NCBI GenBank assembly: GCA_010405405.1
Contig: MU004233.1
Location: 11,327 to 55,522, forward strand
DNA length: 44,196 nucleotides
DNA from: Microthyrium microscopicum
Lineage: Eukaryota
Reading direction: 5' to 3'
Below are positions 1 through 44,196 of the stretch, one piece after another. The position numbers and the translations under genes were made by a program. Numbering within the stretch: position 1 is the stretch's first letter; each line of letters starts with the position of its first letter. The notes beneath the pieces were generated by a model that made no database searches, was not told the DNA's origin, and saw nothing but the letters and a program-made list of their open reading frames with translations.

Positions 1-1220
1 AAGGTATTAGGGATTGCATTTAACTTACTATAAGTAATAAATTTAATTTATTCTCTTATCTAATACTAAAAATTAATTAGTTTATCTCTTATAATTAATA
101 AATATAGTACTTTATTCTTTACCTAAATTCTATATCTATTAAATTTAAATAATAGTTAAATTATACTAATTAAGTAATATAATGCGAAAGTATAAAATAG
201 ATAGTAGTACTAAGGTAGTAGAGATTATATATAAATTTAATTTGTTTCCCTATTTAATACTAAAAATTAATTAGTTTATTTCTTATAATAAATAAATATA
301 GCGCTTTATTTTATACCTAAATCTTATATACGTTAAATTTAAAAAATAGTTGAATTATATTAATTAAGTAGAATAACGCGAAAGTAGAAAGTAAATAGTA
401 GTACTAAGGTATTAGGGATTGTATTTAACTTACTATAAGTAATAAATTTAATTCGTTCTCTTATCTAATACTAAAAATTAATTAGTTTATCTCTTATAAT
501 TAATAAATATAGCGCTTTATTCTTTACCTAAATCCTATATTTATTAAATTTAAATAATAGTTAAATTATACTAATTAAGTAATATAACGCGAAAGTATAA
601 GGTAGATAGTAGTACTAAGGTAGTAGAAATTGTATATAACTTTAATTTATTTTCCTATCTAATACTAAAAATTAATTAGTTTATTTCTTATAATAGATAA
701 ATATAGCGCTTTATTCTATACCTAAATTCTATATATATTAAATTTAAAAAATAGTTAAATTATACTAATTAAGTAATATAACGTAAAAGTAGGAGGTAAA
801 TAGTAGTACTAAGATAGTAGAGAATATATATAAATTTAATTTATTTCCTTATCTAATACTAAAAACTAATTAGTTTATTTCTTATAATAGATAAATATAG
901 TACTTTATTCTATACCTAAATTCTATATCTATTAAATTTAAAAAATAGTTAATTTAAGCTAATTAAGTAATATAATATAAAAGTAAAAGGTAAATAGTAG
1001 TACTAAGGTATTAGGGATTATATTTAACTTACTATAAGTAATAAATTTAATTTGTTTCTTTATCTAATACTAAAAATTAATTAGTTTATCTCTTATAATA
1101 GATAAATATAGCGCTTTATTCTTTACTTAAATCCTATATTTATTAAATTTAAGAAATAGTTAAATTATTCTAATTAAGTAATATAACGTAATATAAAAGG
1201 AAGGTAGGCCTAGTAGTACT
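1..1220. repeat. Tandem satellite with 211-bp and 194-bp unit variants (order L-S-L-S-S-L)
   Basis: Units start at 1, 212, 406, 617, 811 and 1005. Long units begin AAGGTATTAGGGATT and carry 17 extra bp; short units begin AAGGTAGTAGA or AAGATAGTAGA. Confidence 0.93.
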
Positions 1221-1223
1221 CTA

Positions 1224-1233
1224 NNNNNNNNNN
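1224..1233. other. Assembly gap (10 N)
   Basis: Run of N. True length is unknown, so adjacency of the satellite and the SNF2 relic is not guaranteed. Confidence 0.99.
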
Positions 1234-4200
1234 GAACTTTATATTTATAATATATACGTAAAATTTAAATAAGTCTCTTATAGTTTTTAGGTATAGTAAT
1301 ATTATTATAACGTAATACATTTAGTATAATAATATCTTCCTTACTATCTATCTCCTTATTAATAAAAGTGCCTCTATATTTATTTATACCTATCTAAGTA
1401 TAAAAGTACTTAGAAGGTATCTTATTAGTACCCTATATAGAATAACCCTTCTTAAATATATTCTTCTTTTTTTTTAGTAAATAGTCCTTAATATATAGCA
1501 AATTACGAGTAATTAGTTCCTTCTTAATCTCTTCGTTATAGACATTAAGCTTAGAATAATAGCCGTCGTTATTATAGTAGTTATCATTATCTAAGTTATT
1601 AGCTACCTTTTCTTTAGTAATTAATAAAAGTTAAGAGAAAGTAACCTTAGAAATACTAGGTAGCTAATTTATAGGACGATTAGACTTAGGCTAAATAGGT
1701 ATATTAATTATAGATTAAGTTTTATTATCTAACTTAATATTTACCTTAGTTTATATTTTATCTATGCGAGCTACTAGTTTTAAACACTAGTTCTAATTAG
1801 TCTTATCTTAACTAGCCTTAAATTTTAGTAGCTTATTATATTTAGCTTCCTTATTAGTATATAAAGTAGGAAAATAGTATTTTAAATTAGCTAGCGTATT
1901 TAGGCATTACTTACTAACGAAACTAGAATCTATATTATAGCAAACTTAGTCTAAGAAAGATATAACTATAGCGTAGTACTTAATTAACTTCTTTCTAAGT
2001 ACCTTTAGGAAATAAATATACTACCTAGATAATTAGGTCTTAAGGGCTATAAGTTCCTTATTAAATACGCTATACTTGCTATTATTAAATATAGTAAAGT
2101 TGCTAATATAAAAAGGAGGAAGTCATTTTATAAATATAGTATCTAGAATTTTGCTAAACTTATCTATATAGTAAAAGTAACTTAGTTAAAATATACCTTA
2201 AACTTTACAAGTCTTAACTAATATAGTTATATAGTTAATAGCCTTAGCCTAATAATACAAAGCCTAGTTATAGTTAACGTTAAATAACTTCTACTTCTTT
2301 AGGTTAGCTAATATAACTAGTAAGATATACGTTAGTACTATTACAAAATCTAATACGATATATAACTTAATAGCTATATTTCTATCTATATTAAACATAA
2401 CGTATAAGATTACGTACTTAACTATAACTATATAGAGTAGGTATAATATTAAAATTAGTAAATGTTCGTATTTCTAAAAAAAGACATTATTACTAGACTT
2501 GCTAAGTAGAGTCTTAACTATATACTTTTAATAAGAGTAATATATTTTAATAGTGTTAGTAAATTAATCTAGTAGTAAGCGCATAAGATAGCATTTAGCG
2601 CGTTAGCCTATACGGAAAAACTAGGCAAACGTTTAGTTTTCTATTACAAGGTTATTAGCTAGCTCTATAATTAATACGTCCTAGAGTCTTTTCTATAAAC
2701 CATTCGTAGCTATACTACTAATAGGCATACTAAGTAAGACTAGGTAGATTAAATAGTTATAAATTACTTACTATATAACTTTATTATATTCTAGTTAACT
2801 ATAGTAGGAACGAATAATAAAGATATTCTACCTATAAAGTTAAGTATATAATTTAGCGAAACTAAAGGCAGTTAGTAACTTATATTATTAAATTAGCTAT
2901 AGACTAAGGGGTCTATAAAATATATAACCTAGGATTATTTATATTCTAATATAAATAAGTTAATATAATTTTACTTATTATTTAAAGGAAGAGTTTACTT
3001 ACAGTTAGGTTTTACTATTTTATATCTATATAGTTAGCAAAGACTATACTTTTCGCTCTTCTTTAGTAGCACTCTTAACCTTATTAGTATTTAACTACTA
3101 GCTCTAACCTTTAATTATAGCTTTATAAACTATTACTATAGTAGCTTATATCTTATCTAAATAATTAGTAATATACTCTACTACCTACGCTAGCTTAGTT
3201 AGTAAAGGCATATACTTATCTATACTAGTTAATAAAAGGAAAACGCTACTATCCTTATATAGATTGTACTAGGCTAAATCCTAAATTGCTTCTTATATTA
3301 GACTATATAGAGTAGCACTATTAGCGCCTATAACGTATTGCTTACTAATAAGGCCTTAACGCCTAAACCCTATAATATAACTATAACGAAGAATTTTAAC
3401 TATTTCTATATAATTCGTTAATAGTTACTCTTTATTAGTAGCAAGTAACTAAAAGTTCTTAAATTAATTACCTATAGTAGTAGCATCCTATAGGTAGAGA
3501 AGTATAGAGTTAATACGCGTAATATTAAATTAATCGTCCTCTTTTTCTTTATTAAAACTTAAACTAATAATATAAGTATAGGTATTATCCTAGTACTCAT
3601 TATAAGTATCGTAATCTTACTAGTTATAAAAGTTAATTATAAACTGCTTATAAGTTAGCTAATACTTCTATTGTAATTAGTACTATAAAGCAAGATAAAG
3701 AGCCTTATAGAAACTATAACTCTAAAATATTATACAAATATCTTATAAATAAAGAGTTACGTAGAAACTATAACCCTAAAATTTATATATTTTTCTAAGG
3801 CTATAGTTTTTACTATGCTCTAAGTAGATAGTAAGTAAGTTAATTAATACGTAATATAGAGTAAACTTATAGTTATAGAAACTAGATTAGGCTTATTACC
3901 TTCTAAGTAGTAAGGTCTAACTCTATTATTTATAACTATAGTTATTAATCGCTAAGTTTATATTTATTATAAGATAGGTTTAATAACTAATAACTTAATC
4001 TTATTATAAGAACTATCTTCTAATGCCTTAAATGTCTATTTAAAAAGCATTAGGTTTATAATCTATAAATACTAGGTATTAGCTAAAGACTTACCTACTT
4101 TAACATTATTTATAAATGTTTAATATAATATAATAAACTCTACGTTTATTAGATTAAACATATACTCTATAGAGGTTTATAAGAAGGTAAGGAGCATTTT

Positions 4201-7200
4201 ATTACTATCTAGATCTTTAGGGTATTCTAGGTTAAAATTATAATTATATATAGTAAGTAATTCCTCTAGGCTAAGTAGAATTTCTATATCGCTTATCTAG
4301 TTATTTATAAACTACTATATTATATTCTATCCTATTTTGAGATACGTATTAAGTAACTAAATTTTGTTAGGTACTAGGGTACTAGAAAAGCTAATAATAT
4401 ACTTTAGATAGCTAAGCAATATTAAGAAATTACTTATACTACGAAAACTTAAGGATTTTTCGTTTTTAATATAGTATATTTTATTAATAATAATTTATTA
4501 TAGTTTTAGATTACTAGTTTACTAAAAAACTAGTCGTTAGGTTTTATCTTCTGCCTTTTTCTTCTAGTCCTTATAGTCGTTTTCTAGTTTAGAGTTATAA
4601 AACAACGCTTTATTATCTTCTTCTACCTATACTATCTTTGCCTCCTACTTAGTAGCTATAATAGCGTCTATATCTTTAATAACTAAGCTAGCTTTAATAT
4701 TATTATTAATAGTAGTATTAGTTTGTCTAGCTAAATCGCCCTTAATATTATTAATATCTAGCTTTACTTTGCTATATTAGCGTTATTTAGGGCCTACTTT
4801 TAGTATAGTATTACTAAGCTTTAAAGTAGCAAAGGCGCAAGCTATTAAGGTAGTTTATAGAACTAGAATAATTAAATACTCTATCTCTTCTTTAGTATAA
4901 TTAATATTAGCATTATACTATTTATTAAACTATTTTATACTAGGTAGAATTAACTTAAACTAAGTAGAACCTTTATACTGCCTAGCTTACCTATACTATT
5001 AGGCAAAGCGTAGGAGAGGAAAGCCTTATTTATTAACCTTAACGTATTAAACTTCTTTAGTAGGCAAAAAATCTAGCAAATAAACTAGGGGTTACATATT
5101 ACTCGTATTACTTTCCTATAATATATTTATACTAGCTAGATAAACTATAATAGTTAGAGCGTAGAGTTTAGTACCTTTTAGAGTAGGATTATTTATAATT
5201 ATATTATATATTTTTTAGACATATATATTAGTATATGCCTTTACTACTATAAAGGTAGTTAGAGTTTTACCTAAACTTATCTTACTTACTATTAAAGCTA
5301 TATAAGTAAAGCGATTAATTAGTTTGTAGATAATAGCTACGTCTAAAATATAAAGTTAGTAATAGGTTATAAATAGAGTAAAGGAAGAATTTAATTTACA
5401 TTACTAAGACTAGATATAATATATAACCTAGGAATATATATACTAGACGTACTTTAATATTCCTAGACAGCATATTTACTAGTAGAGTATTACTAGGGCA
5501 AGGGTAGAGTTAAAAACTTACTAATTATTTAAGAGACTAAGGGCGTAACTATAGAGTTACTACTATAATTAAATAGATTTATATAGCTAGGCTTGTCTAA
5601 TTTATAGTTTCCTAAAGAATACGTACCCTCTTTTATAGTATAACGATAAGTATCTAGAATATTATTAGGTATATCTCGTCCTAGTACTTTTAAAGCTACT
5701 TTAAAACTTATAGTATAATCTAATATCTCCTATACTATAATATTTTATACTACTAATTTTAATTAACTAATAGTCTAGTTAAGTATAATTTTTTCTTTAT
5801 TACTTATCTTAGCACCTATAGCTTAATTAATTATAAGTTTACTAAACTTACGTACTATAGTAGTATACTAATTAGTTACTACTTCGTCTAAATACAAAAG
5901 TTAAGAGTAGTAATTAGTAATAGCACTAGAAAGACCTAAGCTATACTAAATGCGTTTAACGTTAGCCTAATACTTAACTTCTTATATATCTATAACTAAA
6001 GGACTAACCTATTTGACTTATAGAGCTAATAATTACTTAATTATAGCTATATAGGCTATAGGTTAGAGACGACAAGTAGGCTATTTTTTTATAGCGCCCT
6101 TTGTGTTTTTTATAGTATATACTATTTTAGAAATTTCCTCTATTAACTAGTTCTTTAAATTTAGGCCTATATTAAGCATATTGCTATCTAGTAAAATACC
6201 TATACTACCTACTCTAAAAATAATACTATTACTACGCAAAGTTTTTAATACTACTTTACGTTTAATATTATCTATAACTATATAAGTTATATTATTATTG
6301 TCTAGATTATCTTTATTATTCGTACTAAATAGATTCTTTTACTACTATATAACAAAATCGCGTTTAATATTGCTATAGAACGTAGTAAAAAGGTTCTATA
6401 TAGTTTAGTAATCCTTAAAAGGATCTAATTTACTATACTTAGCAATTTTCTATTTCTAATTTAGGAATAAGTGTAGATTTTTCTTAATAGTATTAATAAT
6501 ATAATTAAAAGTAAATAATACTTAGTTCTAATCCTTAATAAATATACTATATATATAATTTATACTATATAGATATATCGTATTTATATCTCTAGGTTAA
6601 TAGACCTCATTAAATATTTTAAGTTTAGCTTAAATAAGGTAGTAAAGGACATAAATAACTAACTTAATTAGGTCTATAGGTTTTAGCCTATTACTATTTT
6701 TAAACTTAATAGGATAGTCTTACTCATAATTAGCTAGCTAGTTTAGGTACTAGATAGGAAATTAACAATATAAAGTATTAAGTACTAACTATTAAATAGC
6801 ATTATTTTCTAGGGAGTTATAAAGAATTTAGAATATAGAGATAATTTAAGGTTTTATAAGCATAGTGTAAGCTTGCCTAGTTACGCCTTTTGCATCTATA
6901 TTCTATAATATTTATACGAACTAAAGATACATACTAGCGTTAGCTTATACTAGATTATTATTAGTAAATAGGTCTAGGTTAATATAGGTTAGACAATACA
7001 TACCTTATATTATTATAAACTTTTCTAAATCTTTAGCGTATAGTAAGTCTAAACCAAGATATAAAGCTAGCTCTTAATTACTTAAAGTGCTACTATATAC
7101 CTACTAGTATAAACTATCTAATCCTTTAAGTACTTTAAACGTTATATATCCTTTTATTACTATAGACTCCTTCTATTTATTAGACTATATATATATTCTT

Positions 7201-8069
7201 AATTAATCTTTAAACTTAACTATTTTTAGCTATAGCTTTTATAATTTAGGATAAGTAATTAACGTATAGTAATATTTAATACGACTAAACTAATAGAAAA
7301 GATAATACTAAAAATAGAGTCGTAGTACATTCGTAGTAACTTTTACGTAACTAATGTACCCTTTTAGCCAATTTTCTATAGAAAGTTAGCTAAGTTTAGG
7401 AACTACTGCGACGCTAGCTAAGTTATATATTAAAGGCATATCTATTATATTAATATCTTTATCCTTATCTACATTAGCATAATTAGTTTACTAGGTAGCT
7501 TACTTGTACTTATAAGAGAGTTTACCTAGTTAATAATTGTCGTTATCTTTATATTTATCCTTATTAGAACTTTAATATAATTAACGTTTACGTTTAGTCA
7601 TTTAGCGTAGGTTTCTCTTAGTTGCTTAAATTTTAAGCTTATTATCGCTTTTAGTAATTTTAAGGTCTAGGTACTTAATCTTAATTGTATTAAGATATTT
7701 ATTTACTATACTTAGCTTACCTTCTTAAGATTACTTTTAATTTGCGTTTTCCTATTCTAGTATTATACTAAGGTTTTTTACCTTTTTTATTAAGAATTTT
7801 ATTTTTCTGTACGCTTTCTCTATAGCCTTATCTAGTTTTAATATAACGTTAAGAATAGTATTTAGTAAAGATTTACGAGGCCCTTTACCTATAAGTTACG
7901 TTCTACTACCTACTAGAGCTTTATAAGCCACTTTAGCTATAGATTATATACTACTAGCTAGTAGAGTTTTATAAGCTATTTAACGCGTAAGTTACTAACT
8001 TAAGCCTAGATAAGACGTTACTAATTTGTTATTATCTTTAGAGTCGTTTATATTTACTACTATACGCAT
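1234..8069 (-). pseudogene. RIP-inactivated large SNF2-family (SF2) ATPase/helicase
   Basis: Minus-strand motifs occur in the correct order. I (5263-5298) reads ALIVSKISLGKT, de-RIP ~ALIASEMGLGKT. Ia (~5113-5157) ~PTIIVCPASxxxxW. II (4474-4485) NKIY, de-RIP DExH, followed by IKN. III (~4369-4392) ~GFSGTPVPN. V (~2690-2740) ~VLLSMPIGGVATNGLQ. VI (2603-2635) *TFA*FFRIG*, de-RIP QTFARFFRIGQ. Candidate ATG at 8069; the frame appears to run into the gap. Confidence 0.9.
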
Positions 8070-8120
8070 AATAGAGGATATATATTTCGTAGGAAACTAT
8101 AATTTAGTAAAGGGATAGCT

Positions 8121-8530
8121 AAGATTCATAACCTAGAAAATTAGGCTACAAGAGGAGAAAATATAAACTTAAAGAAGAGATAACTAAGATTTGTAACCTA
8201 GGAAACTAGGCTACAAGAGGGGAAAATATAAACTTAAAGAAAGGATAACTAAGATTTATAACCTAGGAAACTAGGCTATAAGAAGAGAAAATATAAAATT
8301 AAATAAGGAATACCTAAGATTTATAACCTAGGAAATTAGGCTATAAGAGGGGAAAATGCAAAATTAAATAAGAAATAGCTAAGAACTATAACCTAGGAAA
8401 TTAGGCTAAGTAAGAGAAAAGGAAAACCTAAGTAAGAGAAACCTAAAAACTATAATCTAAGAAATTAGGATACAAAATTAGAAGAGATAGGCTAAGTAAT
8501 AGGATACCTAAAATATATAGCCTAGGGATT
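8121..8530 (+). repeat. 65-bp tandem repeat (~5 units plus degenerate copies) with an internal palindrome
   Basis: Units start at 8121, 8186, 8251, 8316 and 8381. At 8191-8216, TTGTAACCTAG-GAAA-CTAGGCTACAA forms an 11-bp stem with one mismatch. Confidence 0.9.
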
Positions 8531-9439
8531 TTAGCTAGGACTATAGAAAGTAGATAATATAGAGTAAACGTAGTTTTATTAATTAGTATTAGGTTTAGAA
8601 TAGATAATAAGATAGTAGGAAAGAGTTAAGAGGAAGTATAGAGTAATAACTTTAGTAAAAAGGTTTTAAATGTATACAATAGGCTAGCTACAGACTGCAA
8701 CCTAGGAATTTTAAGGCCTATCTACTTAAACTAAACTTTAGAATTTATAAAGAATTATAAAGAAGAAATAAAGGAACTATAAACTTAAAATGCTTTATAC
8801 TTTTTTAGTAAACCTATAGACAAATATTTCGCTAGATATTAATATACGCCTTCTAATATTTAAAAACTTAGCAAATAATTCCTAAAAAGGGAAGGCATAA
8901 TATATTAGGTAGGTAGTAGCGTTTTAATATAGATATAGAGTAAGATAGAGTATAATAGTAGTTACTCTTACCTATATTAGAATATAGGAGTATAAGAACG
9001 TAGGATAGTAGGAGCTAAGTATTAGTGTACTAGATCTATAGTATTAGGAATAACTATATATAATTATAGCATAAGACTTATATTCTAGGGTTATAAACTC
9101 TAAATAGTATATGTCTATTAGTAATTTAGATCTACTTTATATCTTATTTCGTTTAAGTATCTATAATTCTAGGGTTATATTCTATAGTAAGTTATATTAT
9201 CCTTCTAAATAGCAATATTCTTTCTAGCGAATTTAAAACTTATTACTAATTCCTAAGAAGATATTTAATATATTAGATTTGCATTATTCTTATATAATAG
9301 TATTATTAGGATAAATAATAGATTAATTACTATTAAATAATACATAGGTATAGTGTAAATTTTTATATTTAATTAATAGGGCTAGGTAGTTTACTACTAT
9401 ATATTATCTACCTTATAATTCTTTTTATATACTAACTAA

Positions 9440-10770
9440 CTTTTATTATTTATTCTTTTTATTTCTTTTTTTATTTGTCCGTTATTACTAATATAGTTAT
9501 TATAATTATTAATATTATTATTATTTAGTTTTTTATACTCATTATAATAAAGATAAGATATTATATAGTTAAGTTAGAATTATAGTCACTATAAATCGTA
9601 TAACGTAAGTATATCTTAGTTACTATAGAAGAGAAGATTTAGATAATTTCTCTATTCTCTATAGCTACTACTTCTTCTTCTTCTTGTTTTTTGGCTATAG
9701 CTTTCTTCTTAAGCTATAGACGACGAGCTTCTTTGCGTCTAATAAGGATAATAGCTACCCTATATATATTATTACTAAGCCATAGTAGTATAGTAGAGTG
9801 ATAAATTATAGTATCTTAGTTAAGGCTAACTATATTAACCTTATTAAGTCTAGTAAATTTAATCTTTAATTCCCTAGTTACTATAAGCTTTATAAGGAGA
9901 TTAGGGTTCTATTTAAACTTCTGCTCAGTTCTAAAATTTAACGCTTTTTAATAAAAGTAATCTTTCTATCTTTTTTATAAGGCCTAGTTATTACTATATT
10001 TTATACCTTAAGCTATCTTAGGGGATATATTGTTTACTACCTTTTTGATTAATACTTTATACTTAGAGTAAATAGCCTAGGTAATTTTAATATAATATAA
10101 TACGCTATAAACGCGAATTAGCTTATACTATTAGTTGTAGGGTTATACTCTTTTAATTATACTATCTATTCTAAAAAGGTATTTAATAGAATTTTGTACG
10201 TTAGTATAGATATTAAAATAATCTAGTTAAAGGACTATTAGAGAGTTAGATAATAGATATAAGAATCTAAACTCTTAGTCTAATTATATAGTTAGAAAAA
10301 TAGTATCCTAGTATACTAAAGAGATAGAAACATAGTTAATTTAGTTATAAGGTATTAGAGGCAGTAGCTATAATCTATGCATAGCTAAAGGAATAATACT
10401 ACTAATATTATTAATAATTATCGCTTAGGTAGAACTAGTAAGAGTTATTAGCGACGAAAGAATAGATACTAAACTACGCTTATCCTACGATATAGTTAAT
10501 ATTTTAGCAATTCATCCTATCTAAACTTTTTAGCTATTGTTCTTTATAACCTTAGCTTTAGTAGGTTTAGCTTTAGTTGCCTTAGTCTACTCTTTAGTTA
10601 GTTTAACGTTAATAATTAATCTAGTAGTGTTAGACTTAACCTTCTTATCTAAAGCTTTAGTCTTTTTACTAGTTATATTTACCTTCTTTATAGTAGTTAC
10701 TAGCTAACCTTATATACTTTTAGCTATACCTATAGAAGAGTAGTTATTACTAGCTATTTTGCTAGGTATA
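9440..10770 (-). pseudogene. RIP-inactivated NADAR (YbiA/DUF1768-like) domain protein with Lys/Ala-rich N-terminus and charged C-terminal tail
   Basis: Minus frame reads QKFK*NPNLLIKLIVTRELKIKF (~9855-9923), matching KFxQNxxLxxxLxxTG. It then reads WLSNNIYRVAIILIRR (~9735-9782), matching WxGxNxxGxxLxxVR. The upstream HY...SP...W spacing is also compatible. Confidence 0.75.
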
Positions 10771-10861
10771 ATAAAGAACTGCCTACTTATCTAAACAAAA
10801 TATAACTAAGGAAATAATAACTAAAAAAAGGTAGGAATAAAAGGGAATAGCGACTAAGAGC

Positions 10862-11175
10862 CTACTAAAAACTATAATCTAGAAAGTAGAGGAAAAAAGC
10901 TAGGGAAATACTAATAAGCTACTAAAAACTACAACCTAGGAAGTAGAGAGAAAAAGCTAAGGAAATACTAATAGGCTGCTAAAAACTACAACTTAGGAAG
11001 TAGAGGGAAAAAGCTAGTAAAATACTAATAAGCTGCTAAAAACTATAACCTAGGAAGTAGAAAGAAGAAGCTAGTAAAATACTAATAGCTTACTAGAGAC
11101 TATATCTTAAGAAGTATAGGGAAAAAGCTACTAGAATAGTTAAGAGGCTACTAAAACATACAACTTAGGAAATAA
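10862..11175 (+). repeat. 57-bp tandem repeat (~6 units), each with the AAAACTRYAACCTAGGAA motif
   Basis: Units start near 10862, 10919, 10976, 11033, 11090 and 11148. Confidence 0.9.
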
Positions 11176-11716
11176 GTAAGAATTGTTATATATTTTATTA
11201 GTAACTTAAGGATGAGTAGTAAGGTAGGCAAAAGAGCTATAAGAAGCTAATAGAAACTGCAACCTAGGAAATTAATATAGGCTAAAATATAGGAATAGAT
11301 AATAGAGTAGTTTAAAGAAAATTTAGAGGAAATTAAGACTAAATAGTTAGAGGTTTTTAGCTTAACCCTAGCCTTATTAATATTTCTAAGGTTTTATAAT
11401 CCTTAATTTCCTAATATAATGCCTAGTATATACTACTTTAGGTAAGTACAATAAGAATTATGTAGGTTAGATATTTTATAACGCTAAGCCTTATAGTAGA
11501 CTACTATTTTAAGAAGTAATGAGTAAATTAAATATATATAGCTACTTCTTATTATAGTAATAATAGGTAATAAAGGGGGCTTTGCTAGCCTAAATAGGTA
11601 AATATTTCTAACAATATACTCTATATTAAAGGTACTATCTAAAAGCTATAACTTAGAAATATTAGGAAGTAAGTTTTAGCTTTAAATCGTTAGATAAAAG
11701 TTACAACCCTATAAAT

Positions 11717-12350
11717 ATTTAGTTATTTTAGGGTTGTAGTCTTTATGTAGCCCTTTATTAGGTATATATTCCTCTCTACTATTCTTTTCCTAGAGCTATT
11801 TTTACTATATACAAATTTAGTTATTTTAGGATTATAGTCTTTATGTAGCCCTTTATTAAGTATATATTCCTCTCTACTGTTCTTTTCCTAGAGCTATTTT
11901 TCCTATATATAAATTTAGTTATTTTAGGGTTGCAATCTTTATATAGTCCTTTATTTAGATATATATTCCTTCTTATTATTCTATTACTAGACTTTTTTAG
12001 CTATTATAATAGTCGTATATTTTAGAGTTATAGGTTTTGTATAGTCCTTTATTATATATATAATCCTACCTATTCTATACATTTTTAGCTATTATATTTA
12101 TAGTAAATTTTAGGGTTATAGTTTTAATATAGTTCTTTATTATATATATATTCCTTTCTACTATAGTTGTACTAGAAGGTATATTTAGGTACTATAATAG
12201 TAGTGTATTTTATAGTTATAGTTTTCAACTAGCTCTTTGTTATATAATTTAATATTATACTTATAGTCTATAAATATAGTTAGCTTTATCTAATAGTTAC
12301 TTAATAATGTTTTCTAGTATAATATATACTATTATTAGGTTATAGTTTTT
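11717..12350 (-). repeat. 98-bp tandem repeat degenerating rightwards, carrying the same motif in reverse orientation
   Basis: Units start at 11717, 11815 and 11913, followed by looser copies. Each has a variant of TTTTAGGGTTRYAGT, the reverse complement of ACTRYAACCCTAAAA. Confidence 0.85.
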
Positions 12351-12589
12351 ATATATCTCGTATTAGTTATATGCTATATTGTTATATATAAGGTAGTATA
12401 AAATATATACTTATTATATTTATTATTAATATTATATTTTCATATTTACAACTATAACTATACCTACTTAGATGTTACGATTAGTATATATCTTGTTACT
12501 ACTTTATAAAATGTTATCCTATATGTTTATATTGTCTATTCTATTCTCTATTATAAACTATTACATTGTAGCTATATATTATTATATTT

Positions 12590-13739
12590 ACTTTAGTTAG
12601 ACAAGTTCTATAATCTTAACTAATAATTGCTAGGAAGTCTACGTAGGTTATAGTATAATCCTACTATTTTCTATCTTACTTTAGACTATCTTATTTTACC
12701 TTCTATTTTCGTTAAGTGTTCGTAGAGGCTATTAATACTATAATTAACTATTTATCTTCTCTTACTATTAAGGTAGTAAATAGTATAATGCTAGTCGTAT
12801 AGTATATAGTATAATTCTAGTTTACTGTAGTGTTGTAGCTATAGATGTCTTATTATATATATAGGTATATTAGTTTTATTTTTAATTAATTTATCTATAT
12901 CTAACTCTTTTTCGATAGAGTTATCTATTTATTTTTAAGTTATTATAGAATTTATATGTAGGGAAGGTAGCTCGTAGTCTTGGTTTGTATAATATTTTTA
13001 GATTAATTATAGTTTTTATAGTGTATATTATTTGTCGTTATTGTTAGAGTTGTCTACTTTGCTAGTGTCGTTATTATTAATTAAGATTATTTCGTAGTCT
13101 TTTGTAATATTGGTTTAGGAGTTATTAGGGAGATTAGGTTCATTAGTATTTAGATTATCTAGTTATATTTAGGTATATTTAATCTAATTATATTTAGATT
13201 TATATACTTACTATAAAATTATTAAAGACTTTATATTCTTCTATACTATCTAGTCTACTCTCTTCTTTGCTACTTAGCTTAACGCTACTTTTGCTATCTT
13301 TTAGTTTAGTTTCGTTACCTACGTTATTAACGTCTAATATATCTTTATATTTACTACTCTTAAGTAATTTGCTAATATTTTAAAACTCTTAGGACTTATC
13401 TATAGAAGGAGATACCTAAGAGTATATCCTTTAAGCGTAATATTATTATAGTATCGTTATAGTTAAACTTTACTTCCTTAAGTTATATAATAACCTAGTT
13501 CTACTAGTTAGTTAGACTTGCTATATATTTATTAGTTATTAGTTATCTCTTATAAGGGAGTAAGTACAATTAGTTTTCTATTACTTTATACTACGTATTT
13601 CTACGTTATTATTTATCTTACCGTTAATTATCTTTAATATAGCCTATTTAGTAGTGAATCTTTTAGGTTCCTTTTGTATTAGTACTAGTTATAACATATT
13701 AGCTAATGTTTCTATTGCTGCGTAAGAGCTACTAGACAT
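12590..13739 (-). pseudogene. RIPed gene relic, unknown product; possible chromodomain-like C-terminus
   Basis: ATG at 13739 is followed by a coding-like frame (MSSSSYAAIETLANML). Near the end it reads YSINSLYEHLTKIEGKIR*SKVR*K. Confidence 0.45.
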
Positions 13740-14479
13740 TGTATTTTACTATTGCTCTATTATTTAATAAGTAGGTTATTAATTTTTACCTATATATACC
13801 TTTGTCTAACTAGATTTACCTATTCTTATAGCTAATAATAGTAAAATAGCCTAATCTTATCTATTAATACTTATAGTTATCCTATTAACCTAGTAATATA
13901 TATTATTAAGATATTAACTAGAAATGCTATTTTTTGGGGTTATAAATTTAAATAGCTTCTATATAATATTATAACTACTAGTATTATAATTCTTATTAGG
14001 CGAATTTCCTTATCTTAAATAATTATTTTGTTTAGGTATATAACTTCTATCTATTAAAAGCGCTGCCTAAGCTATCCTTACTAAGCCTATATAGTCTTTG
14101 CTTATTATTAAAGACATTTACACTTAGGGTTATATTTAGTTATCTAGTGTACAATTTAACTTAAAGGTAAGAGTAAGAAGTATTAAGTCTATAGTAGTAT
14201 AAGGAAGTAAAGGGTTTTGCCTAGGACTATAGAAAAATAAGGAATTAAAAATGCTTATATTAAGTATATTAGTAATAGGGATAGGAGGTAGTTTTAGGAA
14301 GTTTAGCTCTATATATTCTATTAACTTTAAACTCTTAATATAGTAGTAGTAAATATATATAAGTTATTATTTTGGGTTATATATTTACTTTATAGTAGAT
14401 TAGAGTTCTATATTAAAAGTTTAGAATAAATCTTGTACCTAATATAAAGAATATTTAATTTTAGTATTCTATACTATTT

Positions 14480-17200
14480 ATATATATATTATATATAAAC
14501 TTACCTTTCTTTTATATGCGTTATTTTTAGCGCCTTAGTTATTTTAATACGTTTTCATTAGGTATTTAAATATTATCTATCTTTTAAGTAGATTAGCTAC
14601 GATAAACTATCTGTAAATCTAATAGAGGTATGCTAGATTTAGTAAACCTTTCTTTACTAATAAACCCTTTATTACTAGTTAGATACAAATTATCTTTTAT
14701 TAATATAATATTTTCTACTTCTTTCGTTATAGGCGCTAATCTAGATGCTTATTAGACTAAGTCTCGTTATATATGCTACGAATTACTAGCTATTAGATAT
14801 TCGTAATTTTGGTTATCTAATCCTAGCTAGTAACTTGCCTTATTATATTAAGTCTAATTTAAATAGGTAGACTTAGAATCTTATTAATTAGCGTTATTAA
14901 AATTTATTAACGCATTATTTGCGTCTCTAGGATATATTAACTTAGGTTTATCGTTATCTAATTCTTCATAGCCTTTATTAATAGACGATGCTATTCTTAA
15001 TAGGTTGTTATCGTTACTTATTTTAACGAACTATATAGCTTATCTAGATTGGATATTACTTATAGTACATAGATATATAATTAGTTTGGCTATAGAAAGA
15101 TCTTGCTAGTAGTCTAAGCTAAGAATAAAATTATTAATAGCTTTATAGTACTAAAGATACTTACTATATAGTACTAATTTCCTATATATACTATATAGGT
15201 ATTATATACTATAATAACGATAAAGATACTAGTCTTTTTAACTAAAACTAACTACTTCTAGTTAAGACGAAAGTCCTAGATTAGCAACTAAAAGCATACT
15301 AGCTTTATTAGCCTTAGTAATTATAGCGTTAGTTACTACTTAATTTAATTTACTAGCTATAATGGTATAAGAGTTATTATATATCTCTTTTAGTAAAGTA
15401 AAAGCGTTAGTATTAAGAACGTTAATATATATAGTAAAAAATAGCCCTAATTAAAAAGAATAAGGAATACGTTATCTAGTTTTCTTAGCCTCTTTACTAG
15501 GCTTTGTAGTTTTAAGGAACTTACTACTATTGTAAATAAGTATAACGTTTAGCATAATAGATGCCTTTTAGAGTATAGTATCTCTTAACTATATACTAAG
15601 TTTGTTTTACTCGTTAAGGCTAGTTAGTTCCTAGTTATTTAATATACTATATAGTGCCTTAATAAATTTATAGTAGCTAAAATCCTTTTAATTAGGCATC
15701 CTATTAACTTCCTTAAGTATAGTAGGAAAATATTAACTAGGATAGACTTTAAATAGAGAGCCTAGACAATCTCTCTATATTTAAAGGTCTAGGAAGAGCT
15801 AATTAATAAAGCTAGGCTACTTATATTAACCTTTAGATCTTAGAATATTAATTAAATATGCCTTATTAGCTATGTCAAAATTAGCGTGCTAAGGAGACTA
15901 GTATATATAATTAATTAAGGGAGTATTAAGTCTATAGTACTTGTAAGCATATTATTTCTTAAGGCAAAAGGTCTTACTATAAAGGATAGTCTTTATATAG
16001 TACTAGTATATAGTAGTACTACCCTATATTCTATATGCTAACTATATTTATTTAAATCTAGGCAGCTTCTATTTAGGCTTACTAAGTATTATTTACTTAA
16101 CTTCTATAATAAACGCCTATACTGCTAATTCTGCCACAATTTTAAGGGCTTTATTAAGGTTTCCGTTTATAAGTGCTGCGCAAAAGATATTATATTAGAT
16201 AATAGAGGCTATAAAGGTAGGTTTAATAAGGTAAAGGATATTAGGGAAATTAGGTCTAGAAGGCATTTTATAGAATAATATAATAGTTTATTATAACTTA
16301 TATATAAATAAGTTAATAATTTAAATTATATAGAAATAGTCGTATATTTTATATTATAGGAATTTATCTATATTTTTGCGTCTAGACGTATATTTATTCT
16401 TATTACGTATATGCTAAACTCCTATCTACTACTAAGGCTATATTAACTTAGTCTTAGGCTCTATAGGAATAGATAGTAATTCGTATCTATTAGGTACGCC
16501 TTTTTACGCCTAGTGTAGTTAATAATAAGTTTTCTAATTTTATACTAGAGTTCTAAATAGGAGCTATCTACTAATAGTTAATCTTTATTCGTAGTATACT
16601 ATTCGTATAATTAAAATCTAATGTAGGTATTTTATTAGCTAATTAATTAATTATACGCTAAATCTAGTTTTTAGTTAGTTAGAGTCTAAGTATACTAACT
16701 AGTCCTTTAATCTATTTTAGGATCTTAGTAAGTATATTTACGTAATTATCTTACTAGCTGCTTAGCTCTTATTCTTTTATATATAACTCTAAGTTAGTAG
16801 GAAAGTATATTAAGGGCATTATAAGTACGTTAAGGAGAATAATATCTTCTAACTATATACTTTTAGCATAATTAGTTATATCTAACTTATCTTTATTAAG
16901 ATACTTATTAATAATTTATTAGGTATATTATATAAGCTATAGCGTATGATAAGGAAGTATTTCGTATATAGGTACTTTAACGTTAGCTACGTCTAGTTTA
17001 GGGAATTAGGTACTATCTAGGTTAATAACTTATTTTATCTATACTACTAAATAGGTTTACTTATCTTACTTAGGAACTTAGACTTATAGTTAGACTTCCT
17101 TACTATCTTTAAATGCTCATATAATTTCGTTAGAGTTAGCTCTAGTAAAGTAATATACTTTTTGTCGTACAATTTTACTACTATGTTTTTAACCTAATGC
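14480..17200 (-). pseudogene. RIPed gene relic with Cys/His-rich, putative zinc-binding segments
   Basis: 16821-16937 de-RIPs to AC-x2-C-x14-CD-x2-C-x2-C-x4-C, with only one TGC codon intact. ~15145-15230 de-RIPs to C-x2-C...H-x3-H. The boundary with the adjacent gene is uncertain. Confidence 0.45.
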
Positions 17201-17249
17201 TACTAGTTATATACTTTAAAGCTAAAGGTTTTAGAATATGTCTAGTTTG

Positions 17250-20200
17250 TTAATAAGAGTTTAGCTAAATGTAATAGTTGTATACTTAAACTTCTGCTAT
17301 GAAGTTAGTATATAGTTAGGTAGCATATATCGTCTTAGAGCAGCTATATCTACTTTTGGGGTAAACCTAGTATCCTTAGTCTTTAGGAATGTCTAAATAT
17401 AAGACTTAATAATATATATAATAGCTAAGAAGAATTGTTGCCTTTTCTTTATAGTTAATGCCTTATCTAGACTAATAATAGTCTAGATCTCCTTATATAT
17501 ATTAATAGCTTAAGTAATAAATTATTAATAAGGTAGCTTATGCTATATTAGTTTTATACTAGGTAGCTATATAGTAGAATCTAAAAGGTCTATTAAAAAT
17601 AGGGCGAATTGCCTATTAGATTATATTTTAGTAGCTAATATTAATGCTATAGATTTATTAGACTCTTTAGTTACTATAACTATAGGTCTATATTAAATTA
17701 GTTAAGAGATAATAGAAATATTAAGTCCTCTTAGTTTTATAGCCTCTTTATCTATTAGACGTCTAACCTTTTATAGGAAGAAATCTAGAGAGTAGTTCCT
17801 TTAAGGGTTAATAGCTCCTACTTTAGGTTGTTTTGGCAATTTTGTCTTATTTTGATATAATATATAATACTTATAAAATACTTAGCGTATATATACTTAA
17901 TAATAAAGTTCTCTAATGAACTAGGTAGTCTAAGTATATCTAAAAGAGTTATATAGAAAAGTAGCTTAGATAAAGGTAATCTTAATCTTAGTTTTTTTCT
18001 TATATTAATAAGTAGCATATAATAAATAAAGAGCTTAAGACTAAACGACTAGTTATTAAAAGGTTAAGGCTAGGTATAATAAGTTAAGGACTATAAGTAC
18101 TTAAGCAATTTTAGGTTATAGTACTAAAATTATATTGCTCTAGATAAAATATAATTATTTTAGCTAAATCGTTCTATATTGTTTTATAATAGTATATTCG
18201 TTAAGTCCTAGTTAGAAATATATCTTAGATTTTTTAAGGTTAGATTAAGCTATAGTAATATATTTACGCTATATATTACTATCTCTTGTAACTAGACTAC
18301 TAAAAATTAACTTAAGTATTTAAATATAAATAACTATAGTAGCTAAGTATCACTATTATACTACATTAGTAGCTTGTTTACAATATAAGTTAATTATTAG
18401 TAGTAGTAAATATTAGGTAGTAAGGAGAATTAGCTATAGCTATCTTTTTATAGATTTCTAGATAAAGTAGTTAACTTTAGACATAGAAAGTATCTAATAT
18501 AGGAAATGTCTTAAGACGTTAGGATTAGCATTAGTAAGCTATATCTAGTATAGATATAAGTATATACATTATAAATTTAGTTACTATAGATTACCTTAGG
18601 ATATAATATAGCATTCTTATCATTTTTTTAAAGGTCCCTATTTTATATAGACTACTTATATTAATTATAAAAGATATTAACTTAAAATTAGCGCTTAACA
18701 TAAACTCTAAACGTACTACTCTTACTAGCTTAATAGCTAGTATATACTTAGGTAGTAGCCCTCTATAACTAGTAGATAGTTATTTGTATAGATTACTTAG
18801 GTATATAGTGTTTTTTAATCTAGTTACGTTGTCATCTAGTAGGTCTAAAGTTATCTATATAGTATAAACTAAGTTGCTCTAGATGATTATATTAGAATAG
18901 TATAAGACTCTTATAAATAGTATTAAAGATTTCTTTATAAATTATATATGCTTTCTTATTTACTAGGCTAGCTTTATATGTTAGACTATTAGGCTTATAG
19001 TAAAACTTATAACTACTTACCTTATTAGTAAGAAACTATAGAAACTACTTAGGTTAAATCTTATTACTAGTATTAAGATTGCTATAATACTAAATCTAAT
19101 TTTTACTATATTCTTATTTTAATACTAGTATAATATCCTTAGTAGAGAGTTCATTACTATAAGTGTCTTAGTAAAATAGTATATCTTTATATATAAGATT
19201 AATATATAAATAGCGTAGTTTAACAAACGAAAGGTTAAAATAGTAATTTATATACTCCTAGTAGTTACTAAATCCTTAGATGGAGTTATTAGCTTTCTAT
19301 AATAGTTTGCTATTATGTAATATAAGTATAAGAATAGAATTCTTAAATATATCTAAACTTATTATTTAATCTAATAGATAGGTTATAATATTAGCTTGTT
19401 TATCTTTAGGATTTTTGGTAGTAGTATCCTTTTAGCTTAAGTTTACGCCTTAGAACCTTTTACTATAGTCTAGTATATAATCCTATAGAGATTTAAGGTA
19501 TTTGCCTTAGATTATAAAGGATATGTTAGCTAGGCCTAGCTTTAAGTCATTTTAGTTTCTTATTTCCTATTACGCTATAGCTATTATACGCGTATAATGT
19601 TTATTAAAGGGCATATACTATAGAACATTAATTAGACAAATATCCCTAATAGCTAGAAATAGAATATATTAGTGCTACTATTTAAGTTATTTTACATAAA
19701 GATGCTACTCTCTACTATAGGATATTAAATTAGGAAAATAAACGTAGATACTAAATCCTAATAATAACCTACCTCCCTAAATAGGAACCCTAAGATAGAT
19801 ATTCTTATACTTATATAGGTTTAGAATAGGCTAAATAATATTATATTCCTAATTAAAAATATAAATAGGATGTCTATATTTAATATAATTAGTTTTAAAG
19901 TACCTAAGGGACGTTAAGATATTAATCCTACCTTTATATATAGCTAGTAAAGATAAATAAAGCATAGTGCTATCTTAATTATAGACTCTACGTATATAAA
20001 TCTTATTTAGGTTTAGGACCTATAATTATTTAAGACTAAGGCGTAGCGTCTATCTCTTATTATAAAATATTAAATATTATAGTTTGCGTTAGTTCTTAGT
20101 TAATAGTATATAGGATTTATATACTTAGATAGCCTATATTATATTCTTTTCTACTATTATGCTATTTAGGAATTATAAGGGCATAAGGCTATTCTACTCT

Positions 20201-21250
20201 TTAGATATTAACCTTAAAGAATAAGTATAGTTTAGCTTAATTACGTCTACTACTAGAGAAGGTAAATCTAGTAGGGTAGATAAAGAGGATAAATAACTAC
20301 TAACTAACAGATAGCTAGTATTAGGATAGTTAAATAAATAATTATAATATTGGAATATAAAGTCGTCTATTTCTTGTAATATAAACTAGTAATCTTTAAG
20401 TAAAGGATAAGGTATTATCTAATAACGTAGGATATCTTTTTACTAAGTATTATCTTAAGTAGCTATATAAACGTTAGGATTAAGAGTATCTACTACAATG
20501 TTATTAATATAAGTTATTTCTATTAGCAGTATAGACTATAACTTATTACTATAGGATTCTTTATTATTACTATATTAGAGCAAGGAGATATCTAGGCTAT
20601 CTATATATTTAGTAGAGTATAAAGATTTATTATTACTACTGCTTAAGTATAACTCATCTATGTTTTTAACGTAATTTGCTACGTTATTATATAGTATATT
20701 ACCCTTAGATTATATATTATCTATATTCCCTTCCTTATAGTAATTATTACTATTATATTTATATCTTATATTATAGGTAGGTAGAGAATAAATAGTAATA
20801 GTAATAAAAGGGAGGTTATTTAGCTTAAGTATAGAGTTAGTTACTATAGCGTAACTCTATTAGTTTTAAACTACGTCTAGGAAGTTACTTAATATCATCT
20901 AAACTTAAGGTAGTAAGATAGGTAGAAAGGTTAGAAAATTAAATATAACCTCTTATAATCTAGTTAGAGTTAGTTATAATATAACTACTAGAGGTATACT
21001 TTAATTATACCTAAATAGCCTTAATTATATTCTATGTCGTTACCTACCCTTAGGGCTTAGGATAATAATATCTAGGTTTTAAGCTTATATAGTAGTAGCT
21101 ACTACCCTTTAATAAGATTGCTAATTTCTTAATAATTTGCAAAGAGGGTCTACTATAATTATAACGTTTTATTCTATTAAACGTAATAAAATTTAGATAA
21201 GCCTTAGTACTATCTAGTATTATATTTAGGTAAAGATATTTAGTATATAT
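17250..21250 (-). pseudogene. RIPed long gene relic resembling an uncharacterised fungal protein family
   Basis: Long coding-like frames with de-RIP motifs IYLG...IYVYFPNL...W...LFPAI...LQxxP, L..LW..I, AGL...Y...KEIF...PF...LEQL, FGVRVERR and LGL...YG.IW. The resemblance to fungal hypothetical proteins is from memory, not from a search. It contains the listed 66-aa ORF. Confidence 0.6.
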
Positions 21251-21366
21251 ATAATAGTATAGATAAGGTTAGGATAGTATGCAAAATTAATGTCTTAGAG
21301 AATATTAGTTTACGTAATAAGTATTAATTATAGAATAAGTATAGGTAGTTTAGAGTTTAAGTAGCA

Positions 21367-21432
21367 TTAGTATAGGGTTAGTATAGGGTTAGTGTAGGGT
21401 TAGTATAGGGTTAGTATAAGGTTAGTATAGAG
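21367..21432 (+). repeat. 11-bp telomere-like tandem repeat (TTAGTATAGGG, ~6 copies)
   Basis: Direct reading: ttagtataggg ttagtataggg ttagtgtaggg ttagtataggg ttagtataagg ttagtatagag. Confidence 0.9.
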
Positions 21433-21553
21433 TAATATAAAGAGATCTCTATAAAGTATAGCCTTAAAATTCTATACTATATAGCGGCTTTAGAGTTAAC
21501 TTTACTAAACCTTTACTATTATTAAAAGGGTTTAATTATATTAGTTAAAGAGG

Positions 21554-21719
21554 AACCTAAAAACTATAGCCTAGGAATTTATTACTATATAGTAGTTATA
21601 TAGTTAACTTTATATTTTATAGTATTTAAAATATATATATACTCTATAGTTTAAGAGATACCTAAAAACTATAGCCTAAGAATTTATTACTATATAGTAG
21701 TTATATAGTTAACTTTATT
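21554..21719 (+). repeat. Two ~60-bp direct repeats about 106 bp apart, each starting with the shared motif
   Basis: CCTAAAAACTATAGCCTARGAATTTATTACTATATAGTAGTTATATAGTTAACTTTAT occurs twice. Confidence 0.85.
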
Positions 21720-21879
21720 AATACCTAGTATATATTTTACTAATAACGCTAAGTATAATAAAGTAAGGATAGGTCTTTTACTAGTAGTATATAGTAGAAT
21801 AATAACCCTAATAGGGAAGTAAGTATATTAGTTAAGATATTAAGAGGAACTTATAAGATATAGATAAGTCTTTTATTAT

Positions 21880-24540
21880 TCTAAATAGCTTTGTTTACCT
21901 TAATTTTGCGTTCTATCTTATTGCTTATTCTATCTTGCTACTTATATTAGGGTTAATAGTAACTTCTTTATCCTATACTAGCTTATATATAGCAATTGTT
22001 ACTAAGTAAAATATACTAATCGTTCTTATAGGTAGCAAGCTAGATTATATTACTTATAACTATATCTAAGGTAGAGAAGGTAAATATAGTAGTAGAGGAC
22101 GTAGTAGCTACGAAGGAGGAGGACGTAGTAGCTATAGCAATACTAGGCTAAGATTAAGTTCTATAGAAAACTTCTTTATCTCTAAATCATAGTTACTTAT
22201 AAGAGCCTATAGTTAAATTATACTTTATACTAGAATAGGGTATTAAGAGTGAATAGGTAGCTTTCTCTACTACTAGCTAGTCTTTCCTAACCTATACTAA
22301 GTAACTAGGGTTAATAGCAACTTCTTTATCCTATACTAGCTTATATATAGTAATTATTACTAAACTAGGCTAAGATTAAGTTCTATAGAAAACTTGCTTT
22401 ATCTCTAAATTATAGTTACCTATAAGGAGCTTATAGTTAAAATATACTTTATGCCTTATAATGCTAGAATAGGGTATTAGGAGTATTTTTATTTAAGTAG
22501 ATAGGTAGGCTATGTTAGTAATAGTGAATTAGTCTTAGTAGAACTTCTAGAAGTAGAATATTAAAGGATAGCTTCTTCCTTAGCAATAGTAGAGTTAACA
22601 CTATAGCTATTATACTTTTTAAGATAACTTTATTAATATTATGCGTATCTTTTAGGACAACTTTATTAATGTTATGCTTATATAACTCTAGATAACTATC
22701 TCTTTTAAGATGCTACTGTTATTCTAATACTTAGCTTATTCTAGTCTAATTATATAGTATTAAGTATACTTATTACCCCTTATAGAAAGTCTAAGTCGTT
22801 AGATATACTATAAATACTTAAAGGAATAGCTTATAAGTAAGTACTATAGTTAATAAGAGGCAATTAAAATAACTAGAAGTTAGGAAACTACTATCTACTC
22901 TCTTCTATACTATTAGCTAGTCCTTCTTAACTCGTGCTAAGAGACTAGGGTTAATAGTAACTTCCTTATCCTATACTAGCTTATATATAGTAATTGCTAC
23001 TAAAGTAGATTAAGCTATAGCTATTAGTTTTTTTAATATATCTTTAATAAGAAGCTATATCTATAATAATAGAATATATCTATAATAATAGGATGTATTA
23101 CTAATAATAGAAACTAGTAATAGTAAGAAATTATATTATTAATAAGAGGATAATCTTTAGTTAGGAATATATATATATTAATAAGAAAAGTATATTAGGT
23201 TAAGAAGAGAATAAGCTATCCTCTATAGTAGATAAGCTCTCTACTAATATTATGCTTTATAAGAAGGATAGTTAGAAATATTTTATAGAGTTTTTAGATA
23301 AAAGCTACTATGCTAGGCCTCTAAGTTAAAGTCACTTTTTAAGCTACTATGAAGGATAATTAAACTAATTAGTTATTATATTGCTTTACTATATTAGTTA
23401 GGAAGAATATTAGGTAAGTTATTAGTATAGAAAATAGCCTAAGTATTTATAAGGATAAAGGCGCTATAATCTAAAGAGTTTTATTAATAACTACTCTCTA
23501 CTCTCTTAAATATCTATTTACTCTTGTCCTAAGTATTACTTAACTTATATTAAAGTATTTCTTTAGCTAAAGTAAGAATAGGTCCTTTGCTAGTAAATAA
23601 GGAGTTATACTAACGTACTTAACGTTATTAGGGAAGGATAGTTAGTAGGGTCTAGTAACTACCTTAATAAATTAGAATAAAGAGTTTATAAACACTAAGA
23701 AGATTCTTTCTACTAATTTTTTAGCGCTTTATTTAGTAGGTAATCTTTTTAATACTATCTTATTATTATATCTTATAGAACTAATAGGTATTGAGTATAT
23801 AATATTATAGAATATTATCTTTAATTAGGGTTCCTACTATTTTTATCTATTTAGTGAGTTTAGACTTAGCCTTTTTGTAAAGCTTAGTAAGGAAGCTATT
23901 AATAATTTCGTTATTAAGCTAATTAAGCAGTTTAAGAGTTTAAAGGTCTTTAATAGTAATTAGAGTTCTACTAATATTTAACTATAGTATCTACTATTAG
24001 AACTGCTCTTTATAAGGTAGGTAGTGCTAAAGCTACTCCTAAGCGTATTACTCCTACTAATAACTATAAGATTAGTAGTTAGTTTGTGCTTAAATTTATA
24101 ACGAGATTAAGTAAATAAAGTATCTACGTTAACTAGTTATACTTATTAACTACTAAAAGCAAACTACTCCTTAAAGTACTTCTACTACTAAGCGCTAAGA
24201 TTAAACTATGGAGTTTGCTAAGTTTTATAAGTTTAAAAATCGTTAAATTATAATTTAGACTAGTAATTTACCTAGTATAATAACGTTAATCTAGTAGGCT
24301 CTATCTAGTAAACATTAGACTAGTTATTTAATATCTTAAAATAGTATTAAACTAGATTACTATATATAACTAGGCCTACAAAAGAGGTTAGTAATTATAT
24401 AAAGGATTATACCTTTATTAAAACTTTCTTACGCAGAGTTAAAGATATATATCTTAAGCTTTATTTAGGATATTTTATAATTTATACAAACTATTAGAGT
24501 AGTATATACATTTCTAAGAAATTTAACTTGTTTCTATATA
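21880..24540 (-). pseudogene. RIPed spliced gene relic (one or two genes), low-complexity product with internal repeats
   Basis: Candidate intron at 24376-24432 (GTAAGA...CTAAC...TAG). A ~58-bp module recurs near 21948, 22307 and 22946 (de-RIP ~AVHEPVQDEEVAIDP). A ~110-bp module recurs near 22142 and 22365. Confidence 0.5.
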
Positions 24541-24570
24541 TTATCCTCTATTCTATTTTTAATACTAAAT

Positions 24571-24925
24571 ATTAGGTTAGCGTAGGGTTAGTATAGAGTT
24601 AGCCTAGGTTAGTATATAGTTTAAATACTAGCCTAGGGTTTAAATATTAGCCTAGGATTTAAATATTAGCCTACCTATATATAGGGTTAGCTTAGGGTTA
24701 GCCTAGGGTTATCCTAGAGTTAGCCTAGGTTTAAATGCTAGCTTAGGGTTTAAATATTAGCCTAGGGTTTAAATATTGGCTTGCCTATATATAGGGTTAG
24801 CTTAGGATTAGCCTAGGGTTAGCCTAGGTTTAAATGCTAGCCTAGGGTTTAAATATTAGCCTACCTATATATAGAGTTAGCCTAAGGTTAGCCTAGGGTT
24901 AGCCTAGGGTTAGCTAGGGGTTTAG
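24571..24925 (+). repeat. Compound telomere-like array of TAGGGTTAGCC (11 bp) and TAGCCTAGGGTTTAAATAT (19 bp) units
   Basis: The two unit types alternate in higher-order blocks separated by CCTATATATAG (three times). Confidence 0.88.
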
Positions 24926-25199
24926 AGTACTAGAAGTTTAATCTAGTTAACTTTTTAAGTATAGTTTATTAAATAATACTATTAATATTATATACGTTAT
25001 TATTATTTATGCTTATACTAGTATTATTTCTATATATATTCTTAATCTATTTATATCTTAATTATAATTATTACTATAGCAAGTTATTATATTCTTATTA
25101 TTATAAGTTAGTATTAGTAGAAGAGAGTTATATTAGTAGCAAATATAATAAAGAAGTTGAATATTAAATTTATTAATCTTAATTTAAATCTATCTATTT

Positions 25200-25792
25200 A
25201 CTTTAGTATTTAAAGTATAAATGTTGTCCTATAATTTAACTTAAATTGTAATAACTATTAGTCGTTAGAGTTATAACTCTAATTAATCTTTATTAGAACT
25301 TAAACCCTCTAAGTCTATATTATTCTCTAAGTCTAAGTCGTCCTTATTTAACGTATCTAAGTACTTAAGACCTTTATTACTATTATTATTATTACTATTA
25401 ATATTATTACTATTATTATTATTATTGTTATTATTAGTTATAAAACGTTAGGAAGGTTAACTATATATATATAGAATTATAAACGTTTAGATAAAGTTAT
25501 ATAGCTAGTCTATATTATTAGGATTAAAATCTTTCTATAATTTAATGTCCTATACTATTATATTAGCTAGTATTAGCTCTAGTAAGATTATTAATTATAA
25601 AGGGTTATAAAATCTAAGCAATTCTTTAAGGCGTACATTTAGTTTAGCTTATATTTACTCTTTTGTTAATTCTTCTATTTACTCTTCTATTTACTCTTCT
25701 ATTATTTTATATAGGTAGTAGGCTTTACGTAAAGAACTTATAAGGCTTATAATAATAGATATTATAGATATAGATTAAGTATTAGTAGATAT
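25200..25792 (-). pseudogene. Small RIPed gene relic with Glu-rich segment and an Asp/Asn homopolymer
   Basis: Frame reads SLRKAYYLYKIIEE*IEE*IEELTKE*I*AKLNVRLKELLRF. The in-frame (AAT)n tract at ~25375-25437 is likely former poly-Asp. Confidence 0.45.
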
Positions 25793-26316
25793 AGAAAGAG
25801 AAAGATAGAGATTTAGTATATAAGGTATTTATATTTTAATTTATTATATAGAATTAGGTAAGAGCAAAGTAACGCTTAGTTAGTTACTATATCTAACCTA
25901 GGGACTAGAAGTTACTTACTTACGTTAAGGTATTTCTTACTATTACTATATTGTTATAAATAGTAATTAAAATATTAAGGTTATAATTATAACGTATAGT
26001 AAGTTCTTAAGGTCGTTAGTATTAATATAAGACTACTATTAAGTAACTAGTCTATCTTAAGTAAGTAGTAGCCTAGTTCTTTAACTTTTCTTACTTATAA
26101 TTATTATATAAAAATTAAATGCTAGATTCTAGTTTAGAAAGTTCTAGTGTCTCTAAGCTAGATTTCCTTAGCCTTAGGTATTCTAGTATATATAGTTATT
26201 TTACTTCTAGTTTTTAAATTTTATCTATATTAATAACTTATATAACGTATGCCTTAATGTTTCTTTTTATTATAAATATAATACTATATTATGCTTTCTT
26301 TACTACTAAAGCCTAA

Positions 26317-26504
26317 GAGGTAGATAAAAACTATAGCCTAAGACTAGTATACTACGATTCTTTCTTATTATTATAAAGAGGTATATAAAAGTTGTAACCC
26401 TAAATTAGTATACTACGTTTCTTTTACTATTACTATAAAGGGGTATATAAAAAGTATAACCCTAAAGTAGTATATTATACTAGGTTATAGGTTTTATATA
26501 CCTC
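26317..26504. repeat. Cluster of three forward and one inverted copy of GAGGTATATAAAA plus the shared motif
   Basis: Forward copies near 26317, 26378 and 26440. Inverted copy TAGGTTATAGGTTTTATATACCTC at 26481-26504. Confidence 0.8.
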
Positions 26505-26779
26505 TAAGGTTTAATTTAGATAAATATAATAATGTTTTACGCTTCTTTTATTATTACCTTAAGGGAGCATAATAGAATTATAGTATAAGATTAATATATA
26601 TCTTATACTAAGTTGTAGTTCTATATTATCTATATAGGTTAACAAGTAGTTAATTCTTATTACTTAGGTTCTAAACTATAATCTAAATTATAACTTTAGT
26701 ACTAGGTTATTATTATTATTTAGGTTTTAAGATATATTTTATCTATAATTAAGCTTATACTATCTATATAAATAGTACT

Positions 26780-27545
26780 AATTATTAAAACTTAAAAGCT
26801 AATACCTTAAGAATCTATTTAATAGACTTCTCTATTAGGATAAAGTGCTTTAAACTCTTAGTTTTAAGGGCCCTAGGAGTTAGACGCTATTATGCTTCTA
26901 GCTAGTTATTTAGCGACTACTTTTGTTATCTATAGTAGTTTTAAAGTAATCTTAAAGTCTAGTATATACTTAGCTTTATTGCTAAAGGAGGCTATAAAGT
27001 TATTACGTTTTCGCTAGATAACCTTAGTACTAGTATAGTATTAGCACTAACTAAGACATAATTTTAGTTTAGACTTATATATAAATAAGAAACTATAGCT
27101 AGCTACTTAACTATTTCTAGCTAATAGTCTATATATTATATTTAGTAATAGCTCATTAAACGTTAGGTTTCTATAAACTACTTACGTAAAGATAAATATA
27201 AAAGTATTTTCTAGTACTACGCAAATAGCATTTATTATAGCCAACTTTACGATTAATATTATCATAGTCTATAGTGAGATTAGGCTAATTATTAAGGATG
27301 TTAGTAATAACTTTAATTATATAGCTACTATAACTAAATAGGGCTACGTTTATATTAGGTTTTACTATAAAGGCGTGACTAGATAGCTATATTATAAGTA
27401 TTAATAGCTAGATATAAATAGAAGATACTATTATTAAATCTTACTATTAGTATGCATATTATAGTGCTTTGCACGCTTGCTTCCTAATTAATAACATTAA
27501 AGGCCTTAATTATAAAGTCTTACTAAGTACTTAATATAGTAATAT
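26780..27545 (-). pseudogene. Small RIPed, probably intron-containing gene relic with a Cys-rich patch
   Basis: Frame reads NRKVGYNKCYLRSTRKY (de-RIP C-x2-C-x7-C), followed a few codons later by a GTAAGT donor-like site near 27186. Confidence 0.4.
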
Positions 27546-28766
27546 AGCTAAAATAAGGTTTATAGGTTAGTATATATAGTAGGACTTTCTATATAAAATT
27601 AACTTACTTATTTACTTATTTTATATATTACTATAATATAAACTATTATAAAGAGTAGAGAGTAGAAGAGAAAAGGATAGAGGTAGTAGAGTAAAGGAGA
27701 AAGAGAGAAGTATAGAATAAAAGAAGCAAAGAAAGAAGCTATAAATATAGGTAATATATATATTAGGCTTAGCTAGCGCGTAGGTAATACTATAATTACC
27801 TTTATAGGTAGTATAGTAAACTAGTACTACTTTAAGAATAATAATTAACTTTATATATAAGTATAGAAGCTAGAAACTAGGAAGAAATATTAAATATTAG
27901 TATTAGGAGTTAAAGTAGATATAGATAGATACGTAGATACTAGTAGGTATCTTTATACCTAAGGTAATAGTAGAACCTTATAGAAATTAATATAAGAAAT
28001 ATAGTTTACTTAAGCTAATTTATTTATAAATACGCCTTTAAGCTTTCTATTTAAGTCTTATAATAAGATTAATATATTATTAGGAAATATCTACTAAATA
28101 TATTATCTCTTATTTATTCCTAGATATAGAAGATAGTCTCTAAATAAGGTTAATTAATCTAGAAATAATGAAGAATAATGTTAGAATAGAGTATAGTTCT
28201 TATACTTTTAAAAATAAGATACCTTAACTAATATTAAGCTTTATTGCTAAGACGCGCTGCTAAATTTGATTTAGTAACTAGCTATAATACTAAAAGGGGA
28301 AGTACTTAAGTATATATTAGTATTAGGAGTTAAGGTAGATAAGAGTTAAGGTAGATAGAAGTTAACGTATATAAGAGTTAAAGAGCTAGGAGCTAGAGCT
28401 AAGAGCTAGGAGCTAGATTAAAGAGTAGATATTAAATATATATACTAGTAGTTAAAGCTAATAAAAGCTAGGTACTAAGAGTAGTATATATTAGATTTTA
28501 GTATTAGGAGTAGATAATAAATATTAGTATTAAGAGTTAAAGTAGATAGCTAGGAATTTTTTTAGGGAATTTTCTTAGGTTTATTTTAACTCTAGCGTAT
28601 TTTTGCTAAGTAAATTTTAGGTAGAAAGGTTTAGGTAGAGCTAGAATTAAGGTAAATAGTAACTAAATATTAGTAGTAGTAGCGTATAGTAGTATATATT
28701 TAAAAACTATAAACCCTAACCCTAAATTTATTCTAACTTTAGTACTATAGTTTAGTCTAAAATTTT

Positions 28767-28845
28767 ACTATACTAGTACAATAGTAGTACGTAACTCTAC
28801 TATTATATAAAGTTAAGGTTATAGGTTTAAATCCTACGTATAGTA
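28767..28845 (+). tRNA. RIP-mutated tRNA pseudogene, possibly ancestral tRNA-Gly(GCC), with a ~7-nt intron-like insert
   Basis: Complete cloverleaf: acceptor ACTATAC/GTATAGT, D stem GTAC/GTAC, anticodon stem TAACT/AGTTA, T arm ATAGG-TTTAAAT-CCTAC (de-RIP GTAGG-TTCGAAT-CCTAC), discriminator A. A T-run lies ~30 bp downstream. The anticodon position now reads ACT. Confidence 0.8.
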
Positions 28846-28857
28846 GAGTTACTTATT

Positions 28858-29169
28858 TAATCCTTACAAAGGATATTTTTTTTTACTATAGTAAAAAGAC
28901 ATAGAAAATAAGTAGCTTAACGAGCTAAATATAGATGCATTATCTATTTATTTTTTGGCCTTATGTTAGTAAAGATAGAGGTAATTTTATATATTTTAGT
29001 AACCTTAGTAGTAGTAAGGTTACTAGGTTAATCCTTATAGAGGATATTTTTTTGCTATAATGAAAAGACATAGAAAATAAGTAGCTTAACGAGCTAAGTA
29101 TAGATATATTATCTATTTCTTTTTTAGCCTTATGTTAGTAGAGATAAAGGTAATTTTATATACTTTTAT
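28858..29169 (+). repeat. Two ~140-bp direct repeats (period ~171 bp) immediately downstream of the tRNA
   Basis: TAATCCTTA...AAAGACATAGAAAATAAGTAGCTTAACGAGCTAA...GGTAATTTTATATA occurs at 28858 and 29029. The spacer contains the hairpin AGTAACCTTA-GTAGTAG-TAAGGTTACT. Confidence 0.88.
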
Positions 29170-30802
29170 AGTACTTTTAGGTAGAAGTAACCTTAGTAGT
29201 TACAAGCAAATATTAAGATATATTAAAATTAAATAGCTAAATTCCTCTACAATTAGCGTATATAACTTTATTAACGTTAAAGAAGTAATATAAGTCTTAG
29301 AACAAAGATATACTATAGAAGTTGTTAATATCTAGTAAGATATAGCGCTAAAGTTATATAGTAAGTAAATAGTAAGAACGTATTAAATTTTATAGCTAAT
29401 ACAATTTACTAGATAGTTATTATATAAAGATAACATAAGGTAATTTCATACTAAGTAATAAGAACTACTTTAATATACTTACTAATCTTATATAGACTAA
29501 TAAATTTGTCCTTATTATTATACTCTTATATCTTAATACGCTTTAATGCTCTATAAGTCTAGGCCTTTATATCTAAGTAGTATTAATACTAAAAGTATAG
29601 TAGACCTAAAGGAGGTTTGCATAGTAGAAGGATATAAAGTATATGTAGGGTAGTATTATTAGTAGAATAGAAGAGCTTATTACTTAATAACTCTCTAAGT
29701 TTTTCTAGGATATATTCTAGGCTACTTTAGTTAGTTAGTATAATAAGATTAGTATTAATATTAAGCTCTATTAAGTATATTTACTTTAATATATTTTATA
29801 GTCCTTTTAGAAACTTACTTATCTCTCTAAGGGCTAATTTATTAAAGTGCTAGTTATGTGTATGTTTATTATAGTTTTGCTATATTTTATAAGTAGTATA
29901 TTGCTATTATAAGTCTTTAACTAGTATAATTAATAGTAGAATAGGTAGTTTCCTTTTATATAGAGTTTATTATTAGAGAATATAGAAGAATAGTATTTTT
30001 ATAATCGCTAGGTAGAAAAAAGTAGTAGTATTAAAGAGTAGAGTTAGTAATATTTTAGTTTAGGGTTAGGTAAGGGTTTAGCTAAGGTTAAAGGAACTAG
30101 TAAACCCTATAATAATATGCTCCTTCCTTTATCTTTTATATCTTAATTATTATCTATACTATCTTCTTTAGTATATACAAATTATTTAATATTTACTATA
30201 ATAGAGTAGGGTAGTACCTATTATTACTATATCCTAGTCTTATAATAAGATACTAAAAAGCTATTTAAAGTCTATAACCTAGTTATTTAGTAGTCTTATA
30301 TTATAATAGTTAGTAACTATAGTACGTAGAGTAAATATATTTATTTAAGACTATTAACTTTTAGCTTAATTACAGTATAGCGTAGTATAGCGCAGTGTAT
30401 TAGTAATCTAGATATTACTATAGGCTTCTTAAAAACTATAGCCTAGGAGGAATATTAAAAAAGCTAGGTTATAGTTTTTAAAGAGTCCTTTAGAGTAAGT
30501 TACTAAGACTACTAGAATTAAATAGAGAGTTAACTTTAGACGAAGTAAATATAAGTAAATAATATATAGAGCTATAGGGTAGAGTAGTATTATACTATTA
30601 GGTATTAGTTTAGTAGGTATTGTCACTAATAGTTAAAAGAGAGGTTATATTCTATTAGTAAGTTACCTTACTAAGTCTCCCTAACGTAGTATTTTAATAA
30701 TAGAATTTTTACTAAGTCCTAACTTCGTACTATTAGATCTATCTACTTAATAAGAGTATTATATTATATAAAATTATATATATTTAATAGAGAACGTTAA
30801 CC

Positions 30803-31111
30803 TAAGTAATATAAGCTTTAGAGTATATTTATTAAGTAGGTATTAAAAGAGTTATAGAGGTATAGAGGTATCTCTCTACTAAAAATATAAACTTTTAGTA
30901 GTCTAATATTTTGCGTACAAACTAACCTAACTCTAGCTCACGAACGTCTACTATAATTTAAGTAATATAAGCTTTAGAGTATATTTATTAAGTAGGTATT
31001 AAAGAAGTTATAGAGGTATAGAAGTATCTCTTTACTAAAAATATAAACTTTTAGTAGTTTAATATTTTATATATAGACTAACCTAACTCTAGCTTATAAA
31101 CGTCTACTATA
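30803..31111 (+). repeat. 153-bp tandem duplication (period 156 bp) at the junction of two RIP regimes
   Basis: Copies are 30803-30955 and 30959-31111. Copy 1 has TTGCGTACAAAC and CTCACGAAC where copy 2 has TTATATATAGAC and CTTATAAAC. Confidence 0.92.
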
Positions 31112-31449
31112 TTTCTTCTTATTACGTAAAACTTATATCTCTTATCTATATAAACTTATTTTAATTACTCTTTAAGCTATATAATATATTATTCTTATAT
31201 TTAAGCTTTATTTATTTATTTTATTTAAAATACTATAACTTTTATTACTATCTAGTCTTCTTCTATATAATCTCTATTTTATATAAAATATTATAAATTA
31301 GCTAATTTAGTCTTATTTTCTAGGATATTATTAGTACTTACTTTTTACTTACTTTTATATTAGGGTAGTAATAATAAAAAAATAATATATTTCTACTATT
31401 ATAGTTAATTATACTACTAGTATTTTATAGTATTCTTAGTACTATTATC

Positions 31450-34400
31450 TATAATACTTAGTAAATAGAAGTTATTTTTATTATTCTCCTTATACCTTAT
31501 ATTATATTTCTTACTATTCTTTTCCTCTTACTTTTACTTATATTTTTACTCTTTATTTTACTCTTTATTATATTCTTCTTTATTATTAGGTATTATAAAT
31601 CTATCTAGATTACTAGATTCTTTATTAGTTTTATCTTTAGAGTCTATAATAAAGTCTTGTTCTTATTATAGTTAACTTTTATAAAGTCTTTTTAATATTA
31701 CCTTATTAATTTCTACTTATAATTATTATAATTTCTTTATAATACTATATAGTAGTAGTTACTAACTTAGTAATATTATTCTTAATATAAATAATACTTT
31801 TTATTATTAAGTTTAATAATTTATAGATAGAAACTTTTTATATTTTATATAGTTCTTTTTAAGCTTATTTATTAAATTTTACCTTAGCTAAATATCTATA
31901 TTAAAACTATTATATATATAGTATTATATACTAAACTATATTTAGATACTATCTATATAGGTAAGATAATCTATACTTATATTATTTAATATATATAGTA
32001 TTTTATTATTATCTAATTAAAGTATAGTATATACGTTTACTATAACTTTTAGCTTAGTACTTTTTAGATTACTATTTAGCCTTATATATATCTTACTACG
32101 TAATTATATATTCTTTAAACTTTATTATAAGTTTTACTATTTAACTATATTTAATTCTATATAATATTCTTTTACTTCTTAACTATATCTACTTTATAGC
32201 TTTTATATCTATAATTCCTTTCTTTTATATTTCTTTTATTATTTAAGTAAAAGTCTTATCTTAATAAATATATAATAATACTATAATAATTCTAATAATA
32301 AGCTTACTATATTAATAGATTTATATATTTTCTTAGCTAGATTTCTTTTTAAAATAACTATATTTTATTAAAGTCTAGCTATTATAAAGTTCTTATAGCG
32401 TACTATATATAAAATAATATATAAGTAATATCTATATAGCTTACATATTTCTTTTATCTTTATAAGCTTTTCTAGCCTTAGCTACTCTCTTCTTAATTAA
32501 TTAGGTATCTAGTCTTTAGTAGCTATTTAATATATAGCCCTAATACTTTTATAATAATATTCTTTTCTCTTCCTTATAACTTAAAACTACTACGTAAAAC
32601 TAATAGCTAATATTTTTTTATTTTTAAAATATATTTACTATTTCTTACTTCTCTTTAATAATTTTATTATTTCTTTATTACTTTTCTTATATTTAGGCTC
32701 TTTATAATAACGTAGCGTATTTAAAGTTATTATAATCTTTTTCTAGAATCTATATAAACTCTTATTATATATTATTTATAATTTAATCTTATTTTTCTAG
32801 AAACTAATAGAGTTATATTTACTCTACTATTGTAATAAATTAAATAGATAAGTTTTACTAATATCTTTATTATACTTATCTATTTTTACTTAAATAGGCT
32901 ATTTCTCTTCTATGTTCTTAGTATTTAGTATTATAGTTATTATATCTTTTTTTATCTTCTTAATATTATTATCTAGTTTAATTACTATTAAGTATTAAGT
33001 TAATTATACGTTACTAATAGTACTTAGTTTAGATTAACTCTACTATATTTTTCTTAGCCTACTTATTTAACCTATTTTGCTCCTTTCTTTAAATATTCTT
33101 TATAATCTAATATAATATAATTACTTTACTTAGTTGTTTCTACTTTCTTACTTATCTACTTTTCTATATATAGTCTTATATTATTTTTATCCTACCTTAA
33201 TATATAACTACGTAAACTAGTAGCTTATTAATACTTACCTCTATTATACTTAAATAAATAAATACTTATATACTTCTTTATATTAACTATTTTAATACTT
33301 TCTTCTTTATATTCTTTAATAACGTCTAATAATAATATATTACGCCTAATATATTTATTATCTTTTAAATTATTTCTATAGACCTATTAATATATATAAT
33401 AATCTTTTCTTACTCTTCCTTATACTTAACTAATAACTTATTTATTACTAACTTTAAAACTTCTACCTCTTTCTTTTACTTCTAGTTCTATCTTTAAACC
33501 TTATATATAATATTCTTACGTACTATTAACTCTTATAGCTATATAATAGTTTCTAAATTAATACTTATTAAATTTATTACTTATTTAAACGTTTCTTTAT
33601 TCCTTAGTAGTAATATTACTATTAAGTAAACTATTTATATCTTCTACTTAATTAATAGCTATAAATCTAGCATCTTTTCCTTCTACTTCTTTAGTACTAT
33701 AGTATTTAATATTATATAATACTTATTAAATATAATCCTATCTAACTAACTAATTTACTTTTACTTAGTTAAAAACTATAAAAAAGTCTTTTTTATAGCT
33801 ACTTTTAGTATTATAAAAATAATATTTACTTAATCTTACTAATCTTTAGGGTTTTACTCTATAGTATTAATTTATAAATCTCTATATCTTATTATTATAT
33901 CCTTCTCTAAAGTAATAAATAGAATAATAATAATAGTTATATTCTTAACTTCTCTACTTTTATATAACGCTAGTAATATAAATAATAAACTTTTGTTTCC
34001 TTTTGTTTTTATAATTATAATAATAGACCTTTTTTATAATATAATTACTTTAATTCCTTACTCTTAAATATTTTAAAACTTTATACTTTTACTAGCTAAC
34101 TTTTCTAACTATATATTTATATTAATTTAATATAATAATAACTAGTATAATATTATACTATCCTCTATACTTACTTTTACTAAGGTTTATATTCCTTTCT
34201 TTTCTAACTACTATTTCTCTTTAAGTATAAATAGTAATAGTAATACTTTATACTAAGTAGTACTTATTTTTCTAAATACTTCTTACTTAGTATATAATAT
34301 ACTAAACGTCTTACTATAGCTATACGTATACGTTATTACTAATATTTACGTATTATAACTAGCTTATTTATTAGCTATTAAATCTAATTTATCTATACTT

Positions 34401-37300
34401 ACCTCTACTCTAGTTTTTAATACTTCTTTTATTTCTAAACTACTTTCTTACTCTATAATTATACGTTCTACTAATCTATCTTTAATATACTTATATATAA
34501 TCGTAATATATATATATTACTATATTAACGTTATTATTTATATACCTAGATACTTCTCTATCTCTTAAATTAATACTTTTTAAACTTAAATTAATAACTA
34601 TTCTTTATTTATAAATTCTATAAATTCTTTACTTTTTTACTATAATTAAATACTCTTCTCTTTATTCTACTCTACTATATTACTATCTTTATCCTCTTTA
34701 AGTACTATTATATCTTCTATTTTATTATTTAACCCTTATATTTCTTATTCTATAGCTATATAGCTATCTTTATCTTTCTTTTTTTTCTAATTATTAATAT
34801 CTATTTTATCTATATTATACTCCTTTTTATTACTTACTAGTAGCTATAAGTACTTACTCTTTATTATCTCTACTCTAGCTATTTCTAATATATATACCTA
34901 AAAAAGTTTTATAAGCTATAAATAATAATACAATAATTTACTAACTTCTAATAGTATATATTAATAAACTACCTTTAAGATTACTAATAAATTAAAACCT
35001 TTATAGTACTTAGTAATAAATACTATTAAGCTATTCTTAATAAAAATTCCTTAATATAAACTAGCTAGCTTGTTTTTAAATTTTGTTATAATAATTTCTA
35101 TACCTTAGGCTAGCTAGCTACTTATTATATAAATTAGAACTAATAACTTCTTCTTTATCTTCTTTATTACTACTTAGTACTTAAATATTTACTTTTAATC
35201 TAGATATACTTTAAGTATCTCCTTCTTATTTAGTATTATATATAAAAACTCTATATTAATCTTTAAATTAGTAAGTACTTAATTATTTAGAATTTAATAG
35301 TTTCTAGCTTCTTTAAGTAATATATTATCTTAGGTATTTCTTCTATTAACTAAAAAATTCTAATCTTACTATATTTTAGATATATTATCTTCTAGATATT
35401 TCTAGCGAATTATTAGTAATTTATATTATTTCTACTATTTAATAGTATTATTATTAATAACTATTATAAATAATAATAAGTCTTTATAAAGATACTCTCT
35501 AGTCTCTTCTAATAAGTTTACTACTATAGAACTAAGTTATAATATACTAAAGCGCACTTTACTTACTAGTACTTTAGCTATTATATTCTCTAAATTATAA
35601 TTAGAGTAGAAACGTACTTTACTAAATAATAACTTATTATCTATCTAGCTAATTACCCCTTAATCTATTATATTATATTAAATCTTTAATCTATATATAT
35701 ATACCTTTAAGATATAGTTAATTAGACCTAGAATATACTTTACTACTATTAATTTTATAAATCTCTTTACTATTTACTTAATAATCTTATAATACTACTT
35801 AGCTATATTTTCTATATTTTTTTTATATATTTTTCTATTTTCTAATAACTTAGTAATTCTTTCTACTTTCTTGTATATAGCTTTATATAATATTAATATG
35901 CGCCTAAGCGTAATAATAGCTAATAAACGTAAAGTAAATAATAATAAATTTTTCTATTTACTATCTTTTTTTAAACTAATAATTATAATTATAGTAATAA
36001 AAACACTCTTATATATAATACTACTAATATTATAATCTAATAAAGCTAGAAATAAATCTAAAACTAAACTATTTAATTTTTTTCTTTTCTCTTTTAATTC
36101 TATTTTTATATCTTTATCTTTATTCTTATTTATAAACTCTATATTTATTAAATTATTATTTACTTCTCTACTTAGTAATATACTTAATAAGTCCTAGATA
36201 TTCTTAAGTAGTATATCTTATCTTTTAGTTAACTTAAAGTCTAGCCTTACTTTCTTCTCTTTAGTAAGATTTTAATACTTTTTTTAGCTTTCTTTATTAG
36301 ATATAGTTAGCTTAAGCTATTCTTCTTTATATATACGCTAAATAAATTAAATAATTTATAACTAAATATTACTATATCTTTAAATTGTTTTAGCTAATTA
36401 TTAAACTAGTATTAGCTTTCTAGCTTTATCTTTACTATTACTACTAAAAATCTTTTAATTAATTATTTTAAGTACTATTTAACTAATAATATTTTTTTAT
36501 AAATTCTTAATAGTATTTTAGATAACTCATTAAACTAATTTACTAATTTTTATAAGTTTAGCCTCTATTTAGACGTTAATAGATTATATAAAACTAATTA
36601 GCTACGTTTATTTATATAATTATAAAATTCATACCTATTTTATATACTTAATTTATATATTAGCTTCTAGATAGCTTATTATACTCTCTATATTAATTAA
36701 TTCCTTATATTAGTTTTCTTATTTTCTTTACTAAGTTACTAATACTTAACGTTAAATTATTTCGTACTTAGAATATAGCTAAGCTGCTTGCTAGGCGTTT
36801 AGTAGTTAATAGACTTTAATAATTTAGTCCTAAGGTAGCTACGTAAAGATCTTTTAATAATAAATATTATTTCTCTATAGATAATACTAATTTAATATAT
36901 TTCGTTATATTTTAATTATCTAATAGCCTTATTTATTTAAATTAATCTAGCTATACTTAATTTAATAATACTCTTAAATATAAATTACTTAGCCTTTATA
37001 TATATATCTATACTTTAAGTATTTCTATCTATTATAATAAATTAGAATCCTTAGAATTAGTAGATAAGTTTTAGTTAGAAATACTACTTTATTAATATTC
37101 TATACAAGTCCTATAACGAGTTATAGTTTCTAAATAAGCTCTTTCTTAGTAGTTAGCAATAAGCTTTTATAGTATTTTTTAATATATCTAGAAAATAATA
37201 TTAGTAGAACTATATAGCTATATTTAGAATAGACTATAACTTTATATTATAGGTATTCCTTAAAGATTGCTTTAAAATAATTTATATTTATAATTTATAG
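31450..37300 (-). pseudogene. RIP-inactivated telomere-linked RecQ-family helicase (TLH-like)
   Basis: De-RIP minus-strand motifs: FRGVQEQ.I.AI...MxTGGGKSLLFMLPA (~33968-34080), TIIIIPFIAL..DM..RC, LDRIxFDECH (DECH at 33716-33727), YLTATLPP (~33605-33628) and a frameshifted DYxQESGRAG near 33150-33177. N-terminal TLH-type blocks FTxRLSAIITLGRMLMLYKA (~35880-35938) and TYGLKIRYN..GVISW (~35645-35698) are also present. Confidence 0.9.
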
Positions 37301-37590
37301 ATTCTAAATAGTAAAATAAGAAGTTCTTAAAAGTATATAGTTCGTCTTAGTAATATTATAGCATTTAGGCTTTATCTTATAAGTTAGATATAGTACGTAA
37401 TCTTATTAAAAGCGGCGTACTTTTCTCTTTATATAATAGCATATTACTAACTATACTTATTCTCTTAATTAATCTCTAGGCAAAGTTATATATACTATAT
37501 TAACTTATAATTTTAATCTACTCTTCATTCTAAATAATATACTACTAACTAGTATACTATAAAAGAGGGTTAAATCTAACTTATATATAC

Positions 37591-37803
37591 TTCCTCTAGT
37601 ATTTTTAAGTCTTTATCTTTTAATATTAATTTCTAACTACCTTCTAGGTAAACTAAGAGAATAATTAAGGTCTAATATAGCTCCTAAAGGAGCTAATACC
37701 TACCTAAATTAGGGTTTTTATTAATTTAATATTAAGTTAGTATTCTTTTTAATATTAAAAGGAAGTAGATATACTCTTACTTATTAGTTATCTTATTACT
37801 AAT
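37591..37803 (+). repeat. 213-bp direct repeat, copy 1
   Basis: TTCCTCTAGTATTTTTAAGTC...TTACTAAT matches 38712-38924. Confidence 0.92.
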
Positions 37804-37828
37804 TTTCCTACTATAATATAGAATAATA

Positions 37829-38524
37829 AAACTAAAATTAAGAAGGAATTACTTAAGTTAATATATAATAGCTTATAAAATTAGACTTTTACTAAATAAG
37901 CTAAGTTGCTTAAGCTAATAAATAATAGTTAGTATTAATGCTTATAAAAGTAAAAAGAATATTAGTCCTACTTATATTACTCTTTACTATAAAGAGATAA
38001 AAAAGAGAGATAGCTATATTTATAGGCCTTATATATTCTACTAAACCTTAATAAGCTAGGTATTAAGATTTAGTAGAATATTAAAGGATAGTATATATAA
38101 TAATATAGTAACTCTTAATATAGGATTTAGATATACTAAAACGAAATAGAATCTTTTAGTAATATAATAAATAATATTATAATAAAATCCTATTTCTAAT
38201 ATAATAAATAATATTATAATAGAAATAGGATCTTATTATAATATTATTTATTATATTACTAAAAGATTCTATTTCGTTTTAGCATATCTAAATCCTATAT
38301 TAAGAGTTCTTATATTATTATATATAGTTAAGAACATAACTATCTCTCTTTTTTATCTTTTTATAGTAGGGAGTAATATAAGTATAACTAATATTCTTTT
38401 TACTTTTATAGGCATTAATACTAACTATTATTAATTAGCGTAAGCAACTTAGCTAGTCTAGTAAAGGTCTTATTTTATAAGCTATTATATATTAACTTAA
38501 GTAATTCCTTCTTAATTTTAGTTT
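37829..38524. repeat. ~700-bp imperfect palindrome (foldback)
   Basis: The left arm 37829-38198 is the reverse complement of 38220-38524, with a 21-bp spacer. The left arm has ~60 extra bp near 38020-38090. Confidence 0.92.
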
Positions 38525-38711
38525 CCTTAGCTAGCTAAGCTATATATTAGTCTTACTTCTATTTAACCTATAGGTTAGTCCTACTCCTAATTTATTTATA
38601 AATTAATAGTACTTATAAACTTATTACTTATAAGGGGCAGTTTACTAATAATATATCTATGTTTACTTTAAGTTTATATTTTTTTTTTAGTTTATACCTT
38701 TAATCCTTAGT

Positions 38712-38924
38712 TTCCTCTAGTATTTTTAAGTCTTTATCTTTTAATATTAGACCCTAATTACCCTCTAGGTAAACTAAAAGAATAATTAAGGTCTAATATA
38801 GCTCCTAAAGAAGCTAATACCTACCTAAATTAGGATTTTTATTAATCTAATATTAAGTTAGTATTCTTTTTAATAATAAGAGGAAGTAGATATACTCTTA
38901 CTTATTAGTTATCTCGTTACTAAT
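38712..38924 (+). repeat. 213-bp direct repeat, copy 2
   Basis: Matches 37591-37803 with a small number of substitutions. Confidence 0.92.
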
Positions 38925-40040
38925 ATATATTTCTTCTATATAAAGTATTACTTTATTTAATAATATAGTAGATAAAGATCTAGTACTTTATTAGTATATA
39001 TATAATATAGTCTTTAATAGAAATATACTATTACGTTAGATATAACTATCTTTTTATAAAGAAGTACTACTAGCTATACTCTAATTAATACCTATAATAT
39101 ATACCTAAGTTTATAATTAGCTTTAACCTATTAATATAATACTATCTCTATAGATAGAAAACTTCTTAAAAAGATAAAAGAACTAAATATATAATAAGTA
39201 TCTAGAGTAAGTAAAGTAATATACTTACTTTACTATCCTAAGCGTAGTAATAATAAGTAAAAGTAAATATATTAAAAAATAACTATTAAAATAAATAGGA
39301 ATACTAAAAGTAATTTCTACTATCTTAAAGTAGATTAGTAAATAATAAAGTAAATTTAGGACTTACTTAAAGTATAGATTATAAGCTTAAATCTAGTAAA
39401 GGATAGCCTATAATACGCTTTTTATATTTTTATTTTTATTAGTTATAATATATAAAATATAGGCTTACTATACTATATTCCTAAATATCCTAAATAAACT
39501 CTTAGTTTATTTTTAAAGTTGTTAATTATTACTAAGTAATAAGATAAATAGATATATAAGCTCTATAAGTTAAAAGTTTAACTACTTAGATTTTATAATA
39601 TTTCTTTATAAATAAGCGTAACGACTAATTAGTAACTACTATAGCTAGTAATATATTTTTAGATATTAGTTAACTCTAAGCTACTCTTTTACTACTTAAT
39701 TATTTAGTAGTTAGATATACGTTATAGTTATTACTTCTACCTACTAGGGACTAGTACTTTTTAACTTAAGAAGAACGCTATTTAAATAAAAATATTTAGA
39801 AGTAGTTAATTAGCTTGCCTCTATATATTAATAAACTAATAATAATATTTATTAATATCTATTTATATTATCTAGTATATATTAATAGAAAGTATATTTC
39901 TATCTTTCTTATAATATACTACTAATTATATATTAAGTAATAAAGTTTCTTTATTTTTTTAGAGGCTTTTATATTTACGTTCTTTTAATAATAATATTTA
40001 CTACTTTAGATTAATAATATATACTAAGATTTCTATCTAA

Positions 40041-40670
40041 GGAAAAATTAGGTATATCTAAAGTATAACTACTAGCTAATAAATAATATAGTTAAATTAC
40101 CTTAATAAGGCTATTTAGAGTCTTTACTTAATAAACTTAACCTTTCTAGAAAAGATATATACTTTATACTAAAGTAAAGAGTACGACCTCTATTATATAT
40201 TAGGACTAACGTATTAGATATACTTATTAATACTAGATTAAAGTAGGATTACTTTTTATAAATAGAAATACTCTTAGTAAAATTAAAAGCCTATAATTTA
40301 TATAAGTTAATAATTCTATAACTTACTTATACTATTTATATTATTCCTAATATAGTACTTATACTTCCTAAAGATATAGGGTACTACGTAGAATTATCTC
40401 TATATATAATAATAATAAGGCTATAATAATATTAGAAAGTCTTTATATAGCCTAGTTTAATTAAAGATTATAGTAGAAAATTATAATAGTTAGCTTTAGT
40501 TTTTAAGTAACCTTCCTCCTAATTACTAACTTACTAGTATTTAGTTTAGATAGTATTTAAATAACATACTAATTTTTAACTAACTTTTCTTTATATTATA
40601 AAATATAAGCTTCTTTAATATATAGAATAACTTAATTACTATACTCTAGATTAAAGTATAACTACTACGT
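40041..40670 (+). pseudogene. RIPed plus-strand exon relic, unidentified fungal protein
   Basis: One continuous coding-like frame (GTT*NYLY...SLYSLV*LKIIVENYNS*L*FLSNLPPNY*LTSI*FR*Y) ends at a GTAAGT donor-like site near 40669. The gene probably extends further on both sides. Confidence 0.4.
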
Positions 40671-41580
40671 AAGTATAATAAGTTATATAGAACTATAGCC
40701 TTAGGAGAGTATTATTAGAAAAATAGGTAAAGAAAGAATAAGATTAGACTTAAAAGGTATATTAGAATTACTTTATTATAATTAGTAAGCTTATTTATAA
40801 AATAAAATCTCTAAATAAGGAGGTAATTAGTTATTATTAATAAGCCTATTATAGATAATAGTCTATAGTAGGCTATAACTAATAAAGAGTAGTAATATTA
40901 TTTATATTCTATATATAGTATCTTTAGACAATAAGTAGTTATAGTATTTAGTATAACTAAAATACTAATTAATTAATAGTTAAAAACTATCTATATCGTT
41001 ATAAATTAATCTAGCGCGATATAATATATTAATATAGAATATATTAATATTAAAGATATTAAGACTTTTTTTTAAAAGAAAAAAATTAATATAAAAAATA
41101 CTTTACTATTTTAATCTTCTCTAAAAAGCGTATTAGAGAAAGATAACTAATAAAGTATAATAAGATATCTCTAATAATAAATACTAAAGTATAAATAGTT
41201 ATAAAGATTATTATAATATTATTACCTTAAAAGGGTTCTAATATTAATTAAGATTTACTAAGATACCCTTATAGTAATTTTACTAAGTATTAGTATAAAT
41301 ATACTACTTAATAAGCTTTATTATAGAAAGCTTTACTTGCTTAAGTAATATATAGTATTAAATAATACTACTTAGTAATAGAAAGACTTTATAGCTATCC
41401 TAGCTAGTTAATACTTATATATCTAGAAAATTAGACTAGGTTATAGAAATAGATTAAACTAGTAATCTTTACTAATTTTAGTTACCTTAAAGCTAAGTAA
41501 TTATTAAATAGTACTTTTAAAAGTAACTATAAATTATTATTTTTATTTTACTAAAATAAATATATATAATAAGTAAAATA

Positions 41581-41850
41581 ATATCTTAATTCCTTATATA
41601 AAGCATCTCCTTATAAAGAGTAGATACTTTAATATATTTATAATAAATAATATTTTAATCTTTTATATAAAGTATCTTCTTATAAAGAATAGATATCTTA
41701 ATATATTTTAATAAATAATATCTTAATTCTTTATATAAGATATTTCTTTATAAAGGATAGATACTTTAATATATTCTAATAAATAATATCTTAATCTCTT
41801 ATATAAAGCATCTTCTTATTAAAGAGTAAATACTTTAATATATTCTAATA
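41581..41850. repeat. 68-69-bp tandem repeat, 4 units
   Basis: Units start at 41581, 41650, 41718 and 41786. Confidence 0.9.
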
Positions 41851-43254
41851 GATTATTTATAAAGTACGTACTATAAGGAAAATATTAAGTATTTTACTAT
41901 AAAGTATTTTACTATATATATTCTCTTAAGTAGTTCTAAGAAAAGAATAGTATAGTAAGCTTTATATTTAAATTAAATAGCTATAAAAATATACTATATT
42001 AGAGAATATAGGATTAAGAAATAAAAAGAGCCTTTTAACTAAAAAGACTTACTTTATAATAGTAAGACATTATTTTTAAAGTAATACTTATTACTAGATT
42101 ATTAATATTTAGTATAGTAAGACTATATAGATATAAAACTACTATATAGTATAAGCTTAAATAATTACTATAAATTTTATATAATTTTTTACATTATATA
42201 AAATTTTTAGACTTTTTTTTATTTTCTATAAAATAGCTAAAAAAATATTTAAGTCTTACTTACCTAGTTTTAGATATAATTATAAAATAGCTTAGAAAGA
42301 CTTAAGTATATATACTACTTATTATATAAATTAGCTTAGTACTACTTAGATATAATAGCTAGATTAGAGTTATAGTCTCCTTTTTCCTTAATACTATAAA
42401 ATCTTACTTTACTAAATCTTTTTTACTATAATTCTATTACTTAATTATATTAGTTATACTTAATTTAATAAGAAAAGATAAATTTATATATAATTTAGCT
42501 TTATAGAATTATTATATAGTAGTACTAACTATTTTAGTACTAATTTTATACTATTTTTTTTATTTTTTATATTTTTTATAGTATAGTATTTTATAATAGT
42601 AGGCTAGCTCTTTAAATATTTAAGTATAAATACGTTTTATAAGATAATTAGTATCTATAAAGAATACTTACATTTTTAGTATTAGTAGTTTTACTAATTA
42701 GTAAGCTAAATAATATATATAATAGTTTAGTATATAAGCTAAAGAATATAAGCTTACTAAAACGTAACTTTACCTTATATAATATATATACAAAAGTCTA
42801 AAATACTCTATATTAATATCTTAAAGCTTATATAATTATATTAGAAGCTAAATATTATTTTTAGGAATATAAATTAGTAATAAAGAAGTATTAAAAGACG
42901 TTATAGCTAAAAGAATAGAAGTTTTTATTAATTTAGACTTATTAGAAGTTAGTAAAGTAGTTATAAGTAAAAAAGATAATATACTAAAATAATATTATTT
43001 AGTAAGGAATTATACTCTTCTTACTACTAAGATATAATACCTAACTTAAAGAAATAATATATACTAAAGGAATAATACTATTAAAGAGATATTATAGCTA
43101 AGACTTATTTATAAAGTAATTTAGTAAGAAACTACTACTACTAAGTTTTACTAAACTTTCTTATAGTTATAAATTCTTAACTATACTTTTATTTTTTTAA
43201 GAGAGAAGCTTTATAGTATTTATCCTAATTAAAATCCTTATATAGTATTATTTT

Positions 43255-44196
43255 ATTTATTAAAACTATTTTAAGAGAGATATTATAAGTATAGTTTACT
43301 TAAAGAATATTTCCTTACTAAATTTAGTAAGCTTCTTTATAAACTAATATTTTTACTTATAATATATCTTTATAACTATACTAAAATCTATATATAGCTT
43401 AAAGAATATTCCTTTACTTAGTAAGCTTTTTTATAAACTAATATCTTTATCTATAATATATTTCTATAACTATACTAAAATCTATATATAGTTTAAAGAA
43501 TATTCTCTTACTTAATAAGCTTCTTTATAAACTAATATTTTTATTTATAATATATTCTTATAATTATACTAAAATTTATATATAGTTTAAAGAATATTTC
43601 TTTATTTAGTAAGCTTTTTTATAAATTAATATCTTTATTTATAATATGTCTTTATAACTATATTAAAATCTATATATAGTTTAAAAAATATTCTCTTATT
43701 TAGTAAGCTTTCTTATAAACTAATATCTTTATTTATAATATATTTCTATAACTATACTAAAATCTATATATAGCTTAAAGAATATTCCCTTATTTAGTAA
43801 GCTTCTTTATAAACTAATATTTTTACTTATAATATATTTCTATAATTATACTAAAATCTATATATAGTTTAAAGAATATTCCTTTACTAAATCTAGTAAG
43901 CTTTTTTATAAATTAATATCTTTACTTATAATATATTCTTATAACTATACTAAAATCTATATATAGCTTACTTTAGAAAAGATATTATAAGTATAGTTTT
44001 TCTAAAGAATATTCTTATATTAAATTTAGTAAGCTTCTTTATAAATTAATATCTTTACCTATAATATATACTTATAACTATACTAAAATCTATATATTGC
44101 TTACTTTAAGAGAGATATTATAAGTAAGTAGTCTTTATAAAGAATATTTTCTTACTAAATTTAGTAAGCTTTCTTACAAACTAATATCTTTACTTA
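43255..44196. repeat. Tandem satellite of 94-bp core units with longer 99/133/135-bp variants, running off the window
   Basis: The TAGTAAGCTT anchor (or a one-base variant) recurs at about 43324, 43418, 43512, 43606, 43700, 43794, 43893, 44026 and 44161. Confidence 0.93.

Follow-up and report, generated by a model that had tools for sequence, protein, structure and literature searches.

A RIP-degraded block beside a RecQ helicase relic in Microthyrium microscopicum: a likely copy of a multicopy subtelomeric repeat family

Introduction

A RecQ-type helicase is the hallmark of the telomere-linked helicase (TLH) regions of fungi. In F. oxysporum, the TLH-containing regions (TLHcr) are described, in the available portions of the source, as stretches of 6-13 kb that are present in 22-43 copies at chromosome ends, either singly or in arrays, and that have telomere repeats on both sides (10.1101/2024.02.27.582403). 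Chromosome-end DNA of fungi can also be affected by RIP. The telomeric AT-blocks of L. maculans contain a RIPed RecQ TLH, according to the sections available (PMC3105345), and among the subtelomeric AT-rich repeats of A. flavus, as far as that account is available, some classes have no discernible transposable elements and show a constant polarity towards the telomere (PMC9910759).

Here, we analyze a stretch of 44,196 nucleotides from Microthyrium microscopicum (GCA_010405405.1 MU004233.1:11327-55522), hereafter the window, which contains a block of about 30 kb that an initial annotation had regarded as a mobile or virus-like unit of no known class. Giant transposons of the Starship type, which occur in Pezizomycotina, are likewise multigene elements of tens of kb that can undergo RIP, and large DNA viruses can carry SNF2 helicases and tRNA genes. 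Below, we compare the block with these different systems.

Results

The block (1234..30955) consists of RIP-degraded, multicopy DNA with a GC content of 24.5% and a composite RIP index, (CA+TG)/(AC+GT), of 0.198; no strand is assigned to it, nor to the repeats described below except where one is given. The right flank has a GC content of 18.0% and an index of 0.049, and the corresponding values of the left flank are 17.7% and 0.082. Thus, the RIP level of the block does differ from that of its surroundings, as had been annotated, the block being less heavily RIPed than either flank. It is fairly uniform from 1.2 to 30.7 kb and then changes in a single step, and this switch, at about 30.75-31.0 kb, marks the right edge of the block. 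A 156-nt tandem duplication (30798..31111) spans the switch. On the left, a tandem array with units of 194/405 nt (1..1188; GC 17.7%) is followed by a scaffold gap (N run, 1224-1233) that lies directly before the block, and the window ends on the right with a tandem array of 94/282/133-nt units (43221..44196). No terminal inverted or direct repeats were found to frame the block. A self-comparison in the R/Y alphabet revealed no large internal duplication in the window, and hence the partner copies of the block are expected elsewhere in the genome.

Copies were searched for in the contigs of four sequencing runs (X1-X4) of one sample, using positions 11200-31199 as the query, which corresponds to 20 of the 30 kb, from just past the SNF2 end (1234-11199) to a point short of the RecQ relic (32834-34081). 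Between 582 and 3099 contig pieces per run aligned to this query at a likeness of at least 80%. In the case of X3, 757 pieces were at least 99% alike, 902 were 95-99%, 1093 were 90-95% and 347 were less than 90% alike, and so most are not identical to the query. Transitions made up 97-98% of the listed kinds of change (2062 of 2109 in X3 and 1041 of 1072 in X1). The diverged contig copies, with their RIP-type differences, confirm for 11200-31199 the multicopy state that had been deduced from RIP. They also bear on the view that the block contains single-copy host genes RIPed by leakage from adjacent repeats. The lighter RIP of the block relative to its flanks would fit such leakage, but the hundreds to thousands of diverged contig pieces contradict it for 11.2-31.2 kb, and a GC content of 24.5%, together with the complete lack of open reading frames of at least 100 aa in this DNA, goes far beyond what leakage would produce; we therefore regard this explanation as very improbable.

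Two contigs read from copies of the block into telomere repeats. In X1, the loose end before 22010 reads TAACCCTAACCCTAACCCTAACCCTAGCGG; the contig is 85% alike to 22010-22358 and its left end enters (CCCTAA)n. In X4, the loose end before 11836 reads CCCTAACCCTAACCCTAACCCTAAC, with (CCCTAA)n directly adjoining a copy of the array at 11693..12262. Contigs of 381-382 nt in X2-X4 have 32-33 unaligned letters, which were not read, on the same side of 22010.

The contigs that carry telomere repeats are short, show 85% likeness and terminate within the repeat; they could correspond to interstitial telomere tracts.

In all four runs, summed contig depth, which is not equivalent to copy number, was about 2-3 times higher in the interval of 21.9-31.2 kb than in that of 11.2-21.8 kb, a step that fits nested copies. 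Its peak was in the bin of 28857-29168 in X2-X4 and in the adjacent bin in X1. In addition, many loose ends and rearranged joints were present among the copies of the block. Joints that would skip from 13846 to 30822 or 30978 could be read as an "empty site", but they have only 20-21 letters on one side.

Outside the block, on the minus strand, we identified the relic of a TLH-like RecQ gene (32834..36240), whose helicase core and RQC domain are located at 32834-34081. RIP-aware alignment to residues 25-439 of E. coli RecQ gave 129-132 half-bits (129.4-132.5), against a shuffled null (maximum over six frames) with a mean of 49.6, a standard deviation of 3.1 and a maximum of 55.2. The RecQ motifs I, Ia, II, V and VI all align in 32834-34081, and none of the other E. 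coli helicases in a screen of 3027 ORFs scored comparably to RecQ. The frame of the relic remains stop-poor up to about 36240, which, judging from the sequence, would be compatible with a long N-terminal region. The relic sits 2 kb past the right edge of the block, and its 3' side faces that edge.

The intergenic DNA of the block had been proposed to carry a private motif family, and this proposal proved correct. Allowing at most two mismatches, AAACTATARCCYTARR has 27 matches against 5.9 expected, a number attained in none of 100 shuffles, and 25 of these 27 matches fall in 3711-30448, that is, within the block. The core of the motif, AAACTATA[A/G]CC[C/T]TA[A/G][A/G], has a CCCTAA-like half, as seen in the copies at 3695..3833, and the motif is present in tandem arrays. 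Nine tandem-array stretches of differing period are found in the block, of which seven contain the private motif and two are telomere-like 11-nt arrays. Motif-bearing arrays have units of 65 nt (8101..8554), 57 nt (10796..11190), 98/88 nt, with the motif in reverse orientation (11693..12262), and 62 nt (26315..26486). At 21344..21718, a TTAGGG-like 11-nt array (TAGGGTTAGTA, 21344-21444) is followed by motif-bearing 105-nt repeats (21434-21718), and at 24565..24921 TTAGGG-like 11-nt arrays (TAGGGTTAGCC) lie within higher-order repeats of 110/80 nt. Furthermore, a 112-nt repeat occurs in three dispersed copies (21905..23014), and a 169-nt tandem repeat of 1.8 copies with hairpins and T runs (28857..29168) directly follows the tRNA relic described below. 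Both telomeric hexamers exceed expectation, with 13 occurrences of CCCTAA (shuffle mean 3.7, maximum 9) and 25 of TTAGGG (shuffle mean 4.6, maximum 12). No telomere array is present within the window, where the longest run is the only double telomere unit, CCCTAACCCTAA (28714..28725, plus strand), located about 40 nt upstream of the tRNA relic.

These arrays also raise the question of whether the block is a single repeated unit at all. It may instead be a patchwork AT-rich isochore, in which RIPed remains of transposons and fragments captured from host genes (SNF2, tRNA), unrelated to one another, gathered next to an old TLH relic. The nine stretches of varied period that split the block, the uneven summed depth over 11.2-31.2 kb with its many loose ends and rearranged joints, and the lack of an identified family for most of the coding-like stretches would all agree with a patchwork. 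On the other hand, one motif family extends throughout the block and is nearly missing outside it, and the level of RIP varies little between 1.2 and 30.7 kb before changing in one step. We consider a patchwork rather unlikely; it overlaps with our preferred reading of a subtelomeric repeat family, given that subtelomeres are often mosaics.

The relic of an SNF2-family ATPase that had been annotated on the minus strand could be substantiated by its motifs I and II, by RIP-aware alignments and by an ordered A+B statistic. It spans about 2300-5421 on this strand and is detectable solely by RIP-aware codon alignment. Its N lobe (4101..5421) was recognized with a RIP-compatible regular expression and in RIP-aware alignments to bacterial and archaeal SNF2 proteins. 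Walker A/motif I, with a Q motif, reads SLGKT at 5263-5277, which is RIP-compatible with GLGKT, and motif Ia reads IIVYLAS....X.E; for all six real SNF2 targets, the best match of the Q/I/Ia segment (A) in the entire window is located at this relic. Motif II, IIINKIYYIKN (corresponding to DEAHxIKN), at 4462-4494, aligns to VIIDEAHHLKN, and just downstream of it the motif III-like stretch FSSTLVPN aligns to LTATPVQN. Motifs I and II lie about 260 codons apart, which is a long distance. For the best target, the ordered A+B statistic was 99.7 (null mean 71.9, maximum 82.1), a score that none of 120 shuffles reached; for the other five targets, the score was reached by none of 40 shuffles in two cases and by 2, 4 and 10 of 40 in the remaining ones.

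The probable C lobe (2300..2781, minus strand) lies in a different reading frame, and its assignment, made by eye, is not significant on its own. Candidates at about 2600-2760 are a motif V-like ISSIATNGL and a motif VI-like IIELANNLVIENXTFAXFFRIGX. The latter includes a QxxxRxxRxGQ candidate, XTFAXFFRIGX (2603-2635, other frame), of a regular expression class with 10 matches against 4.45 expected. The best C-segment tile of the ordered chain fell in 2300-2781 for two of three targets, with unremarkable scores. Pfam (SNF2-rel_dom and Helicase_C) reported no family for the SNF2 relic, even at E values up to 10, and a phmmer search against 1.84 billion representatives returned no matches, as expected because about half of its G and C residues have been mutated.

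The tRNA relic (28767..28845; GC 27%) has all four stems preserved and matches Rfam RF00005 with 46.2 bits (gathering score 29; E 7.6e-7) over the full model (1-71), and ARAGORN called no tRNA at this relic. A tRNA relic had been annotated and is indeed there, but on the plus strand, so that the claim of relic genes exclusively on the minus strand does not hold for the tRNA. The anticodon loop has 14 nt, seven more than usual, and the anticodon reads ACT. Under RIP, the ancestral anticodon could have been GCC, GCT, ACC or ACT, and the short variable arm would favour Gly-GCC.

The NADAR gene that had been annotated found no corroboration. The patch EQKFKXNPNLLIKLIVTRELKI (9861..10217, minus strand) is NADAR-like, but its family resemblance is limited to about 20 codons (9861-9920) and the domain was not confirmed. 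None of seven NADAR targets (E. coli YbiA and six phage proteins) scored above its own shuffled null, the best score being 48.2 (null 44.2, sd 4.1), and two of the seven touch 9861-10217. In the same test, NADARs that had been RIPed by simulation reached scores of 75-168 when the targets were of ordinary similarity.

The annotated number of relic genes, at least eight, was not confirmed; the block contains 57 stop-free stretches of at least 45 codons, 33 on the minus and 24 on the plus strand. With stops treated as X, Pfam gave no families in the scanned stretches (minus strand of 1234-31000 and plus strand of 31000-44196). The initial annotation had seen no transposase, reverse transcriptase or DUF3435 recombinase, an absence that carries little weight at a RIP level that hides even the SNF2 and RecQ relics from Pfam. 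The screen with the 3027 E. coli ORFs, a set that contains DNA polymerase II and further replication proteins but is a weak probe for viral genes, yielded nothing above noise in the block. The majority of the coding-like stretches could not be given a family, and they may include the relic of a transposase or recombinase.

These results bear on two other explanations. According to the first, the block derives from a large DNA virus, or a virus-like element, that became integrated with its SNF2, NADAR and tRNA genes. Relics of an SNF2 and a tRNA gene are present, but NADAR was not confirmed, no viral hallmark relic came to light, the screen just described, weak as it is for viral genes, gave no hit, the context is telomeric and the tRNA lies on the strand opposite to the SNF2 relic; this origin seems extremely unlikely to us. 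According to the second, which is that of the initial annotation, the block is a dead large autonomous mobile element, Starship-like or of an unnamed class, whose mobility gene is either among the unread relics or past the gap at 1224-1233. The block is multicopy and RIPed, has its private motif family and a sharp right edge with the 156-nt duplication, and relics of transposases, reverse transcriptases or tyrosine recombinases would escape searches at this RIP level. Against it stand the lack of framing terminal repeats, the uneven contig depth, the copies that break off internally and continue into telomere repeats, and a right edge that meets the 3' side of the TLH relic instead of unique host DNA, while on the left the assembly gap means that no end of an element is defined. 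An origin as a large mobile element is thus rather doubtful.

Discussion

Taken together, we consider it somewhat more probable than all other explanations combined that the block is a RIP-killed copy of a multicopy subtelomeric repeat family, adjoining a broken TLH RecQ relic. Its best reading is that of a relative in kind of the TLH-containing regions or the yeast Y' elements, with an SNF2 gene in addition. Of the mobile or virus-like unit that had been proposed, the repeated, RIP-hit DNA with an SNF2 gene, a tRNA and a motif family stands; the mobile or virus-like character is not supported, and nothing speaks for a virus-like element. Copies that abut telomere repeats, a RecQ relic at a distance of 2 kb and uneven depth agree better with nested subtelomeric duplication than with one transposing unit.

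Like the F. oxysporum TLHcr and the TLH subtelomeres of Magnaporthe oryzae, which the available portions of the sources describe as multicopy chromosome-end DNA with a RecQ-type helicase gene, in copies that are whole or truncated beside telomere repeats, the locus shows a RecQ relic, a multicopy state over 11.2-31.2 kb and telomere-joined copies (10.1101/2024.02.27.582403; PMC1635262). It differs from the TLHcr, which in those portions measure 6-13 kb and are largely intact, in that all of its genes have been destroyed by RIP, and in that the TLH relic is followed on its 3' side by another 30 kb, which contains an SNF2 relic, a tRNA and motif arrays. The available sections of the cited literature do not describe an SNF2 gene as part of TLH regions. 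Yeast Y' elements are also helicase-bearing subtelomeric repeats, and are thought, according to the part of the source available, to aid end maintenance (10.1101/721753). They have a helicase of another family and another size, and form tandem arrays split by telomere tracts, whereas here there are just telomere-like motifs between the segments. The AT-blocks of L. maculans and the AT-rich elements of A. flavus are, as described in the sections available, similarly AT-rich, RIP-mutated chromosome-end repeats, but the GC content is lower here (16-28%) and those sections mention no SNF2 relic (PMC3105345, PMC9910759).

The comparison with Starships is less favourable. The block is likewise tens of kb long, multigenic and RIPed. 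A Starship carries a DUF3435 tyrosine-recombinase "captain" at one of its ends and has defined termini and a target site. For the block, neither a captain relic nor defined ends nor a target-site duplication could be shown; no framing repeats were found, and its copies stop at telomere repeats and have unequal extents.

How might such a block have arisen? Ectopic recombination or break-induced replication may have copied a stretch of tens of kb from one chromosome end to another. This stretch would have carried a gene for an SNF2-family ATPase, other genes, a tRNA gene and arrays of the motif with the telomere-like core, beside a TLH gene. The copies at chromosome ends would have been nested and shortened versions, some of them capped with new telomeres; the multicopy state, the telomere junctions and the uneven depth are what was observed. 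Because the DNA was duplicated, RIP struck every copy in sexual cycles, turning C into T and G into A until no open reading frame was left, and both the RIP signature and the transition-type divergence were observed. The TLH unit probably had more copies, or had been duplicated for longer, and its heavier mutation would account for the RIP step at about 31 kb. The helicases may once have aided telomerase-independent maintenance of chromosome ends, a role that has been suggested for the genes of yeast Y' elements and fungal TLH genes. In its present state, the region is inert and AT-rich.

A more specific, though rather speculative, possibility is that the block is a RIP-killed, Y'-like selfish subtelomeric element built around an SNF2-family motor instead of RecQ, which spread between chromosome ends beside TLH units and whose telomere-like arrays served as sites of recombination or telomere seeding. 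If this were true, the block would belong to a second class of chromosome-end elements with a helicase, one that has not been described so far.

Results

The composition of the window is that of a fungal repeat tract degraded by RIP, the C-to-T and G-to-A mutation of duplicated DNA. Its 44,196 bases are extremely AT-rich (GC 15-28% per kb) and carry extreme RIP signatures (TA/AT 1.4-2.1; (CA+TG)/(AC+GT) 0.01-0.30); no ORF of at least 100 aa is present under the standard code, and a scaffold gap of 10 N lies at 1224-1233. The initial annotation had held that the block at 1234-30955 differs in RIP level from its flanks, and the figures agree: GC is 24.5% and (CA+TG)/(AC+GT) 0.198 in the block, versus 17.7% and 0.082 in the left flank (1-1223) and 18.0% and 0.049 in the right flank (30956-44196). 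The change in RIP level was placed at about 30.75-31.0 kb, within a 156-nt tandem duplication (30798-31111). Both ends of the window consist of long tandem arrays of very low GC, unrelated to the motif family of the block (1-1188, with 194/405-nt units, and 43221-44196, with 94/282-nt units). The right flank also contains a palindrome at 37824-38529, with 197-nt arms of 91% complementarity, in which a 115-nt arm pair (96%, 38092-38326) is nested, and a 213-nt direct repeat lies on either side of it (37591-37803 and 38712-38924).

Contigs of four sequencing runs from one sample (X1-X4) were compared with positions 11200-31199 at a likeness of at least 80%. Per run, 582-3099 contig pieces fell on this stretch, most of them 90-99% alike and not identical. 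Of the kinds of change listed, 97-98% were transitions (X3, 2062 of 2109; X1, 1041 of 1072). Therefore, 11200-31199 is multicopy with divergence of the RIP type, and for this part the proposed multicopy state of the block is borne out. A self-comparison blind to transitions detected no large duplication within the window, and the partner copies therefore lie elsewhere in the genome. In each of the four runs, summed depth, which does not equal copy number, was 2-3-fold greater at 21.9-31.2 kb than at 11.2-21.8 kb. Contig joints such as those skipping from 13846 to 30822 or 30978 were set aside (20-21 letters on one side). Changes with G or C in the window copy and A or T in other copies outnumber the opposite kind about threefold (1577 versus 485 in X3), and the window copy may be among the less mutated ones.

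Standard homology searches returned nothing. Pfam hmmscan, in which stops were treated as X, detected no family in the strands covered, the minus frames of 16000-31000 and of 1234-16100 and the plus frames of 31000-44196, and none in four short pieces at E values up to 10. A word-indexed protein homology search of the minus strand of 1801-5700 (region 100-620, E up to 10) gave no match, nor did phmmer with the minus strand of 3601-5700 against 1.84 billion representatives. This silence is uninformative, because about half of all G and C have been mutated, and the same loss deprives the earlier observation that no transposase or reverse transcriptase could be seen of its weight. Regular expressions for RING and other zinc fingers were likewise of no use on RIPed DNA, because the mutations turn Cys as well as His into Tyr.

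We therefore report alignments made with a RIP-aware matrix, a codon-to-residue log-odds matrix summed over all ancestral codons that RIP can convert to the observed codon, with context-dependent C-to-T and G-to-A rates and a background from the same model. Simulated RIPed genes retain 50-60% of their intact BLOSUM62 score. This matrix replaced a first version built on the window's own codon background, which was driven by composition, gave no signal (block-chain score 19.8 versus a null mean of 30.2) and produced nonsensical PSSM matches; an HSP-chaining test with poor parameters, which chained noise across the whole window, was dropped.

A clear helicase relic was detected in the right flank, beyond the block. 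E. coli RecQ aligns to the minus strand of 32834-34081 with a score of 129.4-132.5 half-bits, versus a shuffled null (maximum over six frames) with mean 49.6, sd 3.1 and maximum 55.2, and the alignment keeps RecQ motifs I, Ia, II, V and VI and some of the RQC region in register. The frame is stop-poor up to about 36240, in keeping with the long N-terminal region found in telomere-linked helicases (TLHs), the RecQ-type helicases whose genes are a hallmark of fungal chromosome ends. Pfam is probably blind to this TLH-like relic (32834-36240, minus strand), which RIP-aware alignment shows clearly.

Within the block, a relic of a SNF2-family ATPase is supported by sequence comparison, as the initial annotation had suggested. 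RIP-compatible regular expressions place motif I (SLGKT) at 5263-5277 on the minus strand and motif II (IIINKIYYIKN, equivalent to DEAHxIKN) at 4462-4494 in the same frame. Six real SNF2 proteins from E. coli and plasmids served as targets. The best match of the Q/I/Ia segment in the whole window fell in the minus-strand tile 4926-5421 for all six, and for five of the six the best ordered pair of the Q/I/Ia and II-III segments was 4926-5421 plus 4101-4761. The pair score exceeded that of every shuffle for three targets (0/120, z 7.8; 0/40; 0/40) and was reached by 2/40, 4/40 and 10/40 shuffles for the others. Scored as whole proteins with the RIP-aware matrix, none of the targets was individually significant; the segment test alone was. 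By eye, motifs V and VI, which end in FFRIGX, can be made out at about 2600-2760 in another frame; this is probably the C lobe, and is non-significant on its own. Three further minus-strand sites in one frame phase (16537-16560, 18181-18204 and 1777-1800) could be RIPed versions of LTGTPxQN, SNF2 motif III; the regular expression gave 3 matches versus 1.35 expected, and the segment test backs none of the three sites.

The NADAR gene proposed for the block could not be confirmed. None of seven targets (E. coli YbiA and six phage proteins) rose above the null in RIP-aware alignment, the best scoring 48.2 versus 44.2 (sd 4.1), and a typical RIPed NADAR is expected from simulation to score 75-168. 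Only two of the seven touched the minus-strand site 9861-10217, in which about 20 codons (KFKXNPNLLIKLIVTRELKI) recall the KF-QNP-L...TG stretch of the family, and NADAR motif regular expressions matched at or below expectation. A wider screen drew on the first 4.0 Mb of E. coli K-12 (3439 ORFs, 3027 scored and 412 skipped as hydrophobic). It revealed no further relic, and is powerless for eukaryote-specific transposon or viral genes; its top 22 hits (best 92.1), rechecked with 8 shuffles each, fell on tandem arrays or involved hydrophobic or low-complexity proteins.

The tRNA relic of the initial annotation stands, though on the plus and not on the minus strand: the Rfam tRNA model matches 28767-28845 with 46.2 bits (gathering score 29; E 7.6e-7 for the whole window), and all four stems are retained around an anticodon loop of 14 nt. 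ARAGORN reported no tRNA in the window. Directly after the relic, at 28846-29168, a hairpin (ATCCTT...AAGGAT) followed by a T run is repeated within a 169-nt tandem unit, whose number varies between contigs; for three runs out of four (X2-X4), summed contig depth peaked in this bin.

The private intergenic motif family also proved real. Its core, approximately AAACTATA(A/G)CC(C/T)TA(A/G)(A/G), is common to tandem arrays of 57-, 62-, 65-, 98- and 105-nt units at 8101-8554, 10796-11190, 11693-12262, 21434-21718 and 26315-26486, and single copies lie at 3695-3833 and 30417-30480. With up to two mismatches it occurs 27 times versus 5.9 expected, a number reached by none of 100 shuffles, and 25 of the 27 matches fall within 3711-30448. 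Separate from these are 11-nt arrays of the TAGGGTTAGCC type at 21344-21444, 24565-24921 and 30043-30088.

One half of the motif core resembles CCCTAA. Telomere hexamers are enriched in the window (CCCTAA 13 versus a shuffle mean of 3.7; TTAGGG 25 versus 4.6), and a single double telomere unit occurs, at 28714. Furthermore, on a contig of about 381 nt that is 85% alike, (CCCTAA)4 forms a loose end directly before 22010, and a second telomere-repeat loose end, within the 98-nt motif array, immediately precedes 11836.

Discussion

We lean, with moderate confidence, towards the view that the block is a single member of a multicopy family of subtelomeric repeats bordering on a TLH unit. Nested versions of such a family would have spread by copying from one chromosome end to another before RIP destroyed them. 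The initial annotation saw in the block a candidate mobile or virus-like element of a new class, and this is not borne out. A large transposon could keep its mobility gene among the unread relics or beyond the scaffold gap; however, summed depth is uneven, truncated copies are capped by telomere repeats, no repeats frame the block and a TLH relic is its neighbour. All of this speaks against a transposon, which we regard as improbable. Nothing supports a viral origin.

The subtelomeric reading can be set beside published chromosome ends. In Fusarium oxysporum, TLH-containing regions of 6-13 kb are present in 22-43 copies, single or arrayed, with telomere repeats on both sides (10.1101/2024.02.27.582403). 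Two other reports describe RIPed TLH relics in telomeric AT-blocks of L. maculans (PMC3105345) and AT-rich subtelomeric repeats without discernible TEs in A. flavus (PMC9910759). In the literature searched we found no description of a SNF2 gene in TLH or subtelomeric regions; one preprint mentions a SNF2_N/Helicase_C protein of a C. higginsianum minichromosome without placing it in a subtelomere (10.1101/721753).

If this reading holds, no new class of mobile element or virus is opened, and the practical lesson would be greater than the biological one: when RIP has gone this far, searches by Pfam, phmmer or word index come back empty, and codon-level RIP-aware alignment still retrieves gene relics, thereby putting an anonymous AT-rich tract into its chromosomal context. 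For the biology of these chromosome ends, a SNF2-family gene, a tRNA gene and telomere-like motif arrays would join the known content of fungal helicase-bearing subtelomeres, and one such subtelomere would here be seen after complete inactivation by RIP.

Follow-up and report, generated by a model that had tools for sequence, protein, structure and literature searches.

The window analysed here, a stretch of 44,196 nucleotides from Microthyrium microscopicum (contig MU004233.1), contains between a tandem array and an assembly gap a series of features that are all read on the minus strand, and which are given below in the order of that reading:

8110..8475, no strand: 65-bp tandem array, which sets the high end of the coding-like interval
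5440..8139, minus strand: coding-like N-terminal flank in one frame (frame 1 relative to 8100)
5295..5133, minus strand: motif I-Ia profile match, 55.5 half-bits against a decoy maximum of 40.0
5263..5286, minus strand: SNF2 motif I (Walker A), SKISLGKT; matched once in the RIP-aware scan of the window, 0.30 expected
5113..5157, minus strand: motif Ia, LTIIVYLASINIL*E, inside the I-Ia profile match
4524..4332, minus strand: motif II-III profile match, 55.7 against a decoy maximum of 44.0
4462..4494, minus strand: motif II (DEAH box region), IIINKIYYIKN; matched once in the RIP-aware scan of the window, 0.03 expected
4366..4389, minus strand: motif III, FSSTLVPN, in the frame common to I, Ia and II
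4006..4053, minus strand: weak post-III block (LP...Y region), LMLFK*TFKALEDSSY; in the frameshift-tolerant chain only, not above noise in the block scan
3107..3021, minus strand: motif IV chain block, 30.5, kept under each of the three gap settings displayed (io 10, 13 and 16)
3030..3056, minus strand: motif IV, AKSIVFANY, frame 1; not above noise when scanned alone
2693..2743, minus strand: degenerate motif V, LVLLSMPISSIATNGL*, in the chain; the canonical motif V pattern has no match here
2603..2665, minus strand: motif VI with its NP..E.Q lead-in, ELANNLVIEN*TFA*FFRIG*; the single long-pattern match, 0.00 expected (20 shuffles)
2546..2590, minus strand: conserved tail after motif VI, YLMRLLLD*FTNTIK, within the V-VI profile match at 2677..2545
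1240..2545, minus strand: coding-like C-terminal flank in the motif VI frame (frame 2), running into the assembly gap
1224..1233, no strand: assembly gap of 10 N, which sets the low end of the interval

It is clear that the locus holds a sequence of the SNF2 ATPase family on the minus strand, with motifs I, Ia, II, III, IV, degenerate V and VI collinear and in canonical order, with the signature of repeat-induced point mutation (RIP) and with all of its reading frames lost. It is very probably the relic of a large SNF2-family ATPase gene, inactivated by RIP, then decayed by indels, and lying within a long AT-rich, RIP-saturated block; today it codes for nothing. The gene would first have been inactivated by RIP and would then have decayed through small insertions and deletions, so that its putative ATPase core, from about 5400 to 2546, is now spread over a first frame (motifs I, Ia, II and III), a second (IV) and a third (V and VI). 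In SNF2 proteins, Walker A (motif I) and the DEAH box (motif II) are described as binding ATP and Mg, and the arginine of motif VI as the sensor of the gamma-phosphate, in the part of PMC1616948 that deals with these motifs. In its working state the protein would, judging by its motifs, have been an ATP-driven double-strand DNA translocase. Some 25 codons ahead of motif I, and likewise in frame 0, a YQ-like Q motif can be made out by eye.

An earlier note on this DNA had named the SNF2 motifs with their distances and had called two of their variants atypical, leaving the strand unstated. All of these motifs are present, on the minus strand, and the distances agree with that strand (2.78 kb from 8069 to motif I, about 0.65 kb from Ia to II, about 1.65 kb from III to V and 1.37 kb from VI to 1234). 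The unusual SEMGLGKT is borne out as well, the codon before EMGLGKT being AGT, which yields S or G by transitions and never D, and so is the FFRIGQ form, since the two codons before RIGQ are TTT TTC and hence not H.

The state of the DNA is that of saturating RIP throughout. In the relic the GC content is 0.21-0.29 and the (CpA+TpG)/(ApC+GpT) index 0.10-0.25, both even along its length, and the RIP indices are uniform over the 6.9-kb interval (15 bins of 500 bp), with no gradient from edge to centre. The surroundings are much the same: the whole 44 kb in which it lies are degraded by RIP, with a GC content of 0.16-0.28 in all 44 one-kb bins of the window, a TpA/ApT ratio of 1.51-1.77 and a (CpA+TpG)/(ApC+GpT) index of 0.03-0.26, and tandem arrays and degraded repeats lie on its flanks. 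Each of the six frames of the relic interval holds 254-303 stops per 2,288-2,289 codons, and the longest open run in any frame is 66 codons. The uniformity of RIP across the relic fits a self-duplicated sequence rather than mutation leaking in from neighbours, and on the evidence of RIP alone the sequence probably once existed in at least two copies; no second copy was found in the window, either by blastn or by transition-blind (purine/pyrimidine) 30-mers.

Standard searches give nothing on this DNA. An exact and near-exact search of the raw translation returned no canonical SNF2 motif apart from SLGKT; Pfam, searched with the raw translation (stops as X) in six frames and with core pieces, returned no family and only a sub-threshold DUF2922 (E 0.45), the missing SNF2-rel_dom or Helicase_C match being expected after saturating RIP. 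The same X-translation found nothing in the PDB, in a word-indexed protein search or with phmmer over 1.84 billion representatives, and megablast against phages gave no match. The SNF2 identification thus rests on our own RIP-aware scoring, in which a T may derive from C and an A from G; both strands of the 44-kb window were scanned under this rule, and codons were scored against profiles by summing over their C>T and G>A ancestors.

Under this scoring, the I-Ia block stands well above its 252 reversed-profile decoys, whose mean is 24.9. The V-VI block reached 83.1 against a decoy maximum of 38.6, and 86.9 against 46.9 with the other profile build, values that are inflated and partly circular, since the references had been fetched by a DNA pattern designed from the relic's own motif VI and 12 of the V-VI profile columns are fixed by construction. 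Two independent profile builds, one from 47 ORFs and one from 12 RING-bearing ORFs, placed their best whole-window I-Ia, II-III and V-VI matches at 5295, 4524 and 2677, the I-Ia match of the 47-ORF profile (41.6) not exceeding its decoy maximum of 43.6. In pairwise comparison with the 47 references, the I-Ia block scored up to 71 (reversed-sequence mean 32.1, maximum 43.0), this best score coming from an ungapped 70-residue alignment to reference L056, and the IV-VI block scored 43-76 (mean 33.6, maximum 46.9). The motif V region was aligned to the LISLKAGGVGLN region of reference L031 with a 2-codon insertion. Among 25 strongly conserved profile columns, 11 are identical in the relic, C>T or G>A accounts for another 10, and 4 are left unexplained; under random shifts, an average of 5.1 columns were compatible. 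The frameshift-tolerant chain scored 134.8 against a maximum of 103.1 in 27 controls; at a low gap cost (gap-open 10) this alignment overfits, with 269.8 against controls of up to 254.6. The Q, Ib, post-III, RING and IV blocks, each scanned by itself, did not rise above noise. Pairwise RIP-aware alignment of the whole region was discarded, being driven by low-complexity K/E/D matches and inseparable from decoys.

The spacing of the motifs can be compared with that in the references. From I to II there are 261 codons (references 79-519) and from III to IV about 444 (156-794); the 36 codons from II to III compare with 31 in 37 of 38 references and 37 in the remaining one, and the 439 nt from IV to VI, which include a frame change, with 86-94 codons.

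Since RIP cannot alter a signal that is blind to transitions, we have followed the coding frame with a model of purine/pyrimidine codon classes. Of 149 windows in leave-one-out trials, the model ranked the correct frame first in 124 and the correct strand in 133. Along the locus it favours minus frames 1, 0 and 2 in turn from about 8139 to 1240, next to the gap at 1233, and is ambiguous at 7390-6640, 5740-4990, 4390-3340 and 3190-2290; above about 8140 all minus-strand scores are negative. Over the 899 codons of the N-terminal flank, minus frame 1 scores +14.7 nats, against a maximum of 5.6 in 300 shuffles (best of six frames), a K/E/D-rich low-complexity stretch lying at about 7994-7416 and a weak coding signal at 7390-6640. 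The C-terminal flank scores +10.3 nats (shuffle maximum -1.9) and has stops in 23 of its 436 codons in minus frame 2, compared with 42-84 in each other frame. Against the references, neither flank finds a relative: the N-terminal one resembles reference N-termini in nothing beyond low complexity, with no HIRAN-like match, and the C-terminal one shows no similarity. Three other tests of strand or frame were set aside. A strand test for which the relic's own core served as training set was dropped after failed cross-validation, stop density alone did not distinguish the sense frame from the antisense frame in phase with it, whether in the core or in the N-terminal flank, and purine periodicity (R1-R3) is strand-symmetric, so it informs on frame only.

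Positions 1234 and 8069 are not gene ends but limits that come from the N gap and the tandem array. One gene of at least 2,280 codons, running from 8139 to the gap, is a possible reading of the interval, and whether the coding-like stretch at 8139-5440 belongs with the core, or that at 2545-1240, we judge to be evenly balanced for each flank taken separately. Quite plausible too, though we lean against it, is an arrangement of two or three separate minus-strand genes, with a compact SNF2 gene between one that runs from 8139 to about 5500 and one from about 2500 to beyond the gap. The changes of frame, one at about 5440 and another between roughly 3900 and 3100, would suit such an arrangement, as would the windows of weak coding signal, where intergenic spacers may fit, the flanks' lack of similarity to SNF2 reference N- or C-termini, and two references in which motif I lies only 35-40 residues from the ORF start. 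The tail in particular favours a second gene, since about 460 codons follow motif VI in the relic, as against 14-187 residues in the references. However, no clear spacer parts the ATPase core from the coding signal on either side of it, the C-terminal flank keeps the motif VI frame with a low and even stop density from 2700 to 1240, and with the Q-like motif so close before motif I, a separate promoter and N-terminus would fit only if the protein was very compact.

Among the SNF2 subfamilies, the relic may, by its sequence features, belong to the Rad5/16-like grouping in its wide sense, an assignment that we make tentatively and with marginally less than even confidence. It is based on the glutamates in the EP..NP..E.Q lead-in to motif VI, together with the long I-II and III-IV spacers. 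The grouping takes in Rad5/HLTF, Rad16, Ris1/Uls1, SHPRH/Irc20 and Lodestar, the names following a table of PMC1616948. Its members share with the relic the glutamate in the NP..E.Q lead-in and the long spacers, which lie within the reference range, and the W-less EP..NP form of the relic is similar to that of SHPRH-type sequences. In contrast to them, the relic has S or G, and not D or E, before EMGLGKT; no RIP-compatible RING was found between its motifs III and IV, in a search of low power, and its N-terminal part gave no HIRAN-like match among the references. The lead-in glutamates are not derivable from aspartate by transitions.

In the Rad5/16, Ris1 and SHPRH subfamilies a RING finger (C3HC4) is inserted between motifs III and IV, and Rad5/HLTF proteins carry an N-terminal HIRAN domain. 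A RING is present in 12 of the 47 reference ORFs. No RIP-compatible full RING or 10-codon core was found in any minus frame of the relic, in a search whose power is low (frame changes, and 4 of 25 columns beyond RIP). With 7 of 8 ligands, 4 matches were obtained versus 1.5 in shuffles (P=0.14). The RING placements in the frameshift-tolerant chain varied in position between runs and were rejected.

Among the sampled references, which come from one metagenome pattern scan, hold SNF2 proteins with one motif VI form only and include no aspartate-type groups, the relic is not closest to any single group. For the I-Ia block the best references are an algal-looking Rad16-like group. For the motif VI block they are an AT-rich group with QAFAR residues (55-56), a ranking in which composition bias may favour AT-rich references; most of the others listed score 41-51, and the lowest 20-29. 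Attempts at a subfamily assignment failed, and the summed scores mix four architecture classes.

DNMT5-type proteins combine a C5 methyltransferase, a RING and an SNF2 domain. They resemble the relic in being very long and in having a long N-terminal region before the SNF2 domain, and the relic differs in its long tail past motif VI. No RIP-compatible contextual ENV (motif VI of a C5 methyltransferase) was found in the 2.7 kb upstream of the SNF2 domain or elsewhere in 8100-1234, nor did the full motif IV (PCQ) pattern occur there; one bare PPCQ-compatible site lies at 7301, at chance rate (86 matches in the window versus 52 in shuffles).

How the gene may have come to be repeated is a further matter. 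The earlier note had inferred an element-specific SNF2 clade from the RIP mutation, host remodelers being normally single-copy. This logic is weak, since RIP does not imply an element-borne gene: RIP-degraded amplified clusters of endogenous Rad5/SNF2-like genes exist, as the relevant passages of PMC3017866 describe. An SNF2 gene on a mobile or amplifying element, in a clade carried by a large repeat family, is, in our estimate, unlikely. It would agree with the uniform saturating RIP over 6.9 kb, the surrounding 44 kb of RIP-degraded DNA, the atypical motif variants in a sequence not closest to any one sampled SNF2 group, and the coding-like signal that runs throughout the interval into flanks without recognisable relatives. 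However, eight RIP-aware transposon signature motifs (transposase, reverse transcriptase, integrase and Rep) occur at or below shuffle expectation in the window, no terminal direct or inverted repeats bracket the relic by blastn or purine/pyrimidine 30-mers, both being crude tests, and the window holds no second copy. The titles, abstracts and passages returned by full-text searches yielded no fungal transposon family with an SNF2 gene of its own, and the published precedent (PMC3017866) is an amplified endogenous gene cluster.

That precedent makes the relic one of a known kind. The X3X3R8 repeat of Parastagonospora (Stagonospora) nodorum is made up of copies, degraded by RIP, of an endogenous gene cluster that includes Rad5/SNF2-like helicase genes and a gene for a Rad6-like E2 (Hane and Oliver 2010, PMC3017866). 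On that account both are SNF2-type helicase genes surviving as RIP-mutated, frame-broken relics in fungal repeat DNA, and both are recognisable only once C>T and G>A changes are allowed for. Unlike X3X3R8, the present window shows neither the HPN signature of an E2 nor a second helicase copy in tandem, and RIP appears more severe in the relic (GC about 0.24), the two being compared by description. In the window, the long HPN pattern of a Rad6-like E2 had 0 matches and the short one 2 versus 4.8 expected, none near the relic, and no second motif I or II was found.

Repeated elements with a superfamily 1 or 2 helicase gene are also known among DNA transposons, namely the helicase-bearing Helitron, AcademH and KolobokH, to go by the portion of PMC10799480 that treats them. 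The relic differs from these in that no transposase or Rep signature was found here. To our knowledge, the helicases of Helitron, AcademH and KolobokH are not SNF2-type.

More specific, and quite improbable, is a single RING-less SNF2 ATPase gene of at least 2,280 codons, from a lineage outside the described subfamilies, that was amplified in this fungus as cargo or engine of an undescribed large repeat unit until RIP struck. The protein of such a gene would carry about 950 residues ahead of motif I and a tail of more than 450 beyond motif VI.

Leakage of RIP out of a repeat is known to fade within about one to a few kilobases. A host remodeler gene present in a single copy, and mutated only by leakage from neighbouring repeats, would suit the lack of a second copy in the window and the tandem arrays and degraded repeats on the flanks, but the RIP indices show no edge-to-centre gradient over 6.9 kb, and this origin is very improbable. 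That the motifs are chance matches in AT-rich DNA under a loose RIP-aware reading can practically be dismissed: an A/T-only codon has eight transition ancestors, so short motifs match often, the patterns for III, V and Ia and the short one for VI do occur at about the shuffle rate and a stray VI-like match at 30809 scores 51.5, but motifs I, II and long VI are single matches where well under one was expected, they follow the canonical order on one strand, and I, II and III share a frame. Of the 25 conserved columns, 21 are compatible, a figure that never exceeded 11 in 2,000 random shifts, and the profile blocks exceed the decoy mean by 8-9 decoy SDs.

Taken together with the reading of the locus as an SNF2 relic, these results are in themselves of little weight, adding one more gene relic in a RIP-saturated AT-rich block. 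They do mean that about 7 kb of 'unrecognisable' AT-rich DNA is still readable: transition-blind methods, based here on purine/pyrimidine codon classes and on scoring codons against profiles through their C>T and G>A ancestors, give its strand, frame and family, whereas Pfam, the PDB and billion-sequence searches give nothing. If more copies exist in the genome, a de-RIPed consensus could show whether fungi have an amplifying unit around a very large SNF2 protein, a result that would be relevant to the expansion of gene families and their later silencing in genomes capable of RIP. No RNA run is among the sequencing runs listed for this stretch, which is present in four DNA runs of one sample.

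From the raw six-frame translation no canonical SNF2 motif can be recognised. Once T is allowed to descend from C and A from G, the transitions of repeat-induced point mutation (RIP), strings on the minus strand turn into the SNF2 motifs that the earlier note had described, and the spacings it gave between them fit this strand. The following are raw minus-strand translations (asterisks are stops), save where marked:

5286, minus strand: SKISLGKT, motif I
5157, minus strand: LTIIVYLASINIL*E, motif Ia
4494, minus strand: IIINKIYYIKN, motif II
4389, minus strand: FSSTLVPN, motif III
After motif III, minus strand: a weak block, added by a frameshift-tolerant chain
3056-3030, minus strand: AKSIVFANY, motif IV, in a third frame, added by the same chain
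Motif V, degenerate: LLSMPISSIATN, aligned to LISLKAGGVGLN of L031, an SNF2 reference locus on a metagenome contig
2665, minus strand: ELANNLVIEN*TFA*FFRIG*, motif VI

Motifs I, II and III lie in a single frame. In a scan of the whole window on both strands, a codon counted as a match if any of its transition ancestors could encode the motif residue. Motif I was matched once (0.30 expected from shuffles), motif II once (0.03) and motif III nine times, one of them at 4389 (8.5 expected); a short pattern for motif VI had ten matches, among them 2635 (4.9 expected). The sole match in the window to a longer motif VI pattern was at 2665 (20 shuffles gave 0.00), and the Ia and V patterns had no match in the relic.

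To obtain references, a single degenerate DNA pattern (motif VI lead-in plus core) was used to fetch SNF2 genes from metagenome contigs, which gave at least 119 stretches. Many of the matches listed resemble eukaryotic genes in having RING inserts and ORFs split by introns, and 47 ORFs of at least 400 residues each, taken from these matches, served as references. Each window codon was scored against a residue or profile column, summed over possible C>T and G>A ancestors at a mutation probability of 0.5, with odds from BLOSUM62 or hmmbuild emissions; controls came from reversed proteins and profiles, from the opposite strand, from reversed DNA and from elsewhere in the window. The best whole-window match of the II-III block to the 47-ORF profile lay at 4500..4356 (52.3, decoy maximum 43.1), and that of the I-Ia block, at 5295..5235, was not significant alone (41.6, decoy maximum 43.6). 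With a second profile of 12 RING-bearing ORFs, I-Ia scored 55.5 at 5295..5133 (decoy mean 24.9, SD 3.4, maximum 40.0, n=252) and II-III 55.7 at 4524..4332 (decoy maximum 44.0). The V-VI block scored 86.9 and 83.1 with the two profiles (decoy maxima 46.9 and 38.6), both at 2677..2545, values that are inflated because the motif VI fetch pattern was designed from the relic and fixes 12 V-VI columns; I-Ia and II-III are free of this circularity. Pairwise scores reached 71 for I-Ia (reversed mean 32.1, maximum 43.0) and were 43-76 for IV-VI (reversed mean 33.6, maximum 46.9). The frameshift-tolerant chain scored 134.8 at a gap-open penalty of 16, against a maximum of 103.1 in 27 controls; at a penalty of 10 it overfits (269.8, controls up to 254.6). 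The relic keeps the expected residue in 11 of 25 strongly conserved columns; RIP-type transitions account for another 10 but not for the last four, while random shifts left on average 5.1 compatible columns and at most 11 (2,000 draws). We judge the SNF2 identity and the minus strand to be secure: the relic is that of a real SNF2-family ATPase gene which RIP has destroyed, and its core lies at about 5400-2546. With stops written as X, the raw translation gave no Pfam family in all six frames and core pieces, and no match among PDB sequences, in a word-indexed protein search or by phmmer over 1.84 billion representatives.

Two further matches were set aside. One, at 30809-30874 (plus strand) in a 156-bp tandem duplication (30803-31114), fits the motif VI columns with 51.5 (decoy maximum 38.6) and is probably spurious, lacking the IGQ end and any other SNF2 block nearby; the other, the runner-up for II-III at 34599-34318 (minus strand, 45.0-49.9), was judged to be noise, since inspection showed no recognisable DEAH or TGTP.

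The core is spread over three frames. Motifs II and III are 36 codons apart; 37 of 38 references have 31 here and the remaining one 37. From IV to VI the core spans 439 nt and changes frame, where references among the matches listed have 86-94 codons; this excess could be an intron or an insertion. An ORF break directly before motif V occurs in many fungal-looking references among the matches listed.

The limits 1234..8069 proposed earlier do not hold as gene ends, and describe instead the room between an assembly gap and a satellite:

1-1188: tandem array, periods 194 and 405 bp, past the gap
1224-1233: run of 10 N (assembly gap), low bound
8110-8475: tandem array, period 65 bp, high bound

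Further satellite-like arrays lie in the AT-rich block at 43235-44196 and 11710-12290 (periods about 97 and 98 bp).

Since transitions never swap purine and pyrimidine, coding signal was sought with a model of eight purine/pyrimidine codon classes, trained on 23 eukaryote-like reference ORFs. Tested by leave-one-out on 149 windows of 150 codons, it put the true frame first in 124 and the true strand first in 133. Frames are counted relative to 8100:

8139-5440, N-flank: minus frame 1 best, +14.7 nats over 899 codons (shuffle maximum 5.6)
5400-3901, part of the core: minus frame 0 best, +11.0 nats over 500 codons (shuffle maximum 4.4)
2545-1240, C-flank: minus frame 2 best, +10.3 nats over 435 codons (shuffle maximum -1.9)

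All three per-codon scores fall where those of real ORFs do (3.5 +/- 2.6 per 100 codons). Minus frame 2 of the C-flank has 23 stops among 436 codons, about as many as RIP at saturation would create from Gln, Trp and some Arg codons; every other frame there has 42-84. Sliding windows give no clear call at 7390-6640, 5740-4990, 4390-3340 and 3190-2290, and the minus-strand signal is wholly gone above 8140. Coding-like sequence thus fills the minus strand across the whole interval, which could be a single gene of at least 2,280 codons, and the flanks may or may not be part of the SNF2 gene. Two or three adjacent genes are a serious contender, to which we give somewhat less than an even chance; they would accord with the just 14-187 residues that follow motif VI in the references among the matches listed. 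Neither flank matched these references, except for a K/E/D-rich low-complexity stretch at 7994-7416.

As to subfamily, the motif VI lead-in reads E, L (from P), A, N, N, L (from P), V (from A), I, E, N and a stop (from Q), and neither glutamate codon (GAG, GAA) is derivable from aspartate via transitions. At the second of these two glutamate sites, the Rad5/16-like grouping and bacterial SNF2 proteins typically have glutamate, and the Snf2-, Swr1-, Rad54- and Mot1/ERCC6-like groups aspartate. The missing tryptophan recalls SHPRH-type EP.LNP forms, and the spacers I-II (261 codons) and III-IV (about 444 codons) are inside the reference range, both among the matches listed. RING is regarded as a mark of the Rad5/16, Ris1 and SHPRH subfamilies; no RIP-compatible C3HC4, C3H2C3 or 10-codon core was found in any minus frame, and the 4 hits of a 7-of-8-ligand search did not rise above the shuffles (1.5, P=0.14), both searches having low power from non-RIP damage and frame changes. 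The relic is not clearly nearest any group in a reference set, drawn from the matches listed, that lacks all aspartate-type subfamilies. Five RING-less SNF2 ORFs with short I-III spacing were seen among these matches, on metagenome contigs of GC 0.21-0.35 (L011, L031 and L055, complete at about 780 residues, L092 and L062). They have NPAVE.QAFAR around motif VI in common with the relic's RIP-compatible reading; their high scores may come from composition bias.

Both standard RIP indices are extreme in the window (TpA/ApT 1.51-1.77; (CpA+TpG)/(ApC+GpT) 0.03-0.26), GC is 0.16-0.28 in every 1-kb bin, and the longest stop-to-stop frame in 1-10,000 is at most 66 codons. Inside the interval the values are flat over 15 bins of 500 bp (GC 0.21-0.29; 1.48-1.98; 0.10-0.25), and this uniformity without an edge-to-centre gradient argues that the relic sequence itself was once duplicated, with its partner outside the window. 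In the window, blastn found no second copy, purine/pyrimidine 30-mers gave just chance-size matches (31-37 nt), and the RIP-aware scan gave no second motif I or II. The earlier note had taken the mutated state as a sign of an element-specific gene. This step is unsafe, because P. nodorum has a RIP-degraded repeat, X3X3R8, whose source is an endogenous gene cluster that includes Rad5/SNF2-like helicase genes (PMC3017866). In crude RIP-aware scans, signatures of reverse transcriptase, integrase and the Tc1 and hAT transposases were no commoner than in shuffles, and no E2 or C5-methyltransferase signature lay near the relic; no fungal transposon family that carries an SNF2 gene of its own is described in the titles, abstracts and passages reached by full-text search. 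In one possible reading, the interval would be a giant, RING-less and perhaps amplified SNF2 gene.

Elsewhere in the window, 28767-28845 (plus strand), within RIP-degraded DNA, matches the Rfam tRNA model at 46.2 bits (gathering score 29), and ARAGORN calls no tRNA in the whole window; the match could represent a tRNA gene that has mutated, or a repeat derived from a tRNA. A small unit at 37589-38924 carries 215-bp direct terminal repeats (37589-37803 and 38710-38924, 93% identical) around palindrome-like inverted arms (about 37828-38198 against 38220-38525, by blastn and purine/pyrimidine 30-mers). Strand asymmetry is strong and of opposite sign in two adjoining stretches, with a GC skew of +0.18 to +0.30 over 27-31 kb and of -0.27 to -0.61 over 31-37 kb, where GC drops to 0.16-0.19; this switch within 27000-37000 may be a junction between degraded units of differing orientation.

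Follow-up and report, generated by a model that had tools for sequence, protein, structure and literature searches.

Mirror-image clusters of a recurrent sequence module in RIP-mutated DNA of Microthyrium microscopicum

We found that a sequence module of 20-40 bp recurs in about 36 copies, arranged in mirror-image clusters, within a 44,196-nt stretch of DNA (hereafter, the window) that bears RIP mutations across its whole length. The most likely interpretation is that the module marks the protein-recognition ends of a mobile element now extinct. The best reading of the clusters, to which we give clearly less than even credence, is that the recognition modules make up inverted repeats that are themselves internally repetitive, similar to those of foldback and Galileo elements.

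The original prediction described a motif in more than 30 copies, with four zones of mirrored polarity between positions 8121 and 30480. An nhmmer profile, trained on 19 copies picked as independent and run over the whole window, produced 59 matches at E ≤ 10 and 36 at E ≤ 0.05 (26 on the plus and 10 on the minus strand), compared to a mean of 0.3 matches at E ≤ 0.05 in 30 dinucleotide-shuffled windows. The anticipated copy number is therefore reached, although copies within arrays are not independent, so that, with about half of the copies being tandem paralogues, ~19 independent loci are left. The copies that had been singled out (AGACTGCAACCTAGGAA at 8692-8708, GAAACTGCAACCTAGGAA at 11253-11270 and TAGGGTTGCAATC at 11925-11937) are all in place, and so are the four zones; there are two further zones, at 2897-3834 and 21542-21685. 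The matches are confined to one part of the window: all 36 at E ≤ 0.05 lie within 2897-30501, as opposed to none at E ≤ 0.05 in the equally RIP-mutated segment 30502-44196.

That these matches arose by chance, or are RIP products converging on words such as CTATAACCTAGG, is highly improbable. RIP does leave C and G mainly in CCTAGG- and CCCTAA-like words, the entire window shows an excess of related 8-mers, and a 13-nt pattern derived from zone 2 is only weakly enriched elsewhere, both without mismatch (3 against 1.05) and with one mismatch (35 against 24.3 ± 4.4). Nevertheless, models trained with one zone left out recovered the omitted zone at E ≤ 0.05 in six of the seven cases, the sole zone missed being the single copy at 28680, and gave at most one match beyond the zones. 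Moreover, no match at E ≤ 0.05 falls in ~23 kb of this window that RIP has mutated to an equal extent, the shuffled windows yield next to none, and three copies retain the unmutated CTGCAACC / TTGCAACC. The RIP-tolerant pattern YTRYAAYYYARRAA has 12 exact matches, every one on the plus strand and within 8191-8708 or 10872-11659, compared to 1.17 in dinucleotide shuffles, none of which (0 of 100) attained 12; with one mismatch allowed, 43 matches were found against 22.1 expected. The modules, and a former coding stretch between two of the zones, are distributed as follows.

2897-2937, 3694-3730 and 3745-3784, plus strand: zone 0, facing 3792-3834 (minus); outside the range first described
8103-8711, plus strand: left arm of zone 1, six modules in a 65-bp tandem array (8103-8466) and a single copy at 8668-8711
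9080-9111 (E = 0.0074) and 9165-9191 (weak, E = 2.2), minus strand: right arm of zone 1, ~80 bp apart, both of the AACCCTAGAA variant
9558-10790, strand not decidable: former coding stretch of ~410 codons between zones 1 and 2
10852-11714, plus strand: left arm of zone 2, five modules in a 57-bp array, with a weak sixth at 11138
11239-11273 (with CTGCAACCTAGGAA), 11624-11661 and 11677-11714, plus strand: single copies after the array in the left arm of zone 2
11725-12369, minus strand: right arm of zone 2, six modules at E ≤ 0.05 and a weak seventh at 12018-12056; CTGCAACCCTAAAA variant
21542-21685, plus strand: two CTATAGCC-variant modules in a ~105-bp repeat
26304-26467, plus strand: zone D, three modules in 62-bp units, facing 26477-26514 (minus)
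28680-28725, plus strand: weak module (E = 0.03), its core continuing directly into two telomere-type units, AAAAACTATAAACCCTAACCCTAA
30249-30286 and 30408-30449, plus strand: zone 30, facing 30464-30501 (minus)

The zones range in size from a hairpin of ~90 bp (30408-30501) to 1.5 kb (10852-12369), and the ~9 kb of 12370-21433 contain no module at E ≤ 0.05 in the nhmmer search. Both of the further zones were recovered when omitted from training; the E-values are 6e-4, 6.5e-4, 2.2e-5 and 1.2e-4 in zone 0, and 3.6e-6 and 4.3e-6 at 21542-21685, where the copies at 21542 and 21647 have no clear minus-strand partner among the nhmmer matches. The least-mutated single copy of zone 1, at 8668-8711, carries CTGCAACCTAGGAA, and the 98-bp units in the right arm of zone 2 degenerate rightward.

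The conserved module spans ~40 bp and reads TAAAGAGG, 6-8 nt, TAAAAA, CTGCA(A/G)CC and (C)TAGGAA, the motif noted originally being its core. It is thus longer than first described, and the units, which had been considered otherwise unrelated, have the upstream TAAAGAGG box and the A-run in common. There are two variants, forward AACCTAGGAA and reverse AACCCTA(G/A)AA, which are one transversion apart. All the predicted unit lengths were obtained, with TRF periods of 65 (8110-8408), 57 (10862-11171), 98 (11710-12164) and 62 bp (26315-26474), and a ~106-bp unit from the self-match of 21546-21718 with 21438-21613. A block of ~20 nt is kept inside tandem units of five lengths (65, 57, 98, 62 and ~105 bp) that have diverged elsewhere. 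Judging from the different arrays, which have nothing in common beyond the module and a weak upstream box, constraint appears to have acted on the module before RIP.

Because RIP makes only transitions, the purine/pyrimidine (R/Y) sequence retains the pre-RIP state, and the order of events can be read from it: amplification, then duplication, then decay. In R/Y space, array units are identical over 204 nt in the 8103-8711 arm, 170 nt in 10852-11714 and 141 nt in 11725-12369, despite TRF matches of only 79-88% between the units of these arrays; accordingly, the units were near-identical before RIP, and the arrays are older than RIP. Contigs from one sample include several transition-diverged paralogues of 7500-13000, one of which adjoins CCCTAA repeats. 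The differences of other genomic copies are almost exclusively transitions, the counts in run X1 being 149 C>T, 252 G>A, 69 A>G and 70 T>C, with at most 6 in each transversion class, and other genomic copies bear the consensus C at the degenerate core positions 8456, 11653 and 12026. One paralogous contig omits 171 nt (3 × 57) of the zone 2 array, so the number of array units varies between copies. Furthermore, diverged paralogous contigs span body and zones (for example 7664-7941 and 8047-8649, each ~88% alike), which indicates that zones and bodies were duplicated together. The paralogues diverge inside the 9558-10790 region (loose ends at 9517-9525 and 9726-10510), and none of the paralogous contigs has an empty site, that is, the site without the zone. 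The segments between the zones have no mutual homology at the protein level or in R/Y space, and the zones, rather than the intervening bodies, would seem to be the homologous units. Target-site duplications are unreadable, the flanks being blurred by RIP. The RIP-prone TGCA center of the module is intact in just 3 of 39 copies; the sites are therefore fossils rather than working sites, lying in dead, RIP-mutated DNA where present-day function is not detectable.

In every zone that holds both orientations, the plus copies lie to the left of the minus copies. This confirms the polarity that had been proposed for four zones, here delimited as 8103-8711 versus 9080-9111, 10852-11714 versus 11725-12369, 26304-26467 versus 26477-26514 and 30408-30449 versus 30464-30501, and, with zone 0 included, five zones (0, 1, 2, D and 30) follow the identical convergent order. 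For randomly oriented independent blocks, the chance of this ordering is ~2e-4, with the zones defined post hoc. A distance of 12-400 bp, without a gene in it, separates the facing arms, and several inverted pairs fold better than shuffled sequences, namely the central pair of zone 2 at 11696-11744 (z = -5.35) and those of zones D (z = -2.8) and 30 (z = -2.5). The modules of zone D together form a palindrome of ~70 bp centered near 26477, and the inner pair of zone 30 is a hairpin with arms of 18-19 bp. Single units are directional and non-palindromic; palindromes occur only where plus and minus copies face each other. In the small zones (26304-26514 and 30408-30501), the arms do match one another, whereas those of zone 2 match over the ~28-30 nt of the module and differ beyond it; between the 57-bp and the 98-bp units, there is only a weak alignment (z = 3.0).

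These features make it unlikely that the modules are a functionless old minisatellite family, in which the shared block would be the slowest-changing part and the polarity would result from local inverted duplications in heterochromatin. Most copies are indeed tandem paralogues, the window is repeat-rich and heterochromatin-like, with other satellites at 1-1188 and 43235-44196, and the module decayed under RIP as neutral DNA would, as the few intact TGCA centers attest. However, such a family accounts poorly for five zones in the same convergent order, for arms that match only over the module, without a longer inverted duplication, and for a ~20-nt block conserved over five unit lengths.

The original prediction interpreted the motif as the binding site of an element-encoded protein in an enhancer or origin, analogous in layout to baculovirus homologous regions (hrs) or plasmid iterons. 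The part of this interpretation that fares best is that of a cis-acting recognition module of a repeated or mobile element; nothing points to an enhancer or origin. The conserved ~20-nt block and the strict mirror polarity speak for such a module. No element-encoded protein was recognized. Six-frame Pfam scans of 1234-19002 returned no families, a result of little weight given that no segment gave a positive control; the same holds for the Pfam scan of 31002-37499 (one codon phase, both strands; no families, no positive control in any segment), and for phmmer and word searches, in which no matches were obtained and RIP-mutated DNA offered no positive control. Blanks of this kind say little about the transposase, reverse transcriptase, rep and viral genes, none of which was recognized. 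The 9558-10790 stretch has three-base purine periodicity, and stop codons are sparse in its frames +2 and -1; no protein family was recognized in it by Pfam.

A more inclusive version, in which 1.2-30.8 kb is one large multigene mobile or virus-like element and the zones are its protein-bound, hr- or iteron-like intergenic cis-elements, is in our view unlikely. It agrees with the placement of the zones in stretches without three-base periodicity, flanked by stretches that have it, with bodies that are mutually unrelated, as expected of different genes, with the colinearity of paralogous contigs over the body/zone border (8047-8649), and with the confinement of the module to one side of position 30502. 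On the other hand, no gene of any kind was identified, no element ends were defined, and ~9 kb of the putative element is free of modules at E ≤ 0.05. Baculovirus hr units each contain an imperfect palindrome, and plasmid iterons, directly repeated sequences of 17-22 bp, adjoin a rep gene and an AT-rich unwinding region; iterons are not known to have mirror polarity. The zones resemble both in that a repeated motif is clustered, in tandem units of 50-100 bp, and these clusters would be dispersed between genes of a single element. They differ from hrs in that only whole zones, rather than individual units, are palindromic, and from iterons in their spacing (57-105 bp), their mirrored polarity and the lack of a recognized rep or viral gene. 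The hr/iteron reading retains a low probability; the layout speaks against the analogy.

The modules might also be of chromosome-end origin, with the 3' half, CAACCCTAA, representing a telomere C-strand seed, either as relic junctions of a telomere-associated element or through breakage and healing in exchanged subtelomeric blocks. The 28707 copy continues into CCCTAACCCTAA (two units at 28714), and nowhere else in the window is a telomere unit doubled; at least four units are found at 11836 in one paralogous contig, from run X4, which has CCCTAACCCTAACCCTAACCCTAAC immediately before that position, inside the module core of the 98-bp array, and AACCCTAA occurs 19 times compared to 5.5 expected under an order-3 Markov model. 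Copies beyond these two carry no more than AACCCTAA. Telomere retrotransposons of Fusarium have comparable features: their tandem repeats are dense, their junctions bear single telomere-like units, and some copies have decayed through RIP (PMC12857005). A Penelope-like element and a RecQ helicase are located at Leptosphaeria telomeres (PMC3105345). The zones resemble FoTeR/MoTeR and the Penelope-like Circe in their dense tandem repeats and their RIP-decayed and truncated copies, and possibly in single telomere-like junction units and in chromosome-end blocks (PMC12857005, PMC3105345). We consider this origin quite unlikely, however, because the modules occur in both orientations (26 plus and 10 minus, alternating by zone), unlike MoTeR, FoTeR and EN-minus Penelope-like elements, whose orientation relative to the chromosome end is fixed, as in the Fusarium elements (PMC12857005). 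Such elements also encode a reverse transcriptase; none was found here, in a window where protein detection failed throughout. In addition, the forward variant, which is the more frequent one, has CCTAGG and thus not a telomere unit, and the two telomere associations are on opposite strands relative to the module. Slippage alone could explain the duplication of 6 nt at 28714, and the telomere-repeat contig end, at only 25 nt, may be an internal tract. We consider equally unlikely a combined scenario, in which ~2.9-30.5 kb (~28 kb) would be what RIP has left of a single large fungal element, mobile or virus-like and with several genes. Hr-like zones would have separated those genes, as mirror arrays of a 20-nt enhancer, origin or terminator site bound by an element-encoded protein, with copies in blocks moving between chromosome ends with the involvement of the telomere-like half, CAACCCTAA.

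Under the preferred, foldback-like reading, the module would have been part of a DNA family that was repeated and probably mobile. The modules form inverted pairs, and module and flank were amplified into tandem sub-repeats on either side, making each zone an internally repetitive inverted repeat with the anatomy of foldback/Galileo-type or MITE-like DNA elements. We infer both the mobility and the binding of the module by a protein, probably a transposase or recombinase, which could have paired the two arms by way of the many sites in mirror polarity. The whole block then gave rise to several genomic duplicates, one or more of them beside telomere-type repeats, and RIP inactivated it, leaving the fossil. 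If the module was indeed a transposase or recombinase recognition site, the zones would represent a clear fungal case of foldback-like, internally repetitive inverted repeats, and would also show how foldback-like ends seed minisatellites. The practical value is modest, given that the copies are dead and no protein partner is readable from this DNA, and the family can be placed only with a complete genome or with relatives that carry fewer mutations; the hint of a connection to telomere repeats is the only part that could open new ground.

Short protein-binding boxes in repeated DNA have several precedents. The CENP-B box is a 17-bp protein-binding box retained inside otherwise diverging satellite units, and the modules, which lie in heterochromatin-like DNA, are similarly short and conserved within tandem units whose remaining sequence varies; polarity, however, is not known as a feature of CENP-B boxes, and nothing here points to a centromere location or to a binding protein. 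Closer in layout are the sub-terminal sites of En/Spm (the 12-bp motif of TnpA) and the IR/DR ends of Tc1-like elements, which are direct in one end and inverted in the other, so that several copies of one short protein-binding motif are mirrored between the ends. Those sites flank a transposase gene, whereas here no gene lies between the facing arms and the inter-zone segments are unrelated. Only 3745-3834, 26304-26514 and 30408-30501 match MITEs in size and structure (under 800 bp, non-coding, with terminal inverted repeats). Classical foldback elements have arms that are inverted repeats along their full length, whereas in the two large zones, 1 and 2, the arms share only the ~30-nt module; the zones also differ from foldback transposons in that a transposase, target-site duplications and dispersed copies could not be demonstrated, and in residing in a RIP-competent fungus; a literature search on foldback elements with RIP gave no fungal foldback element among the titles listed. 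Nevertheless, the long inverted ends of zones 1 and 2 are built of tandem sub-repeats (65, 57 and 98 bp) in mirror polarity, and the strongest likeness is to Drosophila FB, Galileo and Tetris, in which inverted arms consist of tandem sub-repeats that each contain a conserved short site, copies differ in the length of their arms and the sub-repeats can seed satellites. Tetris is grouped with foldback-like transposons that have internally repetitive terminal inverted repeats (PMC4079207), and in Galileo the THAP domain of the transposase recognizes sites that lie within tandem repeats of the long inverted repeats (PMC3688188).

The module under study, in which an upstream box and 6–8 nt precede TAAAAA, CTGCA(A/G)CC and (C)TAGGAA, is a real, statistically solid and orderly repeat that the original prediction, made from the sequence alone, had correctly spotted. 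The three copies singled out there as least mutated lie exactly at the positions given for them, its 65-, 57-, 98- and 62-bp units were recovered as arrays by TRF, and its unit of about 106 bp was seen as a self-match. Exact matches to a 14-mer that allows for repeat-induced point mutation (RIP), YTRYAAYYYARRAA, number 12 in the window and 1.17 in shuffles. A profile built on 19 copies picked as independent lists 59 matches, 36 of them at E ≤ 0.05 (26 plus, 10 minus), as opposed to a mean of 0.3 at this threshold in shuffled windows (n = 30). All 36 fall within 2897–30501, and the profile search of the window yielded none at E ≤ 0.05 in 1–2896, 12370–21433 or 30502–44196. A literature search with the motif strings returned unrelated papers only.

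Because the training set of the profile included some of the scored copies, we ran leave-one-zone-out models on the seven clusters of modules (hereafter zones; the intervening segments are bodies). The omitted zone was recovered at E ≤ 0.05 in six of the seven models, with at most one match outside the zones; the single zone missed was that of the isolated weak copy at 28680. Training on the zone at 10852–12369 alone sufficed to recover 12 copies across five other zones. A crude 13-nt pattern from that same zone is weakly enriched elsewhere in the window (3 vs 1.05; 35 vs 24.3 ± 4.4), indicating that the signal requires the whole module and that the core alone is insufficient.

The inverted polarity proposed for the motif is fixed: in all five zones that hold both orientations, every plus copy lies to the left of every minus copy. 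The chance of this order is about 2e-4, with arrays counted as single blocks and zone limits drawn after looking.

Zones with both module orientations, and tight inverted pairs
2897–3834, plus then minus, mixed-orientation zone (profile search)
8103–9191, plus then minus, mixed-orientation zone (profile search)
10852–12369, plus then minus, mixed-orientation zone (profile search)
26304–26514, plus then minus, mixed-orientation zone (profile search)
30249–30501, plus then minus, mixed-orientation zone (profile search)
11696–11744, tight inverted pair at zone centre, fold z = −5.35 vs shuffles
~26449–26495, tight inverted pair at zone centre, fold z = −2.8 vs shuffles
30431–30479, tight inverted pair at zone centre, fold z = −2.5 vs shuffles

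The cross-validation, the in-window controls and this repeated convergent order disfavour two explanations: a functionless old minisatellite, which we consider unlikely, and chance or RIP convergence, which is very improbable. For the plus copies at 21542 and 21647, no clear inverted partner was seen. To their right, a stretch of about 58 nt is present in three copies, 95% alike and always on the minus strand (21948–22005, 22306–22363 and 22946–23003), each with ...ATAAAGAAGTTACTATTAACCCTA; these segments, to which the profile gives no match, could be degenerate minus partners of the two modules.

The DNA around the modules is AT-rich across all 44,196 bases (G+C per kb, 16–28%), and its dinucleotide indices are those of RIP, with TpA/ApT at 1.5–1.86 and (CpA+TpG)/(ApC+GpT) at 0.03–0.26 in all 2-kb bins. 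No frame of the window contains an ORF of 100 codons. Former coding stretches, for example 3600–7800, 9300–10800 and 18600–19200, are discernible from stop density and a three-base purine periodicity that is absent from the repeat zones; the periodicity and the stop counts are compatible with former genes on either strand of the same codon phase. Pfam scans, in which stops were read as X, found no family in all six frames of 7001–19002, in the three minus frames of 1234–8102 or, for 31002–37499, in a single codon phase read on both strands. The minus-strand former ORF 5301–7901 had no match by phmmer among 1.84 billion representatives or in a word-index search. A positive control was obtained for none of the segments, and these negative results therefore show only that RIP erased the readable protein signal. 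Rfam detected no RNA besides a RIP-mutated tRNA gene relic at 28767–28845 on the plus strand (46.2 bits, E = 7.6e-7), with stems retained as A-U pairs and 11 nt inserted at the anticodon loop; ARAGORN makes no call of this relic, and the module continuing into CCCTAACCCTAA is about 50 nt upstream of it.

RIP produces transitions only, and the purine/pyrimidine (R/Y) sequence therefore faithfully records the state before RIP; we used comparison in R/Y space repeatedly. Array units are identical in this alphabet over 204 nt (8109–8377), 170 nt (10862–11088) and 141 nt (11717–11955), despite matching at just 79–88% within the same array in the full alphabet according to TRF. Accordingly, the arrays were near-homogeneous before RIP, and the differences between units are due to RIP. 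Tandem paralogy accounts for about half of the 36 copies. In correction of the single motif originally described, the forward form ...AACCTAGGAA and the reverse form ...AACCCTA(G/A)AA differ by one transversion, and a third variant carries CTATAGCC. The conserved part also extends beyond the original 18-mer: the strongly conserved block spans about 19–21 nt, and a TAAAGAGG-like box and an A-run lie upstream of the core. The core TGCA comprises the two RIP target dinucleotides and, across the 39 copies listed, is intact in 3, half-mutated in 7 and TATA in 27. This loss resembles that of neutral DNA, so the sites no longer do whatever they once did.

Other genomic copies are represented in contigs from four sequencing runs of one sample, which contain 76–80% of the sampled words of 8000–12500; the sample may be of the source strain itself or of a close relative. 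No RNA run was listed among those containing these words. In each run, 44–299 contigs align to 7500–13000 at 80% likeness or more, in classes ranging from >99% down to <90%; depth in the contig table does not equal copy number. The differences are nearly all transitions (in run X1, C>T 149, G>A 252, A>G 69, T>C 70; each transversion class ≤6), indicating that bodies and zones alike are present as several RIP-diverged copies. Paralogous contigs covering 7664–7941 and 8047–8649 are each about 88% alike. Among the differences listed (40 of 681), the predicted consensus C is present in other copies at the degenerate cores 8456, 11653 and 12026. Some contigs omit 171 nt (3 × 57) and others omit 157 nt with 59 other letters, so the arrays vary in unit number. 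Other copies diverge within 9520–10510. Copies are 87–95% alike although G+C is down to about 25%, from which we infer that a large share of the RIP is older than the last duplications. At some sites among the differences listed (for example, 7606–7607, 8456 and 9419–9425), all run contigs differ from the window, which, together with the word coverage, implies either that the runs come from a close relative or that the assembly is in error there. The RIP block holding the module is multi-copy and possibly subtelomeric.

In a contig of run X4, CCCTAACCCTAACCCTAACCCTAAC stands immediately before 11836, inside a module core of the 98-bp array, so that at least four CCCTAA units, belonging either to a chromosome end or to a long internal telomere tract, abut the array. 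This junction, the telomere-like half of the module, and the continuation of the weak plus copy at 28707 into two CCCTAA units are the grounds for a possible origin of the modules at chromosome ends, and work on fungal telomere retroelements describes dense tandem repeats, single telomere-like junction units and RIP-decayed copies (PMC12857005; PMC3105345). However, both module orientations occur, the commoner variant is CCTAGG, and, with respect to the module, the two telomere associations involve opposite strands, making such an origin decidedly doubtful.

The window also contains several other repeats. Arrays of 11-bp units at 24575–24919 and 21367–21430, (AACCCTAGGCT)n and (AACCCTATACT)n in minus-strand sense, share the word AACCCTA with the module, any kinship with it or with telomere repeats being hypothetical; the second lies directly to the left of the plus modules 21542 and 21647. 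Two unrelated, RIP-diverged satellites without the module occupy the window ends (194/405-bp units, 1–1188; ~94-bp units, 43235–44196), and a run of ten Ns at 1224–1233 is either an assembly gap or a withheld stretch. The block 31000–37000 (G+C 16–18%, GC skew −0.27 to −0.61, coding-type periodicity at 33300–34200) looks like a different element from that at 2.9–30.5 kb. A direct repeat (37591–37803 vs 38712–38924, 93% alike) encloses an inverted repeat (38092–38524 vs 38326–37829, 77% alike); 37591–38924 looks like a small terminal-repeat element, unrelated to the module.

The original prediction took the zones for intergenic cis-sites of one element, comparable to baculovirus homologous regions or plasmid iterons and bound by a protein that it encodes. 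The zones do appear intergenic, the bodies resemble different genes, and paralogues are colinear over a body/zone border. Nevertheless, individual units lack palindromic structure, about 9 kb in one stretch carry no module, no gene can be named in this RIP-mutated DNA, and the arrays are mirrored, whereas iterons are not known to show mirror polarity. We regard this interpretation as conceivable but somewhat unlikely.

Transposons consisting of bodies flanked by modules were rejected: the bodies share no homology, and chance would have had to place the facing ends of three pairs only ~12–20 nt apart. Body-to-body similarity was absent at the protein level and in R/Y space, whereas the module is common to the zones; together with the close facing ends, this led us to take the zones themselves as the units. 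As an inverted repeat, each zone has arms of module-bearing tandem sub-repeats, the smallest zone being a ~90-bp hairpin and the largest measuring 1.5 kb. Probably the modules are fossils of recognition sites that lay in the inverted repeats of a mobile or repeated element now extinct. By analogy with foldback elements, we tentatively propose a mechanism, possible although short of probable, in which a protein would have recognised the module in the zone arms, and the multiplicity and mirror polarity of the sites would have served pairing of the two arms. Membership of the foldback family is putative: the arms of large zones match over only about 30 nt, and no transposase was found in the stretches of RIP-mutated DNA scanned. 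The likeness to foldback or Galileo-type elements lies in inverted arms made of tandem sub-repeats; in those elements the long inverted repeats contain tandem repeats, within which the transposase binds its sites (PMC3688188). The module zones are an already known kind of structure rather than a new kind of system.

What the first reader, a model, noticed from the sequence alone, without database searches (positions are those of the whole stretch)
28767..28845. Hidden RIPed tRNA gene near the right end of the element
All four stems still pair after mutation, which is very unlikely by chance. Dispersed host tRNA genes are usually too short to trigger RIP on their own, so this one was probably mutated as part of a larger repeat. 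It is either element cargo, as in large DNA viruses, or a captured integration target or SINE-like head. ACT could derive from GCC (Gly, consistent with the short variable loop), GCT or ACC. The 7-nt insert after position 37 would be an unusually short intron.
Basis: partly seen in the sequence, partly recalled or inferred. Interest (0 to 1): 0.7.

Follow-up and report, generated by a model that had tools for sequence, protein, structure and literature searches.

The report
Dead tRNA cargo in fungal transposon
A real but mutation-killed tRNA gene rides inside every found copy of a large chromosome-end repeat of a fungus, and the short DNA frame around it recurs, holding a different tRNA, near the ends of two other jumping genes of the same genome.

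Summary
The cloverleaf at 28767-28845 is real (Rfam tRNA 46.2 bits). It occurs 16 times in the genome, always with shared flanks, 2.1 kb inside the sharp right end of a ~30 kb RIP-wrecked subtelomeric element that also captured part of the host Ulp1 gene. It is therefore internal cargo, not an insertion target, SINE head or RIP leakage. Retained pairing is what RIP itself gives; copies show no covariation. The 7-nt intron is ordinary here (host 6 and 9 nt). The anticodon is R-C-Y; Gly(GCC) is likeliest; no intact parent was found. The scan noted this relic before on another copy (e1-7560491). New here: its upstream motif and trailer recur around a different tRNA relic near the end of a FoHeli3-5-type Helitron2 (3 copies) and a TIR element (1 copy). 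Best reading: a captured tRNA cassette passed between elements as a passenger, now dead. A selected function (Pol III promoter, barrier, terminal signal) is not excluded. The enzyme that moved the 30 kb element was not identified.

The parts
28767..28845 (+). RIP-mutated tRNA gene relic, class I body, anticodon R-C-Y (reads ACT)
   Evidence: Rfam RF00005 46.2 bits; column table of 16 copies; pair counts
28803..28809 (+). 7-nt insert at the usual tRNA intron position (placement uncertain by one base)
   Evidence: ARAGORN i(36,7); the same letters in 16 of 16 copies
28693..28726 (+). Upstream motif (TA-rich box, then two telomere-like CCCTAA units) shared with the second tRNA family
   Evidence: 7 genome matches, 0 for the reversed control, all directly upstream of a tRNA relic; 80-nt alignment score 58 against shuffle maximum 53
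28739..28756 (+). Possible remnant of the 5' end of a second-family-type tRNA in the 40-nt spacer (weak)
   Evidence: score 24, reached by 31 of 2000 shuffles
28846..28884 (+). Trailer and T9 run (Pol III terminator-like), start of the first 169-nt unit
   Evidence: sequence; its own match to the second family's trailer is not significant, 218 of 2000 shuffles
28857..29168 (+). 169-nt tandem repeat, 1.8 copies here; the unit at 29016-29052 matches the trailer of the second tRNA family
   Evidence: TRF; score 46 against shuffle maximum 31, 0 of 2169 window tiles
23070..23969 (-). Captured 3' part of the host Ulp1 (peptidase C48) gene with about 180 nt past its stop
   Evidence: 210 of 218 differences from the host gene are C>T or G>A; Pfam PF02902 on the host ORF; in 11 element copies
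4350..5300 (-). SNF2-type ATPase relic (motifs I, II, III)
   Evidence: RIP-tolerant motif triple scores 40-42 in three copies, background 23 or less (motifs from memory); Pfam finds nothing
2277..30954 (.). The carrier: ~30 kb multi-copy subtelomeric element; left end not assembled
   Evidence: colinear matches on C8, C3, C20, C10, C6
30946..30954 (+). Sharp right end, ...TACTAT, different flanks beyond
   Evidence: 15 of 15 junctions
30955..31110 (+). Second copy of the last 156 nt of the element, in tandem
   Evidence: direct repeat D17 and TRF; ends again in TACTAT

Best explanation
A tRNA gene was captured at DNA level, with its intron, leader and terminator, into a short cassette near the end of a fungal DNA transposon, was copied as internal cargo with the ~30 kb carrier to most chromosome ends, and was then destroyed with the carrier by RIP. 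SHOWN: real cloverleaf; fixed internal position; 16 copies; carrier with a sharp end and a captured host gene piece; no selection among copies; same flanks around a different tRNA in a Helitron2 and in a TIR element. INFERRED: the cassette arose once in an ancestral element (probably a FoHeli3-5-type Helitron, the class known for capture and self-insertion), moved between elements by capture or recombination in repeat-rich DNA, and had its tRNA body replaced once; it travelled as a passenger; the gene was most likely tRNA-Gly(GCC) (about 55%, my estimate: the only R-C-Y anticodon that is standard on a short-arm eukaryotic tRNA, recalled). The carrier is most likely a Helitron2-like element without its own Rep/helicase in the assembled part (about 45%).
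For: cloverleaf; 16 copies, both flanks shared, 2109 nt from the end; 15 identical ends; host Ulp1 piece, RIP-only differences; pairing explained by RIP, covariation reached by 269 of 500 shuffles; second family, 4 copies, Rfam 30.7-38.6 bits, shared flanks; 69, 102 with PMC5148889 passages (the second carrier has TGCCT near its start, CTCCTAT near its end, a 13-nt asymmetric inverted repeat, PIF1 motifs on the opposite strand; head-to-tail nesting of the carrier; self-insertion is described for FoHelis); PMC13085455 passages for Helitrons with fixed polarity at chromosome ends.
Against: No intact parent: four degenerate patterns over different arms return only RIPed copies or other tRNAs, and the nearest of 26 compared host loci differs at 9 non-RIP positions in 43, whereas the Ulp1 piece has its parent. 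The two tRNA bodies are unrelated (388 of 2000 shuffles), so a replacement step must be assumed. Shared similarity is limited to about 80 nt upstream and 37 nt of trailer, in AT-rich RIPed DNA, and the trailer match is to the second 169-nt unit, not the first. No PIF1 motif triple in any fetched copy of the carrier; its end resembles CTCCTGT only as a 7-mer that occurs about once per kb by chance; no similarity to the Helitron's last 70 nt; left end missing. Three carriers holding a tRNA near an end, pointing outward, is more order than a passenger needs.
Confidence: 0.6

Rival explanations
1. The cassette is a selected part of the elements: a tRNA slot that gave a Pol III promoter or chromatin barrier between host DNA and the element's genes, or a folded single-strand signal near the rolling-circle terminus; any tRNA would do, so the body was exchangeable.
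For: Same frame, different tRNA, in three element types, each time near one end and pointing to that end (2109 nt here; 125 nt in the Helitron; about 110 nt inside the TIR); genes lie on the opposite strand in the two carriers where genes were placed; in C11 the 232-nt cassette is 82% like the Helitron's while little else near it aligns. PMC10701932 (passages) speculates on a tRNA fold as Helitron termination signal. Barrier activity of tRNA genes is recalled from yeast work, not from a call.
Against: All 20 copies seen are RIP-dead; no covariation; no intact relative in metagenome or viral scans; terminal position is also where Helitron capture leaves passengers; three carriers in one genome are not independent.
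Confidence: 0.15
2. The cassette is itself a small mobile unit (SINE-like or non-autonomous Helitron piece) that inserted separately into each carrier.
For: Sharp 232-nt block shared between C11 and the Helitron; Pol III boxes plus T run; in metagenomes 10 of 25 loci with the CCCTAA motif and an A box also have a B box (control 0 of 25), several looking like tRNA-derived SINE heads.
Against: No free copy: 7 of 7 motif matches lie in RIPed carriers and 16 of 16 copies share long flanks; no target duplication was noticed around the cassette (not searched systematically); the intron is kept; the metagenome loci were not shown to be relatives.
Confidence: 0.12
3. Not transposon cargo: a host subtelomeric segment holding a tRNA gene was spread by recombination between chromosome ends, then RIPed, and the original was lost with it.
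For: 14 of 16 copies lie within 60 kb of an end of a large contig and all 14 point inward, at 8 of 8 ends; absence of a parent fits loss of every copy.
Against: 15 copies stop at the same base with unrelated flanks; copies join into the middle of older copies; one copy is 1.1 Mb from an end; the flanks are shared with a Helitron.
Confidence: 0.09
4. One reading: integration target, SINE head at the element boundary, single host gene hit by RIP leakage, or cargo of a large DNA virus.
For: tRNA genes are known targets of Dada transposons (search listing only).
Against: Whole, unsplit cloverleaf 2109 nt inside the end, 16 copies; no viral match; only host-type relics recognised.
Confidence: 0.04

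Closest known systems
FoHeli3-5, non-canonical Helitron2 elements of Fusarium oxysporum (PMC5148889, passages seen; HLE2-reverse in PMC11417382, passages seen)
   Same: The second carrier has their termini (TGCCT; CTCCTGT read through RIP), asymmetric inverted repeat, reversed ORF and PIF1 motifs. The window's carrier shares with the family self-nesting, a fixed end and gene-piece capture.
   Different: The word tRNA does not occur in the main text of either paper. The window's carrier shows no Rep/helicase, is three times longer, and is polar at chromosome ends.
tRNA-Cys cluster overlapping Helitron annotations in Arabidopsis thaliana (PMC10701932, abstract and passages seen)
   Same: tRNA gene near the 3' end of a putative Helitron; the authors say that capture of a non-coding RNA by a Helitron would be a first example.
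   Different: There the Helitron was not confirmed by three predictors and the genes are live tandem repeats; here the Helitron has defined ends, the genes are dead, and the frame holds two different tRNAs.
Telomere-capping Helitrons of Paramecium (PMC13085455, passages seen)
   Same: Absolute polarity at chromosome ends with the right terminus inward, many internal minisatellites, nested and ORF-less copies.
   Different: Those insert into telomeric repeats and have RepHel ORFs; here the right end joins older repeats, not telomeric repeats, and no RepHel was found.
RIP-degraded gene-bearing repeats of Stagonospora nodorum: X3X3R8, R25, X26 (PMC3017866, passages seen)
   Same: Multi-copy RIPed blocks holding SNF2-type helicase and ubiquitin-pathway genes or a host gene piece.
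   Different: No tRNA is mentioned in that text; no sequence comparison was possible.
tRNA-derived SINEs (internal example: the 1.2 kb Ala-CGC-headed family of this genome)
   Same: Multi-copy, RIPed, intron-containing tRNA with Pol III boxes.
   Different: That family starts at the tRNA 5' end, has an (AAT)n tail and target duplications; the finding has none of these.

Membership tests
tRNA gene (Rfam RF00005), as origin | Cloverleaf with covariance-model score above the gathering threshold | tested here: met
   46.2 bits against 29; register test
tRNA gene, as a working gene | Intact GG in the D loop, TTCGA T loop, usable anticodon | tested here: not met
   AG in the D loop and TTTAA in the T loop of the copies; z -0.04
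tRNA-Gly(GCC) | Anticodon GCC and a matching intact host gene | tested here: inconclusive
   Compatible with RIP at both sites, but no copy keeps G34 or C36; no parent; the D arm resembles host Arg genes
tRNA-derived SINE | tRNA head at the 5' boundary with different upstream flanks | tested here: not met
   16 of 16 copies share 320-500 nt upstream
tRNA-derived SINE | 3' tail and target-site duplication | tested here: inconclusive
   None noticed in the alignments, no dedicated search; present in the control family
tRNA-targeting elements (Dada, some Starships; recalled, listings only) | tRNA split by or abutting the element end | tested here: not met
   Whole tRNA 2109 nt inside the end
Helitron2 / FoHeli3-5 (window's carrier) | Rep/PIF1 helicase gene | tested here: not met
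   No motif triple above background in fetched copies; left part unassembled, so an ORF-less or incomplete element is possible
Helitron2 / FoHeli3-5 (window's carrier) | 3' terminus CTCCTGT | tested here: inconclusive
   Ends CTACTAT, one non-RIP difference; such 7-mers occur 30 times in 31 kb
Helitron2 / FoHeli3-5 (window's carrier) | 5' TGCCT and asymmetric inverted repeat | not testable with these tools
   Left end lies in assembly gaps
Helitron2 / FoHeli3-5 (second carrier, C2 and C14) | Termini TGCCT and CTCCTGT, 13-16 bp asymmetric inverted repeat | tested here: met
   against PMC5148889; RIP turns CTCCTGT to CTCCTAT; four further shared bases follow it
Helitron2 / FoHeli3-5 (second carrier, C2 and C14) | PIF1 helicase gene | tested here: met
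   Motifs Ia, II, III in order, scores 44 and 41, background 18 or less (motifs from memory); Pfam and PDB searches blank
Plavaka (window's carrier; suggested by earlier notes) | Termini TGT..ACA or CATCA..TGATG (PMC12730594) | tested here: not met
   The right end does not fit either, RIP allowed for
Plavaka (window's carrier; suggested by earlier notes) | PF18759 transposase | tested here: inconclusive
   No Pfam hit in 8 X-read segments, but the same test also misses the SNF2 relic
Telomere-linked RecQ helicase unit | OrsD/RecQ gene in the element | tested here: inconclusive
   The one PF12013 match of the genome lies elsewhere and its neighbourhood does not match the window; RIP limits sensitivity
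Endogenous large DNA virus | Viral hallmark genes | tested here: inconclusive
   None recognised; Pfam scans are weak on RIPed frames; PHROGs not run; tRNA patterns absent from viral contigs

The most novel reading that the evidence does not exclude
Fungal DNA transposons of different classes (Helitron2, a TIR element, a polar subtelomeric 30 kb element) share an exchangeable tRNA slot near one terminus, a telomere-like motif plus any tRNA gene plus trailer, kept because Pol III machinery or the folded strand helps the element (barrier, promoter or terminal signal).
Probability: 0.15. Interest if true: 0.7.

Novelty: new variant of a known kind. Interest (0 to 1): 0.36.

Why it matters
The relic alone is ordinary transposon cargo. 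The shared frame is the point: Helitron capture of a tRNA gene is barely documented (PMC10701932 calls its own unconfirmed case a possible first; my searches listed no fungal case by title or abstract start, but the library lacks most subscription papers and I read no supplements). Here a Helitron2 with defined ends carries one, and the same frame holds another tRNA in an unrelated carrier, which gives a concrete marker to look for in intact elements of other fungi. The case also shows that RIP keeps stems paired by itself, so pairing in RIPed DNA is no sign of selection.

Tried and rejected
Parent search: Rfam scan of the genome scored only 63 of 1518 candidates, 33 matches, 30 fetched; none fits; four patterns gave no intact parent. 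Host tRNA genes here can carry spliceosomal introns, so a parent broken in two or more of the tested segments, or lying in a gap, is not excluded. Relatives elsewhere: D-arm pattern 0 in viral and metagenome contigs; motif plus A-box pattern 0 in viral contigs, 25 metagenome loci, none shown to be related, no ARAGORN tRNA at the motif in 25 of 25; sequencing runs only of one sample; their contigs showed no intact copy among the listed differences, 94 rows not shown; mis-specified pattern, missed even the window, discarded. Carrier enzyme: Pfam blank on 8 segments; HMMER over 1.84 billion proteins blank for 14401-16200; word searches blank (one search was in the wrong frame); single-motif scan too noisy; tblastx of Helitron against carrier blank; search for an inverted partner of the right end found only scattered 14-mers in other repeats. 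Similarity of the two carriers beyond the cassette: none. First alignment mixed strands and was redone. One search timed out. Rejected: Ser assignment (ARAGORN label for ACT/GCT; no long variable arm); direct descent from host Arg-TCT, -CCT or -TCG genes (same D arm, other stems differ by transversions).

Full report
1. Observation. The stretch 28767-28845(+) matches the Rfam tRNA model over its full length at 46.2 bits, E 6.9e-8. It parses as acceptor 7, D 4, anticodon 5, T 5 pairs, anticodon ACT, a 7-nt insert after base 37 and a 5-nt variable loop; 20 of 21 pairs are Watson-Crick. The window is RIP-saturated and has no ORF of 90 codons. A T9 run follows 30 nt downstream.

2. Copies and carrier. 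A search of the own genome gives 16 full copies at 85-100%; a D-arm pattern returns the same 16 and no control match. All 16 share 320-500 nt upstream and 321-500 nt downstream. They belong to an element that is colinear with window 2277-30954 on several contigs and ends at the same base...TACTAT, in 15 of 15 junctions with unrelated flanks (three junctions were put in register by hand). The tRNA is 2109 nt inside this end. Fourteen of the 16 copies lie within 60 kb of an end of a large contig, at 8 different ends, and all point inward; contig C4 begins with telomeric repeats. One copy is 1.1 Mb from an end and one is on a 27 kb contig. Copies often join head to tail into the middle of an older copy. 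The left end falls in assembly gaps. The element holds a 900-nt piece of the host's Ulp1 gene with its 3' flank; 210 of 218 differences are C>T or G>A, so it captured host DNA. SNF2 motifs I-III are found in three copies (motifs from memory). Both relics lie on the strand opposite the tRNA. The mobilising enzyme was not found.

3. Is retained pairing a signal? No. Per-copy RIP rates from 11 Ulp1 copies are CpA 0.96, CpG 0.83, CpC 0.23, CpT 0.15. Because a CpA in one stem arm faces a TpG in the other, RIP changes both. Applied to 9 host tRNA genes these rates lose at most one pair in 32-77% of runs, random changes in at most 0.3%. The other copies keep 12-18 Watson-Crick pairs, 3 of 15 reach an Rfam match, and covariation equals that of shuffles (269 of 500). 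The window copy is the best-paired of a dead family.

4. Which tRNA? C35 survives in 14 of 16 copies; A34 and T36 are invariant but sit in TpG and CpA contexts. In the Ulp1 control an invariant T in C-T-A was a host C in 54 of 85 cases and an invariant A in T-A-C a host G in 7 of 37. So GCC, GCT, ACC and ACT remain. GCC (Gly) is the only one standard on a short-arm eukaryotic tRNA (recalled), but the D arm resembles the host's Arg genes. ARAGORN accepts the reverted gene with a 7-nt intron for all four anticodons. Host introns of 6 and 9 nt make the intron ordinary. No intact parent was found; the Rfam genome scan was incomplete (63 of 1518 candidates scored) and some host tRNA genes are split by spliceosomal introns.

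5. A second family in the same frame. A loose end among public contigs laid on one copy led to another RIPed tRNA family: four copies, Rfam 30.7-38.6 bits, no intron, different body. Its upstream 80 nt match ours (score 58; 0 of 2000 shuffles; 0 of 1083 window tiles) and its trailer matches the start of our second 169-nt unit (score 46; 0 of 2000; 0 of 2169 tiles). The first unit, directly behind our tRNA, matches only at chance level (218 of 2000), as do the two tRNA bodies (388 of 2000). A pattern for the upstream motif, built from both families, gives 7 matches in 37 Mb and 0 for the control; 3 are ours (of 16 copies; RIP breaks the rest), 4 are the second family, one of them not used to build the pattern. 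The fourth lies about 110 nt inside a long terminal inverted repeat of another element on C11, sharing a 232-nt block at 82%. Outside the cassette the carriers do not align.

6. How it most likely works. The cassette is cargo. Shown: fixed internal place, capture behaviour of the carrier, death by RIP, sharing of the frame. Inferred: origin in a Helitron2-type element, transfer between elements, one replacement of the tRNA body (an 18-nt piece like the other tRNA's 5' end sits in our spacer, but weakly: 31 of 2000 shuffles), and no function for the carriers (0.6). Rivals: selected slot (0.15), small mobile unit (0.12), spread by subtelomeric recombination (0.09), target, leakage or virus (0.04). 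The carrier works like a polar, self-nesting, gene-capturing Helitron (compare Paramecium, PMC13085455, passages), but membership is not shown: no RepHel, left end missing, only a weak 7-mer likeness at the right end. Plavaka, suggested by earlier notes for what may be this family, does not fit the right end (PMC12730594, passages).

7. Known and new. The relic itself was reported earlier in this scan on another copy (e1-7560491). Captured host pieces in RIPed fungal repeats are known (PMC3017866, passages). A tRNA in a Helitron was proposed for Arabidopsis as a possible first case and not confirmed (PMC10701932, abstract and passages). Searches listed no fungal case by title or abstract start; no supplements were read and most subscription papers are not held. 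Verdict: new variant of a known kind, interest 0.36; the bold reading (exchangeable tRNA slot of fungal transposons) has probability 0.15 and would deserve 0.7.

Noticed in passing
L153 (C11:838677-), L154/L058 (C2:2380529-), L156 (C14:1074582+), L173 (C2:2648535-): Second RIPed tRNA family in the same frame, 125 nt inside the end of a ~17 kb FoHeli3-5-type Helitron2 (3 copies) and inside the TIR of another element (1 copy); no host parent among the loci compared.
   Followed up: yes
L041-L043, L049-L051, L054, L055, L057, L059: A 1.2 kb SINE-like family headed by an intron-containing tRNA-Ala(CGC): 10 copies among the 30 fetched tRNA loci, starts exactly at the tRNA, (AAT)n tail, target duplications of about 13-18 nt, one copy un-RIPed.
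   Followed up: partly
L120 (C3:2794779-) and L118 (C2:2872581-): Host tRNA-Arg(TCT) and tRNA-Arg(CCT) genes whose acceptor stems pair 7 of 7 only after removing a 48-nt or 55-nt GT..CTAAC..CAG intron; fits earlier notes on spliceosomal introns in tRNA genes of this genome. L155 (C3:2128483-) looks similarly split and was not tested.
   Followed up: partly
window 2277-30954 and copies: The carrier is polar at 8 of 8 chromosome-end clusters, forms head-to-tail nests with a fixed right end and variable left breaks, and holds many minisatellites, some telomere-like (21367-21430, 24576-24919).
   Followed up: partly
C11:838500-873500 (L168-L171): A ~35 kb RIPed block bounded by inverted repeats of about 75 nt, with nested insertions; class not determined.
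   Followed up: no
window 31063-36000 and beyond: A different repeat family starts just right of the element, with copies on C11, C14 and C16 that are not polar to chromosome ends; long inverted repeats at 37824-38529.
   Followed up: no
L174, L187, L195, L196: One GC-rich metagenome locus, seen in four contigs, with the CCCTAA motif followed by A-box, B-box and T run: the same layout in an unrelated organism, relation unknown.
   Followed up: no
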